Source of the DNA: an uncultured Actinomycetota bacterium | GTDB taxonomy: Bacteria; Actinomycetota; Actinomycetes; JACCUZ01 | Assembly: GCA_963762865.1 (NCBI GenBank) | Contig: CAVXNC010000024.1 | Span: 76,495 to 140,494, forward strand | Length of the DNA: 64,000 bases | Reading direction: 5' to 3' | Part shown: positions 1 to 64,000 of the stretch, piece by piece | How positions within the stretch are numbered: position 1 is the first letter of the stretch | Layout: the number at the start of each line of letters is the position of its first letter | Program-made: the position numbers and the translations under genes | The notes under the pieces: model-generated | Databases searched by the model: none | The model's input: the letters and a program-made list of their open reading frames with translations, nothing else | Told to the model about the DNA's origin: nothing

Positions 1-222
1 AGGGACGGGCAAGCCGGTCGCCTTGGCCAGGCCCAGCGCCAGGAAACCGGCGCTGCGCTCGTCGATCCGCACGTGCAGCCGCAGCCGGCCGGTCCGGTCG
101 GCCTCGTGCAGCGCGAAGGACAGCGGGGCGTTGCGCGAGCCCGGCGACAGCACCGCCTCGCGGACGCCGGCCCGGACCAGCTCGTCCACGACGACCGCCG
201 CCAGGGCGGTCGACGGGTTCAC
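1..222 (-). CDS. menD: 2-succinyl-5-enolpyruvyl-6-hydroxy-3-cyclohexene-1-carboxylate synthase (MenD), N-terminal ~74 aa; the gene continues beyond the window start
   Basis: The minus-strand translation starts [43 protein letters not shown], a typical MenD N-terminus. The GTG start at 222 overlaps the menC stop in a GTGA junction. Confidence 0.7.
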
Positions 223-1184
223 GAGCGCCCTCCGGCGCTCGCGGCGGCCAGGGCCTCGACCCGGCGCAGGCGGTCGAGCCACCGGGCGGTCGTCGCATCG
301 TCCGCGGCCACCGCGTCGAGGAGGTCGGGTTCGGGGCGCACGACGGGCAGCATGCCGTCGAGGACTGTCAGCGGCGAGGAAGTGACATCACCGTCGAGCA
401 GCGCGAGCGTGGCCAGCCCGCAGGCGTAGGGCAGCTCCGGCAACACTCCGGCCAGTGCCAGCCCGGCAGCCAGACCCACCGACGACTCCAGCGCCGACGA
501 CACCACGACCGGCAGCCCGATCTGCTCGGCGATCCGCAGGCAGGCGGCCACCCCGCCCAACGGCTGCACCTTGAGCACCGCGATGTCGGCGGCTGCCAGC
601 CGGGCCACCCGGAGCGGGTCCGATGCCCGGCGGATCGACTCGTCGGCGGCGATGGGCACATCGACCTGGCGGCGTACGGCCGCGAGCTCCTCCACCGTCG
701 CGCAGGGCTGCTCGACGTACTCCAGCCCGCCGGCCGCGCGATCCAGCTCACGGGTGCGGCGTACGGCGGTGCCGACGTCCCACAAGCCGTTGACGTCGAT
801 GCGGATGCGACCGCCGGGCCCCAGCGCGTCGCGGACGGCGGCCACCCGCTCGACGTCCGCGCTCTCCGGCTGGCCCGGCTCGGCGACCTTCACCTTCGCC
901 GTGCGGCACCCGGCGGACGCGGCCACCACCGCCGCCGCGCGTTCGGGCGACACCGCGGGCACCGTCACGTTGACCGGCACCCGGTCGCGCAGCGGCACCG
1001 GCCACGACCCGTCGGCGGCCTCCCGGGCAGCCAGCAGCCATGGCACGCACTCGGCGTCGGAGTAGTCCTCGAAGGGCGACCACTCGCCCCAGCCGGCGGC
1101 CCCCCTGAGCAGCAAGCCGTAGCGGGTGTCGATGCCCCGGAAGCGGGTGCGCATCGGGATCGTCCAGACCCGCGCGTCCGCCAT
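219..1184 (-). CDS. menC: o-succinylbenzoate synthase (enolase superfamily)
   Basis: The [28 protein letters not shown]... segment inside the 219..1880 ORF matches OSB synthase. The ORF-track start at 1880 is an upstream over-extension that overlaps menB on the opposite strand. The real ATG is at 1184. Confidence 0.85.
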
Positions 1185-1202
1185 GCGCCTATCCTCGCCG
1201 AC

Positions 1203-2117
1203 GTGCCGTTCGACCCCAGCGCCTGGGAGCAGGTCCCCGGCTTCGACCTCACCGACCTGACCTACCACCGCGCGGTGGTCGACGGGCCGGGCCGAGGCAC
1301 GGTGCGGGTCGCGTTCGACCGACCGGAGGTGCGCAACGCCTTCCGGCCGCACACCGTCGACGAGCTCTACCGGGTGCTCGACCACGCCCGGCGCACGCCC
1401 GACGTCGGTTGCGTGCTGCTGACCGGCAACGGCCCGTCGCCCAAGGACGGCGGCTGGGCCTTCTGCTCCGGCGGCGACCAGCGGATCCGCGGTCGCAGCG
1501 GCTACCAGTACGCCGAGGGTGAGACCGCCGAGACCGTCGACGCGGCCCGGGTGAACGCGGAGGGCGGCCGGCTGCACATCCTCGAGGTGCAGCGGCTGAT
1601 CCGCACGATGCCCAAGGTGGTCGTCGCAGTCGTCGACGGATGGGCTGCCGGCGGCGGGCACTCGCTGCACGTCGTCTGCGACCTGACCGTCGCCTGCCAG
1701 GAGCACGCCCGCTTCAAGCAGACCGACGCCGACGTCGGGTCCTTCGACGCGGGCTACGGCTCGGCCTACCTCGCGAAGATGGTCGGCCAGAAGGTCGCGC
1801 GCGAGATCTTCTTCCTCGGTCGGGAGTACGACGCGGAGACCATGCAGCGGATGGGAGCCGTCAACCTGGTGGCGGGTCACGACGACGTCGAGGCGACCGC
1901 TCTGGAGGTGGCTGCCGAGGTCAACAGCAAGAGCCCGACCGCGCAGCGGATGCTGAAGTTCGCGTTCAACCTGCTCGACGACGGGCTGATGGGGCAGCAG
2001 GTCTTCGCCGGCGAGGCGACCCGGCTGGCCTACATGACCGACGAGGCCGTGGAGGGCCGGGACGCGTTCCTCGAGAAGCGCGCGCCGGACTGGTCCGGCT
2101 ACCCCTGGTACTACTGA
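1203..2117 (+). CDS. menB: 1,4-dihydroxy-2-naphthoyl-CoA synthase
   Basis: 304 aa crotonase-fold protein with the MenB signatures GGWAFCSGGDQ and DGWAAGGGHSLHVVCDLT. It starts with GTG. Confidence 0.95.
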   Translation: MPFDPSAWEQVPGFDLTDLTYHRAVVDGPGRGTVRVAFDRPEVRNAFRPHTVDELYRVLDHARRTPDVGCVLLTGNGPSPKDGGWAFCSGGDQRIRGRSGYQYAEGETAETVDAARVNAEGGRLHILEVQRLIRTMPKVVVAVVDGWAAGGGHSLHVVCDLTVACQEHARFKQTDADVGSFDAGYGSAYLAKMVGQKVAREIFFLGREYDAETMQRMGAVNLVAGHDDVEATALEVAAEVNSKSPTAQRMLKFAFNLLDDGLMGQQVFAGEATRLAYMTDEAVEGRDAFLEKRAPDWSGYPWYY

Positions 2118-2121
2118 GCCT

Positions 2122-2619
2122 GTGACCGACGATCCCGCAGCCGAGCAGGTGGCCGTGCTGCGGGCTGTGACGTCGGACGCCGACTACGCGACCTACCGGG
2201 CGCTGGCGCTCGAGGAGCACGCCGCAGAGTTCGCGCACGACGGCGGGATGACGCTGGAGCGCGCCCGGGAGCTGGTGGAGTTCGGGCTGCCGGAGTCGCT
2301 GAGCGAGCTGCTCGCCGCCGACCGGACCTGGCTCTACGAGGTCGTCGCCGACGGGGAACGGGCTGGCTGGCTCTGGCTCGGCCCGTCGCCGAAGGATCCG
2401 GCCTCCGTGCTGGTCTACGACATCCGGATCTCGCCGGAGCGGCAGCGCAGGGGACTCGGCCGCGCCGCCATGCTCGCCGCCGAGGACGTGGTGCGCGACG
2501 CCGGCTTCACCCGGATCGGGCTGCAGGTGCTGAGCTGGAACCGGCCGGCCGAGACCCTCTACCGCTCCCTCGGCTACCAGGTCGACGCCACCACGATGAG
2601 CAAGCCGGTGGGCACGTGA
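2122..2619 (+). CDS. GNAT family N-acetyltransferase
   Basis: 165 aa with the acetyl-CoA binding motif RQRRGLGRAAM and the C-terminal YRSLGYQV. Confidence 0.8.
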   Translation: MTDDPAAEQVAVLRAVTSDADYATYRALALEEHAAEFAHDGGMTLERARELVEFGLPESLSELLAADRTWLYEVVADGERAGWLWLGPSPKDPASVLVYDIRISPERQRRGLGRAAMLAAEDVVRDAGFTRIGLQVLSWNRPAETLYRSLGYQVDATTMSKPVGT

Positions 2620-3152
2620 GGGGCGGGGACGCCGGCATCCAGCTGCGGACTCTGGACCACGAGGAGTTCGCGGCCTTTCGCGAGCGGGCGATCCCGGCCT
2701 ACGCCGAAGAGGTGGCGCGCGCCCGCGGCCTCGAGCAGCGGGATGCGCTCCGCATTGCCGAGGAGTCCTTCCCGCCGAGCCTGGCCGCCGTGACCGAGAA
2801 CGGCCAGTGGATGTTCCGCGCGGTGCATGACGGTCTCGACGTGGGCTGGCTGTGGCTCGGCCCGCCGCCCTTCGGCGGGTCGGGTCTCTACGTATTCGAC
2901 ATCGAGGTCGACGAGGAGCACCGCGGGGAGGGTCTGGGTCGCGCCATCATGCTGGCCGCGGAGCAGGTGGTGCGCGAGTCCGGCTACGACCACCTCGGCC
3001 TCAACGTCTTCGGCTGGAACCATCGGGCCGAGTCGCTCTACCGATCCCTCGGCTACGAGGTGACGTCGATCCAGATGCGCAAGAAGCTGACCAACGAGAT
3101 GCTCGACGGCGACCTGCCCGACGGCGACACGACCTTGGACGGCGGACGCTGA
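2616..3152 (+). CDS. GNAT family N-acetyltransferase (tandem paralog of the preceding gene)
   Basis: 178 aa with EHRGEGLGRAIM...YRSLGYEV. Its start overlaps the upstream stop by 4 nt. Confidence 0.8.
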   Translation: MRGGDAGIQLRTLDHEEFAAFRERAIPAYAEEVARARGLEQRDALRIAEESFPPSLAAVTENGQWMFRAVHDGLDVGWLWLGPPPFGGSGLYVFDIEVDEEHRGEGLGRAIMLAAEQVVRESGYDHLGLNVFGWNHRAESLYRSLGYEVTSIQMRKKLTNEMLDGDLPDGDTTLDGGR

Positions 3153-4321
3153 CCCGCTCGCTGCACGGCGTCACCGCCCCGACGGGCAACGCGGTGCTCA
3201 CGTCGCTGCTGCCGGCCCTCGCGGCCGCGCTGGACGGCGCAGGTCCCGCGTTGCTGCCGCTGCCGACCGGCGGTTCCCGCGGTGACGTGCTGGCGGCGAT
3301 GGACCCGGCACAGCCGCTCGAGCGTGATGACGTCGCGCTGGTCGTGCCGACGTCGGGATCGACCGGCGAGCCCAAGGGCGTCATGCTCACCGCCGACGCA
3401 CTGCGGCACTCGGCGCGGGCCACGCACACCCGGCTCGGCGGCGACGGCCAGTGGCTGCTGGCACTGCCGGTCACTCATGTGGCCGGGCTGACCGTGCTGG
3501 TGCGGTCGCTGGTCGCACGCTCCCGGCCCGAGGTCGTCGACCTCTACGGCGGCTTCGACGTGGCCGCCTTCGTCGCGGCGACCGGGCGCCTGGCGGAAGG
3601 GGTGCGGCACTACACGTCGCTCGTCCCGACCCAGCTGCGCCGGCTGCTCGAGGCCGGGGACGACGCGCTCGAGTCGTTGAGGGCGTACGACGCGGTGCTC
3701 GTCGGCGGCGCGGCACTCAGCCGCGGGCTGCACGATCGCGCGATCGCGGCGGGGGCTCCGGTGGTGACGACCTACGGGATGTCGGAGACCTGCGGTGGCT
3801 GCGTCTACGACGGCCGGCCGCTCGACGGCGTCGAGGTGCGACTGCGCGACGACGGCCGCATCGAGCTCGGCGGGCCGACGGTCTTCGCGGGCTACCGGCT
3901 CCGGCCGCACCTCACCGCCGACGCGCTCGTCGACGGCAGGCACGTGACGCAGGACATCGGTCGATTCGCCGACGACGGGCGGCTGGAGGTGCTCAGCCGC
4001 GCGGACGACGTGGTCATCTCCGGCGGCGAGAACGTGCCGACCGGCCTCGTCGAGCAGGTGCTCGGCGACCACCCCGGGGTTGCTGCGGTCGCAGTGATCG
4101 GCGTGCCCGACGACGAGTGGGGACAGCGGGTGGTGGCCGTCGTGCAGGCCACCATCGCGTCCGCGGCGCCGACGCTCGAGGAGCTGCGGACGTACGCCGC
4201 CGAACGGCTCGCGCCGGCCGCCTTCCCGCGCGAGCTCGTGGTGCTGGGGATGCTGCCGTTGCTGCCCTCGGGCAAGCTCGACAGGAACGCGGTGCGTAGC
4301 CTCGTCGCCGCCCGGCACTGA
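3149..4321 (+). CDS. menE: o-succinylbenzoate--CoA ligase
   Basis: AMP-binding motifs VVPTSGSTGEPKGV, TYGMSETCGG and LPSGKLDR are present. The 2852..4321 ORF-track N-terminus is an out-of-gene extension through the GNAT gene. The true start is near 3149 and is uncertain. Confidence 0.8.
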   Translation: MTRSLHGVTAPTGNAVLTSLLPALAAALDGAGPALLPLPTGGSRGDVLAAMDPAQPLERDDVALVVPTSGSTGEPKGVMLTADALRHSARATHTRLGGDGQWLLALPVTHVAGLTVLVRSLVARSRPEVVDLYGGFDVAAFVAATGRLAEGVRHYTSLVPTQLRRLLEAGDDALESLRAYDAVLVGGAALSRGLHDRAIAAGAPVVTTYGMSETCGGCVYDGRPLDGVEVRLRDDGRIELGGPTVFAGYRLRPHLTADALVDGRHVTQDIGRFADDGRLEVLSRADDVVISGGENVPTGLVEQVLGDHPGVAAVAVIGVPDDEWGQRVVAVVQATIASAAPTLEELRTYAAERLAPAAFPRELVVLGMLPLLPSGKLDRNAVRSLVAARH

Positions 4322-4350
4322 GCCGGCGTCGAGCAGCAGCAAGGAGTCCG

Positions 4351-5220
4351 ATGGCGACCGCGGCGCAGTGGGTCGAGGGAGCGCGCCCGAGGACGCTGCC
4401 GGCGGCAGTGGCACCGGTGGCGGCCGGGACCGGCGCCGCGGCTGCGGCAGACGGCTTCCGGCTCGGGCCGGCGCTGCTCGCGCTGCTCGTCGCGCTGGCG
4501 CTGCAGGTGGGCGTCAACTACGCCAACGACTACAGCGACGGGGTGCGCGGGACCGATGCCGACCGGGTGGGGCCGTTGCGGCTCGTCGGGTCGGGGGTGG
4601 CGACACCGTCAGCGGTGAAGGCGGCTGCGCTTTCGGCCTTTGCGGTGGCGGGCGTGGCCGGGCTGGTGCTCGCGGCGTTGTCGTCGTGGTGGCTCGTCGC
4701 CGTCGGGGCAGCGTGCTTCGTCGCGGCATGGTTCTACACCGGCGGGCGGTCGCCCTACGGCTACCGAGGGCTCGGCGAGGTGTCGGTCTTCGTCTTCTTC
4801 GGGCTGGTCGCGACGGTCGGGACGACCTACGTGCAGCTGCTCGACGTGACGGTGGTGTCGGTGCTCGCCGGCATCGGCTGCGGGTCGCTCGCCTGCGCGC
4901 TGCTCGTGGCCAACAACCTTCGGGACCGGCCGAAGGACGAGGGCGTCGGCAAGCGGACACTGGCCGTGCGGCTCGGCGACCGCCGGACGCGGTTGCTCTA
5001 TGTCGGCCTGATGGTGCTGCCCTTCGTGCTGCTGCCGCAGATCGCGGCGTACTACGCGTGGGCGCTGCTGGCGCTTGGTGGCCGCCGCTGTTGCGGTGCC
5101 GCCGGCTTTGGCTGTCGGTCGCGGCGCCGCTGGGCGGGACCTCATCCCGGTGCTGAAGGCGACCGGGCTCACCCTGCTCGCCTACGGCGTCGTGCTCGGC
5201 GGAGCGCTCGCCCTGTCCTG
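4351..5220 (+). CDS. menA: 1,4-dihydroxy-2-naphthoate polyprenyltransferase, with an apparent 1-nt frameshift near 5083
   Basis: UbiA-family TM protein (NDYSDGVRGTD). After the ggtgg run near 5083 the conserved C-terminus ...VAAAVAVPP...GRDLIPVLKATGLTLLAYGVVLGGALALS* continues in the +1 frame and ends at 5220. Confidence 0.75.
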
Positions 5221-5299
5221 ACCGCCAGCCGCCGGGTGAGGCTCAGGCTTCTGCGACAGCCGCGATGGACACGGCGAGCACCCCGTTCGAGAACGGCAC

Positions 5300-5878
5300 C
5301 TACGTTGCGTCGCGCTCCGGGCGTGGCGCGCCGAGGGTGTCTCGATTCCTGTACAGGTCGCGGAGCAGGCTGATCTCGGCTCCGTGGTGGACCTGCTCGT
5401 CGATCACGGTGCGCCAGATGCGCTCGCAGGGCCAGTGGTCGCCCCAGTTCGTCAGCTTGGGTTCCGCGAGGTCAGCGTCGTCCAACTCCTGCACGACCGC
5501 CCGCAGGGGTTCCTGGCTCGCCCGCAGCCAATCGACCGCCGCTTCCGCGGACCCGGGCATCTCCAGGTCGTACGGCGCGGTCGCGGGCCCGAACGCGTAG
5601 TCGTAGTACCGGTAGTTCACTGCCGCGATATGCACGGTCCGCCACGCGATGGTCGTCACGGGGGCTGGTTGAGGATCCGGCACCACGTAGTCGATGACCC
5701 AGTCGCCACTGCCGTCGGCGCTCGCGGCCCGCGTCTCCGATCGTCGGTGCACGGTCCAGCATCCGGCGACTGGCTCCCAGAAGAACTCCTGGTCGCCGAT
5801 GGCGCTCAGCGTTTGTGTCAGTCGCTGGCATGACGCGTCGAATGAAGCCCGTAGGACATCGATCGCTGCAACCGCCAC
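5300..5878 (-). CDS. DinB/YfiT-like (mycothiol-dependent maleylpyruvate isomerase N-terminal-like) family protein
   Basis: 192 aa; WTV..HIAAV..HHGAEISLLRDLY is typical of DinB_2-fold proteins. Confidence 0.55.
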   Translation of the reverse strand: MAVAAIDVLRASFDASCQRLTQTLSAIGDQEFFWEPVAGCWTVHRRSETRAASADGSGDWVIDYVVPDPQPAPVTTIAWRTVHIAAVNYRYYDYAFGPATAPYDLEMPGSAEAAVDWLRASQEPLRAVVQELDDADLAEPKLTNWGDHWPCERIWRTVIDEQVHHGAEISLLRDLYRNRDTLGAPRPERDAT

Positions 5879-6077
5879 TCATCGAGGATGCCGCACATCC
5901 ACGCATGGGACCGCTCAGGAACGGCACCTACGGGCGGTCTCGCTGGGTCGAGAAGTGGTTGCCGCTGCGCCGAGCGACGAGTGGACGCGGCTAGACGCCT
6001 CGGCCCGCATCATCGGTTCGTCGGTCGTTCGATCAACTGGGTGAGGGGGACTCAATCGGAGTTGGTGCGGCGGATTC

Positions 6078-7338
6078 TCAATCGTCCGACGGAGCGAGCC
6101 AGGCCAGGGGTCGCTGTCCGCTGCCGCGGCTTGTGGTGAGGGGTTGCCCGTCCGAGGAGATCTCGGCGATGCCGGTTCCGCTGGTGACCGCGATGCGCGT
6201 CCCGTCCGGCGACCAGGCGAACCCGTGGGTGGCCGTGAAGTAGTCGTTGTAGGTGTCGTCGAACCGGTAGAGCGTCTGCGCCTCGCCCGACTCGACGTCG
6301 AGGGAGAGCAGTTTCGGCGACTCCGGTTGCCCGCGGTGGCAGTAGGTGGACGAGACCAGTCCCAGTCGCTCGCCGTCGGGGGACCAGGCCAGGTCGGTGA
6401 GAACCGGCGGCCACTCCAGCGGGCGCTGGGCGCGCTGCCGGTAGACCAGCTCCGGATCGCCACCGGCCCGGTCGAAGAGATAGACGGCGCCCTCATTCGG
6501 GCTGACCGCCCGTCGCGAGTCCCAGTTGCTGTCGCCGGGGCAGTCGGGCTCCGACGCGCCCGGGAAGGTGCTGACGGCGAGGCGGCTGCCGTCGGGGGAC
6601 CACTCGAGGTCGGAGATGCCCCGACCCTTCAGCACACCCGAGAGGTCGATCTCGTCGCGCAGCACCCCGTCGAACCCCCACACCTGGGCCGCGCGCGGCC
6701 TCTGCCCGCTGATCCCCAGAAAGACCGGTGCCGTGACCTCGTCCTGGCCCGGTCCGAACGAATGCATGAAGTTGCACTGATTGTCGCAGTGGATGGTGGC
6801 CACCGGCGCGTCCAGACCCGGCGCGAGCACGCGCATGGTGCGGACGCTTTCGGCCTGGGCCTCGTACCCCGCTGGTGTGCTCGGTTGGAGATCAGCCCGG
6901 CTCACGAAGGCCCCTGGCTGCGCGATGAAGAGGAACCGTCCGGTGTCCTGGTCGAAGGCCGACCAGGCCGGGAAGGACGCCGTGCCGATGTCGGGCAGCG
7001 ACAAAACCTCGTAGGACGGCGTCCCCCATCCGCCGCGTTCGCGGCCGTGGACGATGCCCCGGTTCGGGTTCGGGTTCGGGTTCGGGCTCGCGCTCGAGCT
7101 CGAGCTCGGGCTTCTCGACCGGTCCCCGGTCCACCGGCGGAGCGGCTCGGTCGGTTCCATCGAGCACCAGCGCGCCGGTCCCCACCACGGCGGCGACCAG
7201 GAGCGCGGCGCCTGCCACCCGGCTGGCAGTGCGGCGGTGGTGGGTCCGGCGCAGGCGGGCCAGGCCCGCCTCCACGTCGACCGGTGTCGCCGCCCGCAAG
7301 CCCCCGGCAGCGGCCGTTGCCCTGGTCTGGAGACTCAC
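6078..7338 (-). CDS. anti-sigma factor with a single TM helix, a Glu-Pro repeat linker and a C-terminal TolB-like beta-propeller; the frame changes near 7055
   Basis: The GTG at 7338 overlaps the sigma-gene stop (GTGA). The TM segment VAGAALLVAAVVGTGALVL is followed by the EKPELELEREPEPEPEPEPG linker. Removing one C from the cccc run at about 7054-7057 joins this directly to GIVHGRERGGW... and the WD40/TolB-like repeats (WSPDG x3) of the 6078..7160 ORF. Confidence 0.6.
7060..7110. repeat. hexanucleotide microsatellite (GGTTCG)4 followed by (GCTCGN) variants
   Basis: cggttcgggttcgggttcgggttcgggctcgcgctcgagctcgagctcggg encodes the PEPEPEPE/ELELE linker of the anti-sigma factor. Confidence 0.85.
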
Positions 7339-7856
7339 GGCAGGACCTCCTCGGCGGTCTGAGTGCGCTCGGGCCCGCCGGTCAGGTTCAGCTCCTGCAC
7401 GAGCCGGGCGCGCGCCCGCGACAGGTGCTGGCTGACCGATCCTTCGGTGATCTGCAGCGTCCGGGCGATGTCGGCGACGTCGAGCCCGTAGAGGTAGCGC
7501 AGCGCGGCGGCCTGCGCCTGTCGCTTCGGAAGCCGGCGCACGGCCGCCCAGAACGCGTCGTCGGCCGGCTCCAGGGCCGGAGGCTGCGGCCGGCTGGCGA
7601 GCCTAGTGCTCGCCCGCAGCTCCACCAGCTTGCGCCGGTACTGCGACACGGCCAGGTTGCCGCAGGTCCGCCGTACCCACGCCTCGGGGTGATCCAGGTC
7701 GCTGACGTGCCGCCACCGCCGGTACGCCGCCAGCATCGCCTCCTGCGCGACGTCCTCGGCCACCGCGGCCCCGCACAGAGCCCGCGCGAGCACCACCAGT
7801 CGCGGGAGCTCGGCACGGTAGAAGTCGTCGAACGGGAGCTGCGACCCGATCGACAT
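7335..7856 (-). CDS. ECF (sigma-70 family) RNA polymerase sigma factor
   Basis: Sigma-2 and sigma-4 regions are present (DVAQEAMLAAYRRWRH...; ALRYLYGLDVADIARTLQITEGSVSQHLSRARARL). The ATG at 7856 is preceded by GGAGGA. Confidence 0.85.
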   Translation of the reverse strand: MSIGSQLPFDDFYRAELPRLVVLARALCGAAVAEDVAQEAMLAAYRRWRHVSDLDHPEAWVRRTCGNLAVSQYRRKLVELRASTRLASRPQPPALEPADDAFWAAVRRLPKRQAQAAALRYLYGLDVADIARTLQITEGSVSQHLSRARARLVQELNLTGGPERTQTAEEVLP

Positions 7857-8111
7857 GGTGTCTCCTCCGACGGCCACTACCTCGGCCCGATCGCTCCACA
7901 CACCCTGAACTCGTTCAAGCTGCCCACCACGATGACAGCCGGGAGCAGAAATTCGGAGGAGAACCTCAGATACTCGAGCAGCGCGATGTGCGAGGCGAGC
8001 ACGGACTGGGGATGGGTCCGAGCACCCGCCACATAATGCCGGTTATGGCGCCTACCCGACGATTGCGCGGTCGGCCGACAGACTAGCGTTGGCGAGTCCG
8101 GAGGTCAGTGG

Positions 8112-9203
8112 ATGGGCGATCACACTCGGGTGAACGCGGCTGGCTACCTGAGCCGCAGGCGGTTTATCGGGCGGTGCGCGAGCGCAGCCGCAGGTTTGGC
8201 TGTGGCCGGCTGCCTAGCGGGCCGGGAGCCCCTTGGCAATCCAGGGCCGCGACTCGTTACCACCCTCGGCGACCTGGCACTACCAGACACGGGTGTCATC
8301 CTGCCTCACGAACACATTTTCTTGGCTGGTCCGAAGCAGGAACGGGTGCAGGTCGAGGACGTAGTCGAGGTGATGCAACCCGAGCTGAAGAATGCGCGCG
8401 CAGCCGGAGTTGCCGTGCTGGTCGACGCAGGTTCGCCGAGTCTCGGTCGCCGGGCCGACATCATCGTGGCGGTGTCACGGGCCGCGCGGCTGCCCGTGGT
8501 CGTGCCGACCGGCTTCTATCTCGACCCGTCGATACCTGAATGGGCGCGGGCCGCGAGCGAGGAGGAGTTGCGCGACTGGATGATCGGCGAACTGGTCGGT
8601 GGAATGGAAGGGACAGACGTGAAGGCGGGCTGGATCAAACTGGCGGCAAGCGACGGCGGACTCACTGAACAAGAGCGCAAGTGCCTGCGTGCCGCTGCCC
8701 GCGCGGGCGCAGCGACCGACTCAACCATCGGCTGCCACATCGAGAGCGGCATCGTGGCCCGCGACGCGCTGGATACCGTGGAAAGGTTGGGCTACCGACC
8801 CGAGCGCTTCGTCTGGATACACGCCGACCATGAACTCTTGTTCCACGCCGACCGTGAACGCGACTGGGGGTTGCGCGAGGAACTGGCACGCCGAGGGGCA
8901 TGGGTGGAGTTCGATAAGATCGGGTTCACTAAGCATGGGGGTGACGCGGCGTCTATCGACATGATGCACATCGACATGATTCAGCACATGCTCGACGCGG
9001 ATCTCGGTGACCGCCTCCTGCTCAGCATGGACAGCGGCTGGTACGACCCCGGCCGGCCCGACTGCCGGGCGGGTTGTATCGAGGGGTACACGTACCTCTC
9101 GAAGACTTTCCTGCCGAGGCTTAGTAAGACTGGGGTAGACGAGGCGACGATTGACAAGCTGACGCGGGAGAATCCGTTTCACGCATTCGCGCGACCCAGC
9201 TAG
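8112..9203 (+). CDS. phosphotriesterase-family (PTE/Php amidohydrolase) protein with a Tat signal peptide
   Basis: The N-terminus SRRRFIGRCASAAAGLAVAGCLA is a twin-arginine signal with a lipobox-like Cys. The LPHEHIF metal-binding motif and an amidohydrolase TIM barrel are present. Confidence 0.8.
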   Translation: MGDHTRVNAAGYLSRRRFIGRCASAAAGLAVAGCLAGREPLGNPGPRLVTTLGDLALPDTGVILPHEHIFLAGPKQERVQVEDVVEVMQPELKNARAAGVAVLVDAGSPSLGRRADIIVAVSRAARLPVVVPTGFYLDPSIPEWARAASEEELRDWMIGELVGGMEGTDVKAGWIKLAASDGGLTEQERKCLRAAARAGAATDSTIGCHIESGIVARDALDTVERLGYRPERFVWIHADHELLFHADRERDWGLREELARRGAWVEFDKIGFTKHGGDAASIDMMHIDMIQHMLDADLGDRLLLSMDSGWYDPGRPDCRAGCIEGYTYLSKTFLPRLSKTGVDEATIDKLTRENPFHAFARPS

Positions 9204-9420
9204 CGCCGACTGCCCGATCTGGGCGGTCGAACGGGTCGCCGAGTTTCGGGCGCGAGTCCCACAACCGGGGACACATCCCGATCTGCCGCTGACCGGATCG
9301 TGTCGGATCATGGCTCCGGCGACTTCGGGCCTCATGCCCAGCGTCGAGTAGTGCCGGTTCCGTGCGGTCGTGTCGGCCAACGAGCGGGTGCGCGGGAACG
9401 GCACACACCGGGCGGCGACC

Positions 9421-9564
9421 TCAGTGGTCGCCAGGGATGTTGCGGTTCGCCCGTGCATCACGGGGAGCCTCGTCGAGCCTGTAGGTCTCTCCCCGTCGCC
9501 GCAACACCAACCAGGCTCCGATCAAGAGCAGAGCGATGACCACAAGAATGACCACGACGCCCAT
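9421..9564 (-). CDS. putative small membrane protein (47 aa)
   Basis: MGVVVILVVIALLLIGAWLVLRRRGETYRL... is a TM helix followed by a charged tail. A GGAGGA Shine-Dalgarno sits 5 nt upstream of the ATG. The gene lies in a lower-GC intergenic stretch. No homology support. Confidence 0.3.
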   Translation of the reverse strand: MGVVVILVVIALLLIGAWLVLRRRGETYRLDEAPRDARANRNIPGDH

Positions 9565-9874
9565 CTCGTCCTCCGTCCGCTGCCAAGCACGCTGCAAGTC
9601 CAGTAGGCCTGGGCTCGTTGCTGGGAGGCAACCCTCAGCCCCTAGAAGTTGCGCACGGTTCCCGATAATGACGAACAATCGCCGGATATCGATCGCCGTG
9701 CCGCCTCGCTTTGTGTGACGTCGCGGAGCACATAGTGCAGGCTATGTTCGGCCGACCCAGCATCTGCGCCTGGGCCTTGATTCGACCCCCGGTCGGGCAT
9801 GGATCCGACCCAGCCGACAGGGTCGATGCAGGCGTCGCAAGGAAGCGGTCGCTCCCGTAGCAAATCGACCGGGG

Positions 9875-10312
9875 TCAGGTCTTGTTCAGCTCCTCGGCGA
9901 ACATCACGAGGATGCCGCTGGGGCCGCGGACGTAGGTGAGCTTGTAGACGTCTTGGTAGGTCGCGACGCCGCGCAGCGGGTGACAGCCGTGCCGCTCGGC
10001 GATCTCGAGGGCCTCGTCGATGTCGTCGACCGAGAAGGCGACGCGGTGCATGCCGATCTCGTTGGGTCGGGTGGGCTCGGTCTCGATCGCGTCAGGGTGG
10101 ATGTACTCGAAGAGCTCGAGGCGACCGTTGCCGTCCGGCGTCTGGAGCATGGCGATGTTGGCGTGGTTGCCGTCGAGCCCGACGGCGGTATCGGTCCACT
10201 CGCCGCTGACCGTGTCACGGCCGAGGACGGTCAGGCCGAGGTCGGTGAAGAAGGCGATCGTCGCTTCGAGGTCGCGCACGGCGATGCCGACGTTCTCCAG
10301 CTTGATGGGCAT
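9875..10312 (-). CDS. VOC (glyoxalase/bleomycin resistance/dioxygenase) family protein
   Basis: 145 aa reading MPIKLENVGIAVRDLEATIAFFTDLGL... The ORF-track start at 10660 is an over-extension. Confidence 0.75.
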   Translation of the reverse strand: MPIKLENVGIAVRDLEATIAFFTDLGLTVLGRDTVSGEWTDTAVGLDGNHANIAMLQTPDGNGRLELFEYIHPDAIETEPTRPNEIGMHRVAFSVDDIDEALEIAERHGCHPLRGVATYQDVYKLTYVRGPSGILVMFAEELNKT

Positions 10313-10498
10313 GCGTGCCACCGTACCGAGGCAAGGCACTTCGTCATGTTCCGTGGGTGACAGCTGCCACGACGCGACCAGGACGTCGGCGGCGACGGCG
10401 CCGACACGCGTCGATGGGCTTGCTGCACACCTGTGGATCTGATCTTGTTTGTGACTCCGCCTCAGGCGAGCCGCCGAGACCGTGACGGTCTCGATGGA

Positions 10499-11614
10499 AT
10501 GCCCAGACACGATCGGTACGGACCCGGGTTGAAGGCCATCCTGCTGAGCGGCACGTGCGCGCTCATGGTGTCGTTGTTCCTTACTCGCTGGGCGATCGCG
10601 CAGTTCGCCACCTGGGGCCTTGGGCAGCTGATCCGCGACGACGGCCCTAGGACCCATCACGTGAAGCGGGGTACCCCGACGATGGGCGGCGCCGCCATCG
10701 TGGTCTCGGTGGTTGTCGGCTATGCGTCCGCCAAGCTGTTGGCCTGGGACCCACCCTCCCGGTCCGCGCTCCTGGTGCTCTTTCTCCTGGTGGGCATGGC
10801 CGGGGTGGGATTCCTCGACGACTTCATCAAGGTCAGGAGGCAGCGCAGCCTCGGTCTCCGGAGCAAGGCGAAGGTGTTAGGACAGACCGTTGTCAGCCTC
10901 ACGTTCGGATTCCTAGCGCTCCACCCGCTGGGCGACGGGGCGGCAGCCGTTGTTTCGCACAGGCTTTCCCTCGGGCATGACTTCGGCCCGGCGTTGCCTT
11001 GGGTGATCGTCATGGCGCTCATCTGGGTCATGGTGAGCGGGACCAGCAACGCGACGAACCTCATCGACGGACTCGACGGGCTGCTCACAGGCAGTGCCAC
11101 GATGGTCTTCGGCGCGTACACCATCATCGGCATCTGGCAGAACAACCACTCGTGCGGATCCGTCGGCACGACCAACGGCTTGTGCTACCCAGTGGCTTCC
11201 CCGCTGGACCTGGCTACCGTCGCAGCCGCCCTGGCCGGCGCCTGCTTCGGGTTCCTGTGGTGGAACGCATCCCCGGCCAAGATCATCTTGGGGGACACCG
11301 GCTCCCTCGCCCTGGGGGCAGCCATGGCGGGGCTCGCACTGATGACCCGGACCGAGCTGCTCCTGATCGTCCTCGGCGGCTTGTACGTCGCCGTCACCGG
11401 GTCGGTGATGCTCCAGGTGTCCTGGTTCAAGCTGACCAGGCGCACCACCGGGGTGGGCAGGAGGATCTTCCGCATGGCGCCGCTCCAGCATCACTTCGAA
11501 CTGCTCGGCTGGGAGCAGGTCACGGTGGTGATCCGCTTCTGGATCATCGCGGGGATGTGCGCCGCGACTGGGCTCGGAATCTTCTACAGCGACTGGCTGG
11601 GAAGCCAGTCATAG
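10499..11614 (+). CDS. mraY: phospho-N-acetylmuramoyl-pentapeptide transferase (actinobacterial MurX/MraY type) located outside the dcw cluster
   Basis: MraY signatures HHVKRGTPTMGG, NATNLIDGLDGL and ILGDTGSLALG are present, plus the actinobacterial Cys-containing loop WQNNHSCGSVGTTNGLCYP. The flanking genes (VOC, SigJ) are not the mur/fts dcw genes that normally surround mraY. Confidence 0.85.
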   Translation: MPRHDRYGPGLKAILLSGTCALMVSLFLTRWAIAQFATWGLGQLIRDDGPRTHHVKRGTPTMGGAAIVVSVVVGYASAKLLAWDPPSRSALLVLFLLVGMAGVGFLDDFIKVRRQRSLGLRSKAKVLGQTVVSLTFGFLALHPLGDGAAAVVSHRLSLGHDFGPALPWVIVMALIWVMVSGTSNATNLIDGLDGLLTGSATMVFGAYTIIGIWQNNHSCGSVGTTNGLCYPVASPLDLATVAAALAGACFGFLWWNASPAKIILGDTGSLALGAAMAGLALMTRTELLLIVLGGLYVAVTGSVMLQVSWFKLTRRTTGVGRRIFRMAPLQHHFELLGWEQVTVVIRFWIIAGMCAATGLGIFYSDWLGSQS

Positions 11615-11655
11615 AGCCACCCGAACGTCGACATGATGCCGATCGCCGCGTCAGG

Positions 11656-12591
11656 TCAGTTCGTCATGTCCCGCCACGGACGGCGGACCTGGTTCGCCTC
11701 GCGGTTGACCGCCCACGCATCCGCGACCGGTCCGACGTGCCCGAGCTTGTCGGGGTTCAGCACCGAGCGGATCGTCTGGATCTGCCCGTCGAGCACGTCG
11801 ATGGCCCAGGTCGTCAGCACCCCGCCGTCGCGGTCGCGGAAGATCGCGCCGGGCTGACCGTTGACCTCGTGCCGCTCGAAGACGACACCGATGCGCTGGA
11901 ACGGGTCGCTCATCGCCGCCAGGACGCGGGCCACGTTGTCCCCGCCGATGATGCCCCTGGCCCACTGCGGTGCCTTGCCGCCGCCGTCGCCGACCATCTG
12001 GGCGTCGGCGGCAAGCAGCTCCCGCAGCCCGTCGACGTCGCCCTCCTTGAAGGCGTCGAAGAACCGCTCGGCGAGCTCGTCCCGTTCTCGCCGGTCTGCC
12101 TCGAAACGCGGCCGACCGTCGTCCATGTGCCGGCGTGCCCGCACGGCGAGCTGACGACAGGCGGCCTCCGACCGGCCCACCGCAGCGGCGACCTCCGGGA
12201 AGCTGAACCCGAACACCTCCCGCAGCACGAAGACCGCCCGCTCGAGCGGGCTGAGCCGCTCGAGCAGCAGCAGGGCGGCCATGGACACCGAGTCGGCCAG
12301 CTCCGCCGAGCGCTCCGGGTCCTCGTAGGGGTCGGTGAGCAGCGGCTCGGGGAACCACTCACCGACGTACGCCTCCCGCCGCACCCTGGCCGAGCGCAGC
12401 ACGTCGATCGAGATCCGGGTCACCACGGCCGAGAGGAAGGCCTTGGTCGACGTGGGTGTCGTCCCGGAGGCTTCGTAGCGGAGCCAGGTCTCCTGGACCG
12501 CGTCCTCCGCCTCGGTCACGCTGCCCATCAGTCGATAGGCGATCGAGAACAGCAGCGGACGCAGCTCCTCGAACTGCTCGGCCTTGGTCAC
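11656..12591 (-). CDS. ECF sigma factor, SigJ-like (sigma-70 regions 2 and 4 plus a C-terminal SnoaL-like domain)
   Basis: VTKAEQFEELRPLLFSIAYRLMGSVTEAEDAVQETWLRY resembles mycobacterial SigJ. The GTG at 12591 forms a GTGA overlap with the upstream stop. Confidence 0.8.
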   Translation of the reverse strand: MTKAEQFEELRPLLFSIAYRLMGSVTEAEDAVQETWLRYEASGTTPTSTKAFLSAVVTRISIDVLRSARVRREAYVGEWFPEPLLTDPYEDPERSAELADSVSMAALLLLERLSPLERAVFVLREVFGFSFPEVAAAVGRSEAACRQLAVRARRHMDDGRPRFEADRRERDELAERFFDAFKEGDVDGLRELLAADAQMVGDGGGKAPQWARGIIGGDNVARVLAAMSDPFQRIGVVFERHEVNGQPGAIFRDRDGGVLTTWAIDVLDGQIQTIRSVLNPDKLGHVGPVADAWAVNREANQVRRPWRDMTN

Positions 12592-13514
12592 GCCAGCCCT
12601 TCCCTGAACCCCAGGCGCCACGAGGGGTAGCGCAGCTCCCAGCCGAGCTCCCGCTTGGCCTTGGCGTTGGAGAAGCCGCGTCCCTCGGTCATCATGCCCA
12701 CGGCCACGTCACCGGCGATCAGCCGGGCCAGCCAGGTCGGGACCTTCCTCGGCCGCTTCGCCCCGGTGGCGGACGCGAGGTACGGGAGCCATTCGCTCGC
12801 CGGGGCAGGCTCGTCGTCGACGATGTTGAAGACACCCTTCGCCTGCTGCTCGATCGCGAGCACAGTGGCGCTCGCCGCGTCGTCGACGTGGATCCAGGAG
12901 AAGTACCCGGTGCCGCCGCCCACGAGGGGGAACTGCCGCTTGCGCACGACCTCGAGCTGGTCGTCGCTCGCGCCGGGCCCGTAGAACCCGCCGTACCGCA
13001 GGGCGACGCCACCGGCCTTCACGACCACGTCCTCGACATGGCTGATGGCGGCCATCTGCGGCTCCGCCACAGTCCCCGTCATCGGCTCCAGCCCGTCCTC
13101 CTCGGTCTTCACCCAGCCGCTGGTGCGGATGCCGTTGAAGCTCCCGAAGCTCTGCGCCACGACGTGCGCGACACCGGCTGCCTCGGCCGCGGCGAGGAGG
13201 TGGTCCGTCCCCTCGGTGCGCAGCCGGTTGGTGGTCGCGAACCACCGGTCCATGTGCCGGAAGTCGGGCTTGCCGGCGATCGAGGTCATCTGGTGCACCA
13301 TCGTGTCCGGCTTCGCCGCTGCCACTGCCTCACCGACCGATGCCGCGTCCAGCCCGTCCATCACGACCGCGTCGGCGCCCATCTTCTCCAGCGAGACCAG
13401 CCTGCCGGGCTTGGACGTCGTCGCGGTCACCTGATGGCCGCGCGCCACGAGCTCCGGTACCAGCCGCTGACCGATGACCCCTGTTCCGCCTGCCACGAAA
13501 ACCCGCATTGCCAT
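12588..13514 (-). CDS. NAD(P)-dependent epimerase/dehydratase (NmrA/SDR-like)
   Basis: Rossmann motif MRVFVAGGTGVIGQRLV. This family is a common partner of SigJ. Confidence 0.8.
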   Translation of the reverse strand: MAMRVFVAGGTGVIGQRLVPELVARGHQVTATTSKPGRLVSLEKMGADAVVMDGLDAASVGEAVAAAKPDTMVHQMTSIAGKPDFRHMDRWFATTNRLRTEGTDHLLAAAEAAGVAHVVAQSFGSFNGIRTSGWVKTEEDGLEPMTGTVAEPQMAAISHVEDVVVKAGGVALRYGGFYGPGASDDQLEVVRKRQFPLVGGGTGYFSWIHVDDAASATVLAIEQQAKGVFNIVDDEPAPASEWLPYLASATGAKRPRKVPTWLARLIAGDVAVGMMTEGRGFSNAKAKRELGWELRYPSWRLGFREGLA

Positions 13515-13598
13515 CACCTTCCTGTGTCGGTTGTCTCTCTCGGACTTGAGACGAGACAGCCGCGCGGGCTGTGACATGCACGCGGAGAGTCGCGCGGA

Positions 13599-14120
13599 TC
13601 AGAGCCGGTGCAGGGTGACGTCGGTCAGCTCCCCGCCGCGCACGGTCGCGGTCAGATAGGTGTGGTGCGGCTGACGTCGACGGTCGGTGGGCGAGCCCGG
13701 GTTGAGCAGTCGCATCCCGCGCGGCGTCGTGGTGTCCCACGGGATGTGGCTGTGCCCGAAGACGAGAACGTCGACGTCGGGGTGTGCCTCGTCGCACCGC
13801 CTCTCGCGGCCGGTAGACGGACCCGTCTCGTGTACGACGCCAAGCCGGAGACCGTCGAGCTCGACGCGGGCAACTTCGGGCAACCGAGCCCGGATGGCCG
13901 GGCCGTCGTTGTTGCCGAAGACGCCGACCAGCCGCTTCGCTCTCGCCTCGAGCTCGTCGACAAGGGACTCGTCGACCCAGTCCCCGGCGTGCACGACGAC
14001 GTCAGCTGCATCGACGGCCGCCCAGACATCGTCGGGCAGCGTCCGAGCCCGCCGAGGCACGTGGGTGTCGGCGATCAGGAGCAGCTTCACCCGACGACCA
14101 TGCCCGATGGCGGGCGACAT
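13599..14120 (-). CDS. metallophosphoesterase (YfcE-like)
   Basis: LLLIADTHVP...HAGDWVDE...GNND...GHSHIP motifs are present. Confidence 0.8.
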   Translation of the reverse strand: MSPAIGHGRRVKLLLIADTHVPRRARTLPDDVWAAVDAADVVVHAGDWVDESLVDELEARAKRLVGVFGNNDGPAIRARLPEVARVELDGLRLGVVHETGPSTGRERRCDEAHPDVDVLVFGHSHIPWDTTTPRGMRLLNPGSPTDRRRQPHHTYLTATVRGGELTDVTLHRL

Positions 14121-14132
14121 GCTCAGCAGAGG

Positions 14133-15334
14133 TCAGGCAGCGAGCAGGTCGACGCGCTCGAGATCCCGGGATCGGCCGCGGCGCTCCACGAGGACCGACG
14201 CACCGAGCACGGCAAGTCCGATGACCGCAAGGCCCGCCCCCACCACGGCAGGGGACGTGTAGCCCCACCCGGCCGCGATGACCACACCGCCGAGCCAGGC
14301 ACCCAGCGCGTTGGCCATGTTCAGCGCCGAGTGGTTCAGCGTGACGGCCAACGCCTTCCCGTCACCAGAGACGTCGAGCAGTCGCGCGGTGATCGCCGGA
14401 AGTGACATCGACATGACGATGCCGAGGATCGTCGCCGTCGCCGCGGCTGTCACGACGCCGTGGGCGGTGACGGTGAAGAGCAGCAGCGTGGCGACGGTCA
14501 GCACCGGGCCGATCACAAGCGCCCGCAGCACCGACCAGTCGGCGAGATGCCCACCCGCAACGGTGCCGACCGTCATGCCGACACCCAGCAGCGCCAGCAC
14601 GATCGGCACCTGTCCGTCGCTGTAGCCGCTCACCTCGGTCAGCGTCACCGCGATGTAGCTGTAGACCGCGAAGAAGCCGCCGAAGCCGACCGCCCCGATC
14701 AGCAGCGTCAGCCAGACCAACGGTCGCCGAAGCGCGGTCAGCTCGCGCCGCGGGCTGGCCCCGTGGGCGCCGACGCGGGGAACCGAGATCTCGACGGCAA
14801 GCACGGTGAGGGCAGCGATGACGACCACCACGATGTAGGCCGAGCGCCAGCCGAGTGCTTGCCCCAGCAGCGTCGTGAGCGGCACACCGACGACGTTCGC
14901 CACCGTCAGCCCGGTCATCGTCGACGCGACTGCCCGCGCCCGTCGGCCCGGCGGCACCAGCGCAGCGGCCACCACCGCGGCGAAGCCGAAGTAGGCGCCG
15001 TGCGGCAGCCCGCTGAGGAAGCGTGCACCGACGAACATCGAGAAGCTCGGCGCCATCGCCGACAGCAGGTTGCCGACGCCGATGGCGGCGGCGAGGAAGA
15101 GCAGCAGCCCCTTGCGGGGCATCCGAGCGGCGAGCACCGCGAAGAGCGGCGCGCCGACGACGACCCCGAGCGCGTAGGCGGAGATGGCGTGGCCGGCGGT
15201 CGGCACCGAGACGTCCAGGTCGCGTGCGACGTCGGGCAGCAGGCCCATGCTGGCGAACTCGGTGGTGCCGATCCCGAAGCCGCCCAGAGCAAGGGCGGTG
15301 AGGCTCACCCAGACCGGGACGCACCGGCCGCGCA
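14133..15334 (-). CDS. MFS transporter
   Basis: 12-TM MFS with ...WVSLTALALGGFGIGTTEF.... The N-terminus is uncertain. The 14133..15551 ORF is probably over-extended. Confidence 0.8.
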
Positions 15335-15588
15335 CGCCGTTGCGGCGGGGCAGCGGGGTCGGCTCGACGCCGGAAGTCGCCCCGGAAGAGGCGGGCGCAG
15401 CAGCGCGAGCGTCCGGGACGGACGTGGAGGGGGGCACGGCGGGGCTTCCTGGCAGGACGGGCGTCGGTCGGTGCTGCTCGGGTCGGGGTCGAGGCCCCAA
15501 GGGTGCGAATGCATCCCGGTCCCTGATCCATTCCGACGCCCGCCCCGGCATCTCACATCCGCCGTGCTTCGGCAGGATCCCAGCGGCG

Positions 15589-15972
15589 TCAGGCAGGAAC
15601 TCGACGCTCCTCCATGAACCCGACGGGCGTGTCGTCCGGATCGGCCACGAACGCCATCCACAGCTCCGTGTCGCCGTCCCGGTGGACCAGGTGCGCCCCC
15701 GAGATCTGCCGGGCGCCCCGCCCGGTCACCTCCGCCAGCGTGGCGTCGACGTCGGAGACCCGGTAGTAGACGACCGGTCGCGACCGGAAGCGCTCGTCCT
15801 CCGGCACCCCGAGGTAGAGCCGCACACCTCCGGCGTCGAAGAAGGCCATCGGCTGCCCCTGCACGGTGAACAGGTGCGTCAGGCCGAGCACGTCACGGTA
15901 GAAGCGCACCGACTCCTCGAGGTCACTGACGCTCACGTGCAGCTGGCCGATGCCTTGGATCTCGCTGGTCAT
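15589..15972 (-). CDS. VOC/glyoxalase family protein
   Basis: MTSEIQGIGQLHVSVSDLEESVRFYRDVLGL... Confidence 0.7.
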   Translation of the reverse strand: MTSEIQGIGQLHVSVSDLEESVRFYRDVLGLTHLFTVQGQPMAFFDAGGVRLYLGVPEDERFRSRPVVYYRVSDVDATLAEVTGRGARQISGAHLVHRDGDTELWMAFVADPDDTPVGFMEERRVPA

Positions 15973-16054
15973 CTCGGTCGTCTCCGTTCGACACGCCACA
16001 TCGAATACTTCAGGTGCTGAACTGTCAAGAGGTTCATGCTGTTAACTGTCTCGG

Positions 16055-16531
16055 ATGAGCTCGGACCTGCCTCCGCTGCCTGCCGGAGTCCCCCGCAACA
16101 GCCGCCACCGGGTCGCGAACGCCTTGAACAGCACCGCGATCCACGCCATCCGGGCAGCCCGGACAGCGGACACCGTGACCGGTCTCACCCCGGAGCGGCT
16201 CTCCCTGCTCTCGGTCCTCGTCTTCGGCGGGCCGGCCACGATGTCGGCGCTGGCCAGGGCCGAGCAGGTCACCCGGCCGGCGATCACCCGCACCGTCGGG
16301 GCCTTGGAGGCGGCTGGTCTGGTCCGTCGCGAGGAGGTGGCGGCCGACCGGCGGCAGAGCCTCGTGTCGGCGACGGCTGCGGGCAAGCGGCTGCTGGAGG
16401 CCGGGCGGCGGGCCCGGATCGAGCGACTTGCGGCCGTCCTTGGCGACGTACGCCCGGAAGAGCTGACCGAGCTGGACCGGGCGCTCGCCGTGGTGCGGAA
16501 GGCGCTGCGCAGCAGCGCACAACGGGGCTGA
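16055..16531 (+). CDS. MarR family transcriptional regulator
   Basis: Winged HTH with LTPERLSLLSVLVFGGPATMSALARAEQVTRPAITRTVGALEAAGLVRRE. Confidence 0.85.
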   Translation: MSSDLPPLPAGVPRNSRHRVANALNSTAIHAIRAARTADTVTGLTPERLSLLSVLVFGGPATMSALARAEQVTRPAITRTVGALEAAGLVRREEVAADRRQSLVSATAAGKRLLEAGRRARIERLAAVLGDVRPEELTELDRALAVVRKALRSSAQRG

Positions 16532-16536
16532 CCGAA

Positions 16537-16989
16537 TTAGGCGGGTGCCTCGCCGGCGACCCGGCCCTCCCACTTGGTCGACAGCACGACGGTGGTCCGG
16601 GTGCGGGCCACGCCGCGGATGGAGCGCAGCCGGGAGAGCGTGCTCTCGAGGGCGGGGACGTCGGGGACCCGCACCTTGAGCAGGAAGCTCTCGTCGCCGG
16701 CGACGAACCAGCAGTCCTCGACCTCCTCGACGCGCTCCAGGGAGCGGCCGACGGTGTCCTGGTCGGAGGTGTCGGTGAGGTGGACGCCGACGAGGGCGGC
16801 GACCGAGCGGCCGAGGGCGACCGGGTCGACCGCCGCGTGGTAGCCGATGATCACCCCGTCGCGCTCCAGGCGGCCTACCCGCTCGGTGACGCTCGGGCCG
16901 GAGAGGCCGACGGCGCGGCCCAGCTCGGCCCAGGAGGCACGGGCGTCCTGGCGGAGCGCGCGGATCAGGGCCCGGTCGATGTCATCCAC
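16537..16989 (-). CDS. Lrp/AsnC family transcriptional regulator
   Basis: MDDIDRALIRALRQDARASWAELGRAVGLSGPSVTERVGRLERDGVI plus a RAM domain. Confidence 0.85.
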   Translation of the reverse strand: MDDIDRALIRALRQDARASWAELGRAVGLSGPSVTERVGRLERDGVIIGYHAAVDPVALGRSVAALVGVHLTDTSDQDTVGRSLERVEEVEDCWFVAGDESFLLKVRVPDVPALESTLSRLRSIRGVARTRTTVVLSTKWEGRVAGEAPA

Positions 16990-17090
16990 AGTTCGGGACC
17001 CCCTTCGCCTGGGAAGATACTTTGCCGATAGGGTGTTACCACCTTAGAATCGAAGGCAACAAGGCCGCAAGACCTCAGAAAGTAGGAATC

Positions 17091-17213
17091 GTGTTCACCC
17101 TCGACCTGGCCCGCGCGCACATCCGCGAGCTGACCCGGCAAGCTGACGACCACCGTCAGATCCACGACGCGCACGCGCCCCGGCGCCGCCGCCGTCAGCT
17201 CCGCCGCGGCTGA
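17091..17213 (+). CDS. putative small Arg-rich ORF (40 aa) in the divergent Lrp / PLDc_N intergenic region
   Basis: GTG start with AGGAA 6 nt upstream. Encodes VFTLDLARAHIRELTRQADDHRQIHDAHAPRRRRRQLRRG. No homology support. Confidence 0.15.
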   Translation: MFTLDLARAHIRELTRQADDHRQIHDAHAPRRRRRQLRRG

Positions 17214-17284
17214 CCCGGCCATGGCGCCAGCGGGCACGGCCCGCGCAAGGCACGTAGGCTGACCAGCGGAGGGATGCTCACCCC

Positions 17285-17671
17285 ATGCTCAAGGTCCTGC
17301 TGTACGCCCTGCCGATCATCCTGGCGATCTACGCGCTGGTCGATCTCGTGCAGACCCGCGACGAGGACGTCCAGGGGCTGCCGAAGCTCATCTGGGTCGT
17401 CCTGATCGTGCTGATCTGGGTCATCGGCCCGGCCGCCTGGCTGCTCGCCGGCAAGCGCGGCCGATCGATCCTGCCCAACCTGTCGCCGCGCGCGGCCGGC
17501 GGTCCCAGTGGCCCGCCCGCGCGTCCGATGGCGCCGGACGACGACCCGGACTTCCTGCGCGGGCTCGGCCGGTCGACGCCGCCTCCCACGCCTCCCCCTG
17601 CGCCGCCTGCAGCCCCGCGCTCCGACGCGGACGACGAGCCGGGTGACGACCCGCCGGTCACCGCTCGCTGA
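17285..17671 (+). CDS. PLDc_N (phospholipase-D-like N-terminal) domain membrane protein
   Basis: Two TM helices with LPKLIWVVLIVLIWVIGPAAWLLAGKRG and a Pro-rich tail. Confidence 0.7.
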   Translation: MLKVLLYALPIILAIYALVDLVQTRDEDVQGLPKLIWVVLIVLIWVIGPAAWLLAGKRGRSILPNLSPRAAGGPSGPPARPMAPDDDPDFLRGLGRSTPPPTPPPAPPAAPRSDADDEPGDDPPVTAR

Positions 17672-18454
17672 CCGCCCGGACCAGCGCCGCCCTGTTGTCG
17701 CGCAGCCACGCGTCGTCAGCGGCCGCCCGCGCCTCGCCGTCGGTCTCCGCCCAGTGGCTCGCCCAGGGCTCGCGCCCGGCTGCTGCCTCCGCGCGGACAT
17801 GGCCGATCTGCTGCGCGCGTTCCTGGAGGATCACGTCGACGAGCTCCGCCGCCCGCTCCGGCTCGAGCCCGTAGGCGCGAGCGAGAAGACCGACTCGCCG
17901 TACGCCGTCAAGCTGGTCGGGATGGTGCAGCCGCGCGCCGGGCGCGTGCATCGGTGCCCACTCCTCGCACGCGATGGCGAGGTCCCACAGCGGCCGGCCC
18001 GGTGCCGCCTCCCCGAAGTCGATGAAGGCGACGACGCGACCGTCCCGGAAGACCACGTTCTCCGGGAAGAGGTCGTTGTGGCAGACGACCGGGCCGCCCT
18101 CGCGATCGGACCACTCGTCGGGCCAGCCGGCGGCTGACGTCTGGTCGAAAGTCGCTGTCGCGTCGTGGAAGCGGCGCAGCAGCCGGCCGACGCTCTCGAG
18201 CGCCACGTCGGTCAGCGCCCACTGCGGGTAGGGCGGCAGCGGTACGTCACCCTCGACGAACGTGAGGATGTCGCGGCCCTGCTCGTCGACTCCGAGGAAC
18301 CGTGGCGCGGCCTCGAAACCGACATCCTCGAGGTGCCTGAGCAACGCGCGCATGGCGGGCGACGACCGTCTGGCCGGTCGGCGCACGGTGTCGCCGACCC
18401 GCACCACACCCGCGCCCGGGTCCATCCCGCCCGCCAGGGCCGACTCGTCGCTCA
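17658..18454 (-). CDS. phosphotransferase (APH/choline-kinase-like) family protein
   Basis: HNDLFPENVV and IDFGEA catalytic/Mg-binding motifs are present. The 451-aa ORF N-terminus is an over-extension. Confidence 0.75.
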
Positions 18455-18587
18455 CGCCGCCAGCGTGCACGATCCGCCCGGCAACGTGCTGTCGCAGGCA
18501 GGAACCAGGGCGAATCGGGACGTGAGGAGTCAGGCGTTGAGGTGCCGACCACAAGAGACCACCATGAAGGTCGACGAGGAGGCAGAC

Positions 18588-19001
18588 ATGACCCATCACG
18601 AGCACCCCAACGTCCAGCTGGTCCGCGACGGCTTCGAAGCCGTCGACCGCGGCGACATCACCTGGTTGGCCGAGCACCTCTCGGAGGACGTCGTCTGGCA
18701 CGTCGGCGGGAACAGCAAGTGGGCGGGGTCCTACCGCGGCACGGCCGAGGTGCTGGCCTTCTTCGCCCGGCAGGGCGAGGCGATGGGGTCGGGACCCGCA
18801 GCCAAGATCCACGACATGCTCGGCAACGACGACCACGTCGTCGTCCTCGGCGACGCGACAGCGACCGCCAGGGACGGCTCGAGCGCCGCCTGGAAGTACG
18901 TGAACATCTTCCACGTCAAGGACGGCAAGGTGTCCGAGGTCTGGGGCATGGCCGAGAACGACGCCGACGTCGACCCGTTCCTCGACGCGCTTCCTGGCTG
19001 A
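18588..19001 (+). CDS. SnoaL-like / NTF2-fold (ketosteroid isomerase-like) protein
   Basis: MTHHEHPNVQLVRDGFEAVDRGDITWLAEHLSEDVVWHVGGNSKWAGSYRG... Confidence 0.7.
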   Translation: MTHHEHPNVQLVRDGFEAVDRGDITWLAEHLSEDVVWHVGGNSKWAGSYRGTAEVLAFFARQGEAMGSGPAAKIHDMLGNDDHVVVLGDATATARDGSSAAWKYVNIFHVKDGKVSEVWGMAENDADVDPFLDALPG

Positions 19002-19088
19002 CAGCGGCTCCACTCCGGGTTGGTCCGCACTGCGCTGTGGGCCCGGGTACTCATTGCCATCTGCCGCTGCGGAGCCCAGGCTCCGGGC

Positions 19089-19481
19089 ATGGTCGTCACC
19101 CGCTCCGCCATTGCGTCACTTGCCCTGTGCCTCCCGCTGCTGCTTGCGGGTTGCGGGCAGTCGGACCAGGCGGGGTCGACACCGGAGCCGGCTACCGACG
19201 CGACTGCGCAGTCTGCGGCGCCGGCCATCCCCCCGGAGGGATCGACGGCCCGCACGATCTCCTACCGATGCACGAGCGGACGGCAGGCCACCATCGAGGT
19301 CGACGTGCCCGACCTTCGGGACCTGGCCGCGACGCTGAACAAGATCCAGCCCTGCGAGTACGACCGCGGCTTCGACCGCGGCACGGTGACAGTCGGGTGC
19401 CCGTCCGCGACCACTGAGATCTCGCTCCGCGGCCGAGACGGCCAGGCGCTCCAGCCTTCGGAGAGCTCTCTCTGCCACTAG
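19089..19481 (+). CDS. putative lipoprotein
   Basis: Signal peptide plus lipobox (LPLLLAGCGQ), Cys-rich mature region. Confidence 0.55.
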   Translation: MVVTRSAIASLALCLPLLLAGCGQSDQAGSTPEPATDATAQSAAPAIPPEGSTARTISYRCTSGRQATIEVDVPDLRDLAATLNKIQPCEYDRGFDRGTVTVGCPSATTEISLRGRDGQALQPSESSLCH

Positions 19482-19597
19482 CGGCGACCTGCTTGTCGCC
19501 GCGGCTGGACTCTCGCCGTCGCGCCACTGACCGCCAGCCATATGTGCGTCGCGTCGATCGCCGCCCCTCTGTACCTTGTCGCCGGTGGGAGCTCACG

Positions 19598-20818
19598 ATC
19601 GCGTTGGTTCCCGAGAACCTGGTCCTGCGGACGATCCGGCCGGAGGAGATCGATCAGGCCGCGGAGCTCCTCGAGGAACGCGGCGAGCCAGCAGACGGTG
19701 AGGACCTGCGCCTCGTCCTGGACGACAGGGACGCCGGTCTGCCCGGTACCGCCGTCGTGGTCGACGGTGACCGTGTCGTCGCCACCGCCTCCCTGCTGGA
19801 CGAGCAGCTCGACCTCTGCGGGCACGCCATACCCGCTGGCCAGGTCGAGCTCGTCGCCACGGCAGCAAGCCACGAGGGGCGCGGCCTCGCCCGGGCACTG
19901 ATGCAGTGGTGCCACGACCGCTCGGCGGCAAGGGGCCACCTCGCTCAGGTCATGATCGGGATCCCGAACTTCTACCGGAGGTTCGGGTACTCCTACGCGA
20001 TGCCGATCCCGCGGGTCCACTCGCTGACCGGTTCCGTCGAGGCACCGGCGGGCATCACAGTCCGACGGGCGACGACGGCCGACATCACGGTCATGGCGGA
20101 GCTCCAGGACGTCGAACAGCGCACGGCCGACCTCCGGATGCCGCACTCGGACGGCTGTTGGCGGTGGCTGGTCGCCCGCTCGGGCAGCGAGCAGTGGGTG
20201 GCCGAGCGGGACGGCGAGGTGATCGCCGTCGGACGAGCGTTGCCCGAGGAAGGCGTCCTGGGCGAAGTGGCGGCCACCGACCCGGCCGGGGCGGTCGCCG
20301 TCCTGGCTCACGCGGCGGAGGCTGCGCGGGTCGCCGGGCATCCGTTGTCCGTGCAGCCGCGAGGGCGCGGATGTGCCCACGACGCGATGGCGCCGTACCT
20401 CGACCAGGGCACGCTGCCCGAGTGGTACTACGCCCGGGTCCCGGACCTGGCAGCGCTGCTCGAGCGCCTCGGGCCCCTGCTCGCCGCGAGGCTGCGGGAC
20501 TCCGGGCTCGGATCCTCCGGCGGCACCGGCGGCGAGCATCAGGTCCTGCTGTCCACGTACGCCGAGCAGGTGCGCTTCACGGTCGGCGCCGGCGGAGTCG
20601 CCGGGATGCAGCGCGGCGGCCGCGAGCAGGCTCCCGTGAGCAAGGGCGGCTCGGGTCTCGCCGCAGAAGATGTCCCGGGGCTCATCCTCGGACCGCACGG
20701 TGCGCTCGGGCTCGAGGAGCGAGCGCCGGACTGCCATCTAGGGCGGCAGCGCGAGCTGATGGCAGCGCTCTTCCCGCCGGTGACCTCCGACCTGCTCACC
20801 TTCTACCTGGCCGTCTGA
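19598..20818 (+). CDS. Eis-like GNAT acetyltransferase (GNAT domains plus a C-terminal SCP2-like region)
   Basis: ~400 aa architecture with HEGRGLARALMQWCHDR and MIGIPNFYRRFGYSY, typical of the enhanced-intracellular-survival / aminoglycoside acetyltransferase family. The start is uncertain. Confidence 0.65.
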   Translation: MALVPENLVLRTIRPEEIDQAAELLEERGEPADGEDLRLVLDDRDAGLPGTAVVVDGDRVVATASLLDEQLDLCGHAIPAGQVELVATAASHEGRGLARALMQWCHDRSAARGHLAQVMIGIPNFYRRFGYSYAMPIPRVHSLTGSVEAPAGITVRRATTADITVMAELQDVEQRTADLRMPHSDGCWRWLVARSGSEQWVAERDGEVIAVGRALPEEGVLGEVAATDPAGAVAVLAHAAEAARVAGHPLSVQPRGRGCAHDAMAPYLDQGTLPEWYYARVPDLAALLERLGPLLAARLRDSGLGSSGGTGGEHQVLLSTYAEQVRFTVGAGGVAGMQRGGREQAPVSKGGSGLAAEDVPGLILGPHGALGLEERAPDCHLGRQRELMAALFPPVTSDLLTFYLAV

Positions 20819-21977
20819 CCTCCCGGGCGCGCCGCGTCCTTCAGTGCCCGCACCAGGTCGTGGATGCTCTCGAAGCTGTCGGCGTTGGCCTGGACCGCGA
20901 CGACGACACCGGTGTCGGGGAAGGCGACCAGCCGCACCACGTGGGACGTCTCCATCCCGCCATGGCCGACCGCACCGGGGGTGTCGTACTCGTCCCAAGG
21001 CGAGAAGTCGAGGGTCCCCAGGCCGTAGGACTCACCCCGGAAGTCGGTCATCTCGCGGAGCGAGGCGTCTGCGACCACGAACCCGCCGTACAGGTCGTAG
21101 CCCCAGCGGGCCAGGGTCGCGGCGTCTGTCTCGATGTTCCAACCGTCGGCAGCCATGGCGTCCTTGACGCGGTACAGGATCCCGCCGAGGCCGGGATGAC
21201 TCAGGACGCCTGCCCGAACCACCTTCGCCAGCGGCCGGCCCGTGACCTGCTCGATGATCTCCCCGAGCAAGAGGTAGTTGATGTTCGCGTACTGAGTGGT
21301 CGACCCCGCCGGGGACGATGGGCGGTGGGATCAGCTCCACCAGATCGGCAGTGGTGTACCCCTGGTCCACGAGCTCGACGTAGCCGTCCGGGTCGACGAG
21401 CCCGCTGCGCATCCCGAGCAGGTCCCGGATGCTGGCACCGTTCGCGTCGAACGACGAGAGCTCGGGCGGAAAGTAGTCGGCCGCCGGGACGTCCAGTGGG
21501 ACGGTCCCATCTTCGACCAGGCTCAGGACCTGGGCCGCCGTCATCGTCTTGCCCACACTGGCCGTGAGGAGCGGGGAGTCGGGCATCAGGGAGCTGCCCT
21601 GCCTGTCTACCCCCGCGGCTCCCGACCAGCTCCCTGAGCCGACGACGATGACCGCAGCGGCGACCCCGCGGAGCGTGCCTTCCGCAACCGCCTCGTCGAG
21701 CAGCTCCTGGAACGAGGCGGCCAACGTGTCCGGAAGGCGGCCACTGCGGGAACTCCGGGAAGTCGCCGAGCTCGGCGGTCCAGGTCCGGGAAGCGGGCCG
21801 AGCCGTCTGCGTGGCCTCGTCGGAGGTCGGCTTGACCGTCGCCTGGTCTGCTCCGACCGAGGAGGTGCAGGCGGCGAGCAACGACAGGGTCACTGTCGCC
21901 ACAAGTGTCCGCAGTGCGGCTGACAGTGTCACGGTCGTCTCCGATCGGCGCGCAACCACGGGCTGGGAGACCGACAA
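20803..21977 (-). pseudogene. secreted class-C beta-lactamase-like serine hydrolase (lipoprotein), split over three frames
   Basis: The lipoprotein signal (LSLLAACTSS) is in one frame, the S-x-x-K active site (TASVGKTM) in a second, and the C-terminal ...NINYLLLGEIIEQVTG... in a third. At least two single-base indels at G/C runs (about 21300 and 21750) cause the splits. Confidence 0.6.
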
Positions 21978-22221
21978 CAGGACGATGCCCGCCGAACAGC
22001 GACTCCTAGGAGTTCAACGCCTCGAGGGTGTGCCGAGGTTCGGTCGTCGCGGCCTTCGGTCGACCGCTGCCGTCGCCATCCCGCCCTGGTCGGCTCACAT
22101 CACCCAGAACGGACGAGGTGCCCTGGTTTGACGGGGCCTAGCGTCCGACGAGCCTGGAGTGCGATCCCGAAGTGACTCGGTCTGCACAGTTCGGGCGTTC
22201 CCTAGGCCCTGGGAGGCACCG

Positions 22222-22770
22222 ATGGCGGCATCCGTGACGGGATCGTCACAGCCTGGCTTGAGTGTCGGTCCGACCAGTGAGTTCAGCTTGTTCTTCCACG
22301 TGAAGCCCGGTCAGGGACCGTCGTTGCGGAGCGCGCTCCTGGCCCTGCAGGACACTCCTGGGTACCGGCCCGGCGACTACGGGATGGCTGTCCAGACCAT
22401 TCACGAGGCGCGCTTCGTCCTCTTCGACGACGACACCCGGCTCGCGTTCATCACCAGCTTCGACGGGCCATGGGACGCCTACATGGAGGACTTCTTCTCC
22501 TCCGGGCCGACTCTCGCGCTCTTTGACGTCATCTTCCGCCACGTGGACGGCTACGACGGGCTGCCGGACCTGGCCGCCCTCAGGGCGTTCATCCTGGATG
22601 CCGAGCAGACGGCAGGTGCGTACGCCCGCAACTATGGCGGCACCGTCAAGGAGATCCGGAAGGCCCAGCGCGTGAACGCGGCCTTCCAGCAGGTTCTCGA
22701 CCATCCGGAAGCGGCCGAGGTCCTCGAGCATCCAGCGATGCAGCCGCTGCTCGACGAGGCCGGCGACTAG
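22222..22770 (+). CDS. hypothetical protein (182 aa)
   Basis: Clean ORF with GGGAGG Shine-Dalgarno 5 nt upstream. No family recognised. Confidence 0.55.
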   Translation: MAASVTGSSQPGLSVGPTSEFSLFFHVKPGQGPSLRSALLALQDTPGYRPGDYGMAVQTIHEARFVLFDDDTRLAFITSFDGPWDAYMEDFFSSGPTLALFDVIFRHVDGYDGLPDLAALRAFILDAEQTAGAYARNYGGTVKEIRKAQRVNAAFQQVLDHPEAAEVLEHPAMQPLLDEAGD

Positions 22771-22800
22771 GACGGGCGGCAGGACCGGGAGCGACGTCCG

Positions 22801-23928
22801 ATGTCGGACCACATCTCTGGGCCGCGCGCCCTTGCCGACCCGATCGCGGACATCACCGACGTGTACGCGTTCCCCAGCCCTGAGGGGGCGGATCGCCTCG
22901 TGCTCGTCGTGAACACGCTTCCGATGGCCAAGCCCTCCGACCTGTTCTCGGGCGGGCTGGTCTACCGATTCAGGCTGCGTCCGCTCACCCGGGCGACGAC
23001 CGACGGTCCCGGGTGGCAGTTCGTCCCCGCCGACGAGGAGCACGTCCTCGACTGCGTGTTCTCCACGCCCGATCCCGCCGCTGACGCGCCTGTCCAGGAA
23101 GGCACCTGCACGTCCCCGACCGGAGAGACGGTGTCGTTCCGCGTGAACGACCCGCAGGGCGGTTCCGGTGCCGGCATCCGCGTATTCGCCGGCACCCGGT
23201 GGGATCCGTTCATCATGGATGCACGTGCCGCCTTGACCACGCTCGCGACACACGAGCTGGCTTTCACCGACCCCGGCTCGATCTTCCTGGACGGCAAGAA
23301 CGTGCTGAGTGTCGTCATCGAGCTGGACACGCGGGGGCTGGGTGGCGGCCTCGTGGGTGTCGTCGCGGAGACGCTGACGCGAGGGAACTTCAACGTTCGG
23401 ATCGAGCGCGTCGGAAGGCCCGAGGTGAAGAACATGATGCTCGCACCGAAGGAGTTCGACCGGGTGAACCGGGACCTGGAGATCCGTGACTTGTACAACA
23501 TGGAGGACGCGTTCCACCCCGGCGGCACCTACGGCGGCGCCTACCGCGCGCGTTTGAACGCCAACCTTGCCTTCTGGGACGGCCTGGACGGGAAGGTGGA
23601 CTGGCCAACGGACGAGGACGGCAACCACCCGTTGACAGACCTGGTCCTAGCCGACTTTCTCGTCGTCGACGTCACGAAGCCCTACCTCGAGCGGGGCTCG
23701 TTCCTCGAGATCGAACTCGCGGCCCGACGCGGTCAGCCGCACCAGACGTGCGGGGGACGGACGTTGAACGACGACGTGATGGACACCATCTTCACCCAGC
23801 TCGTCAACGCCGGACATGGCCCCACCATCCGGGACGGCGTCGACTCCGCCACCCGGCCGGCCAGCGGCACGTTCCCCTACCTGGCGCCGCCTAACCCGCA
23901 CCCGCCCGAGCCGCCGGAGCACCACTAG
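22801..23928 (+). CDS. DUF4331-family protein
   Basis: The N-terminal motif SGPRALADPIADITDVYAFPSPE matches the conserved DUF4331 start (DPxADxTDlYAF). Confidence 0.65.
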   Translation: MSDHISGPRALADPIADITDVYAFPSPEGADRLVLVVNTLPMAKPSDLFSGGLVYRFRLRPLTRATTDGPGWQFVPADEEHVLDCVFSTPDPAADAPVQEGTCTSPTGETVSFRVNDPQGGSGAGIRVFAGTRWDPFIMDARAALTTLATHELAFTDPGSIFLDGKNVLSVVIELDTRGLGGGLVGVVAETLTRGNFNVRIERVGRPEVKNMMLAPKEFDRVNRDLEIRDLYNMEDAFHPGGTYGGAYRARLNANLAFWDGLDGKVDWPTDEDGNHPLTDLVLADFLVVDVTKPYLERGSFLEIELAARRGQPHQTCGGRTLNDDVMDTIFTQLVNAGHGPTIRDGVDSATRPASGTFPYLAPPNPHPPEPPEHH

Positions 23929-23950
23929 TGACGGAAGGCACCTGAACGCC

Positions 23951-25291
23951 ATGCCCGAGGCGACTCATTCCGATCTTGAGCTCGACGACATCCAGGCCGG
24001 TGCGCTGTTCGAGCGACCCTCGCCCTACGTCGGCAAGTACCTGATGCTGCGCATCGTGGACCGTGCCGACGGCCGCGAGCTGGTCCGGCGACTGCATCGG
24101 GTCGCCAGCTCCTCGAGGACGTCGAGCAGCGGGAACGACACATCTCTCACCGTGGCGTTCACCTACAGGGGTCTCGAGGCGCTGGGTGTCCCGCAGACGT
24201 CACTGGACACCTTCGCGCCGGAGTTCCGTGAAGGGATGAAAGCGCGCGCCGCGCTGCTGGGAGATGTGGGTGAGAGCAGTCCCGAGCACTGGGAGCCGCC
24301 GTTCGGGAGTGCCGACGTGCACGTGGCCATCGCGGTTCTCGCGCCTGACGCTGCTCGGCTGGAGGAGGCCGCTGAGAAGGCACGCCAGGCACACACCGAG
24401 CTACCGGGAGTTGAGGTGATCTGGCGGCAGGACTGCTACCAGCTCGCCACCGGACGGACCTCGTTCGGTTTCAAGGACGGCATCGGCCAGCCCGCTGTCG
24501 AAGGAAGCGGTAGGCCGTCCACGAATTCCCGCGAGCCACCTCTGAAGGCCGGCGAGATCATCCTGGGCTACCCCGACGAGACCGGCGAACTACCGCCGAT
24601 GCCGACGCCGGAGGTCCTGGGTCGCAACGGAACCTACGTCGTCTTCCGGAAGCTGCACACCAAGGTCGCGACCTACCGACGCTACCTGCGCGACCGGGCG
24701 GCGAGCCGTGAGGAGGAGGACCTCCTCGGCGCGAAGATGGTCGGGCGCTGGCAGAGCGGCGCTCCGCTCGCCGTTGCACCGGACCACGATGACCCCGAGC
24801 TGGGTGCCGATGCCCGGCGCAACAACGACTTCGTCTTCGGCGACGACCCCCGCGGGTTCAAGTGCCCGGTGGGCGCCCACGCCCGGCGGGCGAACCCGCG
24901 CGACGCCATGGACCAGGACGGCAGCGTGGACGTCCGGCTTCACCGGATGATCCGGCGCGGAACGAGCTATGGCCCCGCTCTGCCCCAGGGCGCCCTCGAG
25001 GACGACGGCGCCGACCGCGGGATCATCTTCGTGTTCGCCGGGGCGCACCTCAAGCGCCAGTTCGAGTTCGTCAAGACCCAGTGGCTGAACGACGGCATCT
25101 TCATCGGGGCACCACTCGAGAAGGACCCCCTCGTCGGACCGAACGACGAGTCGAGCAGCTTCACGATCCCCCAGCGCCCGATCCGACGAAAGCTGCAGAA
25201 CCTGCCGCCATTCGTGGTGACGCGGGGCGGGGAGTACTGCTTCGCGCCTGGTCTGACGGCCATGCGCTGGCTGGCCGAGCTGGACACATGA
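23951..25291 (+). CDS. Dyp-type (dye-decolorizing) heme peroxidase
   Basis: Full-length DyP with the GxxDG region FGFKDGIGQP and the proximal His region. No signal peptide. Confidence 0.85.
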   Translation: MPEATHSDLELDDIQAGALFERPSPYVGKYLMLRIVDRADGRELVRRLHRVASSSRTSSSGNDTSLTVAFTYRGLEALGVPQTSLDTFAPEFREGMKARAALLGDVGESSPEHWEPPFGSADVHVAIAVLAPDAARLEEAAEKARQAHTELPGVEVIWRQDCYQLATGRTSFGFKDGIGQPAVEGSGRPSTNSREPPLKAGEIILGYPDETGELPPMPTPEVLGRNGTYVVFRKLHTKVATYRRYLRDRAASREEEDLLGAKMVGRWQSGAPLAVAPDHDDPELGADARRNNDFVFGDDPRGFKCPVGAHARRANPRDAMDQDGSVDVRLHRMIRRGTSYGPALPQGALEDDGADRGIIFVFAGAHLKRQFEFVKTQWLNDGIFIGAPLEKDPLVGPNDESSSFTIPQRPIRRKLQNLPPFVVTRGGEYCFAPGLTAMRWLAELDT

Positions 25292-25319
25292 ACGGCCGGC
25301 ACCGACCAGAGAGGAACGC

Positions 25320-26187
25320 GTGGCGATGAGCTCATCCGGCACCGATCGATGGGCGGCCCTGGACTTCGGGCCGCCCCCTCCAGATGTCGTCGAGACCGAG
25401 GCTCCCGTGCTCCTCGACTACCTCGCCGATGGCCAGGTGGCGCTGGTCACGCTCAACCGACCGCATGCCGACAACGCGATCACAACAGAGATGGGCGCCC
25501 TCCTGACCGAGGTCGTGGAGACGATCGCGGTGCGTACCGCCGTCCGGGTGGTGGTCCTGACCGGAGCCGGCGAACGCGCCTTCTCCGTCGGCAGCGACCT
25601 ACGACAGCGCAAGAGCATGACCAAGGAGGACTGGCTGCGGCAGCGCCAGGCCTTCGACCGCACCCTCTACACCGTGCGTCAGCTGCGCAAGCCCATCTTC
25701 GCCGCCGTCAACGGCATCGCGTACGGCGGCGGGTGCGAGCTGGCCCAGAGCACTGACTTCATCATCGCGTCCGACACGGCCACGTTCGGCCAACCCGAAG
25801 CCATGCTCGGACTTGCCGCCGGCGGCGGCTCACCAGCCTTGCTGCCGCGCCTGCTGCCGCCGCGGCAAGGCCTTGCAGATGCTCATGACCGGCGACCCGA
25901 TTCCTGCTCACGAGGCCTACCGCCTCGGCATGGTCAACGAGATCCATCCCCCCGGCGACCTGATGCCGGCCGCCCGGCGCATCGCAGACAAGATCGCAAG
26001 CAACTCACCGACGGCGGTGCAGTCGGTGAAGCGCGCCGCTCAGCTGGGCGAAGGGCAGCCGATCGAGCAGGCGATCGCCATCATGATGGACGCCCACTGG
26101 CGATCGGCTGTCCACCCCGACCGCGTCGAGGGCATAGGAGCCTTCAACGACGGCCGCGACCCGAGCTTCGACGATGCCGACTTCTGA
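25320..26187 (+). CDS. enoyl-CoA hydratase/isomerase (crotonase), with an apparent 1-nt frameshift near 25845
   Basis: The N-terminal 170 aa (FAAVNGIAYGGGCELA) are in frame 1. The conserved C-terminus GKALQMLMTGDPIPAHEAYRLGMVNEI... is in the +1 frame (ORF 25813..26187). Deleting one C in ccgccgcgg restores LPRLLPRGKA. Confidence 0.7.
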
Positions 26188-26237
26188 GGCGGGAGCGCCC
26201 CGCGTCCAGAAGACCCACCGAGAGAAGGACTGAGACC

Positions 26238-27318
26238 ATGACCGTCGCCGGCGACCTCGAGTCGGAACGCGCCGCACTTCAGATGATCAATCCCGCTCCC
26301 TACAACGCCGAGGCTCCGCCTCAGGCCCTGGTCGGAGACATCACCCCCACGGAGCTTCACTACGTCCGCAGCAACTTCGCATTGCCCACTCATGACGGCA
26401 CCTTGGGCATCGGCGGCGCCGTGGGAAACCCCACGACCCTCAGCCTCGATGATCTACGCGCGCTGCCGGCCCACGATCAGGCGGTCACGCTGGAATGTGC
26501 GGGGAACGGACGCCTCGACATGAGACCGCTTCCGACCGGTGAGCCGTGGGGCGACTACGCGGTTTCGACGGCACGCTGGACCGGCGCCCGGCTCAGCGAC
26601 GTACTCGCCCTGGCCCAGCCAGGCACGGAGGGGGTTGACGTCCGGTTCGAAGGGGCCGATCACGGCCCGTACCACCTCCAGGCGATCCTCCCGGAGACCA
26701 ATCAGGCCGACCTCACCTTCGTCCGCGCGTTGCCCCTCGCCGAGGCAGCCGATCCGTCCTCGGCGATCCTGATCGCCTACCAGATGAACGGCGAGCCGCT
26801 GACCCCCGATCACGGCGCCCCGTTCCGGCTCATCGTGCCGCACTGGTACGCCGTCGCCTCGGTGAAGTGGCTGAGGCGGATCGACGTCCTCACCGAGCCC
26901 TACGCCGGCGAGTTCCAGACCGGCCACTACATCTACCAATGGCCGGACCGTCCCCACGAGGCCGTGCGCCTCATGCGCGTGCGTGCCCGCATCACCGACC
27001 CCGCTCCCGGGGCCGTCCTCCCCCTCGGGCCGCTACACAGTTCGAGGAAAGGCGTGGTCAGGCACCGGGCCCGTCACGCAGGTCGACATCAGCCTCACCG
27101 GCGAAGGTGACTGGCACCCGGCGCAGCTGGACCCGCCGAACGGTCCCTACCAGTGGCAGGACTGGTCATTCGTCTGGGACAGCAACGGCGTCGGACGTCA
27201 CACCCTGCGCGCCAGGGCGACCGACGCCGCCGGCAACGTGCAGCCCGACGTCCCACCTTGGAACCGGTTGGGCTACGGGAACAACGCCATCGAAGTCATG
27301 TACGTCGACCGGCACTGA
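26238..27318 (+). CDS. sulfite-oxidase-family molybdopterin oxidoreductase (SorA/YedY-like), with an apparent 1-nt frameshift near 27035
   Basis: The Moco-binding domain (LECAGNGR, FRLIVPHWY) is followed by the Moco-dimerisation Ig domain in another frame (ORF 26983..27318). A C5 run at about 27031-27035, if reduced to C4, gives the continuous ...AVLPSGRYTVRGKAWSG.... Confidence 0.7.
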
Positions 27319-27390
27319 TCGCCGGGGCGTGCAACCGTCCCCGACAAGTCGTTGGACCCGCGGCGGGGGACCGTGCCAGGGTCGGCGGGA

Positions 27391-28137
27391 TGTCTTCTGA
27401 GCTGCCCGATCATTTCGCCGGAGCGATCGCCGAGCGGTACGACGCGGGGTCGCCGGAGATGTTCGAGCCGGAGGTGCTCGGGCCGACGGTCGACCTACTA
27501 GCCGAGCTGGCCGGATCCGGGCCGGCGCTCGAGCTCGCGATCGGCACCGGTCGCGTCGCCCTCCCGCTCCATGAGCGGGGCGTCGACTCTCTTCGGGATC
27601 GACCTGTCGGCCGACATGGTCGCGCAGCTGCGCGCCAAACCGGGCGGCGCGGACATCGAGGTCACCGTCGGCGACCTCGCCGCCGCGACCGTCGGGCCGA
27701 AGGGCGACTTCACCCTCGCGTACCTGGTCTTCAACACCATCGGCAACCTGACGACGCAGGACGCGCAGGTGGCCGCGTTCCAGAACGCCGCCGCGCACCT
27801 CAGGGTCGGAGGGACGTTCGTCATCGAGACCGGTGTGCCCGACCTGCAGCGACTGCCAGCGGGCCAGACCGACGTCGTCTTCCACCGCGACGCCGACCAC
27901 GTCGGCATCGACGAGTACGACGTCGTCACCCAGTGGATGGCGTCCCACCACTACAGCCGGGTCGGCGACCACTACGAGCTGGTATCGGTGCCGTTCCGCT
28001 ACGTGTGGCCCTCCGAGCTCGACCTGATGGCGCGCATCGCCGGCCTGCGGCTGCGCGACCGGTGGGCCGGCTGGTCCAAGGAACCATTCACCGCCGATAG
28101 CCGCTCGCACGTCTCGGTGTGGGAGAAGACCGGCTAG
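27391..28137 (+). CDS. SAM-dependent methyltransferase, with an apparent frameshift near 27590
   Basis: The N-terminus MSSELPDHFAGAIAERYDAG..LELAIGTGRVALPLHERGVD is in one frame and ...LFGIDLSADMVAQL... (ORF 27571..28137) in another. Confidence 0.55.
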
Positions 28138-28562
28138 AGCCGCGAGAGCGTCGCGTCGTCCCGCTCACCGCCGAAGTACTTGTCCAGGACCTGCCCGTAG
28201 ACCGGCTCGTCCGGGTCGGCGGCGTCGAAGAGCGTCATCGACGACCGCAGCTTCACCGCGTCGATCGAGCCCAGCACAGCGACCGCGTCATCCCCCGGCA
28301 GGTCGGCCAGAGCCTGCGCCGCCGCCACCAGCCGCGGACCGAGCACCGGGTGCGCGACGTACGCCCTCGCTTCGGCGAGCCCGCGCACGCCGAAGAACTG
28401 CGACGTCGGCGACATCCCGAGACCCTCGACCTGCGGGAAGACGAACCAGATCCAGTGCCCGCGCTTGGAGCCGGCTCTCAGCTCGGCGATCGCTGAGTCG
28501 TAGGTGCGCCCGGCGTCCTGCGCGTCGACGAAGCGCGCCAGGTCGAAGGCCTCAGCCGACAC
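28134..28562 (-). CDS. DUF1810 family protein
   Basis: LARFVDAQDAGRTYDSAIAELRAGSKRGHWIWFVFPQ is the signature of this family. Confidence 0.7.
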   Translation of the reverse strand: MSAEAFDLARFVDAQDAGRTYDSAIAELRAGSKRGHWIWFVFPQVEGLGMSPTSQFFGVRGLAEARAYVAHPVLGPRLVAAAQALADLPGDDAVAVLGSIDAVKLRSSMTLFDAADPDEPVYGQVLDKYFGGERDDATLSRL

Positions 28563-29544
28563 CGGCGTAGGAGTGGAAGCCGACCAGCCAGATGTTCACG
28601 ACGAGGTAGTTGAAGAGGAAGGTGCCGTAGGCGACCAGCGCGATGTAGGCGGCCTTGCGGCCCTTCCAGCCGGCGGTGGCGCGCGCGTGCAGGTAGAGGG
28701 TGAGGACCATCCAGGTGATGAACGCCCACGTCTCCTTGGGGTCCCATCCCCAGTAGCGGCCCCACGCGTTCTCCGCCCAGATCGCGCCGGCGATGACGGC
28801 GAAGGTCCAGATCGGGTAGGCGAAGGCGTGCATCCGGTAGGAGGCCCGGTCCAGGACCGCTGCCGTCGGCAGCCGGTCGAAGAAGCTCGCCGGCCGGTCC
28901 TGACCGCGGGCCTCGAGCCGGTCCTGCACGAGGAAGCACACCGTCTGCGCGAAGCCGATCGTCAGCAGCCCCGACGCGATGATCGCGGCCGACACGTGGA
29001 TGACCAGCCACACCGACTTCAGCGCCGGCACCAGCTGCGCCGACTCGGTGTAGAGCACCGACACGGCGAGGCCGAGCGTCAGCAGCACGGGCAGGATCAC
29101 GAAGGTGCCGAGGTAGCGGATCTCCTGGCGGCGCAGCAGCACCAGGAAGACGCCGGTGACGGCCAGCGCACCGGTCACCGAGAACTCGAACATGTTGCCC
29201 CACGGCGCGCGGTCCGCCGACATGCCGCGGGTGACGACCGCGCCGAGGTGGAGCAGGAAGGCCAGGACGGTGAGGCTCACTGCGATGCGCCCGACGCGGT
29301 CCGATCGCGACGAGCGGTCCGCGACGCTGGTCTCGTCCGGCGCCGGTGCGACGTACGTCGTCGAGGAGCCGCCGCCACCCACCGTCGCCAGTCGATGTTC
29401 CTCGAGGTGGTCTGCACGACGCCCGTCGCGGACCGGCCGGGAGAAGGCGAGCTCGGCGGCGAAGAAGTACATCGCCAGCGCGTAGACCGCCATCGCCGAG
29501 TAGAGCAGGTTGTTGCTGAGCCCGGCGAGCTCGGCACTCGTCAC
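28552..29544 (-). CDS. ccsA: cytochrome c biogenesis protein CcsA/ResC (heme handling)
   Basis: Multi-TM protein with the WGRYWGWDPKETWAFITW tryptophan-rich WWD motif. Confidence 0.9.
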   Translation of the reverse strand: MTSAELAGLSNNLLYSAMAVYALAMYFFAAELAFSRPVRDGRRADHLEEHRLATVGGGGSSTTYVAPAPDETSVADRSSRSDRVGRIAVSLTVLAFLLHLGAVVTRGMSADRAPWGNMFEFSVTGALAVTGVFLVLLRRQEIRYLGTFVILPVLLTLGLAVSVLYTESAQLVPALKSVWLVIHVSAAIIASGLLTIGFAQTVCFLVQDRLEARGQDRPASFFDRLPTAAVLDRASYRMHAFAYPIWTFAVIAGAIWAENAWGRYWGWDPKETWAFITWMVLTLYLHARATAGWKGRKAAYIALVAYGTFLFNYLVVNIWLVGFHSYAGVG

Positions 29545-31148
29545 GTCGTTCTCCCGTCCGCGGTCCCGCGACCCATCCGATCCGCGAGGCCGGCGACCTC
29601 GTCGGTCAGCGCCTCGTGGGCCTCTCCCTCGGCACGGGACAGGCCCGCGACCTCGACGAGCGTACGCCCGTCATCAGCGACCGAGGCCCGGACCCAGACG
29701 CGGCGCCGGCGCACGAAGAGCGACAGCATCAGACCCGCCAGGGCGAGCACCGCGGAGGCAAGTGCGGGGCCGGTGCCGGGGTTGTGCGCGACCTGCAGCG
29801 ACGCCCACCTGCGGACGCCCTCGAAGGTGATGGAGCTGCCGTCGGCCAGCGTCATCGTGCGGCCCGGGGCCAGCGACTGGGCCAGCGGTTGGCCGCTCTG
29901 GCCCATGACCTGGGTGAGCTCGGACTTGTCGAGGGAGTAGACCGACTGCGGGGTGCCGTCGTCGAGACCGAGGTCGCCGGTCCAGGCGGTGAGGACGGCG
30001 CGCGGCAACCGGAGGCCGGGGAAGACCGAGATCGGCCCGGCCTGCGGGTCGAAGGCCGCGGACGGCAGGAAGAAGCCCTCGAAGCCGAGCTGGTCTGGCT
30101 GCGCGCTCGGCGCCTTCACGACACCGCGCGACGCCATGTTGCCGTCGCGAGGCAGGAAGGGCACCGGGCCGGAGGTGACGACGGCGCCGGTCGAGTCGCG
30201 CACGGTGAACACCGGGGCGTAGCCGTTGCCGAGCAGGAACACCTTGGTGCCGTCGATCACCAGCGGGTGGTTGACGCGCAGCAGGCCGTCGCGCTCGGCG
30301 GCGTCGGGGGACGAGCGGTAGGTCACCCGGGCGCGGAAGTCTCGTGGGGCGCCGCGCTGGTCGCCGTCCTGCTGGTAGCGCACCGCAAGGTCGTCCAGGT
30401 GGAAGGTGAAGGGGACGAGCGACGAGTCGCGGAAGAACGCGCCACCGGCGAAGGTGTCGTAGGCGGTCGGCGTGTTGGCGAAGCCGCGGCCTTCGACGAC
30501 GAGCACGTTGGCCTTGAAGCCGAAGAGGCTGCCCAGCGCGACACCGACGAGCAGCAGCAGCAGCGCGAGGTGGAAGACCAGGTTGCCGGTCTCGCGCCAG
30601 TGGCCGCGCTCGGCGGCGACCGATCCCTCGTGGGCGTCGACGCGGAAGCGGTCCGCACGCAGCACCTCCCGAGCGCGGTCCAGGACGTCCGACGGTGACT
30701 CGTCGGTCGACCAGGACTGGTGAACCGGCAGCCGCGTCAGGTTCCGCGGAGTCACCGGCGGGCGGGCGCGCACCGCTGCCCAGTGCACCCGGCTGCGCGG
30801 CAGCACGCAGCCCACCAGCGACACGAAGAGCAGCAGGTAGATCGCCGCGAACCACGGCGCCGAGTAGACCTCGTAGAGCGAGAACCGCTCGTACCACGGC
30901 GACAGCGTCGGGTGCTGCGCCGCGAACTGCTGCACCCGCAGCGGGTCCACGCTGCGCTGCGGCACCAGCGACCCGGGCAGCGCCGCCAGCGTCAGCAGGA
31001 AGAGCAGCACCAACGCGGTGCGCATCGAGGTGAGCTGGCGCCACGCCCAGCGGGCCAGCTCCAGGGGCCGCAGCTCCGACGGCAGCGATGGCGACGGGCG
31101 CTGCTCGCCGCCGGTCCGCTCGGGCGCCTGGTCCACCTGGTCGACCAT
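29541..31148 (-). CDS. resB: cytochrome c biogenesis protein ResB/Ccs1
   Basis: 535 aa ResB-family protein sitting upstream of ccsA. Confidence 0.9.
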   Translation of the reverse strand: MVDQVDQAPERTGGEQRPSPSLPSELRPLELARWAWRQLTSMRTALVLLFLLTLAALPGSLVPQRSVDPLRVQQFAAQHPTLSPWYERFSLYEVYSAPWFAAIYLLLFVSLVGCVLPRSRVHWAAVRARPPVTPRNLTRLPVHQSWSTDESPSDVLDRAREVLRADRFRVDAHEGSVAAERGHWRETGNLVFHLALLLLLVGVALGSLFGFKANVLVVEGRGFANTPTAYDTFAGGAFFRDSSLVPFTFHLDDLAVRYQQDGDQRGAPRDFRARVTYRSSPDAAERDGLLRVNHPLVIDGTKVFLLGNGYAPVFTVRDSTGAVVTSGPVPFLPRDGNMASRGVVKAPSAQPDQLGFEGFFLPSAAFDPQAGPISVFPGLRLPRAVLTAWTGDLGLDDGTPQSVYSLDKSELTQVMGQSGQPLAQSLAPGRTMTLADGSSITFEGVRRWASLQVAHNPGTGPALASAVLALAGLMLSLFVRRRRVWVRASVADDGRTLVEVAGLSRAEGEAHEALTDEVAGLADRMGRGTADGRTT

Positions 31149-31151
31149 CGC

Positions 31152-31967
31152 TCAGACCGCCGGGGTGAAGCCGTTGACCCACACCTGCATCTGCACGGTG
31201 AGCTCGCCCCACAGCCCGGTCACGAGCAGCACCCCGATCGCGACGAGCATCCCCCCGCCGACACGCAGGATCGCCAGCTGGTGCCGGCGAAACCAGCCGA
31301 AGGCGGACATCGCCCGACTGAAGGCCAGCGCGGTCAGCAGGAAGGGCAGCCCGAGGCCGAGGCAGTAGGCGACGGCGAGCACCCCGCCGCGCAGCGCGGT
31401 GCCGCTGTCGAGGCCGAGCGCCATCACCGCGCCGAGCGTCGGGCCGACGCACGGTGTCCAGCCGAGACCGAAGAGCACGCCCAGCAGCGGCGCACCGGCC
31501 AGCCCGACCGCTGGTCTGGAGTGCGGTCTCACCTCGCGCTGCAGCACCGACAACCCCGGCAGCAGACCAGCGAAGGCCAGACCCAGCACGATCGTCAGGG
31601 TCCCGAGCACGATCTGCAGCGGCCGTTCCTGCTCGAGCAGGAAGGTGCCCACCCCGCCGATCAGCACACCGGCGCTGACGAAGACGACCGTGAAGCCGGC
31701 CACGAAGAGCGACGCCCCGGCCAGCAGCCGCCACCGCCTCGTCGCCGCCTCGTCGAACACCTCCGCCGCACTCAGTCCCGTGACGTAGGTCAGGTAGCCG
31801 GGCACCAACGGCAGCACGCAGGGCGACAGGAAGGACACCAGGCCGGCCGCGGCGGCCAGCGGTAGCGCCAGCAACAGCGATCCGTCGGTGACCGTGCCGT
31901 CGATGCTCAGGGCGACCCGCGCCAGCGCGGCGACGCCGCTGGCCACGTCGACCGCGAGGGCGCTCAT
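31152..31967 (-). CDS. ccdA: cytochrome c-type biogenesis thiol-disulfide transporter CcdA
   Basis: FLSPCVLPLVPGY and GWTPCVGP Cys motifs are present. Confidence 0.9.
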   Translation of the reverse strand: MSALAVDVASGVAALARVALSIDGTVTDGSLLLALPLAAAAGLVSFLSPCVLPLVPGYLTYVTGLSAAEVFDEAATRRWRLLAGASLFVAGFTVVFVSAGVLIGGVGTFLLEQERPLQIVLGTLTIVLGLAFAGLLPGLSVLQREVRPHSRPAVGLAGAPLLGVLFGLGWTPCVGPTLGAVMALGLDSGTALRGGVLAVAYCLGLGLPFLLTALAFSRAMSAFGWFRRHQLAILRVGGGMLVAIGVLLVTGLWGELTVQMQVWVNGFTPAV

Positions 31968-32593
31968 GCCGGACGCTCCCCCAGCGCGTCCGACACCAGT
32001 GCCCGAAGCGTCGACGCCCGGACCTGCCCGAGCACCCGCGCAGCCATGCGCCCCTGCCGGTCGAGGACCAGCGTGCTCGGGACGGCGCGCGGGTTCAAGG
32101 TGCCGCGCAGCTGCAGCAGGGTCTCCCCGGACGGGTCGTCGATGCTCGGGTAGGTGCTGCCGAAGCGCTTCTCATGTGCCCGGGCCGAGTCGACGTTGTC
32201 GCGGAAGTCGATGCCGACGAACTGCACACCCTTGGGCTCGGACTGCTCCCACACCTGCTGCAGCGCCGGCGCCTCGGCGATGCACGGCGGGCACCACGAG
32301 CCCCACACGTTGACGACCACGACCTGGCCCCGGTAGTCGGCGACGTCGAAGCGCTCCCCGTCCAGGGTGCGCCCGGTGAGGGCGACCGGATCCTCGCGGT
32401 CGGCCGCGGCCACCTCCTTGATGGTGCCCTGCCCGGCGATGTAGCCCTGCCCGGCCACCGACTGCCCGGTGTCGGCCGTGCAGCCGGACATCAGCCCGCC
32501 GCCCAGCACGAGCGCCGCGAGCACCACGAGCCCCGGGTGAACGACAGCGGCGGCACCAGCCCGGGGGAGCCGTCGGCGAGCGGGTCGGTGCAT
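31964..32593 (-). CDS. resA: TlpA/ResA-family thiol-disulfide oxidoreductase
   Basis: Signal or lipoprotein-type N-terminus (GGGLMSGC), thioredoxin fold, WGSWCPPC active site. The start overlaps the upstream stop (ATGA). Confidence 0.85.
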   Translation of the reverse strand: MHRPARRRLPRAGAAAVVHPGLVVLAALVLGGGLMSGCTADTGQSVAGQGYIAGQGTIKEVAAADREDPVALTGRTLDGERFDVADYRGQVVVVNVWGSWCPPCIAEAPALQQVWEQSEPKGVQFVGIDFRDNVDSARAHEKRFGSTYPSIDDPSGETLLQLRGTLNPRAVPSTLVLDRQGRMAARVLGQVRASTLRALVSDALGERPA

Positions 32594-33291
32594 CAGGCCC
32601 CGGCGACGAACTTCTTGCCGGAGGCGACCGGTGCGGGCAGCAGGTCCCGGGCCGGCTCCTCGTAGGACACCGTCACGAGGTCGTCGCCGACGTACGTGAA
32701 GGAGGTCAGGGACGCCAGCGCGCACTGGCGCTTGCGCGGGTCGTGCCAGAGCCGTCGGCCGGTCGCGAAAGACCGCGCTGTCCAGATCGGCAGCTGGTGG
32801 CTCACGCACAGCGCCTCGTGACCGCGCGCCGCGTCGCGTGCAGTGGCGATCGCGCCCAGCATCCGCTCGGCGATCTGGGTGTAGGGCTCGCCCCACGACG
32901 GCCGCAGCGGGTTGCGCAGGTGCACCCAGTGGACCGGCCGACGCAGCGAGCCGTCGCCGACGCCGAAGGTCTTGCCCTCGAAGACGTTGCCCGCCTCGAT
33001 CAGCCGCGCGTCGGTGTCGACCCCGAGACCGAGCTCGGTAGCGGTCGGTGCCGCCGTCTCCTGTGCGCGCTCCAACGGCGACGAGACGACGTGCGTCACG
33101 TCCGAGCCGGCCAGGTGCTCGGCGATCCGCTCGGCCATCGCGCGGCCGAGGTCGGACAGGTGGAAGCCCGGCAGCCGGCCATAGAGGATGCCGCTCGGGT
33201 TGTGCACCTCGCCGTGGCGCAGCACGTGCACCGTCGTCGTCACCTCGGACGTCGGCTGCGACCCGACGCCGGGCTCGGTCGGTTCGGTCAC
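32593..33291 (-). CDS. histidine phosphatase (phosphoglycerate mutase/SixA-like) family protein
   Basis: RHG catalytic motif (VHVLRHGEV). Confidence 0.8.
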
Positions 33292-34626
33292 GGGGAGTCC
33301 TCCGGTGGGCTGGCCTGAGCCGCGGCGCGGGCTGCGGCCGGCAGGGCATCGACGACCCGCGAGACGGCGTCGTCGTCGTGGGCGGCGGACAGGAACCAGG
33401 ACTCGAAGGCCGACGGCGGCAGGTAGACCCCGGCGTCGAGCATCGAGTGGAAGAAGGCGGCGTAGCGGAAGACGTCCTGCTTGCGCGCGCCCTCGTAGTC
33501 GGTGACCGGCTGCCCGGCCGCCGAGGGATCGCTGAAGAAGATGGAGAACATGCTGCCCGCGTGCTGCAGCCGGTGCGCCACGCCGGCGGCCGACAGCGCC
33601 TCGCTGGTCAGCGCGGCCAGCTCGACGGCGACCTTGTCGACGCGCACGTAGACGCTCTCGTCGGCCGCCCGCAGCGTCGCGAGGCCGGCGGCGGTCGCGA
33701 CCGGGTTCCCCGACAGCGTGCCCGCCTGGTAGACCGGCCCGGCGGGCGCCAGCCGGCCCATCACGTCGGCGCGACCGCCGAAGGCCGCGGCCGGGAAGCC
33801 GCCGCCCATCACCTTGCCGAAGGTCATCAGGTCCGGCCGCACGCCCTCGAGCCCGAACCAGCCGGCGGGCGAGACGCGGAAGCCGGTCATCACCTCGTCG
33901 CTGACGAAGAGCGCGCCGTCGGCCCGGCACAGCTCAGCGAGCCCGGCGTTGAAGCCCGGCTCCGGCGGGACGACACCCATGTTGCCCGCAGCCGCCTCGG
34001 TGATGACCGCGGCGATGTCCCCGTCGTACGTCGCGAAGGCGGCCTCGACGGCGGCCAGGTCGTTGTAGGGCACGACGACGGTGTCCGCGGCCGAGGCACC
34101 CGTCACGCCAGGGGTGTCCGGCAGGCCGAGCGTCGCGACGCCAGACCCGGCCGCGGCGAGCAGCGAGTCGACGTGCCCGTGGTAGCAGCCGGCGAACTTC
34201 ACGATCTTGCTGCGGCCGGTGAAGCCGCGCGCCAGCCGGATCGCCGACATCGTCGCCTCGGTGCCGCTGGACACCAGCCGCACCTGCTCGACCGGCTCGA
34301 CGCGGTGCACGATCTCCTCGGCGAGCTCGACCTCGCCCTGGGTCGGCGTTCCGAACGACGTGCCACGCGCGACCGCGGCCTGCACGGCATCGACGACCGC
34401 CGGGTGCGCGTGCCCGAGCAGCAGTGGTCCCCACGAGCAGACCAGGTCGACGTACTCCCGGCCGTCGGCGTCGACCAGGTACGGGCCGCGGCCGGACGCC
34501 ATGAAGCGCGGGGTGCCGCCGACAGCGCGGAAGGCGCGCACCGGCGAGTTGACCCCGCCGGGTGTCACGGCCAGCGCGCGGGCGAGCAGGGCCTCCGACG
34601 CGGGCGCCGGGCTGCGCGTGCCGGTC
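33288..34626 (-). CDS. hemL: glutamate-1-semialdehyde 2,1-aminomutase
   Basis: PLP-dependent class III aminotransferase with [10 protein letters not shown]...TFGKVMGGG. Confidence 0.9.
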
Positions 34627-35623
34627 ACGAGCCCGCCCGTCGCAGCAGGCCGGCGGCCTCGACCGCCCAGTAGGTCAGCACGATCCCGGCCCCGGCCCGG
34701 CGGATCGCGGTCAGCGTCTCGAGGATGGTCCGCTCGCGGTCCAGCCAGCCCTGTGCGAAGGCTGCCTCGGCCATCGCCAGCTCGCCGGACACCTGGTAGG
34801 CGGCGACCGGCAGCCCGAGGTGCGCGGCCTCGTCGGCGACCCGGCGCAGCACGTCGAGGTAGGGCAGCGCGGGCTTCACCATCACGATGTCGGCACCCTC
34901 GGCGGCGTCGAGCGCCAGCTCGCGCAGTGCCTCGTCGAGGTTGGCCGGATCCTGCTGGTACGTCCGACGGTCGCCCTGCAGGGTCGACTCGACCGCGTCG
35001 CGGAACGGGCCGTAGAACGCGGACGCGTACTTCGCGGTGTAGGCGAGCAGCGCGGTGTCGGTCTGCCGGTCGTCGTCCAGGGCCGACCGGACGACGCCGA
35101 CCTGGCCGTCCATCATCCCGGAGAGCCCGAGCACGTGGGCGCCGGCCGCGGCCTGCGCGAGACCCATCTCGGCGTAGCGCACCAGCGTCGCGTCGTTGTC
35201 CACCGTGCCGTCGGCGGCCAGGACACCGCAGTGGCCGTGGTCGGTGAACTCGTCGAGGCACAGGTCGGCCATCACGACGGTGTCGTCGCCGACCTCGGCC
35301 ACCACGTCACGGATAGCGACGTTGAGGATGCCGTCGTCGTCGGTCGCACCGGAGCCGGTCGCGTCGCGCGTCTCCGGCACGCCGAAGAGCATCAGCCCGC
35401 CGACCCCGGCCTGCACCGCCTCGACGGCTGCCTTGCGCAGCGAGTCGCGCGAGTGCTGCACGACGCCGGGCATCGACGCGATCGGCGCCGCCTCGGTCAG
35501 CCCCTCCTTGACGAAGAGCGGCAGCACCAGGTCGGCCGGCGACAGCCGGGTCTGCGCGACCAGGCTGCGCATCGCCGCGGTCCGCCGCAGCCGGCGCGGC
35601 CGGCCGCCGGGGAAGCCGCTCAC
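34625..35623 (-). CDS. hemB: porphobilinogen synthase (delta-aminolevulinate dehydratase)
   Basis: Full-length ALAD (332 aa). Confidence 0.95.
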
Positions 35624-35625
35624 CG

Positions 35626-37299
35626 TCAGGTGGCCTTCCGGCGGGCTGTGCTGCGCTTCTGCGACGGCCGCAGCACGGGCTCGCCGGCCGCGTCCGCGGT
35701 CGACCGGGCCAGTGCGCCGTACTCAGCGAGTGCCGTCGAGAGGTCGGCCACCGACGGGCTCGGTGCGAGCACGTCGACCCGCAGACCGTGCTCCTCCGCC
35801 GTCTTGGCGGTAGCCGGCCCGATGCAGGCGATGACCGTCGAGGAGTGCGGCTTGCCGGCGATGCCGACCAGGTTGCGCACCGTCGAGGACGAGGTGAAGA
35901 CGACCGCGTCGTAGCCACCGGACTTGATTGCCTCACGGATCGGCGCGGCGGGCGGCGCGGCGCGCACGGTCCGGTAGGCCGTGACGTCGTCGACCTCCCA
36001 GCCGCGCTCGACCAGGCCGGCCACCAGGTTCTCGGTGGCGATGTCGGCGCGCGGCAGGAAGACCCGGTCGATCGGGTCGAAGACCGCGTCGAAGGGCGGC
36101 CAGTCCTCCAGGAGCCCGGCCGCGGACTGCTCGCCGCTGGGGACCAGGTCGGGCTTGATGCCCCACGCGAGGAGGTCTGCTGCGGTCTGCTCGCCCACCG
36201 CGGCGACCTTGATGCCGGCGAAGGCACGGGCGTCGAGGCCGTACTCCTCGAACCGCTCGCGCACCGCCTTGACGGCGTTGCGGGAGGTGAAGGCGACCCA
36301 CTCGTAGCGGCCGGTGACCAGGCCCTTGATCGCCCGCTCCATCTGCTGCGGGGTGCGGGGCGGCTCGACCGCGATGGTCGGCACCTCCTCGGGCACCGCT
36401 CCGTAGGTGCGCAGCCGGTCGGAGAGGAGGCCGGCCTGCTCCTTGGTCCGCGGCACGAGGACGCGCCAGCCGAAGAGCGGCTTGGTCTCGAACCAGGACA
36501 GCTGCTCGCGCAGCGGCACGGTGTCGCCGACGACGGTGATGGTCGGCGGTGCGAGCTTGGCGGCCTTCACGTCCGCGGCGATCCGCTCGAGGGTCGAGGT
36601 GACCGTGCGCTGCGAGGTGGTCGTGCCGAGCTGCGTCATGGCGACCGGGGTCTCCGGTGACCGACCGGCGGCGATGAGTGCCTTGGCGACGTCACCGATG
36701 ACCTTCGTGGCGGAGAGCAGCACGAGGGTCGAGGTGCCCAGACCGAGGGAGGCCCAGTCGACGCTGCCCTCGGAGACGTTGACGACGCGCACCTCGCGGT
36801 GCTTGGCCGAGGTCAGCGGGATGCCCGCGTAGCCCGGCACGGAGGTGATCGACGGGACGCCCGGCACGACCTCGAAGGGGATGCCGGCCTTGGCGCAACC
36901 GGTCGCCTCCTCGGAGCCGGTCGCGAAGAGGAAGGGGTCGCCGTCGAGCAGCCGGACCACGGAGCCGCCGGACTTGGCGGCCTTGACCACCAGGCGGGCG
37001 CGCACGGCGTGGCTCAGCGGCTGGCCGTCGTCGCCGAGCGAGCCGTCGACGACCTCGACGTCCTCGCGGCAGAACCGCCGGACGAAGGCCTCGTCCTGCG
37101 ACTCGGTGACCACGATGTCTGCCTTGCCGAGCAGCTCGACGGCACGCACGGTCAGCAGGTCGGGGTCGCCGGGGCCAGCGCCGACGAAGGCGACCGAGCC
37201 CAGGGGCTTGGCCGGCTTGCTGCTCGCGGGCTTCGTCGCCCGCGAGCTGCTCGCCGCGGTCTTCTTCTTGGCGGGGTCGGTCTTCTTGGGGCCGGTCAC
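35626..37299 (-). CDS. hemD: bifunctional uroporphyrinogen-III C-methyltransferase / uroporphyrinogen-III synthase
   Basis: N-terminal CobA/SUMT domain ([12 protein letters not shown]) fused to a C-terminal HemD domain, as in actinobacterial hem operons. Confidence 0.9.
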
Positions 37300-38234
37300 G
37301 TGACGCGCTCCAACATCAGGTCTGCCGCACCGTCGGCGAGCAGCTCAGCCGCGAGGTCGCGGCCGATCCGTGCTGCGTCGTCGAGCGGTCCGGTGGCGGA
37401 CAGCCGGACACTCGCGGAGCCGTCGACTGCGCTGACGACGGCCCGGAGGTACAGCTGCATGGCGTGCTCGTCGGGCTCTGGTTCGGCTGCCTCTCCGTAC
37501 GCCCCCACGGGGGCAGAGCAGCCGGCTTCGAGCTCGGCGAGCAGGGTTCGTTCGGCGGTCACGACGAGCCGGGTCACGGCGTCGTCGAGGCTGCCGAGCA
37601 GCTCGGCGGTGGGGGTGTCGTCGCTGCGGCACTCCACCGCCAACGCCCCCTGTCCGGGGGCGGGAAGCATCTGGAGAGGATCGAGCACCTCGGTGATGGT
37701 GTCCAATCGACCAAGTCGGGCAAGCCCGGCGCGGGCCAGCACGACGGCGTCCAGCCGGCCCTCGGAGACCAGCCGCAGACGGGTGTCCACGTTGCCCCGG
37801 ACGTCCACCACGTCGTGGCCGAGGCCGAGCGCCCTCAGCTGGGCGGCCCGCCGGGGCGAGCCGGTGCCGATCGTGGCGCCGGCGGGCAGCTCGCCCAGGG
37901 TGAGACCGTCCCGGGCCACCAGCGCGTCGCGGGGATCCTCGCGCGGGGGAACCGCCGCTATCAGCACCTCACCGGGCTGGGCGGTCGGCAGGTCCTTGAG
38001 CGAGTGCACCGCGGCGTCCACGTCGTGGGCGGCCAGCGCCTCGCGCAGCGCGCCGACGAACACGCCGGTGCCGCCGATCTGGGTCAGCGCGGCCTTCGAG
38101 GTGTCGCCGAGCGTGCTGACCGTCACGAGCTCGACCTCACGGCCGGTCCGCTCGGTCAACGCGGCGGCGACCCGGCCGGCCTGGGCGAGGGCCAGGGCGC
38201 TGCCGCGGGTCCCGAGGCGCAGGGGCGCGGTCAT
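37296..38234 (-). CDS. hemC: hydroxymethylbilane synthase (porphobilinogen deaminase)
   Basis: [19 protein letters not shown].... The ATGA overlap with hemA was verified at 38232-38234. Confidence 0.9.
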
Positions 38235-39589
38235 CGCCGGCCCCCGCCAGCAGCCGCGTCGGCGTCGGTGGCGTCGCCGGGGACGACCTCGATGTCGGCG
38301 CGGGTCACGGCATCGACGGCCGCCTGGTCGAGCCCGAAGAGCTTGGAGAGGACGTCGGCGTAGGACTCCCCGCTGCCCTCCATCACCTCGCCGGCGAGCT
38401 GCTTCACCCGCACGGTCGGTGCGTGCAGCACCTTGTCGACCACGCGCTGCACGGTCTGCTCGATCTCGGCACGCTCGCGCGGGTCGAGGTCCGGCAGGCG
38501 CCCCGCGAGACGGGTCAGCTCGGCACGTACGACGCCGTCGGCCATGTCGCGCAACGCGACGACGGTCGGGGCCACCAGAGACGCCCGCTGCCAGCCGAGG
38601 AAGGCGGTGACCTCGTCGGCGACGATCTCGCGGGTCGCCTCGACGTCCTCGGCGTGCTCGGTCGCCTCGAGGACCCGGGCGAGGGTCTCCAGGTCGACGA
38701 TCGTCACGCCGGGCACGTCGTGCGCGTCGTGCGCGACGTCGCGTGGCAGTGCCAGGTCGACGACGACCATCGGCCGGCCGCCGCGGGCGTGCTGCGCGGC
38801 TGTGAGGTCCTCGGCGGACAGGACGTGCCCGACCGCACCGGTGCACGAGATGACCAGGTCCGCCTCGCCGAGGGCCTGCGGCAGCGCCTCCAGCGAGATG
38901 GCCACGCCGCCGACCGCGGTGGCCAGCCGCTCGCCGTTGGCCAGCGTGCGGTTGGCGACGACGACCTGGCTGGCGCCGGCCCGCGAGAGCAGCGTGGCAG
39001 CCAGGGCGCTCATCGAGCCTGCGCCGACGACCAGCGCGGTCAGCCCGGTGACCGGACCCACGGTGCGCTCCGCCTCGTGCAGCCCGGCGGTCACCAGCGA
39101 GCGCCCGGCGCGGTCGATGCCGGTCTCGCTGCGCGCCCGCTTGCCGACCCGCAGCGCCTGCTGCGCGAGGGATCCGAGGGTGCGACCGGCGGTCCCGTGG
39201 TCCTGCGCCTGGCGCAGGGCGGTGCGGACCTGGCCGAGGATCTGGCTCTCGCCGACCACCATCGAGTCGAGCCCGCAAGCGACCGAGAAGAGGTGCGCGA
39301 CGGCACGGTCCTCGTAGTGCACGTAGAGGTGCGGTGTGAGCTCGTCGATGGGCACGCCGGCCCGGCGGGCGAGCAGCTCCGAGGTGTGGGCCAGGCCGCC
39401 GTGGAACTTGTCGACGTCGGCGTAGACCTCGACCCGGTTGCAGGTCGACAGGACGATCGCCTCACCGGCGTGGTCGCTGCCGACGACGTCGTCGAGCAGC
39501 TTCTCGGCGGCGTCACCAGTGAGAGTGGCGCGCTCGAGGAGGTCGACCGGCGCGGTGCGGTGGGACAGGCCCACGACGAGGACGCTCAC
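38231..39589 (-). CDS. hemA: glutamyl-tRNA reductase
   Basis: [12 protein letters not shown] and the NAD(P)-binding [13 protein letters not shown]. The GTG at 39589 overlaps the rex stop. Confidence 0.9.
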
Positions 39590-40380
39590 GACGACACCCC
39601 CGACAGCTGATCCGGGAGGTCGTCCGCGATGTCGTCCGCGATGTCGTCCGTGCGGCCGTCGAGCCTGGTCGGTACGACGCCCGGCACTGCCTCGAGGCTG
39701 ACCTTTCGCTGCTCGTGAAACGCCAGGATCTGCAGCTCGATGGACATGTCGACCTTGCGCACCTCGACGTGGTCGGGCACGACGAGCACGGTCGGCGCGA
39801 AGTTCAGGATGCTGCTCACCCCGGCGGCCACCAGGCGCTCGCAGGCGGTCTGCGCGACCGCCGCGGGGGTAGCGATGACCGCGATGGCCACGCTGTTGCG
39901 GCGTACGACCTCCTCGAGGCGGTCGATGTGCTCGACCTGCAACCCGGCGACCGTGGTGCCCACGATCTCGGGGTCGGCGTCGAGGAGCGCGCGGATCCCG
40001 AAGCCGCGGGACGCGAAGCCGCCGTAGTTGGCCAGCGCGTGCCCGAGGTGGCCGAGGCCGACGATGACGACCGACCAGTCCTGGGTCAGGCCGAGCTCGC
40101 GGGAGATCTGGTAGACGAGGTAGTCGACGTCGTAGCCCACGCCGCGGGTGCCGTAGGAGCCCAGGTAGGACAGGTCCTTGCGCAGCTTGGCCGAGTTGAC
40201 CCCGGCGGCGGTGGCCAGCTCCTCGGAGGAGACCGTGGAGACGGCCTCGTCGGAGAGCAGGCCCAGCGCCCGCAGGTAGACCGGGAGGCGCGCGACCGTG
40301 GCGTCCGGGATGCCCTGGCGCGGGGCGCGCCCACGGGCGGCGCTGACGGCACCTGCCTCGGGTCGTCCACTGGTCGTCAC
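39586..40380 (-). CDS. rex: redox-sensing transcriptional repressor Rex
   Basis: ATVARLPVYLRAL wHTH plus a Rossmann fold. The C-terminus contains a DDIADDIADD repeat. Confidence 0.9.
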   Translation of the reverse strand: MTTSGRPEAGAVSAARGRAPRQGIPDATVARLPVYLRALGLLSDEAVSTVSSEELATAAGVNSAKLRKDLSYLGSYGTRGVGYDVDYLVYQISRELGLTQDWSVVIVGLGHLGHALANYGGFASRGFGIRALLDADPEIVGTTVAGLQVEHIDRLEEVVRRNSVAIAVIATPAAVAQTACERLVAAGVSSILNFAPTVLVVPDHVEVRKVDMSIELQILAFHEQRKVSLEAVPGVVPTRLDGRTDDIADDIADDLPDQLSGVSS

Positions 40381-40442
40381 GGGTCTGGCACGCTCCCACT
40401 CGCACGGGTCTGACGCGGTCGGGCGCTCGCCAGGCTATGCGC

Positions 40443-40460
40443 TTGTGAACGTGAGCACAA
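40443..40460. promoter_or_regulatory. candidate Rex operator (ROP-like) upstream of rex
   Basis: TTGTGAACGTGAGCACAA resembles the TTGTGAA-N-TTCACAA Rex box. It lies about 63 nt upstream of the rex start, consistent with autoregulation of a rex-hemACD(B) operon as in Streptomyces. Confidence 0.45.
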
Positions 40461-40570
40461 AGTGAACGGCCGCAGTCGGGCGCGGCCCACGGCCGCCCGG
40501 ATCCGCGCCGGCCACACCCGCCCCGCTGACCACACCCGCCCCGCTCCCCGCTCGCCTTCCGGCCCAATTT

Positions 40571-40627
40571 CATGATCGTGAGCAGCTGCCGGGCCGGAAA
40601 GGTGACGCGCCCCTGCTCACGATCATG
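40571..40627. repeat. intergenic palindromic element, copy A
   Basis: Perfect 15-bp inverted repeat CATGATCGTGAGCAG ... CTGCTCACGATCATG with a 27-nt spacer. It sits about 50 nt downstream of the grx stop. Confidence 0.8.
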
Positions 40628-40677
40628 TGTCCCCGTACTGCCGGGGGTCGTGGGGCGCGTGGTGTCTGGGGCGGCGC

Positions 40678-40923
40678 TCAGGTGGTGAGGGCGGCGCGCA
40701 GGCGGGCCTCGTCGACCCGCCAGAAGTCGTGCGGGCTGCCGTCGACCAGCACGACCGGGATCTGCTCCCAGTAGCGCTCCTGCAGTTCGGGGTCGTCCAG
40801 GATGCTGCGCTCCTCGAAGGACACGCCCAGGTCGGCCGTGACCCGGGTGACCACCTCGCGGGCGTCGTCGCAGAGGTGGCAGCCGGGCTTGCCGATCAGC
40901 AGCACACGCGGCGCGGCGCTCAT
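40678..40923 (-). CDS. glutaredoxin-like (mycoredoxin-type) protein
   Basis: 81 aa thioredoxin-fold protein with a CHLC active site (GKPGCHLCDDA). Confidence 0.75.
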   Translation of the reverse strand: MSAAPRVLLIGKPGCHLCDDAREVVTRVTADLGVSFEERSILDDPELQERYWEQIPVVLVDGSPHDFWRVDEARLRAALTT

Positions 40924-42479
40924 CCGAGCAGTCCCCGGTCGCGGTCCCTCGCCCGCAACCTGCCCTTGGCGACCTTGCCGGTGGCGGAGTGCGGCAGCGA
41001 GTCGACCACCTCGACGACCGCCGGGCGCTTGAAGCGGGCGAGCCGGGTCGCGGCATGCGCACTGACGTCGTCAGGCGTCAGCGCGGCCCCGGACCGGGCG
41101 ACCACGAAGGCCTTCACCGCTTCACCCGTCTCCGGGTCGGGCACCCCGACCACGGCCGCCTCGGCGATGCCCGGGTGCTCGGTCAGGGCTTCCTCGACCT
41201 CGCGCGGGTAGACGTTGAAGCCGCTGACGATCACCAGCTCCTTGCGCCGGTCGACGAGCACCAGGTCGCCGTCCTCGTCGGTGATCGCCACGTCGCCGGT
41301 CGGCCACCAGCCGTCATCGCCCGGGCCGTCAGCGCCGTCGGGCCAGTAGCCGGAGAAGAGGTTCGCGCCGCGGACCCAGAGCTCGCCCGGGTCGCCGTCC
41401 TCGACGACCGACCCCGACTCGTCGCGCAGCTCGACCTCGACGCCGGGAAGTGACCGTCCGATGGTGCCGAGCGTGTTGTTGCCGGATGCAAGCGTGCTGG
41501 CGACGACCGGCGCGGCCTCGGTCAGCCCGTATCCCTGCTGGACGGTGTGCCCGGTGCGGGATCGGATGCTCGTCGCGACCTCCACGGGGAGGTCGGAGGC
41601 CCCGGATGCCATCAGCCGTACGCCCTCGAGCGCCGTGAGATCGTCATGCGCGGCCCAGGCGACGTACATCGGCGGGGCGCCCGGGATGTTGGTGATCCCC
41701 TCCTCGGCCACGACCGCGAGTGTGCCCGCGGGGTCGAAGCGGTCGACCAGGACCGTCGAGGCGTGCATCGCGGCCGCCAGCCCGAGGCCGGACTGCAGCG
41801 CGTAGACGTGGAAGAGCGGCAGCACGAGGAGCACCACGTCGTCCGGGCGCATCGGCGTCGGCGAGATGGCCGCGCACTGCCACAGGTTGGCGAGCAGCGC
41901 GCGGTGGCTGAGCATCGCACCGCGCGGGGCGCCGGACGTGCCCGAGGTGAACATCAGCAGCGCGAGGTCCTCGCCCTCGCCGACGGCCTCGACCGGGCCC
42001 GCGCGGCGACCACCGGCGACGACCGAGTCCCAGCCGGCTGGGTCGACCAGAGCCCGATGCGTGCCGGTCACCGCCTCCTCGACGACGTGCGAGGTCAGGT
42101 CGTCGGCGACGACCGCCTTGGCGTCGCAGTGCCCGAGCACCGAGGCGATCTCCGCCGACGTGTAGCCGGTGTTGACCGGCACCACGACGACGCCCGCGCG
42201 CAGCGCGCCGAAGTAGGCGGTGACGAAGGCAGGGGTGTTGCCGAGGACCACCGCAAGGCGGTCGCCGGGGTGCAGGTGCAGCTCGGTGCGCAGGCCGGCC
42301 GCCGCAGCGTCGACGTCGCGGTCGAGCTCGGCCCAGGTGAGCGACGTCGGGCTGCCGGACACCGGACGATGCTTGACGGCGAGGTGGTCGCCAGCGGCTC
42401 GTGCGGCGTCACGCACGCGGTCGGCGAGGTTGCCGTCCCAGCCGCCGGGACCGGGGCGACTGATGCCGGGCTCGGGCAC
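40920..42479 (-). CDS. AMP-dependent acyl-CoA synthetase/ligase (FadD-like)
   Basis: FTSGTSGAPRG, QGYGLTE and SATGKVAKG motifs are present. Confidence 0.85.
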   Translation of the reverse strand: MPEPGISRPGPGGWDGNLADRVRDAARAAGDHLAVKHRPVSGSPTSLTWAELDRDVDAAAAGLRTELHLHPGDRLAVVLGNTPAFVTAYFGALRAGVVVVPVNTGYTSAEIASVLGHCDAKAVVADDLTSHVVEEAVTGTHRALVDPAGWDSVVAGGRRAGPVEAVGEGEDLALLMFTSGTSGAPRGAMLSHRALLANLWQCAAISPTPMRPDDVVLLVLPLFHVYALQSGLGLAAAMHASTVLVDRFDPAGTLAVVAEEGITNIPGAPPMYVAWAAHDDLTALEGVRLMASGASDLPVEVATSIRSRTGHTVQQGYGLTEAAPVVASTLASGNNTLGTIGRSLPGVEVELRDESGSVVEDGDPGELWVRGANLFSGYWPDGADGPGDDGWWPTGDVAITDEDGDLVLVDRRKELVIVSGFNVYPREVEEALTEHPGIAEAAVVGVPDPETGEAVKAFVVARSGAALTPDDVSAHAATRLARFKRPAVVEVVDSLPHSATGKVAKGRLRARDRDRGLLG

Positions 42480-42488
42480 TGACGAAGC

Positions 42489-43409
42489 ATGGCACAGGCC
42501 CTACGCTCTGCGGTCATGGCCAGCCAGCGCGACGCCCGCGCCGCGGAGGCGAACGCGGCCCACGTGGCCGACGCGCGCGCCGCGGGCCAGGCATCCGCGG
42601 CGGCCGCCGAGGTCGAGGCCGCACTGCGGGTGCCCCCGGACCCGCGGGCCGCCGCCTTCTTCGACGTCGACAACACGGTCATGCAGGGCGCGTCGATCTT
42701 CCACCTGGCCCGCGGTCTCTACGCCCGGGACTTCTTCACCGCCCGCGACATCGGCCGCTTCGCCTGGGCGCAGGCCAAGTTCCGGGTCAGCGGCCGTGAG
42801 GACATGGGCACGGTGCACGAGGCCCGCGAGACCGCGCTGTCCTTCGCCGAGGGGCATACCGTCGCCGAGCTCACGACCATCGGCGAGGAGGTCTTCGACG
42901 AGGTGATGGTCGGCAAGGTGTGGCCGGGCACCCGGGCGCTGGCCCAGATGCACCTCGATGCCGGGCAGCGCGTCTGGCTGGTCACCGCCACCCCGGTCGA
43001 GGTCGCCACCGTCATCGCCAAGCGGCTCGGGCTGACCGGCGCGCTCGGCACCGTCGCCGAGAGCGTCGACGGGGTCTACACCGGCCGGCTGGTCGGGGAG
43101 ATCCTGCACGGGGAGGCCAAGGCGGAGGCGGTACGGGCGCTCGCCAAGAGGGAGGGGCTCGACCTGGGCTCCTGCGCGGCGTACTCCGACTCGGCCAACG
43201 ACATCCCGCTCCTCTCCCTCGTCGGCCAGCCCTGCGCGATCAACCCGGACAGCAAGCTGCGGGCGCACGCCCGCGAGCACGGCTGGCGGGTGCGGGACTA
43301 CCGGACCGGCCGCAAGGCGGCCAAGGTCGGCGTACCCACCGCGGCCGGGCTGGGCGCGGTCGGCGGCGCGGTCGCGGCGGCGCTGTCCGCCCGCCGCCGG
43401 CGCTCCTGA
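42489..43409 (+). CDS. HAD-IB family hydrolase (phosphoserine-phosphatase-like)
   Basis: FFDVDNTV motif I and a C-terminal hydrophobic tail. Confidence 0.8.
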
Positions 43410-43474
43410 CCCAGCGCTCCTGACACCCGGCGGCACGGCCTGCGCGAACGGGCTTTCGCCGGGATACTGCCGAT

Positions 43475-44359
43475 TTGCTACTGATCAGTAGCCATGGTTA
43501 CGGTCGATACCCCTGCCGGGAGACGTTCGTCACACCCTTCCGGCGGGTACCCACCCCGCAATCCTGTGGGCCGGCGGAGGGAGCCTCGGTGCAGCCTGTG
43601 CTGTCGCTCGCGGCCGTGCCCGCCGCTTCGGGCGGTCCTGCCCGGCCCTCGCTCGCGCCGCTCCCGGCAGCCCTGGCCGAGCTGCGCGCCCTCGTCGCCG
43701 CCGAGCTGGGCATCGTCTGGGCCACCTCGACCCGTGCGGGCGGCCGGCCACCTGCGCGCGGCGGCTCCTCCGGAGCAGGCGGCGGCCTCGCCGAGCGCGA
43801 TCCCGAGCAGGAGCGCATCGCCGGACTCGTGGCGCTGGCCCAGCAGGGCGACGGCGAGGCGTTCGGCGAGATCTACGACGCCTACGTCGACACGATCTAC
43901 CGCTACCTCTACTACCGCGTCGGGTCGCACGCCCTGGCCGAGGACCTGACCTCGGAGACCTTTCTCCGGGCGCTGCGGCGCATCGACTCCTTCTCCTGGC
44001 AGGGCAAGGACATCGGCGCCTGGTTCACCACGATCGCGCGCAACCTGGTGACCGATCACGTGAAGTCCAGCCGCTTCCGGCTCGAGGTCACCACTGCCGA
44101 CATGCTCGACGCCGACCGGGCCGATGAGGGCATCGAGGGCGAGGTCCTGACGCGGCTGCAGAACGCCGCCCTGCTCGACGCCGTCAAGGAGCTCAAGGCC
44201 GAGCAGCAGGAGTGCATCGTGCTGCGGTTCCTGCAGGGCCTCAGCGTCGCCGAGACGGCCGACGTGATGGGCCGCACCGAAGGTGCGATCAAGCAGCTCC
44301 AGCTGCGCGCCGTACGCGCCCTGGCCAAGCTCCTCCCCCCGGCCGCCGCCCTCCGGTGA
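43475..44359 (+). CDS. ECF sigma factor with a low-complexity N-terminal extension
   Basis: Sigma-2 (YRYLYYRVGSHALAEDLTSETFLRA) and sigma-4 (LRFLQGLSVAETADVMGRTEGAIKQLQLRAV). The true start is probably downstream of 43475. Confidence 0.75.
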   Translation: MLLISSHGYGRYPCRETFVTPFRRVPTPQSCGPAEGASVQPVLSLAAVPAASGGPARPSLAPLPAALAELRALVAAELGIVWATSTRAGGRPPARGGSSGAGGGLAERDPEQERIAGLVALAQQGDGEAFGEIYDAYVDTIYRYLYYRVGSHALAEDLTSETFLRALRRIDSFSWQGKDIGAWFTTIARNLVTDHVKSSRFRLEVTTADMLDADRADEGIEGEVLTRLQNAALLDAVKELKAEQQECIVLRFLQGLSVAETADVMGRTEGAIKQLQLRAVRALAKLLPPAAALR

Positions 44360-44447
44360 CCGGTCGCCTGCGCCCCGTAACCCCCGCCCCCGGGGGTCGT
44401 TGTCCTGATCGACGGGGACGACACGAGGGACGAGGGGGTGCTGCCGG

Positions 44448-45731
44448 ATGACCGTGCTCGACGCGATCACGGGTTCCCTGCCGCACCGACGGGCCGAGGC
44501 CGAGCGCTTCGACGCCCTGCTCGACGGGCGCCGCATCAACGGCGGCCCGGAGGACCACCCCGAGCTGGCCGAGCTCGCCGTTCTCGCTGCGGCGTTGGCC
44601 CCGGTCGAGCACACCCCGGACCCGTCGTTCCGCCTGGCCCTGCGCGAGCGGCTGGTCGCGGAGGCTGCGGAGCGCCCGGTCACGGCGCCTTCGGACGTAC
44701 GCCCGGACAGCCGGTCGACCGGCACCACCGCCGAGGACCGCCACCAGCCGCGCTGGCGCACGGCCGCCGCCACGGTCACCGCGCTCGCGCTGGTGACCGG
44801 CGTCGGCGCGGCCGCCGCGAGCAACCGCGCACTGCCCGGCGACTCGCTCTACGGGCTCAAGCGACAGATCGAGTCGGTCGAGCTGGCGCTGGCGCGCACC
44901 GACCTCGGCCGCGGCCGCGAGCTGCTGGAGCAGGCCGACGCCCGGCTGACCGAGGCCGAGCGGCTGGCCGCCTCCTCCGCGGTCGAGCAGCCAGCCACGC
45001 AGCAGCAGCTCGAGGCGACGCTCGACGACATGGCAGCCGCCACGACGCAGGGCGCGGAGGAGCTGCTGAGCTCCTACCGCGAGACCGGTGACCCGGAGCC
45101 GCTGATGCTGCTCGACCGCTTCGCGACCGAGCAGCGCGAGCGCCTCGCCGACCTGATGGCACTGCTCTCCCCGGAGATGCGCGCCCGCGTGGCGCCGCTG
45201 CTCGACGAGCTGGCCCGGCTGGAGCAGCAAGCATCGGCCCTGCTCGGATCAGCCACCGCGCTCACCGCGCTCGAGGCCGCCCGGGACTCGGGTGACGGCT
45301 GGGCCGTGAGCCGGCTGCTCGGGACGTCGAGCGGCTCGTCGGCCGGCGACGCGGCCGGGTCCGACCTGACCGCGACCGCGGGCGAGCTGAGCTCCGACGG
45401 CGGCACGCTGGGCGACGGCGGCACCGCCGACACGGGTGCCGTCGGCGACCTGGTCGACGACGCCACCGACGCCCTCACCGGGTCGGGCGGCGCTGGCTCC
45501 GGCGCGGGCGGCTCGGGCGGCACGACCGACACCGGCGTCGGCGACGTCGTGGGCGATGTGACCTCCACGGCCACGAAGGCTGCCGAGCCGGTCACCTCCG
45601 CCGTCCCCCTGCCGACCGCGTCACCCCTGCCGACCGTCAGCCCCCTGCCGAGCCTCGACCCTTCCAACCTCACCTCGCCGCTGCCGACCGTCAGCGCCTG
45701 CGTCACCCTGCTCGGCGTCGAGACCTGCTGA
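44448..45731 (+). CDS. anti-sigma factor (RsdA/DUF5667-like) with one TM helix and a Gly/Ser/Thr/Pro-rich C-terminus
   Basis: Immediately downstream of the sigma gene. TM segment TVTALALVTGVGAAAA. Coiled-coil periplasmic region. Confidence 0.6.
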   Translation: MTVLDAITGSLPHRRAEAERFDALLDGRRINGGPEDHPELAELAVLAAALAPVEHTPDPSFRLALRERLVAEAAERPVTAPSDVRPDSRSTGTTAEDRHQPRWRTAAATVTALALVTGVGAAAASNRALPGDSLYGLKRQIESVELALARTDLGRGRELLEQADARLTEAERLAASSAVEQPATQQQLEATLDDMAAATTQGAEELLSSYRETGDPEPLMLLDRFATEQRERLADLMALLSPEMRARVAPLLDELARLEQQASALLGSATALTALEAARDSGDGWAVSRLLGTSSGSSAGDAAGSDLTATAGELSSDGGTLGDGGTADTGAVGDLVDDATDALTGSGGAGSGAGGSGGTTDTGVGDVVGDVTSTATKAAEPVTSAVPLPTASPLPTVSPLPSLDPSNLTSPLPTVSACVTLLGVETC

Positions 45732-45759
45732 GCCGCGCACACTCCGCGAGTGCCGCGGC

Positions 45760-47001
45760 CTAGAAGAAGATCGACCGGCGGGCCATCAGCAGTCGGTAGA
45801 GCGTGTGCTGGATCGTCTCGCGCACCTGGTCGGTGAGGTTGAAGACCAGCATCGGGTCGTCGGCGGCGCCGAGGCCGTAGCCGTCGGTCGGGATCGGCTC
45901 GCCGAACTCGATGATCCACTTGCTCGGCAGCGGGATCGCGCCGAGTGGCCCGAGCCACGGGAAGGTCGGCGTCACCGGCACGTAGGGCAGGCCGAGCAGC
46001 CGGGCCAGCGTCTTCATGTTGCCGATGATCGGGTAGATCTCCTCGGCGCCGACGATCGAGCACGGCACGATCGGCACCTGCGCCCGCAGCGCCGCCGACA
46101 CGAAGCCGCCCCGGCCGAAGCGCTGGAGCTTGTAGCGCTCCGAGAACGGCTTGCCGATCCCCTTGAAGCCCTCCGGCCAGACGCCGACCAGCTCGCCCTT
46201 GTGCAGCAGCCGCTCGGCGTCGGCGTTGCACGCCAGCGTCGTGCCGGTCTTGCGGGCGAGCTCGCTGATCACCGGCGTCGAGAACACCAGGTCGGCACCG
46301 AGCAACCGCAGGTACCGGTGCGCCGAGTGGTGGTCGAGCAGGGCGATCTGCGTCATGATCGAGTCGAGCGGGATGGTGCCCGAGTGGTTGGCGACGAGAA
46401 GCGCCCCACCCTCGGCGGGCACGTTCTCCAGCCCGCGGGTCTCGACGCGGAAGTAGCGCTCGTAGAGCGGGCGTACGAGGGCCAGCAGGACCTTGTCCGT
46501 GAGCTCGGGGTCGAAGCCGAACTCGTCGACCTGCACGTCGCCGGTCAGCCGTCGCCGCACGAAGGCCAGTACCCCGGCCAGCTTGCGCTCCCACTCGGGC
46601 AGCTCGGCCAGCGGCGCCGACGCCTCGGCCTCGGCGACCGCGTCGGCGAGGTCACCCAGGCCGTCGTCACTGGCGGCCGGCTCGGCCTCCGCCGCGGACA
46701 GCACCGCGTCGGTCGCCAGATCGGTGACCGGGGCGGGGGTGGCCGCTGCTGGTGAGCCTTCGGCTGCCGACGGGGGCTTCCTCGCGGATGGCTTCTTGGT
46801 GGGCGAGGGAGCCTTGCGGGCCGCGGCGGGCTTCTCGGCTGCGGCGGCTGCGGCATCGTCGAGCAGCGGGCTGCGCCTCCGACGGGCGCGCTCGCCGCCG
46901 GCCCGGTCGGCGCCGGCAGCGACGCTGGCGGCGGCCGACGACTCCGGCCGCCGCGGCTCGCGGTCACCGCTGCCGAACGGGATGACGCGCGCGTCAGGCA
47001 C
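45760..47001 (-). CDS. lysophospholipid (1-acyl-sn-glycerol-3-phosphate) acyltransferase with a disordered Ala/Pro-rich N-terminus
   Basis: ANHSGTIPLD (HX4D-like NHxxxxD) and VWPEG motifs. Confidence 0.75.
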   Translation of the reverse strand: MPDARVIPFGSGDREPRRPESSAAASVAAGADRAGGERARRRRSPLLDDAAAAAAEKPAAARKAPSPTKKPSARKPPSAAEGSPAAATPAPVTDLATDAVLSAAEAEPAASDDGLGDLADAVAEAEASAPLAELPEWERKLAGVLAFVRRRLTGDVQVDEFGFDPELTDKVLLALVRPLYERYFRVETRGLENVPAEGGALLVANHSGTIPLDSIMTQIALLDHHSAHRYLRLLGADLVFSTPVISELARKTGTTLACNADAERLLHKGELVGVWPEGFKGIGKPFSERYKLQRFGRGGFVSAALRAQVPIVPCSIVGAEEIYPIIGNMKTLARLLGLPYVPVTPTFPWLGPLGAIPLPSKWIIEFGEPIPTDGYGLGAADDPMLVFNLTDQVRETIQHTLYRLLMARRSIFF

Positions 47002-48022
47002 CGGGCACCCCCTTCACGACCTCGAGCACGGTGCGCTCGAGCGCCTGCACGTTGTCCGCAGACAGCGGGCCGGTGAGGCCCTGCCGGGTCGCGAAGTCGT
47101 CGAACGCCTCGCGGGTCGAGTAGCGCGGGGTGAAGCCGAGGACGTCGCGCATCCGCGCCGTGTCGACCACCCGGCCGTAGGCCAGGAAGCGCATCTGCTC
47201 CGGCGAGAAGTCGGCGATGCCGAGCCGCTTGATGGCCGAGCCGATCCACGGCGCCGCAGGCAGCGGCAACGGGAACGACGGGCGGCCGGCCCGCCGGATC
47301 GCCTGCGAGAGGAGCATCACGCCGTCGCCGGCGACGTTGAAGGTGCCGCCGTGGTCACCGAGCGTGGACCGCCAGAGCACCTCGAGCCCGTCGCGTTCGT
47401 GCACGAACTGCAGCCGCGGGTCGAAGCCCAGCACTGTCGGCACGACCGGCAGCGAGAAGTATGACGTGAGCGGGGTCTTGACCTTCGGCCCGACGAAGTT
47501 GGCGAAGCGCAGCGTGGTCACCGTGACGTCGGGACGTCGCCGGGCGAAGCCGCGCACGTAGCCCTCGACCTCGACGGAGTCCTTGGCGTAGCCGGAACGG
47601 GCTAGCGCGTTGGGCTCCATGTCCTCGGTGAACATCGCCGGGTCCTGCGGCGACGAGCCGTAGACCGCGGTCGACGACTTCACGACGAGCTTTCGCACGC
47701 TGGGCGCCTTCTGGCACGCAGCGAGGAGCTGCATCGTGCCGATGACGTTGATCTCCTTCATGGTGGCCCGGCCACCCGCGTCGAGCGGGGTGGCGAGCAC
47801 TGCCATGTGCACGACGGTGTCGACCTCGGCCTGGGCGATCACCTTGCCGATGACCGGGTTGCGGATGTCCGCGCGGACGAACTCGGCGTCACCGAGGTCC
47901 TGCTTGGGCGGCACCACGTCCACGCCGATCACCCGGGTGATGTCCGGGTCGGCCTGCAGCAGCTGGGTGAACCGGCCGCCCAGGTAGCGCGAGACACCGG
48001 TGACCATGACCACCCGTGCCAC
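46994..48022 (-). CDS. NAD-dependent epimerase/dehydratase
   Basis: VMVTGVSRYLGGRF Rossmann motif. 342 aa. Confidence 0.85.
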   Translation of the reverse strand: MARVVMVTGVSRYLGGRFTQLLQADPDITRVIGVDVVPPKQDLGDAEFVRADIRNPVIGKVIAQAEVDTVVHMAVLATPLDAGGRATMKEINVIGTMQLLAACQKAPSVRKLVVKSSTAVYGSSPQDPAMFTEDMEPNALARSGYAKDSVEVEGYVRGFARRRPDVTVTTLRFANFVGPKVKTPLTSYFSLPVVPTVLGFDPRLQFVHERDGLEVLWRSTLGDHGGTFNVAGDGVMLLSQAIRRAGRPSFPLPLPAAPWIGSAIKRLGIADFSPEQMRFLAYGRVVDTARMRDVLGFTPRYSTREAFDDFATRQGLTGPLSADNVQALERTVLEVVKGVPGA

Positions 48023-48083
48023 GCGGCGCTCCCTCCACCCAAGGTCCGTCCGGCAGCCCGGGCCACCGGCCCGGGCGTACGAC

Positions 48084-48181
48084 TACTTCTTGTTACGACG
48101 CTGGACGCGCGTCTTCTTCAGCAGCTTGCGGTGCTTCTTCTTCGCCATGCGCTTGCGGCGCTTCTTGATGACGGAACCCAC
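48084..48181 (-). CDS. 30S ribosomal protein bS22 (actinobacterial 32-aa basic protein), below the ORF-track size cutoff
   Basis: The minus-strand translation VGSVIKKRRKRMAKKKHRKLLKKTRVQRRNKK* closely matches mycobacterial bS22 (MGSVIKKRRKRMSKKKHR...). Confidence 0.75.
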
Positions 48182-48461
48182 GGAGAACCTTCGTTCGATG
48201 GTCGTGCAAGGACGAGTGTCGACAAGCCGTTCGTCGGGCGGGACGAGATCTGGGCCCCACGCGACCCGCAGCGAACTCTACCGGGCGTGGTGGCGGGCAG
48301 CGGCACCGGCAAGATCGATGTGACATATCAGCCGAAATCGGGCGTAGAGACGTCACACAAACCGTGACCTGGGTCACGTCCGCTCGTTCTACGGGGTGAC
48401 GAGCCCATCCGCTCGGCGGCATCGGGCTGCCGGGCACGGCCCCCGGAAGGACCCTCCTGCG

Positions 48462-51400
48462 ATGCGGAGCTTCCTCACCACCCGGCGCGCTCTCGCTGCC
48501 TGCACCACCCTGGCGGCGCTCGCCGTCACGGCAGCGACCCTGCCCCCGGCGTCCGCCGCGATCTCGCCGATCGGCGCGACCGGCAGCGGCGCAGCCACGA
48601 CCGACACCCGCGACGTGACCTCGGCGCTGGCTCCCACCACCGCCCAGCTGGACGCGGCGCGCGCCCTGGTTGCCGACGCTCCCCAGGGGGCACGCGTCAC
48701 CTGGGACGAGCGGTTCGGCACGCCGCGCAGCGCGCTCGGCAACGGCGGCTACCTGACCGGCCCCCGCAGCGGCTCCGCGGTCGACGTCGCCCGCCAGTGG
48801 GTCGCCGACAACCGCGCAGCCTTCGGCATGAGCACCGCGCAGGTCGACACGCTGGCGGTCAGCCGCAACCACGAGCTGCCCGGCACCGGGACCCGGGTCG
48901 TCACATTCAGCCAGGTCTTCGACGGCATCCAGGCGGTGCAGGGGGGTCGCCTCAACATCGCGGTCGCCGACGACGGCAGGGTCCTGTCGTACGGCGGCAA
49001 CCCGACCCGCGGCTCCGGGCTCGCCGGGTCCTTCGGGATGTCTGCCGCGCAGGCACTCGCCTCCGTCGCCGGCTCGCTCGCCGGCGCGACCAGCTTCGCC
49101 CCCGACGCCGTCGGCCAGACCGCCGGCTACACGACCTTCGCCCGCGGGCCGTTCGCTGCCTCGTCGTACGTCGCGAAGGCAGCCTTCCCGACAGCCGACG
49201 GCGCCGTGGCCGCGTACCGCGTCCTCTTCGTGAACGACCTGGACAAGGCCTGGGACGTCGTCGTCAACGCGAGCAGCGGCACGGTGCTCTTCAAGGACAG
49301 CCTCGTCACGCACGAGAGCGAGGGCACCGTCTACGAGAACTTCCCCGGCGCGCCCAACGGCGGGCAGCCGGTCGTGAAGTCCTTCGGACCGACCGCCGAG
49401 TCCCCCTCCGGATACACCGACCCGACCGGCATCGCCGGCCTCGGTGGGCCGACGACCTTCGGCAACAACGCCAGCACCTACGCCAACTACTCCAACTTCC
49501 TGGTGCCGGCTGACCAGGGACCGCGGCCGGTCTCGCCGACCAGCCAGTTCAACTACGCCTACGACATGAACTGGCAGAAGACGCACGGGGCCACCGTCCC
49601 ACCGTCCTACGCGCTGGACCTGAACCCAGCAGCCACGAACCTGTTCTGGCACCACAACCGGATCCACGACGAGTTCTACGACTTCGGCTTCACCGAGTCG
49701 GCCGGCAACTTCCAGACCGACGGTGGTGACCCGGTGCTCGGCCTGGTGCACGCGGGTGCCGCGAGCGGTGGCGCCCCGACCTACACGGGCCGGGACAACG
49801 CCTACATGCTGACCCTGCCCGACGGTGTCCCGTCGTGGAGCGGCATGTTCCTGTGGGAGCCGATCAACGACGCCTTCGAGGGTCCCTACTCGGACGGCAA
49901 CTTCGACGCCTCGGTCATCGAGCACGAGTACGCACACGGCCTGTCCACCCGCTACGTCGCCGGTGGCGAGGCGCTCGGCTCGCACCAGTCGGGTTCCATG
50001 GGTGAGGGCTGGGGCGACTGGTACGGCCTCAACTACCTCCACCGCGAGGGCCTCTACTCGAAGTCGGTCGTCGGCGAGTACGCCACCGGCAACCCGGTCC
50101 GGGGCATCCGCAACTGGGCCTACGACCAGAACCCGACGACCTTCGGCGACGTCGGCTACGACCTGACCGGGCCCGAGGTGCACGCCGACGGCGAGATCTG
50201 GACCGCGACGCTGTGGGACCTGCGCAAGAAGCTGGTCGCTCAGTACGGCCAGGCGCAGGGCTCCGAGGTCGCAGCCAGGTTGGTCACCGACGCGATGCCG
50301 CTGTCCGCCCCGGACCCGTCCTTCCTGGACATGCGCGACGCGATCCTGGCCGCCGACGTCGACCGCTACCACGGCGACAACACGGACACGATCTGGAGCG
50401 TCTTCGCCCACCGCGGTGCCGGCGCCTCGGCGCAGTCCGCGACCGGTGACGACACGAACCCGACTCCGGCCTTCGACCACGCGGCGGACTCCCGCAACGG
50501 CCTGCTGGTCGGCACGGTCCGCAACGGGTCGACCGGCGAGCCGGTGCCGGGCGCCAAGGTCATCGTGGGCGAGTTCGAGGCACGGGTGACGCCGCTCGCG
50601 CGGACCTCGGACACCGGAGGCTTCGGGGCCAAGATGGCCGCGGGCAGCTACGACGTGCTCATCACGGCACCGGGCTTCGGCGCGCAGCAGTTCCGCGACG
50701 TCGCGGTGACAGCCGGTCAGACCACGTCCCTGGCGTTCACCGTCGCGCCCAACCTGACGTCGACGGCGTCCGGCGCCAAGGTGGTCAACGCGTCGAGCGA
50801 GGACGCCGGCCTGCCGGCCGAGTTCCTGCTCGACGACACCGCCGCCAGCGTGTGGGCGACGAAGAAGGGCGCGACGACCTACAACAGCGGCCCGGACCAG
50901 CGGGTGACCGTCGAGCTGGCCAAGCCCTCGACGATCAACCGGCTCCAGGTGAGCGCCTTCAAGAACACGACGTCGAGCCGCTTCTCGGCTCTGAAGGACT
51001 TCACCTTCCAGGTGTCGTCCGACGGCGTGCTGTGGAAGACCGTGCGGACCGGTGGCTTCGGCTACCAGGCCCCGCGGCCGACCGCCCCGGACCTCAACTA
51101 CCAGACCTTCACGCTCGACAAGCCGGTCAAGGCGACCTACGTCCGGTTCTTCATCGACTCGGTGCAGGGCGAGACCCTCGACCATGCCGAGGCGGCTGAG
51201 CTGCAGGTCTTCGGCACCGCGAAGGGCGTCACTCCAGTCGCGCCGCCGGCCGACCCGACCTTCACCGACAGTGGCACGATCACCGTCGGCAACCCCAGCG
51301 CGGGTGACCCGACCGGGCTGCAGAATGTCAGCGGAGTGACCGGCAACGAGTTCGAGCAGACCTGCTCGGCACCGCCGGCGTCGCAGGGTGTGGACGGCTG

Positions 51401-51647
51401 GGTGTCGACGCTGCCCAAGGGCTTCGGCGACGGCACGCACGCCATCACGGTCGCCGGCGAGGAGACACCGGCCGGGCACGACATCGACCTCTTCTTCTAC
51501 GCAGCCGACTGCGCGCTGCTCGGGTCGATCGCCACGTCCTCCCCGGACGAGTCCGGTGTCATCCCGGGCGGGACGGCGTACGTCCTGACGCACCTCTACA
51601 CCGGTGCCGACGTGCCGTTCACGCTGACCGCAACCGACGCCGGGTAG
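48462..51647 (+). CDS. secreted multi-domain M36 (fungalysin) family metallopeptidase
   Basis: Signal peptide, FTP/PepSY-like propeptide, HEYAHGLSTR zinc motif, then carboxypeptidase-regulatory-like, discoidin (F5/8 C) and pre-peptidase C-terminal domains. Confidence 0.85.
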   Translation: MRSFLTTRRALAACTTLAALAVTAATLPPASAAISPIGATGSGAATTDTRDVTSALAPTTAQLDAARALVADAPQGARVTWDERFGTPRSALGNGGYLTGPRSGSAVDVARQWVADNRAAFGMSTAQVDTLAVSRNHELPGTGTRVVTFSQVFDGIQAVQGGRLNIAVADDGRVLSYGGNPTRGSGLAGSFGMSAAQALASVAGSLAGATSFAPDAVGQTAGYTTFARGPFAASSYVAKAAFPTADGAVAAYRVLFVNDLDKAWDVVVNASSGTVLFKDSLVTHESEGTVYENFPGAPNGGQPVVKSFGPTAESPSGYTDPTGIAGLGGPTTFGNNASTYANYSNFLVPADQGPRPVSPTSQFNYAYDMNWQKTHGATVPPSYALDLNPAATNLFWHHNRIHDEFYDFGFTESAGNFQTDGGDPVLGLVHAGAASGGAPTYTGRDNAYMLTLPDGVPSWSGMFLWEPINDAFEGPYSDGNFDASVIEHEYAHGLSTRYVAGGEALGSHQSGSMGEGWGDWYGLNYLHREGLYSKSVVGEYATGNPVRGIRNWAYDQNPTTFGDVGYDLTGPEVHADGEIWTATLWDLRKKLVAQYGQAQGSEVAARLVTDAMPLSAPDPSFLDMRDAILAADVDRYHGDNTDTIWSVFAHRGAGASAQSATGDDTNPTPAFDHAADSRNGLLVGTVRNGSTGEPVPGAKVIVGEFEARVTPLARTSDTGGFGAKMAAGSYDVLITAPGFGAQQFRDVAVTAGQTTSLAFTVAPNLTSTASGAKVVNASSEDAGLPAEFLLDDTAASVWATKKGATTYNSGPDQRVTVELAKPSTINRLQVSAFKNTTSSRFSALKDFTFQVSSDGVLWKTVRTGGFGYQAPRPTAPDLNYQTFTLDKPVKATYVRFFIDSVQGETLDHAEAAELQVFGTAKGVTPVAPPADPTFTDSGTITVGNPSAGDPTGLQNVSGVTGNEFEQTCSAPPASQGVDGWVSTLPKGFGDGTHAITVAGEETPAGHDIDLFFYAADCALLGSIATSSPDESGVIPGGTAYVLTHLYTGADVPFTLTATDAG

Positions 51648-51667
51648 CCGCCGCGCGGTGCAGTGAC

Positions 51668-51704
51668 GGAACCCCCGTCCACCTCACCGTGGGCGGGGGT
51701 TCGT
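51668..51704. terminator. bidirectional rho-independent-type hairpin between convergent genes
   Basis: GGAACCCCCGTCCAC-ctcacc-GTGGGCGGGGGTTC forms a ~13-bp GC-rich stem 20 nt after the M36 stop and 25 nt after the HTH-gene stop. Confidence 0.5.
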
Positions 51705-51725
51705 CATGCCGACGAATCGATCAGG

Positions 51726-51899
51726 TCAGGCGGTCTCGACGTAGGACTGGTCGAGGTAGTCGTGCACGGCCTTCTCCGGGACCCGGAAGGACCTGCCGAC
51801 GCGCACCGCGGGCAGCGTGCCCGCGTGCACGAGGCGGTAGACGGTCATCTTGGACACCCGCATGACCGAGGCGACCTCGGCGACGGTGAGGAACGTGAC
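51726..51899 (-). CDS. helix-turn-helix (excisionase/MerR-superfamily-like) DNA-binding protein
   Basis: LTVAEVASVMRVSKMTVYRLVHAGTLPAVRVGRSFRVPEKAV. The start is uncertain. Confidence 0.55.
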   Translation of the reverse strand, partial: VTFLTVAEVASVMRVSKMTVYRLVHAGTLPAVRVGRSFRVPEKAVHDYLDQSYVETA

Positions 51900-52117
51900 C
51901 TCCGAGAGAGGACGCGCGTCACGCTCGTTGGGACCTTGACCTGCCACGGCGCACCAGACCTTCAGCACGTGACGGGCGCCGGCTTCCCCTCCGGCACACG
52001 AGAGACGTACGCGCTCTGGGGCCAAGAGTAGGTGCGGATGTGCCTCGTGGGAAAGGGGTGACCGAAATGAGCCGGTGCATTCGGGTGCCGGTACGCCCTC
52101 ACGTCACCCGTTCGGCG

Positions 52118-54160
52118 TCATGCTGACGGGGCAGCCACCAGGGTCTGGTCGGCCGGCAGGTCGCCAGCCGGCACCGGGCGGCTGAAGAGGTAGCCCTGGG
52201 CGAGCTCGCAACCGAGGTCCTCGAGCGCAGCCCGGGTGGCCTCGTCCTCGACCCCCTCGGCGACGACGTCGAGGCCGAGCCGGCGACCGAGGGCGACGGT
52301 CGAGTCGACGATGACCTGGTCGCGCGGGTTGCCGACCATACCGGCGACGAACGACCGGTCGATCTTCAGCTCGTGGACGGGCAGGTTCTTCAGGTAGGCC
52401 AGTGACGAGTAGCCGGTGCCGAAGTCGTCGATGGACAGGCGTACGCCCTGGTCGGCCAGCCGGGTCAGGACCGCGTGGGCCCGGTCCGGGTCCTCCATGA
52501 TCGTGGTCTCGGTGATCTCCAGGCCGAGCAGCATCGCGGGCAGCCGGTGTGCCGAGAGGGCAGCGAGCACCCGGTCGGCGAAGCCCGGGTCGAGCAGGCT
52601 GCGGGTCGACACGTTGACCGCGACCGGCATCGCCCGGCCGTGGGCGGACCACTCGGCCGCCTGCCCGACGGCGCGGTCGATGACGAAGTCGGTGAGGGGG
52701 TGGATCAGCCCGGTGCGCTCCGCCACGGGCACGAACTCGACGGGCGGCAGGAGGCCGTGGTCCGGGTGCTGCCAGCGGACCAACGCCTCCATCCCCCGGA
52801 CGGCGCCGGTCAGGTCGCACTTGGGCTGGTAGTGCAGCACCAGCTCGTCGTGGTCGATGGCACGAGCGAGCTCGGCGAGCAGCCGCAGGCGGGCCGGGCT
52901 GTTCATGTCGGCGGCCGGGTCGTAGAGGCTGATCCCGCGGTGCGAGCTCTTGGCGACGTACATCGCGACGTCCGCGTGCTGCAGCATCGCGCTCGCGTCC
53001 GCGGCGTCCTGGGGGTGCAGCGAGACACCGGCGGTGACGTCGACGACGAGCGTGACGCCGTCGACCTCGACCGGCGCGTGCAGCGCGGCCCGCAGGTGCT
53101 CGGCCGCAGCGACTGCAGCGTCCTCGCCGGCGACGTCGGTCAGCAGGACGGCGAACTCGTCACCGCCCAGCCGGGCCACCAGCGCACCGTCAGCCTGCGC
53201 GGCGAGCCGGCCGCCGACCTCGCGGATCAGGGCGTCGCCGTAGCGGTGACCGAGGGTGTCGTTGACCTCCCGGAAGCGGTCGAGGTCGAGCACGACGAGG
53301 CCGACCGACGTGGCGGGGTCGCGGTGGCCGGCGAGGGCCTCCTCGATGCGCCGCTGTAGCTGGACGCGGTTGGGCAGGTCGGTGAGGGCGTCGAAGTGGG
53401 CCAGCTGGTCGTTGCGCTCGGCCTCGCGGCGCAGCCGGCGGGAGGCGGTGGCGACGACCCGGAAGAGACCGAGCCACAGGACGACCAGGCCGAGGACGAG
53501 CAGGGCGACCGCCCGGGTCGTGTCGGCGCGGATGCTGTCCTGGACCGGGCCGTAGGGCAGGTAGACCTCGAAGACACCGGCCGGCTCCGGGTCGCCCGGG
53601 TAGACGATCGGGACGTAGACCTCGAGCAGGGTGCCGTAGCGCGCCAGCAGCGCGGCGTTGTCGGGCTCCGGGCTGCTGCTGATGATCTCGGCCTCGACCT
53701 CGCCCTCGCGGGCATGCTCCATGGCGTGCGATCCGCCGTCGGACCGGGTCGCCGCTGCCGGCAGCTCCGTGTGCGGGTCGGCCACGTAGAGCAGGTCGCC
53801 GTCCTGGTGCCAGACCTTGATCCGCGCAACCTCGGAGCCGCCGCTGAACCGTCCGACCGCCTCGTCGAGCGCGGCGGCCCGGTCGGCGGGGAGCTCGCCC
53901 ACGAGGTCGCCGGGGCTGAGCAGCGGCTGGATGGCGACCGACGACATCAGCTGTGCCGCGTCGCTGGCCGACTCGAGCGCCCGGTGGCTGATCTGGCGGG
54001 CCAGCAGCTGGGACATCAGCAGGCCGAGCAGCACGATGAGGACAAGGCTGACCGCGGCGAAGCGCTGCAGCAGGCTGACGCGACGCACGGCACCTCTCTC
54101 TCGGCTGGGCGGTCGGAGTTCTCCCATCAGGTTCGGCCGGGTTCGGCCGCCCTCGATCAC
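52118..54160 (-). CDS. membrane sensor diguanylate cyclase/phosphodiesterase (GGDEF-EAL)
   Basis: N-terminal TM-flanked sensor region, GGDEF domain (RLGGDEFAVL) and EAL domain (EALVRW...). Confidence 0.85.
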   Translation of the reverse strand: MIEGGRTRPNLMGELRPPSRERGAVRRVSLLQRFAAVSLVLIVLLGLLMSQLLARQISHRALESASDAAQLMSSVAIQPLLSPGDLVGELPADRAAALDEAVGRFSGGSEVARIKVWHQDGDLLYVADPHTELPAAATRSDGGSHAMEHAREGEVEAEIISSSPEPDNAALLARYGTLLEVYVPIVYPGDPEPAGVFEVYLPYGPVQDSIRADTTRAVALLVLGLVVLWLGLFRVVATASRRLRREAERNDQLAHFDALTDLPNRVQLQRRIEEALAGHRDPATSVGLVVLDLDRFREVNDTLGHRYGDALIREVGGRLAAQADGALVARLGGDEFAVLLTDVAGEDAAVAAAEHLRAALHAPVEVDGVTLVVDVTAGVSLHPQDAADASAMLQHADVAMYVAKSSHRGISLYDPAADMNSPARLRLLAELARAIDHDELVLHYQPKCDLTGAVRGMEALVRWQHPDHGLLPPVEFVPVAERTGLIHPLTDFVIDRAVGQAAEWSAHGRAMPVAVNVSTRSLLDPGFADRVLAALSAHRLPAMLLGLEITETTIMEDPDRAHAVLTRLADQGVRLSIDDFGTGYSSLAYLKNLPVHELKIDRSFVAGMVGNPRDQVIVDSTVALGRRLGLDVVAEGVEDEATRAALEDLGCELAQGYLFSRPVPAGDLPADQTLVAAPSA

Positions 54161-54221
54161 CCGAACGGGCGAACGCGCCTGCCCGAGCGCTTCCGCCCGC
54201 TCACACCGCCGGCTCGTCAGG

Positions 54222-54302
54222 CATGATCGTTTGCGACGTCATGGGCCGCGACACGCCGACACGACCCGCGTGTCGCGACGGCGAGGGTCGCAAACGATCA
54301 TG
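54222..54302. repeat. intergenic palindromic element, copy D
   Basis: Perfect 16-bp inverted repeat CATGATCGTTTGCGAC ... GTCGCAAACGATCATG. The 49-nt spacer contains a nested IR CGCGACACG...CGTGTCGCG. Confidence 0.8.
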
Positions 54303-54358
54303 CAGGAGCGCGCTCGCGTGGCCCGGCAGGATGTCCGACCGCGACGGGCGGTGGCCGG

Positions 54359-55192
54359 TCAGGCCAGCCCGGCGGCGGCGAGCAGGTAGGCGGTCATCGG
54401 CTTGTAGAGGTGCGGCTCGACGTTGTCGTCCAGCGGCACCGAGACGGCGACCTTGCCCTCTTCCTCCCCGACGAAGAGCGCCGGGTCGTTGGAGTCGGCG
54501 AAGCCCACCGACGGGACGCCTGCCTCCCCCGCCGCGCCTGCCCATCCGTGGTCGGCGAGCACCAGGTCGGGCATCGGCTCCCCGGCGGACACCATCGCCT
54601 CGAGCACCGCCTCCATCGGCCGGGCGGAGTGGGTGTGGTTGAGCTCGCCGCGGGTGCTGACCATGGCGACGTCCTGGACGTAGCGGATCGTGCGGGTCAC
54701 CCGTCCCAGCCTCGTGTTGGTCTCGTAGCTCCAGCCGGCAGCCGGGGTCAGCACTGTCGCGCCGGCGGCACGCAGCCCAGCGGCCACCGCGATGTGCACC
54801 GGCAGCAGGCCCGCCGGGTGCCCGGTGGCCACGACCACCCGGGCGCCGGGCCGGGCGACCGACGCGAGGTGCGACGCCATCCGGTCCAGGCCGTCGAGAG
54901 CGAGGTCGGGGTCGATGCGGTCCGGGCCGCGCAGGTAGGACCCGTCGGGCGAGACACCGACCCGCTTGGCCATCAGCTCGATGATGTCGCGCAGCCCCCA
55001 CGTGCCCCGGAAGGTCAGCCCGAACTGCGCCTTCGTCATGCCGGCCGCGAGAAAGCCGTACTTCATCAGGTTGTCCTCGCGGGAGGTCGCCACGTCGCCC
55101 GCGATGCGCGACGCGACGAGGTGCGCGCGCAGCTCGTCGCGGGTCGGCGGGTCAGCGGGACCGCCCACGAGTCCCTCCAGCAGGTCGCTCAC
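54359..55192 (-). CDS. conserved hypothetical protein (277 aa) downstream of acuC
   Basis: The GTG at 55192 forms a GTGA overlap with the acuC stop. No family recognised. The 383-aa ORF N-terminus is an over-extension. Confidence 0.5.
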   Translation of the reverse strand: MSDLLEGLVGGPADPPTRDELRAHLVASRIAGDVATSREDNLMKYGFLAAGMTKAQFGLTFRGTWGLRDIIELMAKRVGVSPDGSYLRGPDRIDPDLALDGLDRMASHLASVARPGARVVVATGHPAGLLPVHIAVAAGLRAAGATVLTPAAGWSYETNTRLGRVTRTIRYVQDVAMVSTRGELNHTHSARPMEAVLEAMVSAGEPMPDLVLADHGWAGAAGEAGVPSVGFADSNDPALFVGEEEGKVAVSVPLDDNVEPHLYKPMTAYLLAAAGLA

Positions 55193-56376
55193 AGCGCCAG
55201 CAGCCCGCCGAGGCCGTGGGCGGGGAAGACTGCCTTCTGCGTCGCGAGGACGGCGCGGTCGACCGCGTCGGCGGGGTCGTACCCGTCCTCCCAAGGCTCC
55301 CAGGACGGTGTCCGCCCGTCGGTCATCCGGGCCGGAGCAGCGAGGCCGTAGCGCTCGAGGACGTACTCCCGCCAACCCGCCGGGACCTCGGTCGCCGGGT
55401 CCAGCGGAGACCCGGCGGCCTCGGCGAGCAGGTGGGTCCAGGCGCGGGGCACGACCTGGGCGAGCTCGTAGCCCCCGCCTCCGCAGGCCACCCATCGACC
55501 CCCGGCGCAACGGTGCGCCAGCTCGTGCAGCGACTGGTACGACCGTCGCTGGCCGTCAACCGTCAGGCCGAGGTGGGCCAGCGGGTCGAGCACGTGGCTG
55601 TCGCAGCCGTGCTGGGTCACCAGCACGTCGGGCCGGAAGTCGTCGAGCAGCGGTGGCACGATCGCGTGGAAGGCGCGCAGCCATGCGTCGTCGGCCGTCC
55701 CGGGGGGCAGCGCGACGTTGACCGCGGAGCCGTCGGCCCCTGGTCCGCCACAGTCGTCGGGGAAGCCGGTGCCGGGGAAGAGGTAGCGCCCGCTCTCGTG
55801 CAGCGAGATGGTCAGCACCCGCGGCTCGTCCCAGAACGCGCGCTCGACGCCGTCGCCGTGGTGCACGTCGACGTCGACGTAGGCGACCCGCGCGGCGCCA
55901 TGCTCGAGCAGCCAGGCGATCGCGATCGCCGGGTCGTTGTAGACGCAGAACCCGCTCGCCGCGCCGGGCATGGCGTGGTGCAGCCCGCCGGCAACGTTGA
56001 CCGCGTGCTCGGTCGCTCCCGTCCAGACCGACTCGGCCGCGGCCAGCGTCGCACCCACGACCAGGGCCGATGCCTGGTGCATGTCCGGGAAGGCAGGGGT
56101 GTCGGAGCTGCCCAGCCCGTGCGAGAGGTCGGGGTGGGTCGGGTCGGCGCCGGCGCGACGTACGGCCTCGATGTAGTCCCGGTCGTGCACCAGCGCGATC
56201 AGGTCGTCGGTGGCGACGGTCGGCTTGGTCATCCGTACGGTGCGCAGGTCGAGCACCCCGAGCTCCCGGGCGAGCCGGATCGTGAGGTCGAGCCGCAGCG
56301 GGTTCAGGGGGTGCTCGGGCCCGAGGTCGTAGCCGATGAGGGCGTCGTCCCAGGGCACCAGCACGGACGCACTCAT
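55189..56376 (-). CDS. acuC: acetoin utilization protein AcuC / histone-deacetylase-family protein
   Basis: Arginase/deacetylase fold with the HHGDG motif (VDVHHGDGVE). Confidence 0.85.
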   Translation of the reverse strand: MSASVLVPWDDALIGYDLGPEHPLNPLRLDLTIRLARELGVLDLRTVRMTKPTVATDDLIALVHDRDYIEAVRRAGADPTHPDLSHGLGSSDTPAFPDMHQASALVVGATLAAAESVWTGATEHAVNVAGGLHHAMPGAASGFCVYNDPAIAIAWLLEHGAARVAYVDVDVHHGDGVERAFWDEPRVLTISLHESGRYLFPGTGFPDDCGGPGADGSAVNVALPPGTADDAWLRAFHAIVPPLLDDFRPDVLVTQHGCDSHVLDPLAHLGLTVDGQRRSYQSLHELAHRCAGGRWVACGGGGYELAQVVPRAWTHLLAEAAGSPLDPATEVPAGWREYVLERYGLAAPARMTDGRTPSWEPWEDGYDPADAVDRAVLATQKAVFPAHGLGGLLAL

Positions 56377-56489
56377 GCGCGTCACGCTACCCGGGCTCGA
56401 GCGCCACACTCGTCGACGCGTAGGGGCTGGACAGAGATGGCCAGATCGGACTATGTCGACGAACCACTCGGTTTCGTAACGTTCCACCC

Positions 56490-57899
56490 GTGACGCACCG
56501 ATTCCGCACCCTGCTCCTGCTCGCCCTGGCGGTCGCCGTGATGGTGCCTGTCATCCAGGCCGCCCCGGCGACCGCGACCGTCCGGGTGACCACGGTCCGC
56601 ACGGTCGGGCACGAGGTACGGGCGGCCGAGCTGGGACCGGGCATCAGCCGCACCCTCAGGTTGGCCAACCCGGCGCGCACGGTCGCGGTCTACTGGCGCA
56701 GCGCACGCGGTGCGCAGGTCGGCCTGTCGCTGAGCGCCGACGGGGTGCACTTCGACCCCGCGGTGGATGCGGGACGGGACGACGCCGGGGAGCTGCGCCA
56801 CGACGGGCGCACGTACGGCGCGCTGCACGTCACCGGCGGCACTAGGGCCGTGCGGGTCACCAGCGACCGGCCGATCCGCGACGTCACCCTCCTCGGGATC
56901 GCGGACGGTGCGCGCGAGACCCACACGGTGCGCCGGCCAGTCTCCGCCTCCGCGGCGGTCAGCCAGCCGACCGTCATCCCGCGCTCGGGCTGGGGAGCGG
57001 ACGAGAGCCTGCGGTACGACGCGAACGGCGCCGAGGTCTTCCCCGAGGCGTTCTACCCCACGCAGAAGCTGGTCGTGCACCACACCGCAGGAGCAAACAA
57101 CGACCCGGACCCGGCGGCGACGGTCCGGGCCATCTACCGCTACCACGCGGTCACCCAGGGCTGGGGCGACATCGGCTACAACTTCCTGGTCGACGAGCAA
57201 GGCCGGGTCTACGAGGGGCGGCACTCCCGGGACTACCCCGTCGGTGTCTCCCCGTCGGGCGACGACGCGGCCGGCAACGGTGTCACCGGGGCGCACACCA
57301 GCGGGTGGAACTCCGGCAGCGTGGGCATCGCCCTGCTCGGCACTCTGACCAACCGCGACGCCACGCCCGCGGCTCGCTCCGCCCTGACCGACATGCTGGC
57401 CTGGGAGGCCACGAAGAACGGGCTCGACCCGATGGCGGTGTCGCCCTACGTCAACCCGGTCAGCGGCGCATCGGTCACCGTCCCGACCATCGCCGGGCAC
57501 CGCGACTACGCGTCCACCGAGTGCCCGGGCGGGACCTTCTACGCGACACTCCCCGCACTGCGCTCCGCGGTCGCCGCGCGGGTCTCCGGCGGCACGGGTT
57601 CGACGCCGGACACCACCCCGCCGACGGTGCCGGGCTCGGTGACCGCCATCGCCGGGACGCGCCTTGTGACCCTTGCGTGGGCAGCATCGACGGACGCGAC
57701 CGGCGTGACCGGCTACACGGTGTCGCGCAGCACCAAGAGCGCCACCAGCGGCTTCGGCACGCGCGGCTCGACGGCGACCACGGGCTACACCGACACGGGC
57801 CTCAAGACCGGCCGCCGCTACTACTACCGCGTGCAGGCGTCCGACGCCGCGGGGAACCGCAGCGCCTGGTCCCCGGTGGTCGCGGCCGTCGCCCGCTGA
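56490..57899 (+). CDS. secreted N-acetylmuramoyl-L-alanine amidase (PGRP/Amidase_2) with a C-terminal fibronectin-III domain
   Basis: Signal peptide, then HHTAG...GWGDIGYNFLVD...AGHRDY...ECPG zinc-amidase motifs. Confidence 0.8.
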   Translation: MTHRFRTLLLLALAVAVMVPVIQAAPATATVRVTTVRTVGHEVRAAELGPGISRTLRLANPARTVAVYWRSARGAQVGLSLSADGVHFDPAVDAGRDDAGELRHDGRTYGALHVTGGTRAVRVTSDRPIRDVTLLGIADGARETHTVRRPVSASAAVSQPTVIPRSGWGADESLRYDANGAEVFPEAFYPTQKLVVHHTAGANNDPDPAATVRAIYRYHAVTQGWGDIGYNFLVDEQGRVYEGRHSRDYPVGVSPSGDDAAGNGVTGAHTSGWNSGSVGIALLGTLTNRDATPAARSALTDMLAWEATKNGLDPMAVSPYVNPVSGASVTVPTIAGHRDYASTECPGGTFYATLPALRSAVAARVSGGTGSTPDTTPPTVPGSVTAIAGTRLVTLAWAASTDATGVTGYTVSRSTKSATSGFGTRGSTATTGYTDTGLKTGRRYYYRVQASDAAGNRSAWSPVVAAVAR

Positions 57900-57902
57900 C
57901 AC

Positions 57903-57959
57903 CATGATCGTGAGCGCGCCGGACGCTCACGGGGTGACGCCCTGCTGCTCACGATCATG
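57903..57959. repeat. intergenic palindromic element, copy B
   Basis: Perfect 13-bp IR CATGATCGTGAGC ... GCTCACGATCATG. It shares the inner GGTGACGCCCTGCT block with copy A and lies between convergent genes. Confidence 0.8.
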
Positions 57960-57984
57960 AAGCAGTGGAGGCGTGTACGTCGTC

Positions 57985-59169
57985 TCACTCGGTGCGCAGG
58001 GCGACCACGGGGTCGAGGCGGCCGGCCCGCCGAGCCGGTGCGACGCCGAAGAAGATGCCGACGGCGGCCGACACCGCGAAGGCCAGCACTGGCGACCACC
58101 ACGCGATGACCGCCGGCAGCGGTGACACCGAGGCGACGAGCAACGAGCTGCCTACCCCGAGCCCGATGCCGATCAGGCCGCCCACGACGCAGAGCAGCAC
58201 CGCCTCGATCAGGAACTGCAGCAGGATGTCGCGTTGCCGCGCCCCCAGCGCCTTGCGCAGGCCGATCTCACGAGTCCGTTCCCGGACGCTCACCAGCATG
58301 ATGTTGGAGACGCCGACGCCGCCGACGAGCAGCGAGATCGCGGCGATCGCAGCGAGCACCAGGGTGAGCAGGCTGAGGATGCGCCCGATGGTGCCGAGGA
58401 TCTGGGTCTGCGTGACGGCGGAGAACTCCTCGCCCTCGTACTTGTCCTGCAACGCGGCGACCAGCTTGGGCTGCAGGGCCTCGACACTGTCGGCGGTCGG
58501 TGCCTTGACGGCGAGCGCGTCGATGCGGTCGACACCGAAGAGCCGCTGGGCCGCGGTCACCGGGATGTGCACCTCGGCGTCGCGGTCGACTCCGAAGGTC
58601 GAGCCGGTCCTCTCGAAGACGCCGATGACGCGGAAGCGCACTCCGGCAATCGTCACCTGGCGGCCAAGCGGGTCGATGTCGCCGAAGACCTTGCGGACCA
58701 CCGTGTTGCCGAGCACTGCGACGCGGCGCCGGGTGTCGACGTCGGAGGCGGTGATGTACTCGCCGCGGTCGAGCGGCCGGTCGAAGACGTTGGGCACGTT
58801 CTCGTTCACGCCGTTGACGGTGACGAAGGCCTCGAGCCGCCCGACGCCGACGGTCTCCCCCGACGCGACCGACACCGCGACCCGCTCGCGGTCGCCGACG
58901 ACCCGGCCGAGGAGGTCGAGGTCCTCGAGCGTGAGCCGGCTGACCGACGGCGCCGAGCCGAACTCGAACTTGCCCGGCACCACGATGATGATGTTGGAGC
59001 CGAGGCCCTCGACCTGCTGCTCCACCTCCTGCTTCGCACCCGCACCCAGGGCCACCAGGATCACGACTGCGGCGACGCCGATCACCACACCGAGCATGGT
59101 CAGGGCACTGCGCAACCTGTTGGCCCGCAACGCATCCAGGGCGACGCGGAAGGCCTCGCCGGTCCTCAC
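57985..59169 (-). CDS. ABC transporter permease (MacB/FtsX-like)
   Basis: MacB_PCD plus FtsX domains. 394 aa. Confidence 0.85.
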   Translation of the reverse strand: MRTGEAFRVALDALRANRLRSALTMLGVVIGVAAVVILVALGAGAKQEVEQQVEGLGSNIIIVVPGKFEFGSAPSVSRLTLEDLDLLGRVVGDRERVAVSVASGETVGVGRLEAFVTVNGVNENVPNVFDRPLDRGEYITASDVDTRRRVAVLGNTVVRKVFGDIDPLGRQVTIAGVRFRVIGVFERTGSTFGVDRDAEVHIPVTAAQRLFGVDRIDALAVKAPTADSVEALQPKLVAALQDKYEGEEFSAVTQTQILGTIGRILSLLTLVLAAIAAISLLVGGVGVSNIMLVSVRERTREIGLRKALGARQRDILLQFLIEAVLLCVVGGLIGIGLGVGSSLLVASVSPLPAVIAWWSPVLAFAVSAAVGIFFGVAPARRAGRLDPVVALRTE

Positions 59170-59915
59170 GCGGTCGGCTCCGGTGCGTCGTACGCCGCCT
59201 GGCCGGACGGCTCCCGCCCTGCGCCGACCGCACCGGAGTCGGACTCGACCAGCCCGTCGCGCAGCGCGATCCGGCGCCGGGCCATCGCGGCCACGTCGGG
59301 GTCGTGGGTCACGACGACTACGGCGACGCCACGGTCGGTGTTGAGCCGCTCCAGGGTCGCCATCACGTCGGCACCGGACCGGGTGTCGAGGTTGCCGGTC
59401 GGCTCGTCGGCCAGCAGCAGCGTCGGCTCCCCGACGAGGGCACGGGCGATCGCGACCCGCTGCTGCTCGCCACCGGAGAGCTGCCCCGGCCGGTGCTGCA
59501 GCCGGTGACCCAGGCCCACCGACTCGAGCGCCGCGGCGGCCCGGTCGCGTCGCTCCGACCCGCGGACGCCGCGGTAGACCAGCGGCAGCGACACGTTGTC
59601 CAGCGCGCTGGTCCGACCGAGCAGCTGGAAGGACTGGAAGACGAAGCCGATCGTGTGGTTGCGCAGCTCGGCCAGCTCGCCGTCGGACAACACCGACACG
59701 TCGCGGCCGCCGATCCGCAGCTCACCCGAGGTCGGCCGGTCGAGACAGCCGAGCAGGTGCATCAGCGTCGACTTGCCGGACCCGGAGGGGCCGACGATGG
59801 CGACGTACTCGCTCTCCTCGATGCGCAGGCTGACGCCGCGCAAGGCCTCGACCGCGATCCCGTCGAGCTGGTAGCTGCGCACGACGTCGACCGCCTCGGC
59901 CGCCGGCGCGCTCAT
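59166..59915 (-). CDS. ABC transporter ATP-binding protein (MacB-type)
   Basis: Walker A GPSGSGKST, signature LSGGEQQR, Walker B LLLADEPT. ATGA overlap with the adaptor gene. Confidence 0.9.
   Translation of the reverse strand: MSAPAAEAVDVVRSYQLDGIAVEALRGVSLRIEESEYVAIVGPSGSGKSTLMHLLGCLDRPTSGELRIGGRDVSVLSDGELAELRNHTIGFVFQSFQLLGRTSALDNVSLPLVYRGVRGSERRDRAAAALESVGLGHRLQHRPGQLSGGEQQRVAIARALVGEPTLLLADEPTGNLDTRSGADVMATLERLNTDRGVAVVVVTHDPDVAAMARRRIALRDGLVESDSGAVGAGREPSGQAAYDAPEPTA

Positions 59916-64000: not shown

Follow-up and report, generated by a model that had tools for sequence, protein, structure and literature searches.

Frame breaks in six genes of an actinobacterial metagenome contig are best explained as consensus indel errors

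The window analysed here, a stretch of 64,000 nucleotides from a contig of an uncultured Actinomycetota bacterium, includes two accessory blocks and a long region of core genes (Table 1). The limits of the blocks were established from the synteny with the related loci L010, L003 and L039. In the window the reading frame is broken seven times in six genes, given that the gene encoding the serine hydrolase is interrupted at two sites (site 1 and site 2).

Table 1. Genes with frame breaks, accessory blocks and core control region of the window
Feature	Position	Strand	Observation
menA (1,4-dihydroxy-2-naphthoate polyprenyltransferase)	4351..5221	+	+1 within 5075-5086, CTTGGTGGCCGC, runs ≤2
Anti-sigma-like membrane protein, C-terminal beta-propeller	6078..7338	-	break at CCCC 7057-7060, +1 or -2
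Lipoprotein serine hydrolase, beta-lactamase/DD-peptidase family	20803..21932	-	two +1 breaks: ~21743; within 21304-21322
Enoyl-CoA hydratase (crotonase)	25326..26187	+	one extra base within 25857-25865
Sulfite-oxidase-family molybdopterin oxidoreductase	26238..27318	+	one extra base, CCGC 27030-27033
Class I SAM-dependent methyltransferase	27390..28137	+	one extra base within 27588-27594 (TCTCTTC)
Accessory block 1	5300..15600		absent between menA and ccsB in short-read relative L010; holds the anti-sigma break
Accessory block 2	17700..28140		absent from the menA-ccsB interval in L010; holds 5/7 breaks
Control region, core genes	28135..64000		ccsB, resB, ccdA, hemL, hemB, cobA-hemD, hemC, hemA, rex, others

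The breaks were detected by a codon-usage Viterbi segmentation over the six frames combined with a stop-codon test. Frame switches on the same strand without a stop codon were found at 7086/7087, 21294/5, 21742/3, 25862/3, 26999/27000 and 27587/8, and in menA the coding signal was lost at 5073. In three-frame translations the conserved protein picks up again in the next frame at every break. When intact orthologues from other assemblies were compared with the raw window by tblastn, pairs of HSPs in different frames abutted at each break (5075-5079, 7078-7124, ~21744, 21321-21323, 25861-25874, 27001-27032 and 27584-27595). Correction by one base yielded a full-length protein at all seven sites, and in the corrected products the Pfam domains Beta-lactamase (PF00144, residues 74-353, spanning site 2 of the hydrolase), ECH_1 (37-283, junction at residue 179 of the crotonase), Mo-co_dimer (243-350, residue 264 of the oxidase) and Methyltransf_25 (47-141, residue 66 of the methyltransferase) run across the junctions. 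An earlier sequence-only reading of this DNA had proposed that at least seven genes are frameshifted, that the downstream protein resumes in a neighbouring frame, and that changing one base restores it. The segmentation and the HSP pairs confirm that the breaks are real, but the affected genes are six and the events seven; the other two statements agree with the translations, the tblastn results and the full-length family matches of the corrected proteins. The direction of the shift is identical (+1) in the seven events (two-sided sign test, p ~0.016). In-frame stops, larger deletions and IS insertions were absent from the six genes, each of which carries one or two lesions of 1 nt.

The corrected MenA matches the model NF004751 over 1-288 of 289 with 388 bits (cutoff 264), and aligns without gaps with MenA of L002, L003 and L010; the two HSPs of this gene lie at 4351-5079 (frame 1) and 5075-5218 (frame 2), and its best match among the GTDB representatives shows 75% identity. 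To our knowledge, menA provides the only route to menaquinone, and actinobacteria have no other respiratory quinone; for this reason, a truncated menA would be implausible in a bacterium that lives freely in soil. The GTG start of the anti-sigma gene, at 7338, overlaps the stop of an ECF sigma factor gene (7335-7901). Once corrected, the protein is covered over 95-100% of its length by the homologues P0074-P0084; P0073, a database protein, is identical to the truncated ORF 6078..7160. The break adjoins a tandem array of hexamers (repeats at 7061-7112) inside a variable linker, and at this site the DNA of the relatives L162, L163 and L164 reads CCGGGTGGCATC and that of the window CCGGGGCATC. 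Judging from this comparison, the event may be a loss of two bases rather than a gain of one, and the view that all the events are single-base insertions is weakened by the compatibility of this site with a 2-nt loss relative to the relatives' DNA.

The hydrolase carries the motifs SxxK and YxN, and its HSPs fall in three frames; its homologues (~375 aa) align with 94-99% coverage and are free of gaps at both junctions (FPQGRLPD and PAGSTTQYAN). The homologue alignment moved both of the positions considered at the outset: site 1, placed at W-P-L-P-D, was reassigned to an extra T at 21743 (CAG[T]GGC on the coding strand), and site 2, placed in the GGGG at 21304-7, was reassigned to ~21319-21322, with the HSP boundary at 21321-21323 and an interval of 21304-21322. 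At the crotonase site a DNA alignment with 12 relatives shows CTGCCGCCGCGGC in the window and CTGCC-CCGCGGC in the relatives, and at the oxidase site the relatives read PLG(P/A/T)(Y/H)TVRGKAWSG. The methyltransferase homologue of L002 is unbroken and of the same length (ERGVPVTGIELS vs ERGVDLFGIDLS). Synonymous and nonsynonymous codon differences stood at 34:12 before and 14:6 after the break for the crotonase (compared with L082), and 69:32 and 18:10, respectively, for the oxidase (compared with L085), from which purifying selection looks the same on both sides of the breaks.

The crotonase and oxidase genes read through without a change of frame in ~75 soil contigs from JGI short-read assemblies (71-96% amino-acid identity), and compared with these they are split only in the window and in L001, a Flye-style contig. 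L001 is the nearest long-read relative (88% nucleotide identity; the closest by protein sequence is L082, with 94% amino-acid identity), and has only 22208-27331 in common with the window; an assembly from the species itself was not found. In these shared 5 kb, L001 is intact at the crotonase and oxidase sites of the window and has extra bases of its own elsewhere, at four coding positions, which argues that the breaks were not inherited. The frame-break detector returned 7 breaks in 23 kb of the window vs 13 in ~70 isolate or short-read loci (~1 Mb), an excess over chance; it found 8 over 22 kb in L001, 11 over 21 kb in L003, a locus from a Microflora Danica MAG where ccsB, resB and ccdA are among the broken genes, and 3 in a MAG locus labelled '.ont.'. 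The shifts of L003 go in both directions (five +1 and six -1), indicating that a bias towards +1 is not universal among the long-read relatives. In addition, the public proteins P0001, P0002, P0003, P0007, P0012 and P0014 of relatives are read-throughs fused by frameshifts that involve DyP, crotonase and oxidase; they were retrieved with a concatenated crotonase, oxidase and methyltransferase query whose matches were all at least 494 aa long, and orthologues of normal length were missed by it.

In GTDB the nearest relatives are MAGs built from Nanopore reads alone. These Microflora Danica MAGs were assembled with Flye (--meta --nano-hq) and one round of Medaka without short-read polishing (PMC12313526). 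The window resembles such Nanopore-only Flye and Medaka assemblies (PMC12313526) in its isolated 1-nt indels that split conserved genes, in a density of breaks that varies between and within contigs while the short-read relatives are free of them, and in the read-through 'fusion' proteins deposited in databases. It differs from the textbook Nanopore errors, which concentrate in long homopolymers and are usually deletion-biased, given that in the window the runs are of 4 bases or fewer, most of the extra bases do not extend a homopolymer and all the shifts go in one direction.

The sequence-only reading had placed every break at a run of 3-5 identical bases, and this is not borne out: just two or three of the seven sites touch a run of at least 3, which is the level expected by chance. 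Guided by the orthologues, the extra base falls in runs of 2 or fewer in menA, hydrolase site 1, the crotonase and the methyltransferase, and in the oxidase it sits in CCGC; several of the extra bases do not extend a homopolymer at all. A clear contact with a run of at least 3 is seen only at the CCCC of the anti-sigma gene (7057-7060) and at hydrolase site 2 (21304-22). Random intervals of 6-10 nt in the 64-kb window touch such a run in 28-40% of cases (40% for 10 nt), and against this expectation the break sites show no homopolymer enrichment. The longest homopolymer has 6 bases in the whole window and at most 4 at the break sites. The example that had been offered, a CCCCC at 27031-27035, actually lies at 27020-27024, and the relatives keep the residues P-L-G after this run. 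In DNA with 72% G+C, the proximity of a short homopolymer is not diagnostic. The absence of the classical homopolymer signature, the non-uniform clustering of the breaks and the mixed shift directions of L003 are observations that count against an artefact.

The breaks are unevenly distributed along the window. The earlier rate of one event per 5-9 kb, taken as uniform, does not describe this distribution: all seven breaks are confined to 22.5 kb, the remaining ~40 kb being free of them, and seven points drawn uniformly over 64 kb would span 22.5 kb or less with a probability of ~0.009. Six are located in the accessory blocks and the seventh, that of menA, at ~200 nt from the edge of block 1. 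In block 1 the G+C content is lower (0.65-0.71) and the other genes are full length; the 2 kb at 7887-9877, non-coding by the codon model and considered for a time as a degraded region, hold a full-length phosphotriesterase gene. In the control region no frame breaks were detected, each change of frame coinciding with a stop codon; eight of its genes match NCBIfam models from end to end in one frame, and the comparison with L010 gives single HSPs. Six of the breaks lie in accessory genes, the commonest place for real pseudogenes too, which should be counted against an artefact.

This distribution would be in line with recent frameshift pseudogenes, produced by real one-base insertions in accessory blocks under relaxed selection: all the events but one are located in strain-variable blocks of lower G+C, the core genes on either side are intact, and the array of hexamers that the anti-sigma break abuts could slip in vivo. 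As in decaying genomes such as that of Mycobacterium leprae, frameshifts interrupt conserved genes; however, decay of this type brings stops, deletions, IS elements, relaxed selection and loss of synteny, whereas the window shows one type of lesion in genes with preserved selection and intact orthologues. Roughly one in four of the blocks' genes would have been broken, all by this one type of lesion and without a single nonsense mutation, deletion or IS insertion, and the synonymous to nonsynonymous ratio downstream of the breaks is unchanged. Moreover, ~75 relatives have conserved the DyP-crotonase-oxidase cluster in intact form, menA is hit as well, similar breaks occur in essential core genes of the long-read relatives, and the breaks are insertions, whereas bacterial mutation is generally deletion-biased. 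On this balance, we consider genuine pseudogenes unlikely. It is quite unlikely that a burst of real insertions, all in the same direction, affected the two accessory blocks and the adjoining end of menA; if the insertions were real, they would point to a localised insertion-prone mutational process or to a recently silenced genomic island.

A mixture, in which most of the breaks are artefacts and one or two are real strain variants or phase-variable sites, would fit best at the anti-sigma gene, whose site departs from the others in a possible 2-nt change in a G run beside the 6-nt array of a variable linker. Nevertheless, this site is not statistically distinct, and slippage in an array with a period of 6 nt would preserve the frame, so a mixture appears very unlikely. 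Expression of the genes by programmed +1 ribosomal frameshifting or by transcriptional slippage seems extremely improbable. The common +1 direction of the seven shifts is the only feature shared with prfB/RF2, where frameshifting depends on a conserved site, an in-frame stop, a stimulatory element and a shift conserved in the orthologues, none of which is present in the window: the orthologues are unshifted at every site, and an in-frame stop was found at none of the seven. A search for a motif common to the seven sites, including methylation-like motifs, gave nothing significant; CCGCC is present at four of them (nominal p ~0.02), which fails correction for multiple testing, and the 9-mer GTGGCCGCC occurs at two break sites and at eight unbroken places elsewhere. 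Transcriptional slippage needs tracts of ~9 nt or more, and the runs at these sites, of 4 bases or fewer, are far below that length.

We conclude that the seven breaks are probably (roughly 85%, on comparative sequence evidence) consensus indel errors in a long-read metagenome contig, and that the genes would be intact in the organism. This interpretation rests on the ~75 unbroken short-read orthologues, on the breaks of L001, which are not shared with the window, and on the Nanopore MAGs broken in core genes, together with the single type of lesion, the unchanged synonymous to nonsynonymous ratio and the identical direction of the seven shifts, which speaks for one systematic process. The earlier attribution to sequencing or assembly error instead of pseudogenes is therefore the best supported conclusion by the comparative evidence, although the homopolymer argument on which it was based fails. 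Among the platforms then named, Nanopore is likely that of this contig, as judged from its relatives and from the exact match to P0073, which is encoded on an NCBI+ENA contig of 212,030 bp. The contig would most likely derive from Nanopore reads only, assembled with Flye and subjected to one polishing round; six of the breaks would be a spurious extra base, and that of the anti-sigma gene a base gained or two bases lost. The errors would be short-context insertions called from few or conflicting reads, and not miscalls of homopolymer length. In a mixed population the strain-variable blocks (5.3-15.6 kb and 17.7-28.1 kb) would be supported by fewer or more heterogeneous reads than the core flanks, which would account for the clustering of the errors; from this clustering we infer that read support is locally poor at the breaks.

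The breaks are thus almost certainly a hazard for annotation rather than a feature of the biology. With ordinary gene callers the six genes will come out split or fused; P0073, a truncated product of this contig itself, has already entered public protein collections, and the relatives add to the databases spurious 'DyP-crotonase' and 'crotonase-oxidase' fusions (P0001-P0014). The window also illustrates that the density of errors inside one contig can track the boundary between core and accessory regions. The MAGs of this lineage would mislead anyone who took them as evidence of pseudogenisation, of a lost menaquinone synthesis or of novel domain fusions.

The G+C content of the window is 72% and long spurious ORFs therefore occur in every frame; for this reason, a codon-usage model trained on the window was combined with a six-frame Viterbi segmentation. 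For each change of frame on the same strand, we looked for a stop codon closing the upstream frame at that point. All such junctions in 1-4300 and 28000-64000 have this stop codon; in 7-27.6 kb it is missing from six, and the coding signal of menA ends at 5073 with its frame open as far as 5373. The resulting list coincides exactly with that of the sequence-only reading, which had announced at least seven affected genes; it represents seven events in six genes. At each break the three-frame translations indicate that the adjacent frame carries on the conserved protein, and on the raw window, with no reconstruction, intact orthologues align as abutting HSPs in neighbouring frames. Other lesions are absent from the six genes.

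Positions of the frame breaks in the window
Gene	HSP abutment	Extra base or site	Run of at least 3	Placement
menA	5075-79	5075-5086 (CTTGGTGGCCGC)	no	orthologue-guided
anti-sigma/beta-propeller	7078-7124	CCCC, 7057-60	yes	orthologue-guided
serine hydrolase, site 2	21321-23	21304-22	yes	orthologue-guided
serine hydrolase, site 1	~21744	T in CAG[T]GGC, 21743	no	homologues read FPQGRLPD
crotonase	25861-74	25857-25865 (CTGCCGCCGCGGC)	no	CTGCC-CCGCGGC in 12 relatives
sulfite-oxidase-family (oxidase)	27001-32	27030-27033 (CCGC)	only adjacent GGG	P-L-G kept after C run in relatives
methyltransferase	27584-95	27588-27594 (TCTCTTC)	no	orthologue-guided

Deletion of one base per site yields proteins with end-to-end family matches. 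Corrected MenA aligns with NF004751 over 1-288 of 289 (388 bits), and matches to Beta-lactamase (74-353), ECH_1 (37-283), Mo-co_dimer (243-350) and Methyltransf_25 (47-141) cross the junctions of the corrected hydrolase, crotonase, oxidase and methyltransferase. Pfam matches fail to span two junctions, those of the anti-sigma gene and hydrolase site 1, both of which are confirmed by homologues: the corrected anti-sigma protein is covered to 95-100% by homologues of 383-405 aa, and the hydrolase to 94-99% by hydrolases of ~375 aa, gap-free at both junctions. The truncated ORF 6078..7160 is identical to P0073, a protein in public collections encoded by the window's own contig (212,030 bp, NCBI and ENA); thus, at least the anti-sigma break is present in the deposited assembly.

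All the breaks had been ascribed to homopolymers. Runs of at least three bases hold 12% of the window, where the longest homopolymer is 6, and a random 10-nt interval meets such a run in 40% of cases; the association is therefore no better than chance. The 'ccccc' reported at 27031-35 is actually at 27020-27024 and cannot be the oxidase site; in relatives P-L-G follows it. The shift is +1 at the seven sites. At six of them homologue lengths are equal, which denotes a gain of one base; relatives have CCGGGTGGCATC at the anti-sigma site versus CCGGGGCATC here, so that a loss of two bases is just as possible there as a gain of one. It is improbable that one or two sites are real among artefacts; the anti-sigma site would be the most plausible one. 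The 9-mer GTGGCCGCC (coding orientation) is common to the breaks at 5078-5086 (plus strand) and 21736-21744 (minus strand); the window has 10 copies versus 3.5 expected, eight of them without a break, and given the many pairwise comparisons we judge this sharing compatible with chance. Comparison of the seven sites revealed no motif common to all; this, the shift sites without a stop codon, the unshifted orthologues and the lack of a long tract make programmed frameshifting or transcriptional slippage hardly credible.

The anti-sigma gene (minus strand, 6078-7338) includes hexanucleotide tandem arrays (GGTTCG x5, TCGAGC x5) at 7061-7112, whose edge adjoins the frame break; the linker of (E/L)(P/E) repeats that they encode exceeds that of P0074-P0077, the closest homologues, by ~12 residues. 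The GTG start of the anti-sigma gene, preceded by a GAGGAGG ribosome-binding site, shares bases with the TGA stop of the ECF sigma gene (GTGA, 7335-7338), a classic layout for translational coupling.

The seven events lie within 22.5 kb of the 64-kb window (probability ~0.009 under uniform placement, from the range distribution). In 28-42 kb, eight core genes (CcsB, HemL, HemB, CobA/HemD, HemC, HemA, Rex and an acyl-CoA ligase) each give an end-to-end NCBIfam match in a single frame, and the unbroken genes of 5.3-20.8 kb are also full length. In L010, a short-read MAG contig of a relative, menA and ccsB lie 3.8 kb from each other, with only homologues of window 15.6-17.7 kb between them; hence 5.3-15.6 kb (5300-15600) and 17.7-28.1 kb (17700-28140) are two accessory blocks of ~10 kb, flanking a conserved glyoxalase-MarR-AsnC-PLDc_N core at 15.6-17.7 kb. 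The blocks have lower G+C; six breaks fall inside them and that of menA ~200 nt from the edge of the first. Read support is probably thinner or more mixed in these strain-variable blocks, which would worsen the consensus there; the location of the breaks is also the main point that favours real decay of accessory genes. Real pseudogenes are nonetheless unlikely: the single lesion type and the preserved selection do not fit, menA is hit, and the DyP-crotonase-oxidase cluster is conserved. Synonymous versus nonsynonymous codon differences are alike upstream and downstream of the breaks.

The order DUF4331, DyP peroxidase, crotonase, sulfite-oxidase-family gene (22801-27318) is kept in dozens of soil metagenome contigs (loci L082-L161, 71-96% identity). 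The stretch 7887-9877 (G+C 0.65) was called non-coding by the codon-usage model; it contains a full-length phosphotriesterase-family ORF (8112-9203, plus strand; PF02126, 5-297 of 298), whose atypical composition suggests recent horizontal acquisition. The minus strand of 28135-42485 carries a conserved actinobacterial cluster, intact and with all genes co-oriented (ccsB, resB, ccdA, thioredoxin-like, histidine phosphatase, hemL, hemB, cobA/hemD, hemC, hemA, rex, glutaredoxin-like and acyl-CoA ligase genes).

The argument for an artefact is comparative. JGI metagenomes scanned with the intact DyP peroxidase gave 80 short-read contigs of relatives; crotonase and oxidase are single-frame in every contig that reaches them (~75, 71-96% identity). 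The nearest DNA relative, L001 (ENA ERZ25039494 contig_7644, a Flye-style name; 88% identity over 22208-27331), shows no break at the two window sites that fall in this stretch. At four other coding positions of the stretch it has extra bases of its own, with its oxidase split across three frames; the breaks are thus independent, not inherited. The frame-break detection used for the window, when applied to 85 high-G+C loci, found 8 breaks in 22 kb of L001, 11 in 21 kb of the Microflora Danica MAG locus L003, 3 in one '.ont.' MAG locus, and 13 in total in ~70 isolate or short-read loci. This behaviour of the long-read relatives also speaks against real pseudogenes. In L003 (MFD02581.bin.2.29, contig_12613) the ccsB, resB and ccdA homologues (16.4-20.8 kb) are each split over 2-3 frames, and +1 and -1 breaks are about equally mixed, unlike the window. 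By menA, the nearest relatives in GTDB are 'MFD…bin' MAGs; these were assembled from Nanopore data with Flye --meta --nano-hq, followed by a single round of Medaka polishing and none with short reads (PMC12313526). Public proteins of relatives include frameshift read-throughs, of an out-of-frame DyP C-terminus into crotonase and of crotonase into oxidase (P0001, P0002, P0003, P0007, P0012 and P0014).

From these comparisons of sequences, we consider that the breaks are probably (about 0.85) an assembly artefact of a familiar type, a consensus indel error, and not a biological feature. The breaks reported earlier are real and their attribution to sequencing error holds; the homopolymer signature does not. 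In practice, gene calling here should be frameshift-aware, as was recommended, and database proteins from the lineage of this contig should be taken with caution.

Follow-up and report, generated by a model that had tools for sequence, protein, structure and literature searches.

The window, a 64-kb stretch of actinobacterial DNA, carries a mraY gene that lies apart from any dcw (cell-division) cluster. By alignment and tree it belongs to a well-conserved lineage of second copies, here called MraY2, which stands outside the cell-division cluster in many Nocardioides. We consider it likely, with a probability of roughly 0.6, that the product is a functional second translocase I, that the gene stems from an in-lineage duplication of the dcw mraY, and that it would serve as an auxiliary synthase of lipid I under separate regulation. 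Auxiliary lipid I synthesis is the most likely reading, the role being assigned by elimination of the alternatives considered below. The gene and its immediate neighbours are:

10529-11614, + strand: mraY2, stand-alone phospho-MurNAc-pentapeptide translocase paralog, 361 aa, TTG start, TAG stop at 11612-11614 (TIGR00445, PDB, Foldseek, clade A)
9875-10291, - strand: VOC/glyoxalase-family gene, divergent (Pfam Glyoxalase_4 and Glyoxalase)
11656-12621, - strand: SigJ-type ECF-like sigma factor gene, convergent, with a SnoaL_2 C-terminal domain (TIGR02957, 369 bits; PRK09636 (SigJ), 325 bits)

Both neighbours had been named in the initial annotation, and the profile matches agree with it. The VOC gene adjoins mraY2 only in one near-identical locus (L001), the neighbours in other species being different, and the sigma factor gene adjoins it in the window and L001 only. 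The initial annotation had also placed the gene away from a dcw neighbourhood, and indeed a tblastn search with FtsI, MurE, MurF, MurD, FtsW and MurG queries from a relative found none of these within the 64 kb. It had opened the reading frame at ATG 10499; the start is probably TTG 10529 instead, because homologs are 361-362 aa long and begin at the homologous MKAILLSG, and because the indels upstream of this point are not multiples of three. Of the 10 clade-A loci for which a start was called, 8 have TTG (L167 and 7 of the 8 core-leader loci).

The encoded protein is, by profile, motif and residue comparison, a genuine MraY (translocase I). The ORF scored 277.2 bits against the TIGR00445 equivalog profile (cutoff 192.05), with a match to positions 1-314 of the 321 in the profile, and passed the cutoffs of both Glycos_transf_4 (PF00953) and MraY_sig1 (PF10555) in Pfam. 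Residues 7-350 matched PDB MraY chains with E = 2e-59; an exact-sequence look-up of the protein returned no record. An AF2 model (pLDDT 72, pTM 0.77, 11 helices) was compared with the PDB using Foldseek; the top 24 matches were all MraY, with TM of 0.6-0.76 (~0.7), and GPT came next. The fold of the model is that of MraY, with its ten-TM PNPT architecture. MraY2 has the Glycos_transf_4 domain and the general polytopic fold in common with the other members of the PNPT superfamily, WecA, TagO/TarO and eukaryotic GPT/DPAGT1, but is clearly separated from them: it reached only 32.9 bits against the WecA/TagO profile TIGR02380 (cutoff 326), scored far under the cutoff of the archaeal-MraY profile, and matched GPT structures at TM ~0.5 with 14-17% identity. 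The translation contains the MraY signature motifs HHVKRGTPTMGG, NATNLIDGLDGL and GDTGS, and both loop cysteines are invariant across paralog and dcw copies, so that the earlier identification of a true translocase I with MraY motifs and a Cys loop, not WecA or TagO, holds. The catalytic residues D97, D98, D256, H321 and H322 are invariant (Aa numbering: D117, D118, D265 and the HHH motif, H324-H326), and the full invariant catalytic and pocket set in Aa numbering is D117, D118, D265, K70, T75, N190, D193, G194, D196, N255, Q305, H325 and H326. The window protein has Gln at the first position of the HHH motif; this change was rejected as a paralog signature, the dcw copies being about equally split (Q37/H35).

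The relationship of this gene to the dcw copies was then taken from a phylogeny of both kinds of mraY, a check that the initial annotation had proposed. At least 75% identity to the window protein was found in 109 of the best 120 database clusters, and these 109 group with it. In a neighbour-joining tree that has E. coli and C. bolteae as its root, they form a separate paralog clade (clade A, MraY2) with a bootstrap of 100, nested inside the Nocardioides dcw copies, the deeper nodes being modestly supported (81 and 65). The closest relatives of the window gene among the matches listed are all Nocardioides. Nine clade-A loci were inspected, namely the window, L001, L002 (N. mesophilus), L083 (Soil797), L084 (N. 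panacis), L167 (LS1), L168, L003 and L029, together with two loci of the sister group, L169 and L085. In none of these 11 does the solitary mraY have mur or fts neighbours or sit between murF and murD; each locus has its own, unrelated set of flanking genes, and neither clade A nor a second solitary clade, clade B, has conserved gene neighbours that would give a clue to function.

Both kinds of gene were found together in Nocardioides sp. Soil797, where contig LMSR01000015.1 carries a dcw mraY (L022), in the order ftsI-murE-murF-mraY-murD-ftsW-murG, and the paralog ~228 kb apart from it. The dcw mraY genes of N. mesophilus, N. panacis and LS1 did not appear among the best 120 matches listed (protein search and cluster-member listing). 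Because the paralog clade nests inside the Nocardioides dcw copies and Soil797 holds both kinds, the comparison points to an old in-lineage duplication, and not to rearrangement of the dcw cluster or to a recently acquired gene. A separate dcw mraY is accordingly expected elsewhere in the genome from which the window comes, by extension from one relative, Soil797. The dN/dS ratios were 0.18-0.42 in the paralog versus 0.13-0.47 among dcw copies, and divergence within clade A looks like long vertical maintenance.

The gene is preceded by a conserved region with the following features:

10397-10528, + strand: conserved non-coding upstream region, a candidate promoter, operator or 5' leader (nhmmer profile, leader alignments)
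10403-10416, + strand: conserved block GACACGCGTCGATG by the 5' border of that region; 8 of 9 core clade-A leaders keep it almost unchanged
10475-10493, no strand: perfect palindrome CGAGACCG-TGA-CGGTCTCG, read from the sequence
10478-10490, no strand: palindrome core GACCGTGACGGTC, kept in several species
10506-10521, + strand: conserved block GACACGATCGGTACGG just 5' of the TTG, nearly invariant in the window, L001, L002, L083, L084, L029, L087 and L088, and partly so in L167

An nhmmer profile built from 8 leaders and run on 1.9 Mb of loci matched only 5' of clade-A mraY2 (E from 1e-39 to 3e-8), and leader and TTG start accompany the gene across differing genomic contexts. The leader appears to be non-coding because it carries indels of 1, 2 and 5 nt between species; an N-terminal extension or an upstream ORF was rejected on the same grounds, as the frames are not kept. 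An Rfam search of the leader gave nothing better than E = 1.8. A structured RNA was unsupported in a comparison underpowered at 8 sequences only (MFE z-score -0.85, unfavourable alifold covariation term). Scanning the leader for sigma-70 consensus promoters and terminators yielded nothing usable, and ECF-type -35/-10 motifs fitted by eye were unconvincing and were dropped. By eye, the block at 10403-10416 resembles that at 10506-10521.

The palindrome had been reported earlier at 10473-10491, directly before the start codon. It exists, two bases away from that position, and it lies 36 nt 5' of the TTG. Its core occurs once in the window and, among all fetched loci, is confined to the leaders of mraY2 in L001, L002 and L029. 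In the window, perfect hairpins of this size are no less frequent than chance would give (34, versus 26.6 +/- 7.7 in simulated sequence), and the palindrome is notable for its cross-species conservation only. It was rejected as a regulon motif, since the window and the 1.9 Mb of loci hold no further occurrence of it.

The proposed course of events is as follows. The dcw mraY would have been duplicated within the Nocardioides lineage, and the copy kept under purifying selection since. Because its catalytic and substrate-binding residues are fully conserved, MraY2 is predicted to transfer phospho-MurNAc-pentapeptide from UDP-MurNAc-pentapeptide onto polyprenyl phosphate to give lipid I, as the canonical enzyme does. 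The gene appears to be monocistronic, with its own ~130-nt conserved upstream region and a conserved weak TTG start, so that its expression is presumably independent of the dcw operon, and probably either low or conditional. MraY2 may then provide translocase activity under conditions in which the dcw copy becomes limiting or is inhibited.

MraY2 differs from the dcw copies at eight fixed signature positions (window numbering L31, V142, T176, L186, A223, S224, I253 and Y286), plus I/V179. Two of these are extracytoplasmic: dcw copies carry R223 (100%) and D224 (96%) there, the paralog Ala and Ser. One lies in TM9, where the dcw Phe becomes Y286. Clade-specific changes, in Aa numbering, cluster round the uridine pocket: V189 is Thr in 116/116 clade members, T192 is Ile or Val in 114/116, A199 is Leu in 116/116, and the uracil-stacking F262 is Ile in 116/116, against Phe in 64/72 and Ile in 6/72 dcw copies. 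F262 is the one exception among the ten uridine and uridine-adjacent residues (K70, T75, N190, D193, G194, L195, D196, N255, F262 and G264), and the Mg2+ and aminoribosyl-adjacent residues are all kept as well. The uracil pocket used by all five inhibitor classes is formed by F262, G194, L195, D196 and K70 (PMC6606608), and muraymycin D2 binding is reportedly most disturbed by D193N and F262A (PMC11117252). Clade B, independently, also has Ile at F262 and Leu at A199.

Tolerance to MraY-targeting nucleoside antibiotics, which the initial annotation had proposed, is plausible, the Ile at F262 being a hint in the sequence. A reading built on it, which we regard as possible but unlikely, is target replacement: MraY2 would be less sensitive to the uridyl-nucleoside antibiotics of competing soil actinomycetes (tunicamycins, muraymycins, caprazamycins, capuramycins, mureidomycins), and lipid I would be made while the dcw enzyme is blocked, perhaps with induction through the leader. 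The clustering of the clade-specific changes and their partial recurrence in clade B favour it. However, the Ile at position 262 in 6 of the 72 housekeeping dcw copies indicates that this change is tolerated as ordinary variation, and a biosynthetic cluster, efflux gene or modifying gene was linked to the paralog in 0 of the 11 loci. In addition, the known routes of self-resistance to these antibiotics are modification or export of the drug, and among the papers found on mraY and self-resistance none describes a duplicated target. The fuller form of the idea is less likely again: that MraY2 is an antibiotic-tolerant spare translocase with a remodelled pocket (F262I, V189T, T192I/V and A199L), switched on by the leader upon inhibition of the dcw enzyme, and constitutes a widespread, BGC-independent target backup in soil Nocardioides.

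The same substitutions could instead reflect a change of substrate. A neofunctionalised paralog might use an altered donor (a variant UDP-MurNAc-peptide or another UDP-sugar) or polyprenyl phosphate acceptor, in a pathway other than bulk peptidoglycan synthesis. The eight fixed differences, two of them extracytoplasmic (R223 to Ala, D224 to Ser) and one in TM9, and the uncoupling from the dcw operon are what such a shift might leave, but we find it improbable: the protein passes the MraY equivalog cutoff while remaining far under those for WecA and archaeal MraY, its substrate-site residues are kept save F262, and partner genes (ligases, glycosyltransferases, flippases) are linked to it in no locus.

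It is more doubtful still that the gene is a relocated single copy, with a dcw cluster lacking mraY and the window gene as sole essential translocase I. With no dcw genes in the window there is no direct view of a dcw mraY, and dcw gene content does vary among relatives, murF for instance being missing from the dcw cluster in L008, L027 and L086. Nevertheless, a dcw-type mraY was present in all of at least 73 dcw loci (72 from a genome scan, plus L086), a clade-A gene was found in the dcw context in none of them, and Soil797 has both. A conserved rare TTG and a solitary position would also be unusual for a sole essential enzyme.

The initial annotation had offered a rearranged dcw cluster or a second, possibly acquired, copy, and had drawn attention to a lower-GC patch. 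The second copy is favoured over rearrangement by its own clade, its solitary position and the coexistence in Soil797, and the patch is real (0.65-0.67 over the 8-12 kb stretch versus ~0.72 overall). Neither a recent acquisition nor the patch as a transfer signal was supported by the analysis of GC3, synteny, nesting and dN/dS. GC3 of mraY2 is 0.89, against 0.85-0.94 in its neighbours, and the total GC of the Soil797 dcw mraY is 0.658, equal to that of mraY2. The low GC can be attributed to membrane-protein amino-acid composition, since GC3 is like that of the neighbours, and was ruled out as a sign of foreign origin. Recent acquisition of a foreign gene in a low-GC island is the least credible reading: the adjacent phosphotriesterase-family gene does have an atypical GC3 of 0.76, and related solitary copies in Luteipulveratus (Micrococcales) and Kribbella suggest that transfer happens in this family at long time scales, but the setting is core chromosome (men, ccsB/resB and hem genes), synteny at the locus extends to a 96%-identical relative, its flanks are free of repeats, tRNA and mobility genes, and sequence conservation stops exactly at the stop codon.

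MraY is essential, normally single-copy, and an actively pursued drug target with five natural nucleoside inhibitor classes. A large conserved lineage of second copies with its own control region and fixed changes beside the uracil pocket matters in this light, since assumptions of single-gene essentiality and target-based screening may fail in bacteria that carry MraY2. As a natural experiment, the lineage may also tell which residues of the pocket tolerate replacement while function is kept, and MraY2 is a specific candidate for intrinsic uridyl-nucleoside antibiotic tolerance in soil. If tolerance proves true, MraY2 could serve as a natural guide to the ways in which resistance to MraY-directed drugs arises; if the copies are simply redundant isozymes, the result is a modest note on annotation and evolution. 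In the searchable literature we found no paper that describes a second Nocardioides mraY or treats duplication of MraY as a means of self-resistance.

Compared with canonical dcw MraY (MurX in mycobacteria), MraY2 belongs to the same TIGR00445 family and has the catalytic Asp and His residues, the fold, the actinobacterial Cys-containing periplasmic loop and approximately the length in common. It is 61-65% identical to the dcw copies of Nocardioides, and differs from them in being monocistronic, in lying outside ftsI-murE-murF-mraY-murD-ftsW-murG, in its own leader and TTG start, and in its separate clade. Duplicated-target self-resistance genes, which are used in target-directed genome mining, offer a second comparison. 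Like them, MraY2 duplicates an antibiotic target and carries substitutions close to where the drug binds. Unlike them, it shows neither biosynthetic-cluster linkage nor phylogenetic foreign origin, its neighbours in the 11 loci being unrelated housekeeping or miscellaneous genes; it is an in-lineage copy and not a foreign resistant allele, and its key substitution occurs in some housekeeping copies too. Paralogous isozymes of essential peptidoglycan enzymes are known in Gram-positives, MurAA/MurAB being an example, and a description of such a pair for MraY was not found in the searchable literature. The likeness to MurAA/MurAB is that MraY2 is likewise a second conserved copy of an essential peptidoglycan step, placed off the main cluster and, as its leader and start codon suggest, separately regulated.

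The MraY motifs HHVKRGTPTMGG, NATNLIDGLDGL and GDTGS are present in the translated + strand ORF ending at 11614, the stand-alone mraY paralog termed mraY2, and its Pfam domains are Glycos_transf_4 and MraY_sig1. The initial annotation had called the protein a genuine translocase I rather than WecA, and the profile scores bear this out: the NCBIfam equivalog TIGR00445 (mraY) was matched with 277 bits (cutoff 192), while the WecA model scored 33 bits, below its family cutoff of 326. In a sequence search, residues 7-350 matched solved MraY structures (E = 2e-59), and the first 24 PDB matches of an AlphaFold2 model (pLDDT 72, pTM 0.77) were MraY only (TM 0.6-0.76), followed by GPT/DPAGT1 at about 0.5. 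Every catalytic residue and most of those that bind ligand are invariant (D117, D118, D265, K70, T75, N190, D193, G194, D196, N255, Q305, H325 and H326 in the MraY reference numbering, Aa). mraY2 is a true member of the MraY family, and its product would be expected to make lipid I.

The paralog clade that holds the window protein (clade A) differs from the dcw copies at the following signature positions.

Signature residues of clade A (window numbering)
L31: Y in dcw copies; fixed in clade A
V142: A in dcw copies; fixed in clade A
T176 (Aa V189): V in dcw copies; fixed in clade A
I/V179 (Aa T192): T in dcw copies; clade A
L186 (Aa A199): A in dcw copies; fixed in clade A
A223: R in dcw copies; fixed in clade A
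S224: D in dcw copies; fixed in clade A
I253 (Aa F262): F in dcw copies; fixed in clade A
Y286 (Aa F295): F in dcw copies; fixed in clade A

Four of these positions form or flank the uridine pocket. In each of the five inhibitor classes, F262 makes a stacking contact with the uracil (PMC6606608), and muraymycin D2 binding is reported to be disturbed most by F262A and D193N (PMC11117252). Our preferred reading is that mraY2 serves as an auxiliary translocase (probability about 0.6). Substitutions near the uridine pocket, including Ile for the uracil-stacking F262, would also suit antibiotic tolerance through mraY2, but Ile occurs at this position in 6 of 72 housekeeping dcw copies as well (L014, L020, L035, L036, L041 and L051, numbered loci from other genomes), which shows that it is compatible with essential MraY function. 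Tolerance is unlikely as an explanation in its own right; the auxiliary role might include it as a special case. Clade B, a second clade of solitary mraY paralogs, likewise carries Ile in place of Aa F262 and Leu in place of Aa A199. That mraY2 acts on a changed substrate is quite improbable. In the HHH motif the first His is replaced by Gln; this was rejected as a paralog feature because the dcw copies have either residue (37 Q, 35 H).

Both neighbours named in the initial annotation were identified, and its placing of mraY away from dcw/mur-fts genes held: tblastn with FtsI, MurE, MurF, MurD, FtsW and MurG from a relative gave no match in the 64 kb.

Neighbours of mraY2
9875-10291, - strand: VOC/glyoxalase gene
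11656-12621, - strand: SigJ-type sigma factor with SnoaL_2 domain

Otherwise the gene content is that of ordinary core chromosome: menaquinone genes, resB/ccsB and hemD/cobA are present, as are genes for an M36 protease and for a GGDEF-EAL protein, and no biosynthetic gene cluster was found in the 64 kb. As called, an NAD-epimerase ORF (12588-13577, -) overlaps the SigJ-type ORF by 34 bp; one of the two starts is probably miscalled. Few or no confident genes were returned by the GC3-based caller at 21270-23816, where GC is lower (0.67-0.69), and at 32665-34625. In L001 (ENA MAG contig_7023, 96% identical), several genes that the window has in full were called only as short pieces (for example, the SigJ homolog at 159 aa and the metallophosphoesterase at 94 aa), which suggests frameshift errors in that assembly.

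Proteins from Nocardioides, 75-97% identical, are the best database matches of the protein, among them those of N. mesophilus, N. panacis, N. panaciterrulae and Nocardioides sp. Soil797 and LS1, and its group makes up 109 of the best 120 clusters (90% identity). Among the matches listed in a scan of species-representative genomes, identities were bimodal: a few loci at 83-87% had no mur/fts neighbours, and many at 64% or less lay inside ftsI-murE-murF-mraY-murD-ftsW-murG. All inspected loci of the window's type (the window, L001, L002, L003, L029, L083, L084, L167 and L168, plus L169 and L085 of the sister group) were solitary, with flanking genes unrelated between loci. Soil797 contig LMSR01000015.1 has both types: a complete dcw cluster that includes an mraY (L022) and, about 228 kb away, a solitary paralog (P0080) with 81% identity to the window protein. 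Of the two options in the initial annotation, a rearranged dcw cluster or a second copy, the latter is favoured; that mraY2 is a relocated sole copy is very improbable given both genes on the Soil797 contig. mraY2 thus belongs to a distinct, widely conserved paralog lineage, solitary at all inspected loci and found beside a dcw copy in one relative. For N. mesophilus, N. panacis and LS1, no dcw copy was among the matches listed; the window's organism very probably has a separate dcw mraY too. In the dcw clusters of L008, L027 and L086 (Nocardioides sp. KR10-350), at about 6400-8000 in these loci, murE directly adjoins mraY and murF is absent between them, and in those of L048 and L049 murF is present and murE was not seen; dcw gene content therefore varies in the group.

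A phylogeny of both copy types, as the initial annotation had proposed, was built by neighbour-joining (115 sequences, 351 columns, 100 bootstraps; MraY of E. coli and of C. bolteae as the root). Clade A was separate (bootstrap 100) and joined solitary sister groups, one copy of which is from Luteipulveratus (Micrococcales), with support of 91, then the dcw copy of KR10-350 with support of 81; the whole assemblage was nested within Nocardioides dcw copies. This pattern fits in-lineage duplication of the dcw gene in Nocardioides, with occasional later transfer. Clade B (bootstrap 100; 56-61% identical to the window protein) comprises six solitary loci from Nocardioides and one Kribbella, with no conserved neighbours (L031, L032, L034, L039, L050 from Kribbella sp. 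CA-294648, and L060; the match spans about 8001-9090 in most of these). The Luteipulveratus mongoliensis copy (CP011112, L085 8001-9089), which directly adjoins two ABC-transporter ATPase/permease pairs, suggests inter-order transfer.

The possibility raised earlier of a recently acquired copy is hardly credible, as it disagrees with this nesting and with a host-like GC3 of 0.89 (neighbours 0.85-0.94). Codon usage is host-like; the reduced total GC (0.658, the same as in the Soil797 dcw mraY) is a membrane-protein effect. Within the low-GC patch, what is really atypical may be, instead of mraY2, the region of a phosphotriesterase-family gene (8112-9203, +; GC3 0.76 against about 0.9 in its neighbours), whose N-terminus resembles a twin-arginine signal and behind which about 670 bp (9204-9874) lack a confident gene. 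dN/dS was 0.18-0.42 in clade A and 0.13-0.47 among Nocardioides dcw copies; mraY2 is under purifying selection, which supports a working gene.

Homologs are 361-362 aa long and begin MKAILLSG, and species differ 5' of this start by indels of 1, 2 or 5 nt; TTG 10529 is therefore the most probable start, rather than ATG 10499, as first annotated, or GTG 10433. The reported palindrome, CGAGACCG-TGA-CGGTCTCG, exists, but at 10475-10493 rather than 10473-10491, and 36 nt from the start rather than directly before it. Perfect hairpins with 8-bp arms are equally frequent in the window (34) and in simulated sequence (26.6 +/- 7.7). mraY2 has a private conserved non-coding upstream region: about 130 nt 5' of the start are conserved in nine clade A loci that differ in species and in their upstream genes, and conservation stops exactly at the stop codon.

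Aligned leaders upstream of mraY2
10397-10528, + strand: window
9868-10000: L001
9870-10000: L002, N. mesophilus
9879-10000: L083, Soil797
9865-10000: L084, N. panacis
7895-8027: L029
2211-2345: L087
49-182: L088

Leader elements are GACACGCGTCGATG, GAATGTGGT, GGTTCTGCCC, the palindrome core GACCGTGACGGTC and GACACGATCGGTACGG; the blocks GACACG(CG)TCGATG and GACACGATCGGT, about 103 bp apart, are alike by eye. TTG follows the leader in 7 of 8 core-leader loci and in L167, or 8 of 10 clade A loci with a called start. The leader profile had no further match in 1.9 Mb of fetched loci, and the leader matched no Rfam family and held no sigma-70 consensus promoter; RNA structure was unsupported (z = -0.85, no covariation across only 8 sequences). 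We read it as a putative promoter/operator and 5' UTR, the palindrome being one conserved element inside. Expression of an auxiliary translocase from here would be independent of the dcw operon and probably low or conditional. No account of Nocardioides having a second mraY lineage, or of MraY being duplicated for resistance, was found in the searchable literature. Gram-positive bacteria are well known to carry paralogs of essential wall enzymes.

Follow-up and report, generated by a model that had tools for sequence, protein, structure and literature searches.

Reviews of DyP heme peroxidases recognize only three types of DyP operon, EfeUOB, encapsulin and Sco-ECuC-DtpA, and do not establish roles for the bacterial class V DyPs (reviews including PMC9719856). 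A relative of the peroxidase described here is DrDyP (DR_A0145) of Deinococcus radiodurans, which has been crystallized. When E. coli produces DrDyP by itself, the protein incorporates heme. The enzyme alone is six-coordinate low-spin, shows no activity with H2O2 at neutral pH and has no known physiological substrate (PMC10820274). DR_A0145 and the catalase-related DR_A0146 have been listed under oxidative-stress defense, with DR_A0145 rated as minor for resistance and DR_A0146 found to lack catalase activity (PMC6300522). The Deinococcus literature notes the adjacency of the DyP and the catalase-related gene, and does not mention DR_A0144.

We analyzed a stretch of 64,000 nucleotides from an uncultured Actinomycetota bacterium (the window), in which a predicted class V/C DyP is encoded in a five-gene cassette. 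The order of its products is a small protein that we call P1, a cytoplasmic DUF4331 protein (P2), the DyP, an enoyl-CoA hydratase and, last, a molybdoenzyme of sulfite-oxidase type that lacks heme. The features, in window positions, are as follows.

22111-22145, plus strand: promoter-like bipartite motif (GGACGAGG at 22111-22118, CCTAGCGTC at 22137-22145)
22146-22221, plus strand: 5' leader of P1 (GGGAGG Shine-Dalgarno at 22211-22216; CCTGGAG at 22153)
22222-22770, plus strand: P1 gene (ATG start, TAG stop, 182 amino acids)
22801-23928, plus strand: P2 (DUF4331) gene (ATG start, TAG stop, 375 amino acids)
23951-25291, plus strand: DyP gene (ATG start, TGA stop, 446 amino acids)
25326-26187, plus strand: enoyl-CoA hydratase (crotonase) gene (supported by ECH_1 hits in two frames and by tblastn using the intact orthologue of locus L001)
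26238-27318, plus strand: heme-less sulfite-oxidase-family molybdoenzyme gene, Mo domain plus dimerization domain (Oxidored_molyb match; tblastn)

The gaps between these genes are 30, 22, about 30 and 50 nt, and no plus-strand terminator was found inside the cassette. The original prediction, made for the first three genes from sequence alone, was exact in their common strand, their 30- and 22-nt gaps and the 182-amino-acid length of the first product. It was roughly right in placing a strong Shine-Dalgarno sequence only before the first gene, since the sites of P2 (GGGAG, 10 nt 5' of the start) and of DyP (GGAAGG, 13 nt 5' of the start) are weaker or less well spaced than that of P1, which lies 5 nt upstream of its start. 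The compact three-gene unit that it described is conserved and colinear, but the unit continues past position 25291 to include five genes. The enoyl-CoA hydratase gene has an alternative GTG start at 25320 and is broken in the window by a frameshift at 25833-25860; the gene is intact and colinear in related loci, and the frameshift is probably an assembly error. The molybdoenzyme gene in the window is also broken by a frameshift, around 26953-27032.

P1, DUF4331 and DyP follow one another in essentially all of 80 related genome loci. The complete five-gene order is kept in 71 of these, and contig ends truncate it in 3 more. The five proteins share 70 to 93% identity among Actinomycetes, Thermoleophilia and Acidimicrobiia, whereas the flanking genes are unrelated, and the GC content of the cassette is 67 to 69%, compared with 70 to 74% around it. 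The five genes are apparently an operon that has spread horizontally in Actinomycetota as a self-contained cassette. Upstream of P1, the bipartite motif G(G/A)TGA(G/A)G-N19-22-(C)CTAnCGT, which is aligned across related loci, occurs in 28 of 81 loci by a strict pattern, compared with 0.66 in shuffled sequences. A scan with the sigma-70 consensus gave no match at this position, and the motif is best described as promoter-like. The P1 leader contains a short inverted repeat in related loci (its counterpart in the window is CCTGGAG at 22153), has weak RNA-structure support and gave no match to Rfam.

The DyP scores 115.5 bits against TIGR01413 (cutoff, 100.5) and 39.7 bits against DyP_N (PF21105; cutoff, 27.5). 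It matches DrDyP (PDB 8RE3/8RE2) over its full length with 45% identity (E = 5e-125). Among its PDB matches, this class C enzyme ranks first, followed by fungal D-type DyPs, AnaPX and DyP2. Asp176 of its GFKDG motif, His310 (proximal), Arg335 (distal) and Phe360 align with D189, H324, R348 and F375 of DrDyP, the roles of which have been described (PMC10820274); the motif takes its canonical GXXDG form in the window DyP and the form GXXDM in DrDyP. We took the length of 446 amino acids as belonging to class C/V, for which the size is about 450 to 500 amino acids. Based on profile scores and aligned residues, the third protein appears to be an intact class V (C-type) DyP heme peroxidase.

This peroxidase shares with EfeB, the class I/A DyP of EfeUOB, its position in an operon with dedicated partners, and with the class P/B DyPs of encapsulin operons a cytoplasmic location and a dedicated partner. 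However, it differs from both. It scores only 33.8 bits against the EfeB model TIGR01412 (cutoff, 428), it belongs to another DyP class, and its neighbors are P1, DUF4331, enoyl-CoA hydratase and the molybdoenzyme, with no EfeU or EfeO. The N terminus, MPEATHSDLELDD, has no RR motif of a twin-arginine signal. Because the protein aligns end to end with DrDyP, with no C-terminal extension beyond it, there is no encapsulin-targeting peptide, and there is no encapsulin gene in the cassette or in related loci. The earlier statements that the DyP lacks a Tat signal and a targeting tail, and is neither EfeUOB-like nor encapsulin associated, are thus borne out. The Sco-ECuC-DtpA system for copper trafficking in Streptomyces lividans also links a DyP with a possible metal-binding partner, although the metal binding of DUF4331 is suggested solely by its N terminus. 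DtpA is Tat exported and of class I/A (PMC9719856), whereas the window system is predicted to be wholly cytoplasmic.

The association that sets this locus apart is between the DyP and P1. Actinomycetota, Deinococcota and Pseudomonadota all have P1 beside members of this DyP subclade. The linkage extends to distant lineages in which P1 is 33 to 45% identical: loci L083, L084, L086, L088, L089 and L091, chromosome II of D. radiodurans, and plasmids of Acinetobacter, Sphingomonas, Rhodococcus, Ketogulonicigenium, Brucella, Methylorubrum, Streptomyces and Sinorhizobium. Among 40 plasmid records that contain P1, 37 encode a DyP on the same strand within 1.1 kb. Of 44 close DyP homologues on plasmids (at least 41% identity), 39 share their record with P1, and the other five (three from Nostoc and two from Rhizobium) have no detectable P1. 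In contrast, the 16 more distant DyP matches that were listed all occur without P1. In five lineages, the stop codon of P1 overlaps the DyP start or lies 1 to 3 nt from it, and the identity matrices of P1 and DyP are correlated (r = 0.59, a value reached in 0 of 2,000 permutations). No natural P1-DyP fusion was found among the best 150 P1 family representatives. It is well supported that the invariant partner of this DyP subclade is P1 and not DUF4331, which is replaced elsewhere by a catalase-related protein (e.g., DR_A0146) or by another protein. Of the two dedicated partners originally proposed for the DyP, P1 is therefore invariant and DUF4331 replaceable; the third partner is interchangeable, and the fixed evolutionary core is the pair of P1 and DyP. 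Nevertheless, the adjacency of DUF4331 and DyP, on which the original prediction was made to depend, is far beyond chance, occurring in essentially all of the 80 loci, in distant lineages and in 6 of 6 plasmid matches, so the prediction stands on this point.

On chromosome II of D. radiodurans, the P1 homologue DR_A0144 is directly upstream of DrDyP, its stop 1 nt from the DrDyP start. DrDyP is of the same subclade as the window DyP and has the same catalytic residues, and an acyl-CoA enzyme is adjacent, as in the window cassette. The DR_A0144-DR_A0145-DR_A0146 locus differs in having the catalase-related protein as third partner instead of DUF4331 and in having no sulfite oxidase, and its P1 homologue is extended by ~50 amino acids at the N terminus and lacks the conserved C-terminal tail. 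A literature search found no paper on the P1-DyP association. P1-DyP is apparently a fourth, widespread type of DyP operon beside EfeUOB, encapsulin and Sco-ECuC-DtpA.

P1 had been described as having no recognizable family, and it has no match in Pfam or NCBIfam even at E ≤ 1; it nevertheless belongs to a large family, with 3,089 homologues found in one search and 879 representative clusters in another. The AF2 model of P1 (pLDDT 86.7) has a beta-alpha-beta-beta-alpha core, and the C-terminal part of the protein consists of three helices and a conserved tail. The best Foldseek matches of this model are ABM-family barrel structures, including polyketide ABM cyclases, decarboxylases and monooxygenases, and these matches are weak (E of about 1e-3; TM score of 0.6 to 0.7 only when normalized to the targets of ~100 amino acids). 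A profile search of the PDB returned nothing significant, and no profile similarity was detectable between P1 and DyP domains. The model thus points to a small ABM-like alpha+beta-barrel protein of ferredoxin fold and not to the lipocalin-like fold that had been suggested as one to look for. P1 may resemble the ABM (dimeric alpha+beta barrel) family in its predicted beta-alpha-beta-beta-alpha-beta core, and differs in having no sequence-level membership and in its additional helical C-terminal region of ~60 amino acids. Tandem P1-P1 proteins, whose genes likewise precede a DyP-like gene, mimic the barrel dimer and are consistent with dimer formation by P1, which is probably a homodimer. Neither His nor Cys is invariant at any position of the family alignment in a way that would point to a cofactor, and His61 is present in only about three-quarters of the members.

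The second protein is a DUF4331 protein, as predicted, with a score of 95.1 bits against PF14224 (cutoff, 27) in two stretches. Its N terminus, M-S-D-H, is invariant in six lineages whose proteins are 33 to 54% identical, and once Met is removed, the N-terminal Ser-Asp-His conforms to the pattern of an ATCUN motif. The structure model of P2 is poor (pLDDT 53), and a literature search found no paper that mentions DUF4331. One version of the neighborhood encodes an SRPBCC domain fused to DUF4331.

The enoyl-CoA hydratase matches ECH_1 (PF00378) on two frames (E = 1.5e-34 and 1.8e-12), and the top-scoring NCBIfam models, EchA19 among them, all fall well short of the equivalog cutoffs. The fourth gene product is thus a predicted crotonase-family member that is not assignable to one named enzyme. 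The window copy of the molybdoenzyme matches Oxidored_molyb, and an intact orthologue has both this and the Mo-co dimerization domain and matches the chicken and plant sulfite oxidase structures (E = 2e-47). The Cys motif CAGN(G/R)R is retained, CAGNGR aligning with CAGNRR of chicken sulfite oxidase, and there is no heme domain and no signal peptide. Scores against the SoxC, SorA and SorT equivalog models are all below the cutoffs, and the protein is therefore a sulfite oxidase family member that is none of these named enzymes. With its two-domain, heme-less architecture and Mo-ligand Cys motif, it resembles the plant-type sulfite oxidase, from which it differs in being bacterial and cytoplasmic. 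The plant enzyme makes H2O2 from O2, and we assume the same of the molybdoenzyme by analogy.

Both of these genes are missing from most non-actinobacterial P1-DyP versions. The P1-DyP neighbors include enoyl-CoA hydratase, 3-hydroxyacyl-CoA dehydrogenase, thioesterases, oleate hydratase, P450, SDR, DUF3237 and SBF transporters. DUF3237 genes are present in the L084 and L089 clusters, and HbpS-like genes in L084 and L088. The Sinorhizobium cluster has hemA nearby and a HupE/UreJ gene at its end, a P450 and a ferredoxin adjoin the Methylorubrum cluster, and transposases flank some cluster versions. These accessory genes vary widely by lineage and therefore do not define a single substrate. They are compatible with fatty-acid and aromatic readings alike, and they favor hydrophobic organic or acyl-CoA substrates at least as strongly as the oxidative-stress or heme-handling role first proposed.

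With moderate confidence, we propose that the cassette encodes a multicomponent cytoplasmic peroxidase module for a hydrophobic organic substrate, in which P1 would be the dedicated partner of the DyP. P1 would be an accessory subunit of this DyP subclade that binds the peroxidase and presents a hydrophobic substrate or oxidant to it; alternatively, it may switch the DyP heme from a resting, H2O2-unreactive state to an active one. The third component, DUF4331 or the catalase-related heme protein, would handle peroxide or metal. The module would thereby carry out the peroxide-driven oxidation or detoxification of a hydrophobic organic compound in the cytoplasm. Candidate substrates are a phenolic acyl-CoA and a hydroperoxide of organic or fatty-acyl type, and the product would pass to CoA-dependent enzymes that differ by lineage. 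For the actinobacterial cassette, one possible source of H2O2 is the sulfite-oxidase-type enzyme, which may form it from O2; since this enzyme and the enoyl-CoA hydratase are missing from most versions outside this group, such a supply would not be general. A comparable pairing occurs in the catalase-related hemoprotein/lipoxygenase systems (allene oxide synthase and hydroperoxide lyase), in which a small catalase-related protein without catalase activity accompanies an oxygen- or peroxide-handling enzyme and the substrates are fatty acid hydroperoxides (PMC5617202). P1-DyP clusters differ in having no lipoxygenase, and in the window DUF4331 replaces the catalase-related protein. A more specific proposal, which we advance only tentatively, is that P1 is a new family of obligate partners and activators of bacterial class V DyPs, that the triad of P1, DyP and DUF4331 or the catalase-related protein is a three-component cytoplasmic machine for organic (lipid-type) hydroperoxides, and that DUF4331 is a metalloprotein with an N-terminal Ser-Asp-His ATCUN-like site.

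A different substrate class is conceivable, if rather unlikely: the DyP would oxidize phenolics inside the cell in the catabolism of aromatics or lignin fragments, the enoyl-CoA hydratase (of hydroxycinnamoyl-CoA hydratase-lyase type), DUF3237, SDR, P450 and SRPBCC proteins would process lignin-derived or polyketide-like aromatics, and P1 would be an ABM-type cofactor-free oxygenase, cyclase or decarboxylase acting on the same substrate. DyPs do oxidize lignin model compounds in vitro, and the polyketide cyclases, decarboxylases and monooxygenases among the top structural matches of P1 fit this reading, as do the Methylorubrum P450 and ferredoxin and the SRPBCC-DUF4331 fusion. So do the DUF3237 genes, since PhcF, PhcG and PinX, which belong to this family, decarboxylate lignin-derived dimers (PMC9942872 and PMC12607616). 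However, ring-cleavage and known aromatic pathway genes are absent from the cassette and its flanks, the actinobacterial sulfite oxidase is left unexplained, and oleate hydratase, 3-hydroxyacyl-CoA dehydrogenase and the catalase-related partner suggest lipids.

The heme-handling module first suggested, in which P1 would be a heme chaperone or an IsdG/MhuD-like heme degrader serving the DyP and the catalase-related partner by loading or recycling their heme, is quite unlikely. IsdG-type heme oxygenases have the ABM fold, the alternative partners of P1 are both heme proteins, and HbpS-like genes and hemA occur near some clusters. In contrast, P1 has no invariant His to serve as heme ligand, IsdG-type proteins are not among the top structural matches listed, and DrDyP acquires heme in E. 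coli by itself (PMC10820274). A general H2O2 or oxidative-stress defense island with unrelated passengers is likewise improbable. The peroxidase adjoins a catalase-family protein in many lineages, and both are placed under oxidative-stress defense in Deinococcus, but there DR_A0146 has no catalase activity and DR_A0145 is judged minor for resistance (PMC6300522), DrDyP is unreactive with H2O2 at physiological pH, and neither the strict requirement for P1 nor the CoA-dependent enzymes would be explained.

We give little credence to metal handling like that of EfeUOB or Sco-ECuC-DtpA, in which the Ser-Asp-His of DUF4331 would bind Cu or Ni and the DyP would oxidize the metal. The invariant ATCUN-form N terminus, the HupE/UreJ gene of Sinorhizobium and the metal-related nature of known DyP operons (PMC9719856) are consistent with it, but the components are all cytoplasmic, the actinobacterial cassette has no transporter, and many P1-DyP clusters do without DUF4331. 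That the neighbors merely travel together on a mobile island, functionally unlinked, as the apparent horizontal transfer and flanking transposases might suggest, is extremely improbable given that P1-DyP adjacency persists through 33 to 45% identity, reordering, exchange of the third partner and cross-phylum transfer, and that P1 and DyP start and stop codons overlap.

The P1 family comprises thousands of unannotated proteins, almost always encoded beside these peroxidases. Their pairing could help to explain the role of the poorly understood class V/C DyPs. Crystallized DrDyP may look inactive by itself for lack of its conserved neighbor DR_A0144, as would be explained if P1 is an obligate DyP activator; to our knowledge, the two have never been coexpressed. 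DUF4331 gains a first functional context and a testable metal-binding hypothesis. Because there is interest in using DyPs as biocatalysts on dyes and lignin, an activating partner or a true substrate would be of practical value.

The DyP-type peroxidase of the window lies third in a series of same-strand genes, which, with the features upstream of them, are as follows.

Features of the cassette and its upstream region
22111-22145, promoter-like bipartite motif, upstream of P1
22146-22221, leader of P1
22222-22770, + strand, P1, 182 aa, ATG to TAG
22801-23928, + strand, P2, DUF4331 protein, 375 aa, ATG to TAG
23951-25291, + strand, DyP, 446 aa, ATG to TGA
Directly 3' of DyP, + strand, enoyl-CoA hydratase (ECH), frameshift at 25833-25860
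26238-27318, + strand, sulfite-oxidase-family molybdoenzyme, frameshift around 26953-27032

Reading of the junctions bears out the predicted arrangement of the first three genes, with gaps of 30 nt (P1/P2) and 22 nt (P2/DyP) and a strong Shine-Dalgarno sequence before the first gene only: GGGAGG stands 5 nt 5' of the P1 start codon, and the purine runs at the P2 and DyP starts are weaker or badly spaced. P2 is, as predicted, a member of DUF4331 (95 bits versus a cut-off of 27). The DyP scores above the cut-off of the DyP family model, aligns end to end with the Deinococcus radiodurans DyP structures 8RE3 and 8RE2 (E = 5e-125), and has a complete catalytic set (D176 of GFKDG, proximal His310, distal Arg335, and Phe360). 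It has neither a twin-arginine leader nor a C-terminal extension, in agreement with the description of a full DyP free of Tat signal and targeting tail, and we conclude that it is an ordinary, intact class V/C member. The proposed three-gene unit is indeed colinear and conserved, but it was drawn too short, since the ECH and molybdoenzyme genes continue it to five. No + strand terminator was found inside the cassette, and the same five genes are colinear and unbroken in Actinomycetospora callitridis.

When a single genome was scanned for each species, 80 loci with close P1 relatives were obtained. The complete colinear cassette is present within 5.6 kb in 71 of these and is cut by contig ends in 3; the other 6 carry variants, namely P1-DyP alone, the trio alone, DUF4331 at the 3' end, loss of the molybdoenzyme, a remnant DyP, and the entire cassette duplicated in tandem. 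Among the individual variants, L052 has the tandem duplication (two copies), L048 has DUF4331 moved to the 3' end, L010 (an Acidimicrobiaceae MAG) has the minimal P1-DyP pair, and L034 and L036 lie on one Nocardioidaceae contig as partial copies. The five proteins are 70 to 93% identical among Nocardioides, Leifsonia, Kribbella, Jiangella, Arthrobacter, Actinomycetospora, Solirubrobacter, Baekduia, Ilumatobacter, and others, and no gene family in the flanks is common to more than about one-quarter of the loci. Cultured carriers include Nocardioides, Leifsonia kafniensis, Kribbella, and Jiangella muralis. Because such identity between actinobacterial classes is accompanied by unrelated flanks, the simplest explanation appears to be that the cassette has spread horizontally as a self-contained unit. 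The GC content of the cassette region (67 to 69% for 22001-28000, 2 to 6 points below the 70 to 74% of the 10 kb on either side, in a window of 65 to 75% GC) agrees with such a horizontal acquisition. The commonest flanking family, a small SHOCT membrane protein, was considered as a cassette member and rejected because its position and strand vary among loci.

Besides the ECH and molybdoenzyme genes, a beta-lactamase-like gene 5' of the cassette (21032-21270, - strand) and a methyltransferase gene 3' of it (about 27390-27571) also look split. The presence of four apparently frameshifted genes within ~7 kb, together with the splitting of cassette proteins across several HSPs in 22 of the 80 loci, many of which are metagenome-assembled genomes, suggests that the frameshifts are (long-read) assembly errors and not the decay of pseudogenes.

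The statement that P1 has no recognizable family holds for the Pfam and NCBIfam profiles, none of which it matches even at E ≤ 1, but P1 belongs to a large family. A large protein collection contains 3,089 homologues, the best 120 of which are each at least 84% identical to P1, and a library of 50%-identity representatives contains 879 clusters at E ≤ 1e-3. Full-length members of 31 to 50% identity share the motifs VKPG, HxxRxVLFDNDTRLLFATxFDGDWDxYIDDF, and EGYPG and a very highly conserved C-terminal tail, AFQxVLDxPxAAxALxHPALKPLLDxAAD. Residues R64, D69, D71, W84, D85, and Y87 are invariant. In a subset of ~385 to 400 aa (e.g., proteins P0211, P0226, and P0230), the domain is tandemly duplicated, an arrangement that resembles DyP and chlorite-dismutase proteins with their two domains. 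With the family alignment as input, AlphaFold2 gave a confident model (pLDDT 86.7, pTM 0.79) in which three helices come after a beta-alpha-beta-beta-alpha core. Foldseek matched this model to dimeric alpha+beta barrels of the antibiotic-biosynthesis-monooxygenase (ABM) type in the PDB with weak scores (E from 6e-4), including WhiE-ORFI, FasU, Rv0793, SnoaB, ActVA-Orf6, and many structural-genomics ABM proteins; the lipocalin-like fold considered in the original prediction was not what the model returned. Sequence and profile searches of the PDB found no significant solved relative. A profile-profile comparison of the P1 and DyP families was also negative (probability 0.07%), so that P1 does not qualify as a "half-DyP" at the sequence level. 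Based on these negative searches and on the model, we conclude that P1 is a new sequence family with a predicted ABM-like fold and at most a candidate for the ABM family proper.

The neighborhoods of distant P1 homologues (33 to 45% identical to P1 of the window) contain a DyP in every case. Gene orders at these and related loci, from ~100 loci gathered in all, are as follows.

Gene order at P1-bearing loci
L084, Gram-negative MAG: DUF3237-DUF4331-P1-DyP-TPR
L088, Streptomyces: SDR-P1-DUF4331-DyP
L089, metagenome contig: P1-DUF4331-DyP-SBF-DUF3237-TPR-flavoprotein
L090, P1 74% identical to that of the window: P1-DUF4331-DyP-ECH-Mo enzyme
L086 and L091, transposases on flanks: P1-DyP-catalase-family protein
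L083 (8001-10210): tandem P1-P1, then a short DyP-like gene (334 aa)

At L083, xanthine-oxidase-family genes lie 3' of the pair. On D. radiodurans chromosome II (L092, 5839-9072), the order is 3-hydroxyacyl-CoA dehydrogenase, P1 homologue (DR_A0144), the crystallized DyP (DrDyP, DR_A0145), and catalase-family protein (DR_A0146), and DrDyP starts 1 nt from the stop of its P1 homologue; a TetR regulator, with the dehydrogenase, lies upstream of the pair. The P1 stop overlaps the DyP start or is 1 to 3 nt from it in five lineages. The pair is also carried on a 12-kb Acinetobacter lwoffii plasmid and on plasmids of Sphingomonas, Rhodococcus koreensis, Ketogulonicigenium, Brucella anthropi, Methylorubrum, Streptomyces, and Sinorhizobium. 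In the plasmid collection, 37 of 40 P1-bearing records have a same-strand DyP within 1.1 kb, 2 have one at ~7 kb, and 1 is left unassigned; conversely, of 44 records that carry a close DyP homologue (≥41% identity), 39 contain P1, as against 0 of the 16 more distant DyP matches listed. The identity matrices of P1 and DyP are correlated (r = 0.59, a value reached in 0 of 2,000 permutations). Because the linkage has been kept through divergence, changes of gene order, interphylum transfer, and exchange of the third gene, we regard P1 and DyP as, very probably, true functional partners.

The original prediction gave the DyP two dedicated partners. P1 is a constant companion, but DUF4331 is exchangeable. 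Where DUF4331 is present, its association with DyP is close: the proposed co-occurrence check found P2-type DUF4331 next to DyP in 6 of 6 plasmid records in which tblastn detected it and in every DUF4331-type locus compared (e.g., L084, L088, L089, and L090). In many other P1-DyP clusters, its place is taken by a catalase-family protein of ~360 to 390 aa, these partners forming one homologous family (27 to 67% identity), and on one Streptomyces plasmid it is taken by an unrelated 337-aa protein. The third component is therefore interchangeable. The 385- to 392-aa proteins of L086 and L091 were considered as divergent DUF4331 members, a reading rejected when they were identified as catalase-family. 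DR_A0146 has been reported to lack catalase activity (PMC6300522). The adjacency of DR_A0145 and DR_A0146 has already been noted, and the papers found on this locus do not discuss DR_A0144. Literature searches for DUF4331 and for catalase-related proteins with Mycobacterium avium found no paper.

The cytoplasmic DUF4331 proteins beside DyPs are 33 to 54% identical overall, and all start M-S-D-H (window 22801-22812; L084, L088, L089, L090, and L100). Without the Met, this is formally an NH2-X-X-His (ATCUN) Cu/Ni motif, a candidate metal site that we offer as a lead. The Sinorhizobium DUF4331 carries a fused SRPBCC hydrophobic-ligand domain, and the annotation of a Bradyrhizobium homologue reads "SRPBCC family protein." A PDB sequence search with P2 gave no significant match; its structure model, from a shallow alignment, is poor (pLDDT 53), and the antibody-type beta-sandwiches that Foldseek matched to it (TM about 0.08) were dismissed as meaningless.

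Upstream of P1, the bipartite motif G(G/A)TGA(G/A)G-N19-22-(C)CTAnCGT occurs in 28 of 81 loci, versus 0.66 in shuffles, with a short inverted repeat (GGCTGGAG...CTCCAGC) and an ~80-nt leader 3' of it in related loci. A riboswitch or leader RNA was considered and dropped, since no Rfam family matches the leader and the RNAalifold energy amounts to just -1.4 kcal/mol, with a single covarying pair. The motif more probably marks a cassette-borne promoter plus operator, and use of an alternative sigma factor is possible because a sigma-70 consensus scan finds no promoter at the cassette or at the motif. Elsewhere in the window, an APH-type phosphotransferase ORF (-) and a SnoaL-like ORF (+) overlap almost fully at 17658-19013, and only part of each ORF matches its Pfam domain. 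At 28134-31148 (- strand), 3' of the cassette, lie DUF1810 and then two genes that, from sequence alone, are likely CcsB-type and ResB-type cytochrome c biogenesis genes; these show no link with the cassette elsewhere.

Genes that recur beside the core encode ECH, 3-hydroxyacyl-CoA dehydrogenase, thioesterases, oleate hydratase, P450 with ferredoxin, SDR, pyridine-nucleotide-disulfide flavoprotein, HbpS-like protein, DUF3237, SBF transporters, TPR proteins, and molybdoenzymes of the sulfite-oxidase or xanthine-oxidase families. Sulfur-related genes (ssuD, arylsulfatase, sulfatase, and sulfite oxidase) stand beside P1-DyP clusters of unrelated lineages (L093, 1039-2247; L095, 1-2218; L086, 2497-4833; window, 26238-27318). 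A Sinorhizobium chiapasense plasmid (L100, 579-13071) carries hemA, P1, DyP, NIPSNAP, a DUF4331-SRPBCC fusion, a TPR protein, a c-type cytochrome, a 2Fe-2S protein, a xanthine-oxidase-family molybdoenzyme, and HupE/UreJ. The fifth cassette gene product keeps the CAGN(G/R)R cysteine motif of sulfite oxidase and has no heme domain or signal peptide, the same architecture as plant sulfite oxidase. The plant enzyme passes its electrons to O2 and releases H2O2.

We propose a multicomponent cytoplasmic DyP system in which P1, probably a barrel-forming dimer, would be an accessory subunit dedicated to the peroxidase and a second peroxide- or metal-handling protein (DUF4331 in the window) would complete the core. 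CoA-dependent enzymes would process a hydrophobic organic substrate or product, and in the actinobacterial cassette the peroxide may come from the sulfite-oxidase-type enzyme. Taken whole, with the kind of chemistry included, this proposal seems to us somewhat likelier to be right than wrong. Turnover of lipid or organic hydroperoxides is slightly favored over aromatic catabolism, for which the DUF3237 neighbors speak, as characterized members decarboxylate lignin-derived dimers (PMC9942872, PMC12607616). Other rival accounts would make the system one of heme chaperoning, of plain H2O2 defense, or of metal handling. Mere hitch-hiking of unlinked genes runs against the persistence of the P1-DyP linkage.

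Reviews recognize only three types of DyP operon, EfeUOB, encapsulin, and Sco-ECuC-DtpA. The defining features that we tested for each are absent from the window system, which is thus, as predicted, neither EfeUOB-like nor encapsulin-associated. Since no paper found in the literature on DyP genomic context describes the P1-DyP association, we rate the system as a DyP operon of a fourth type, whose partner family is new. The reviews regard the roles of class V enzymes in bacteria as still to be established. DrDyP alone is six-coordinate low-spin and does not react with H2O2 at neutral pH, and its authors explicitly question its physiological substrate or trigger (PMC10820274). The finding bears on a long-standing question, the function of bacterial class V DyPs and the apparent inactivity of some of them, and it opens this question to a simple coexpression experiment.
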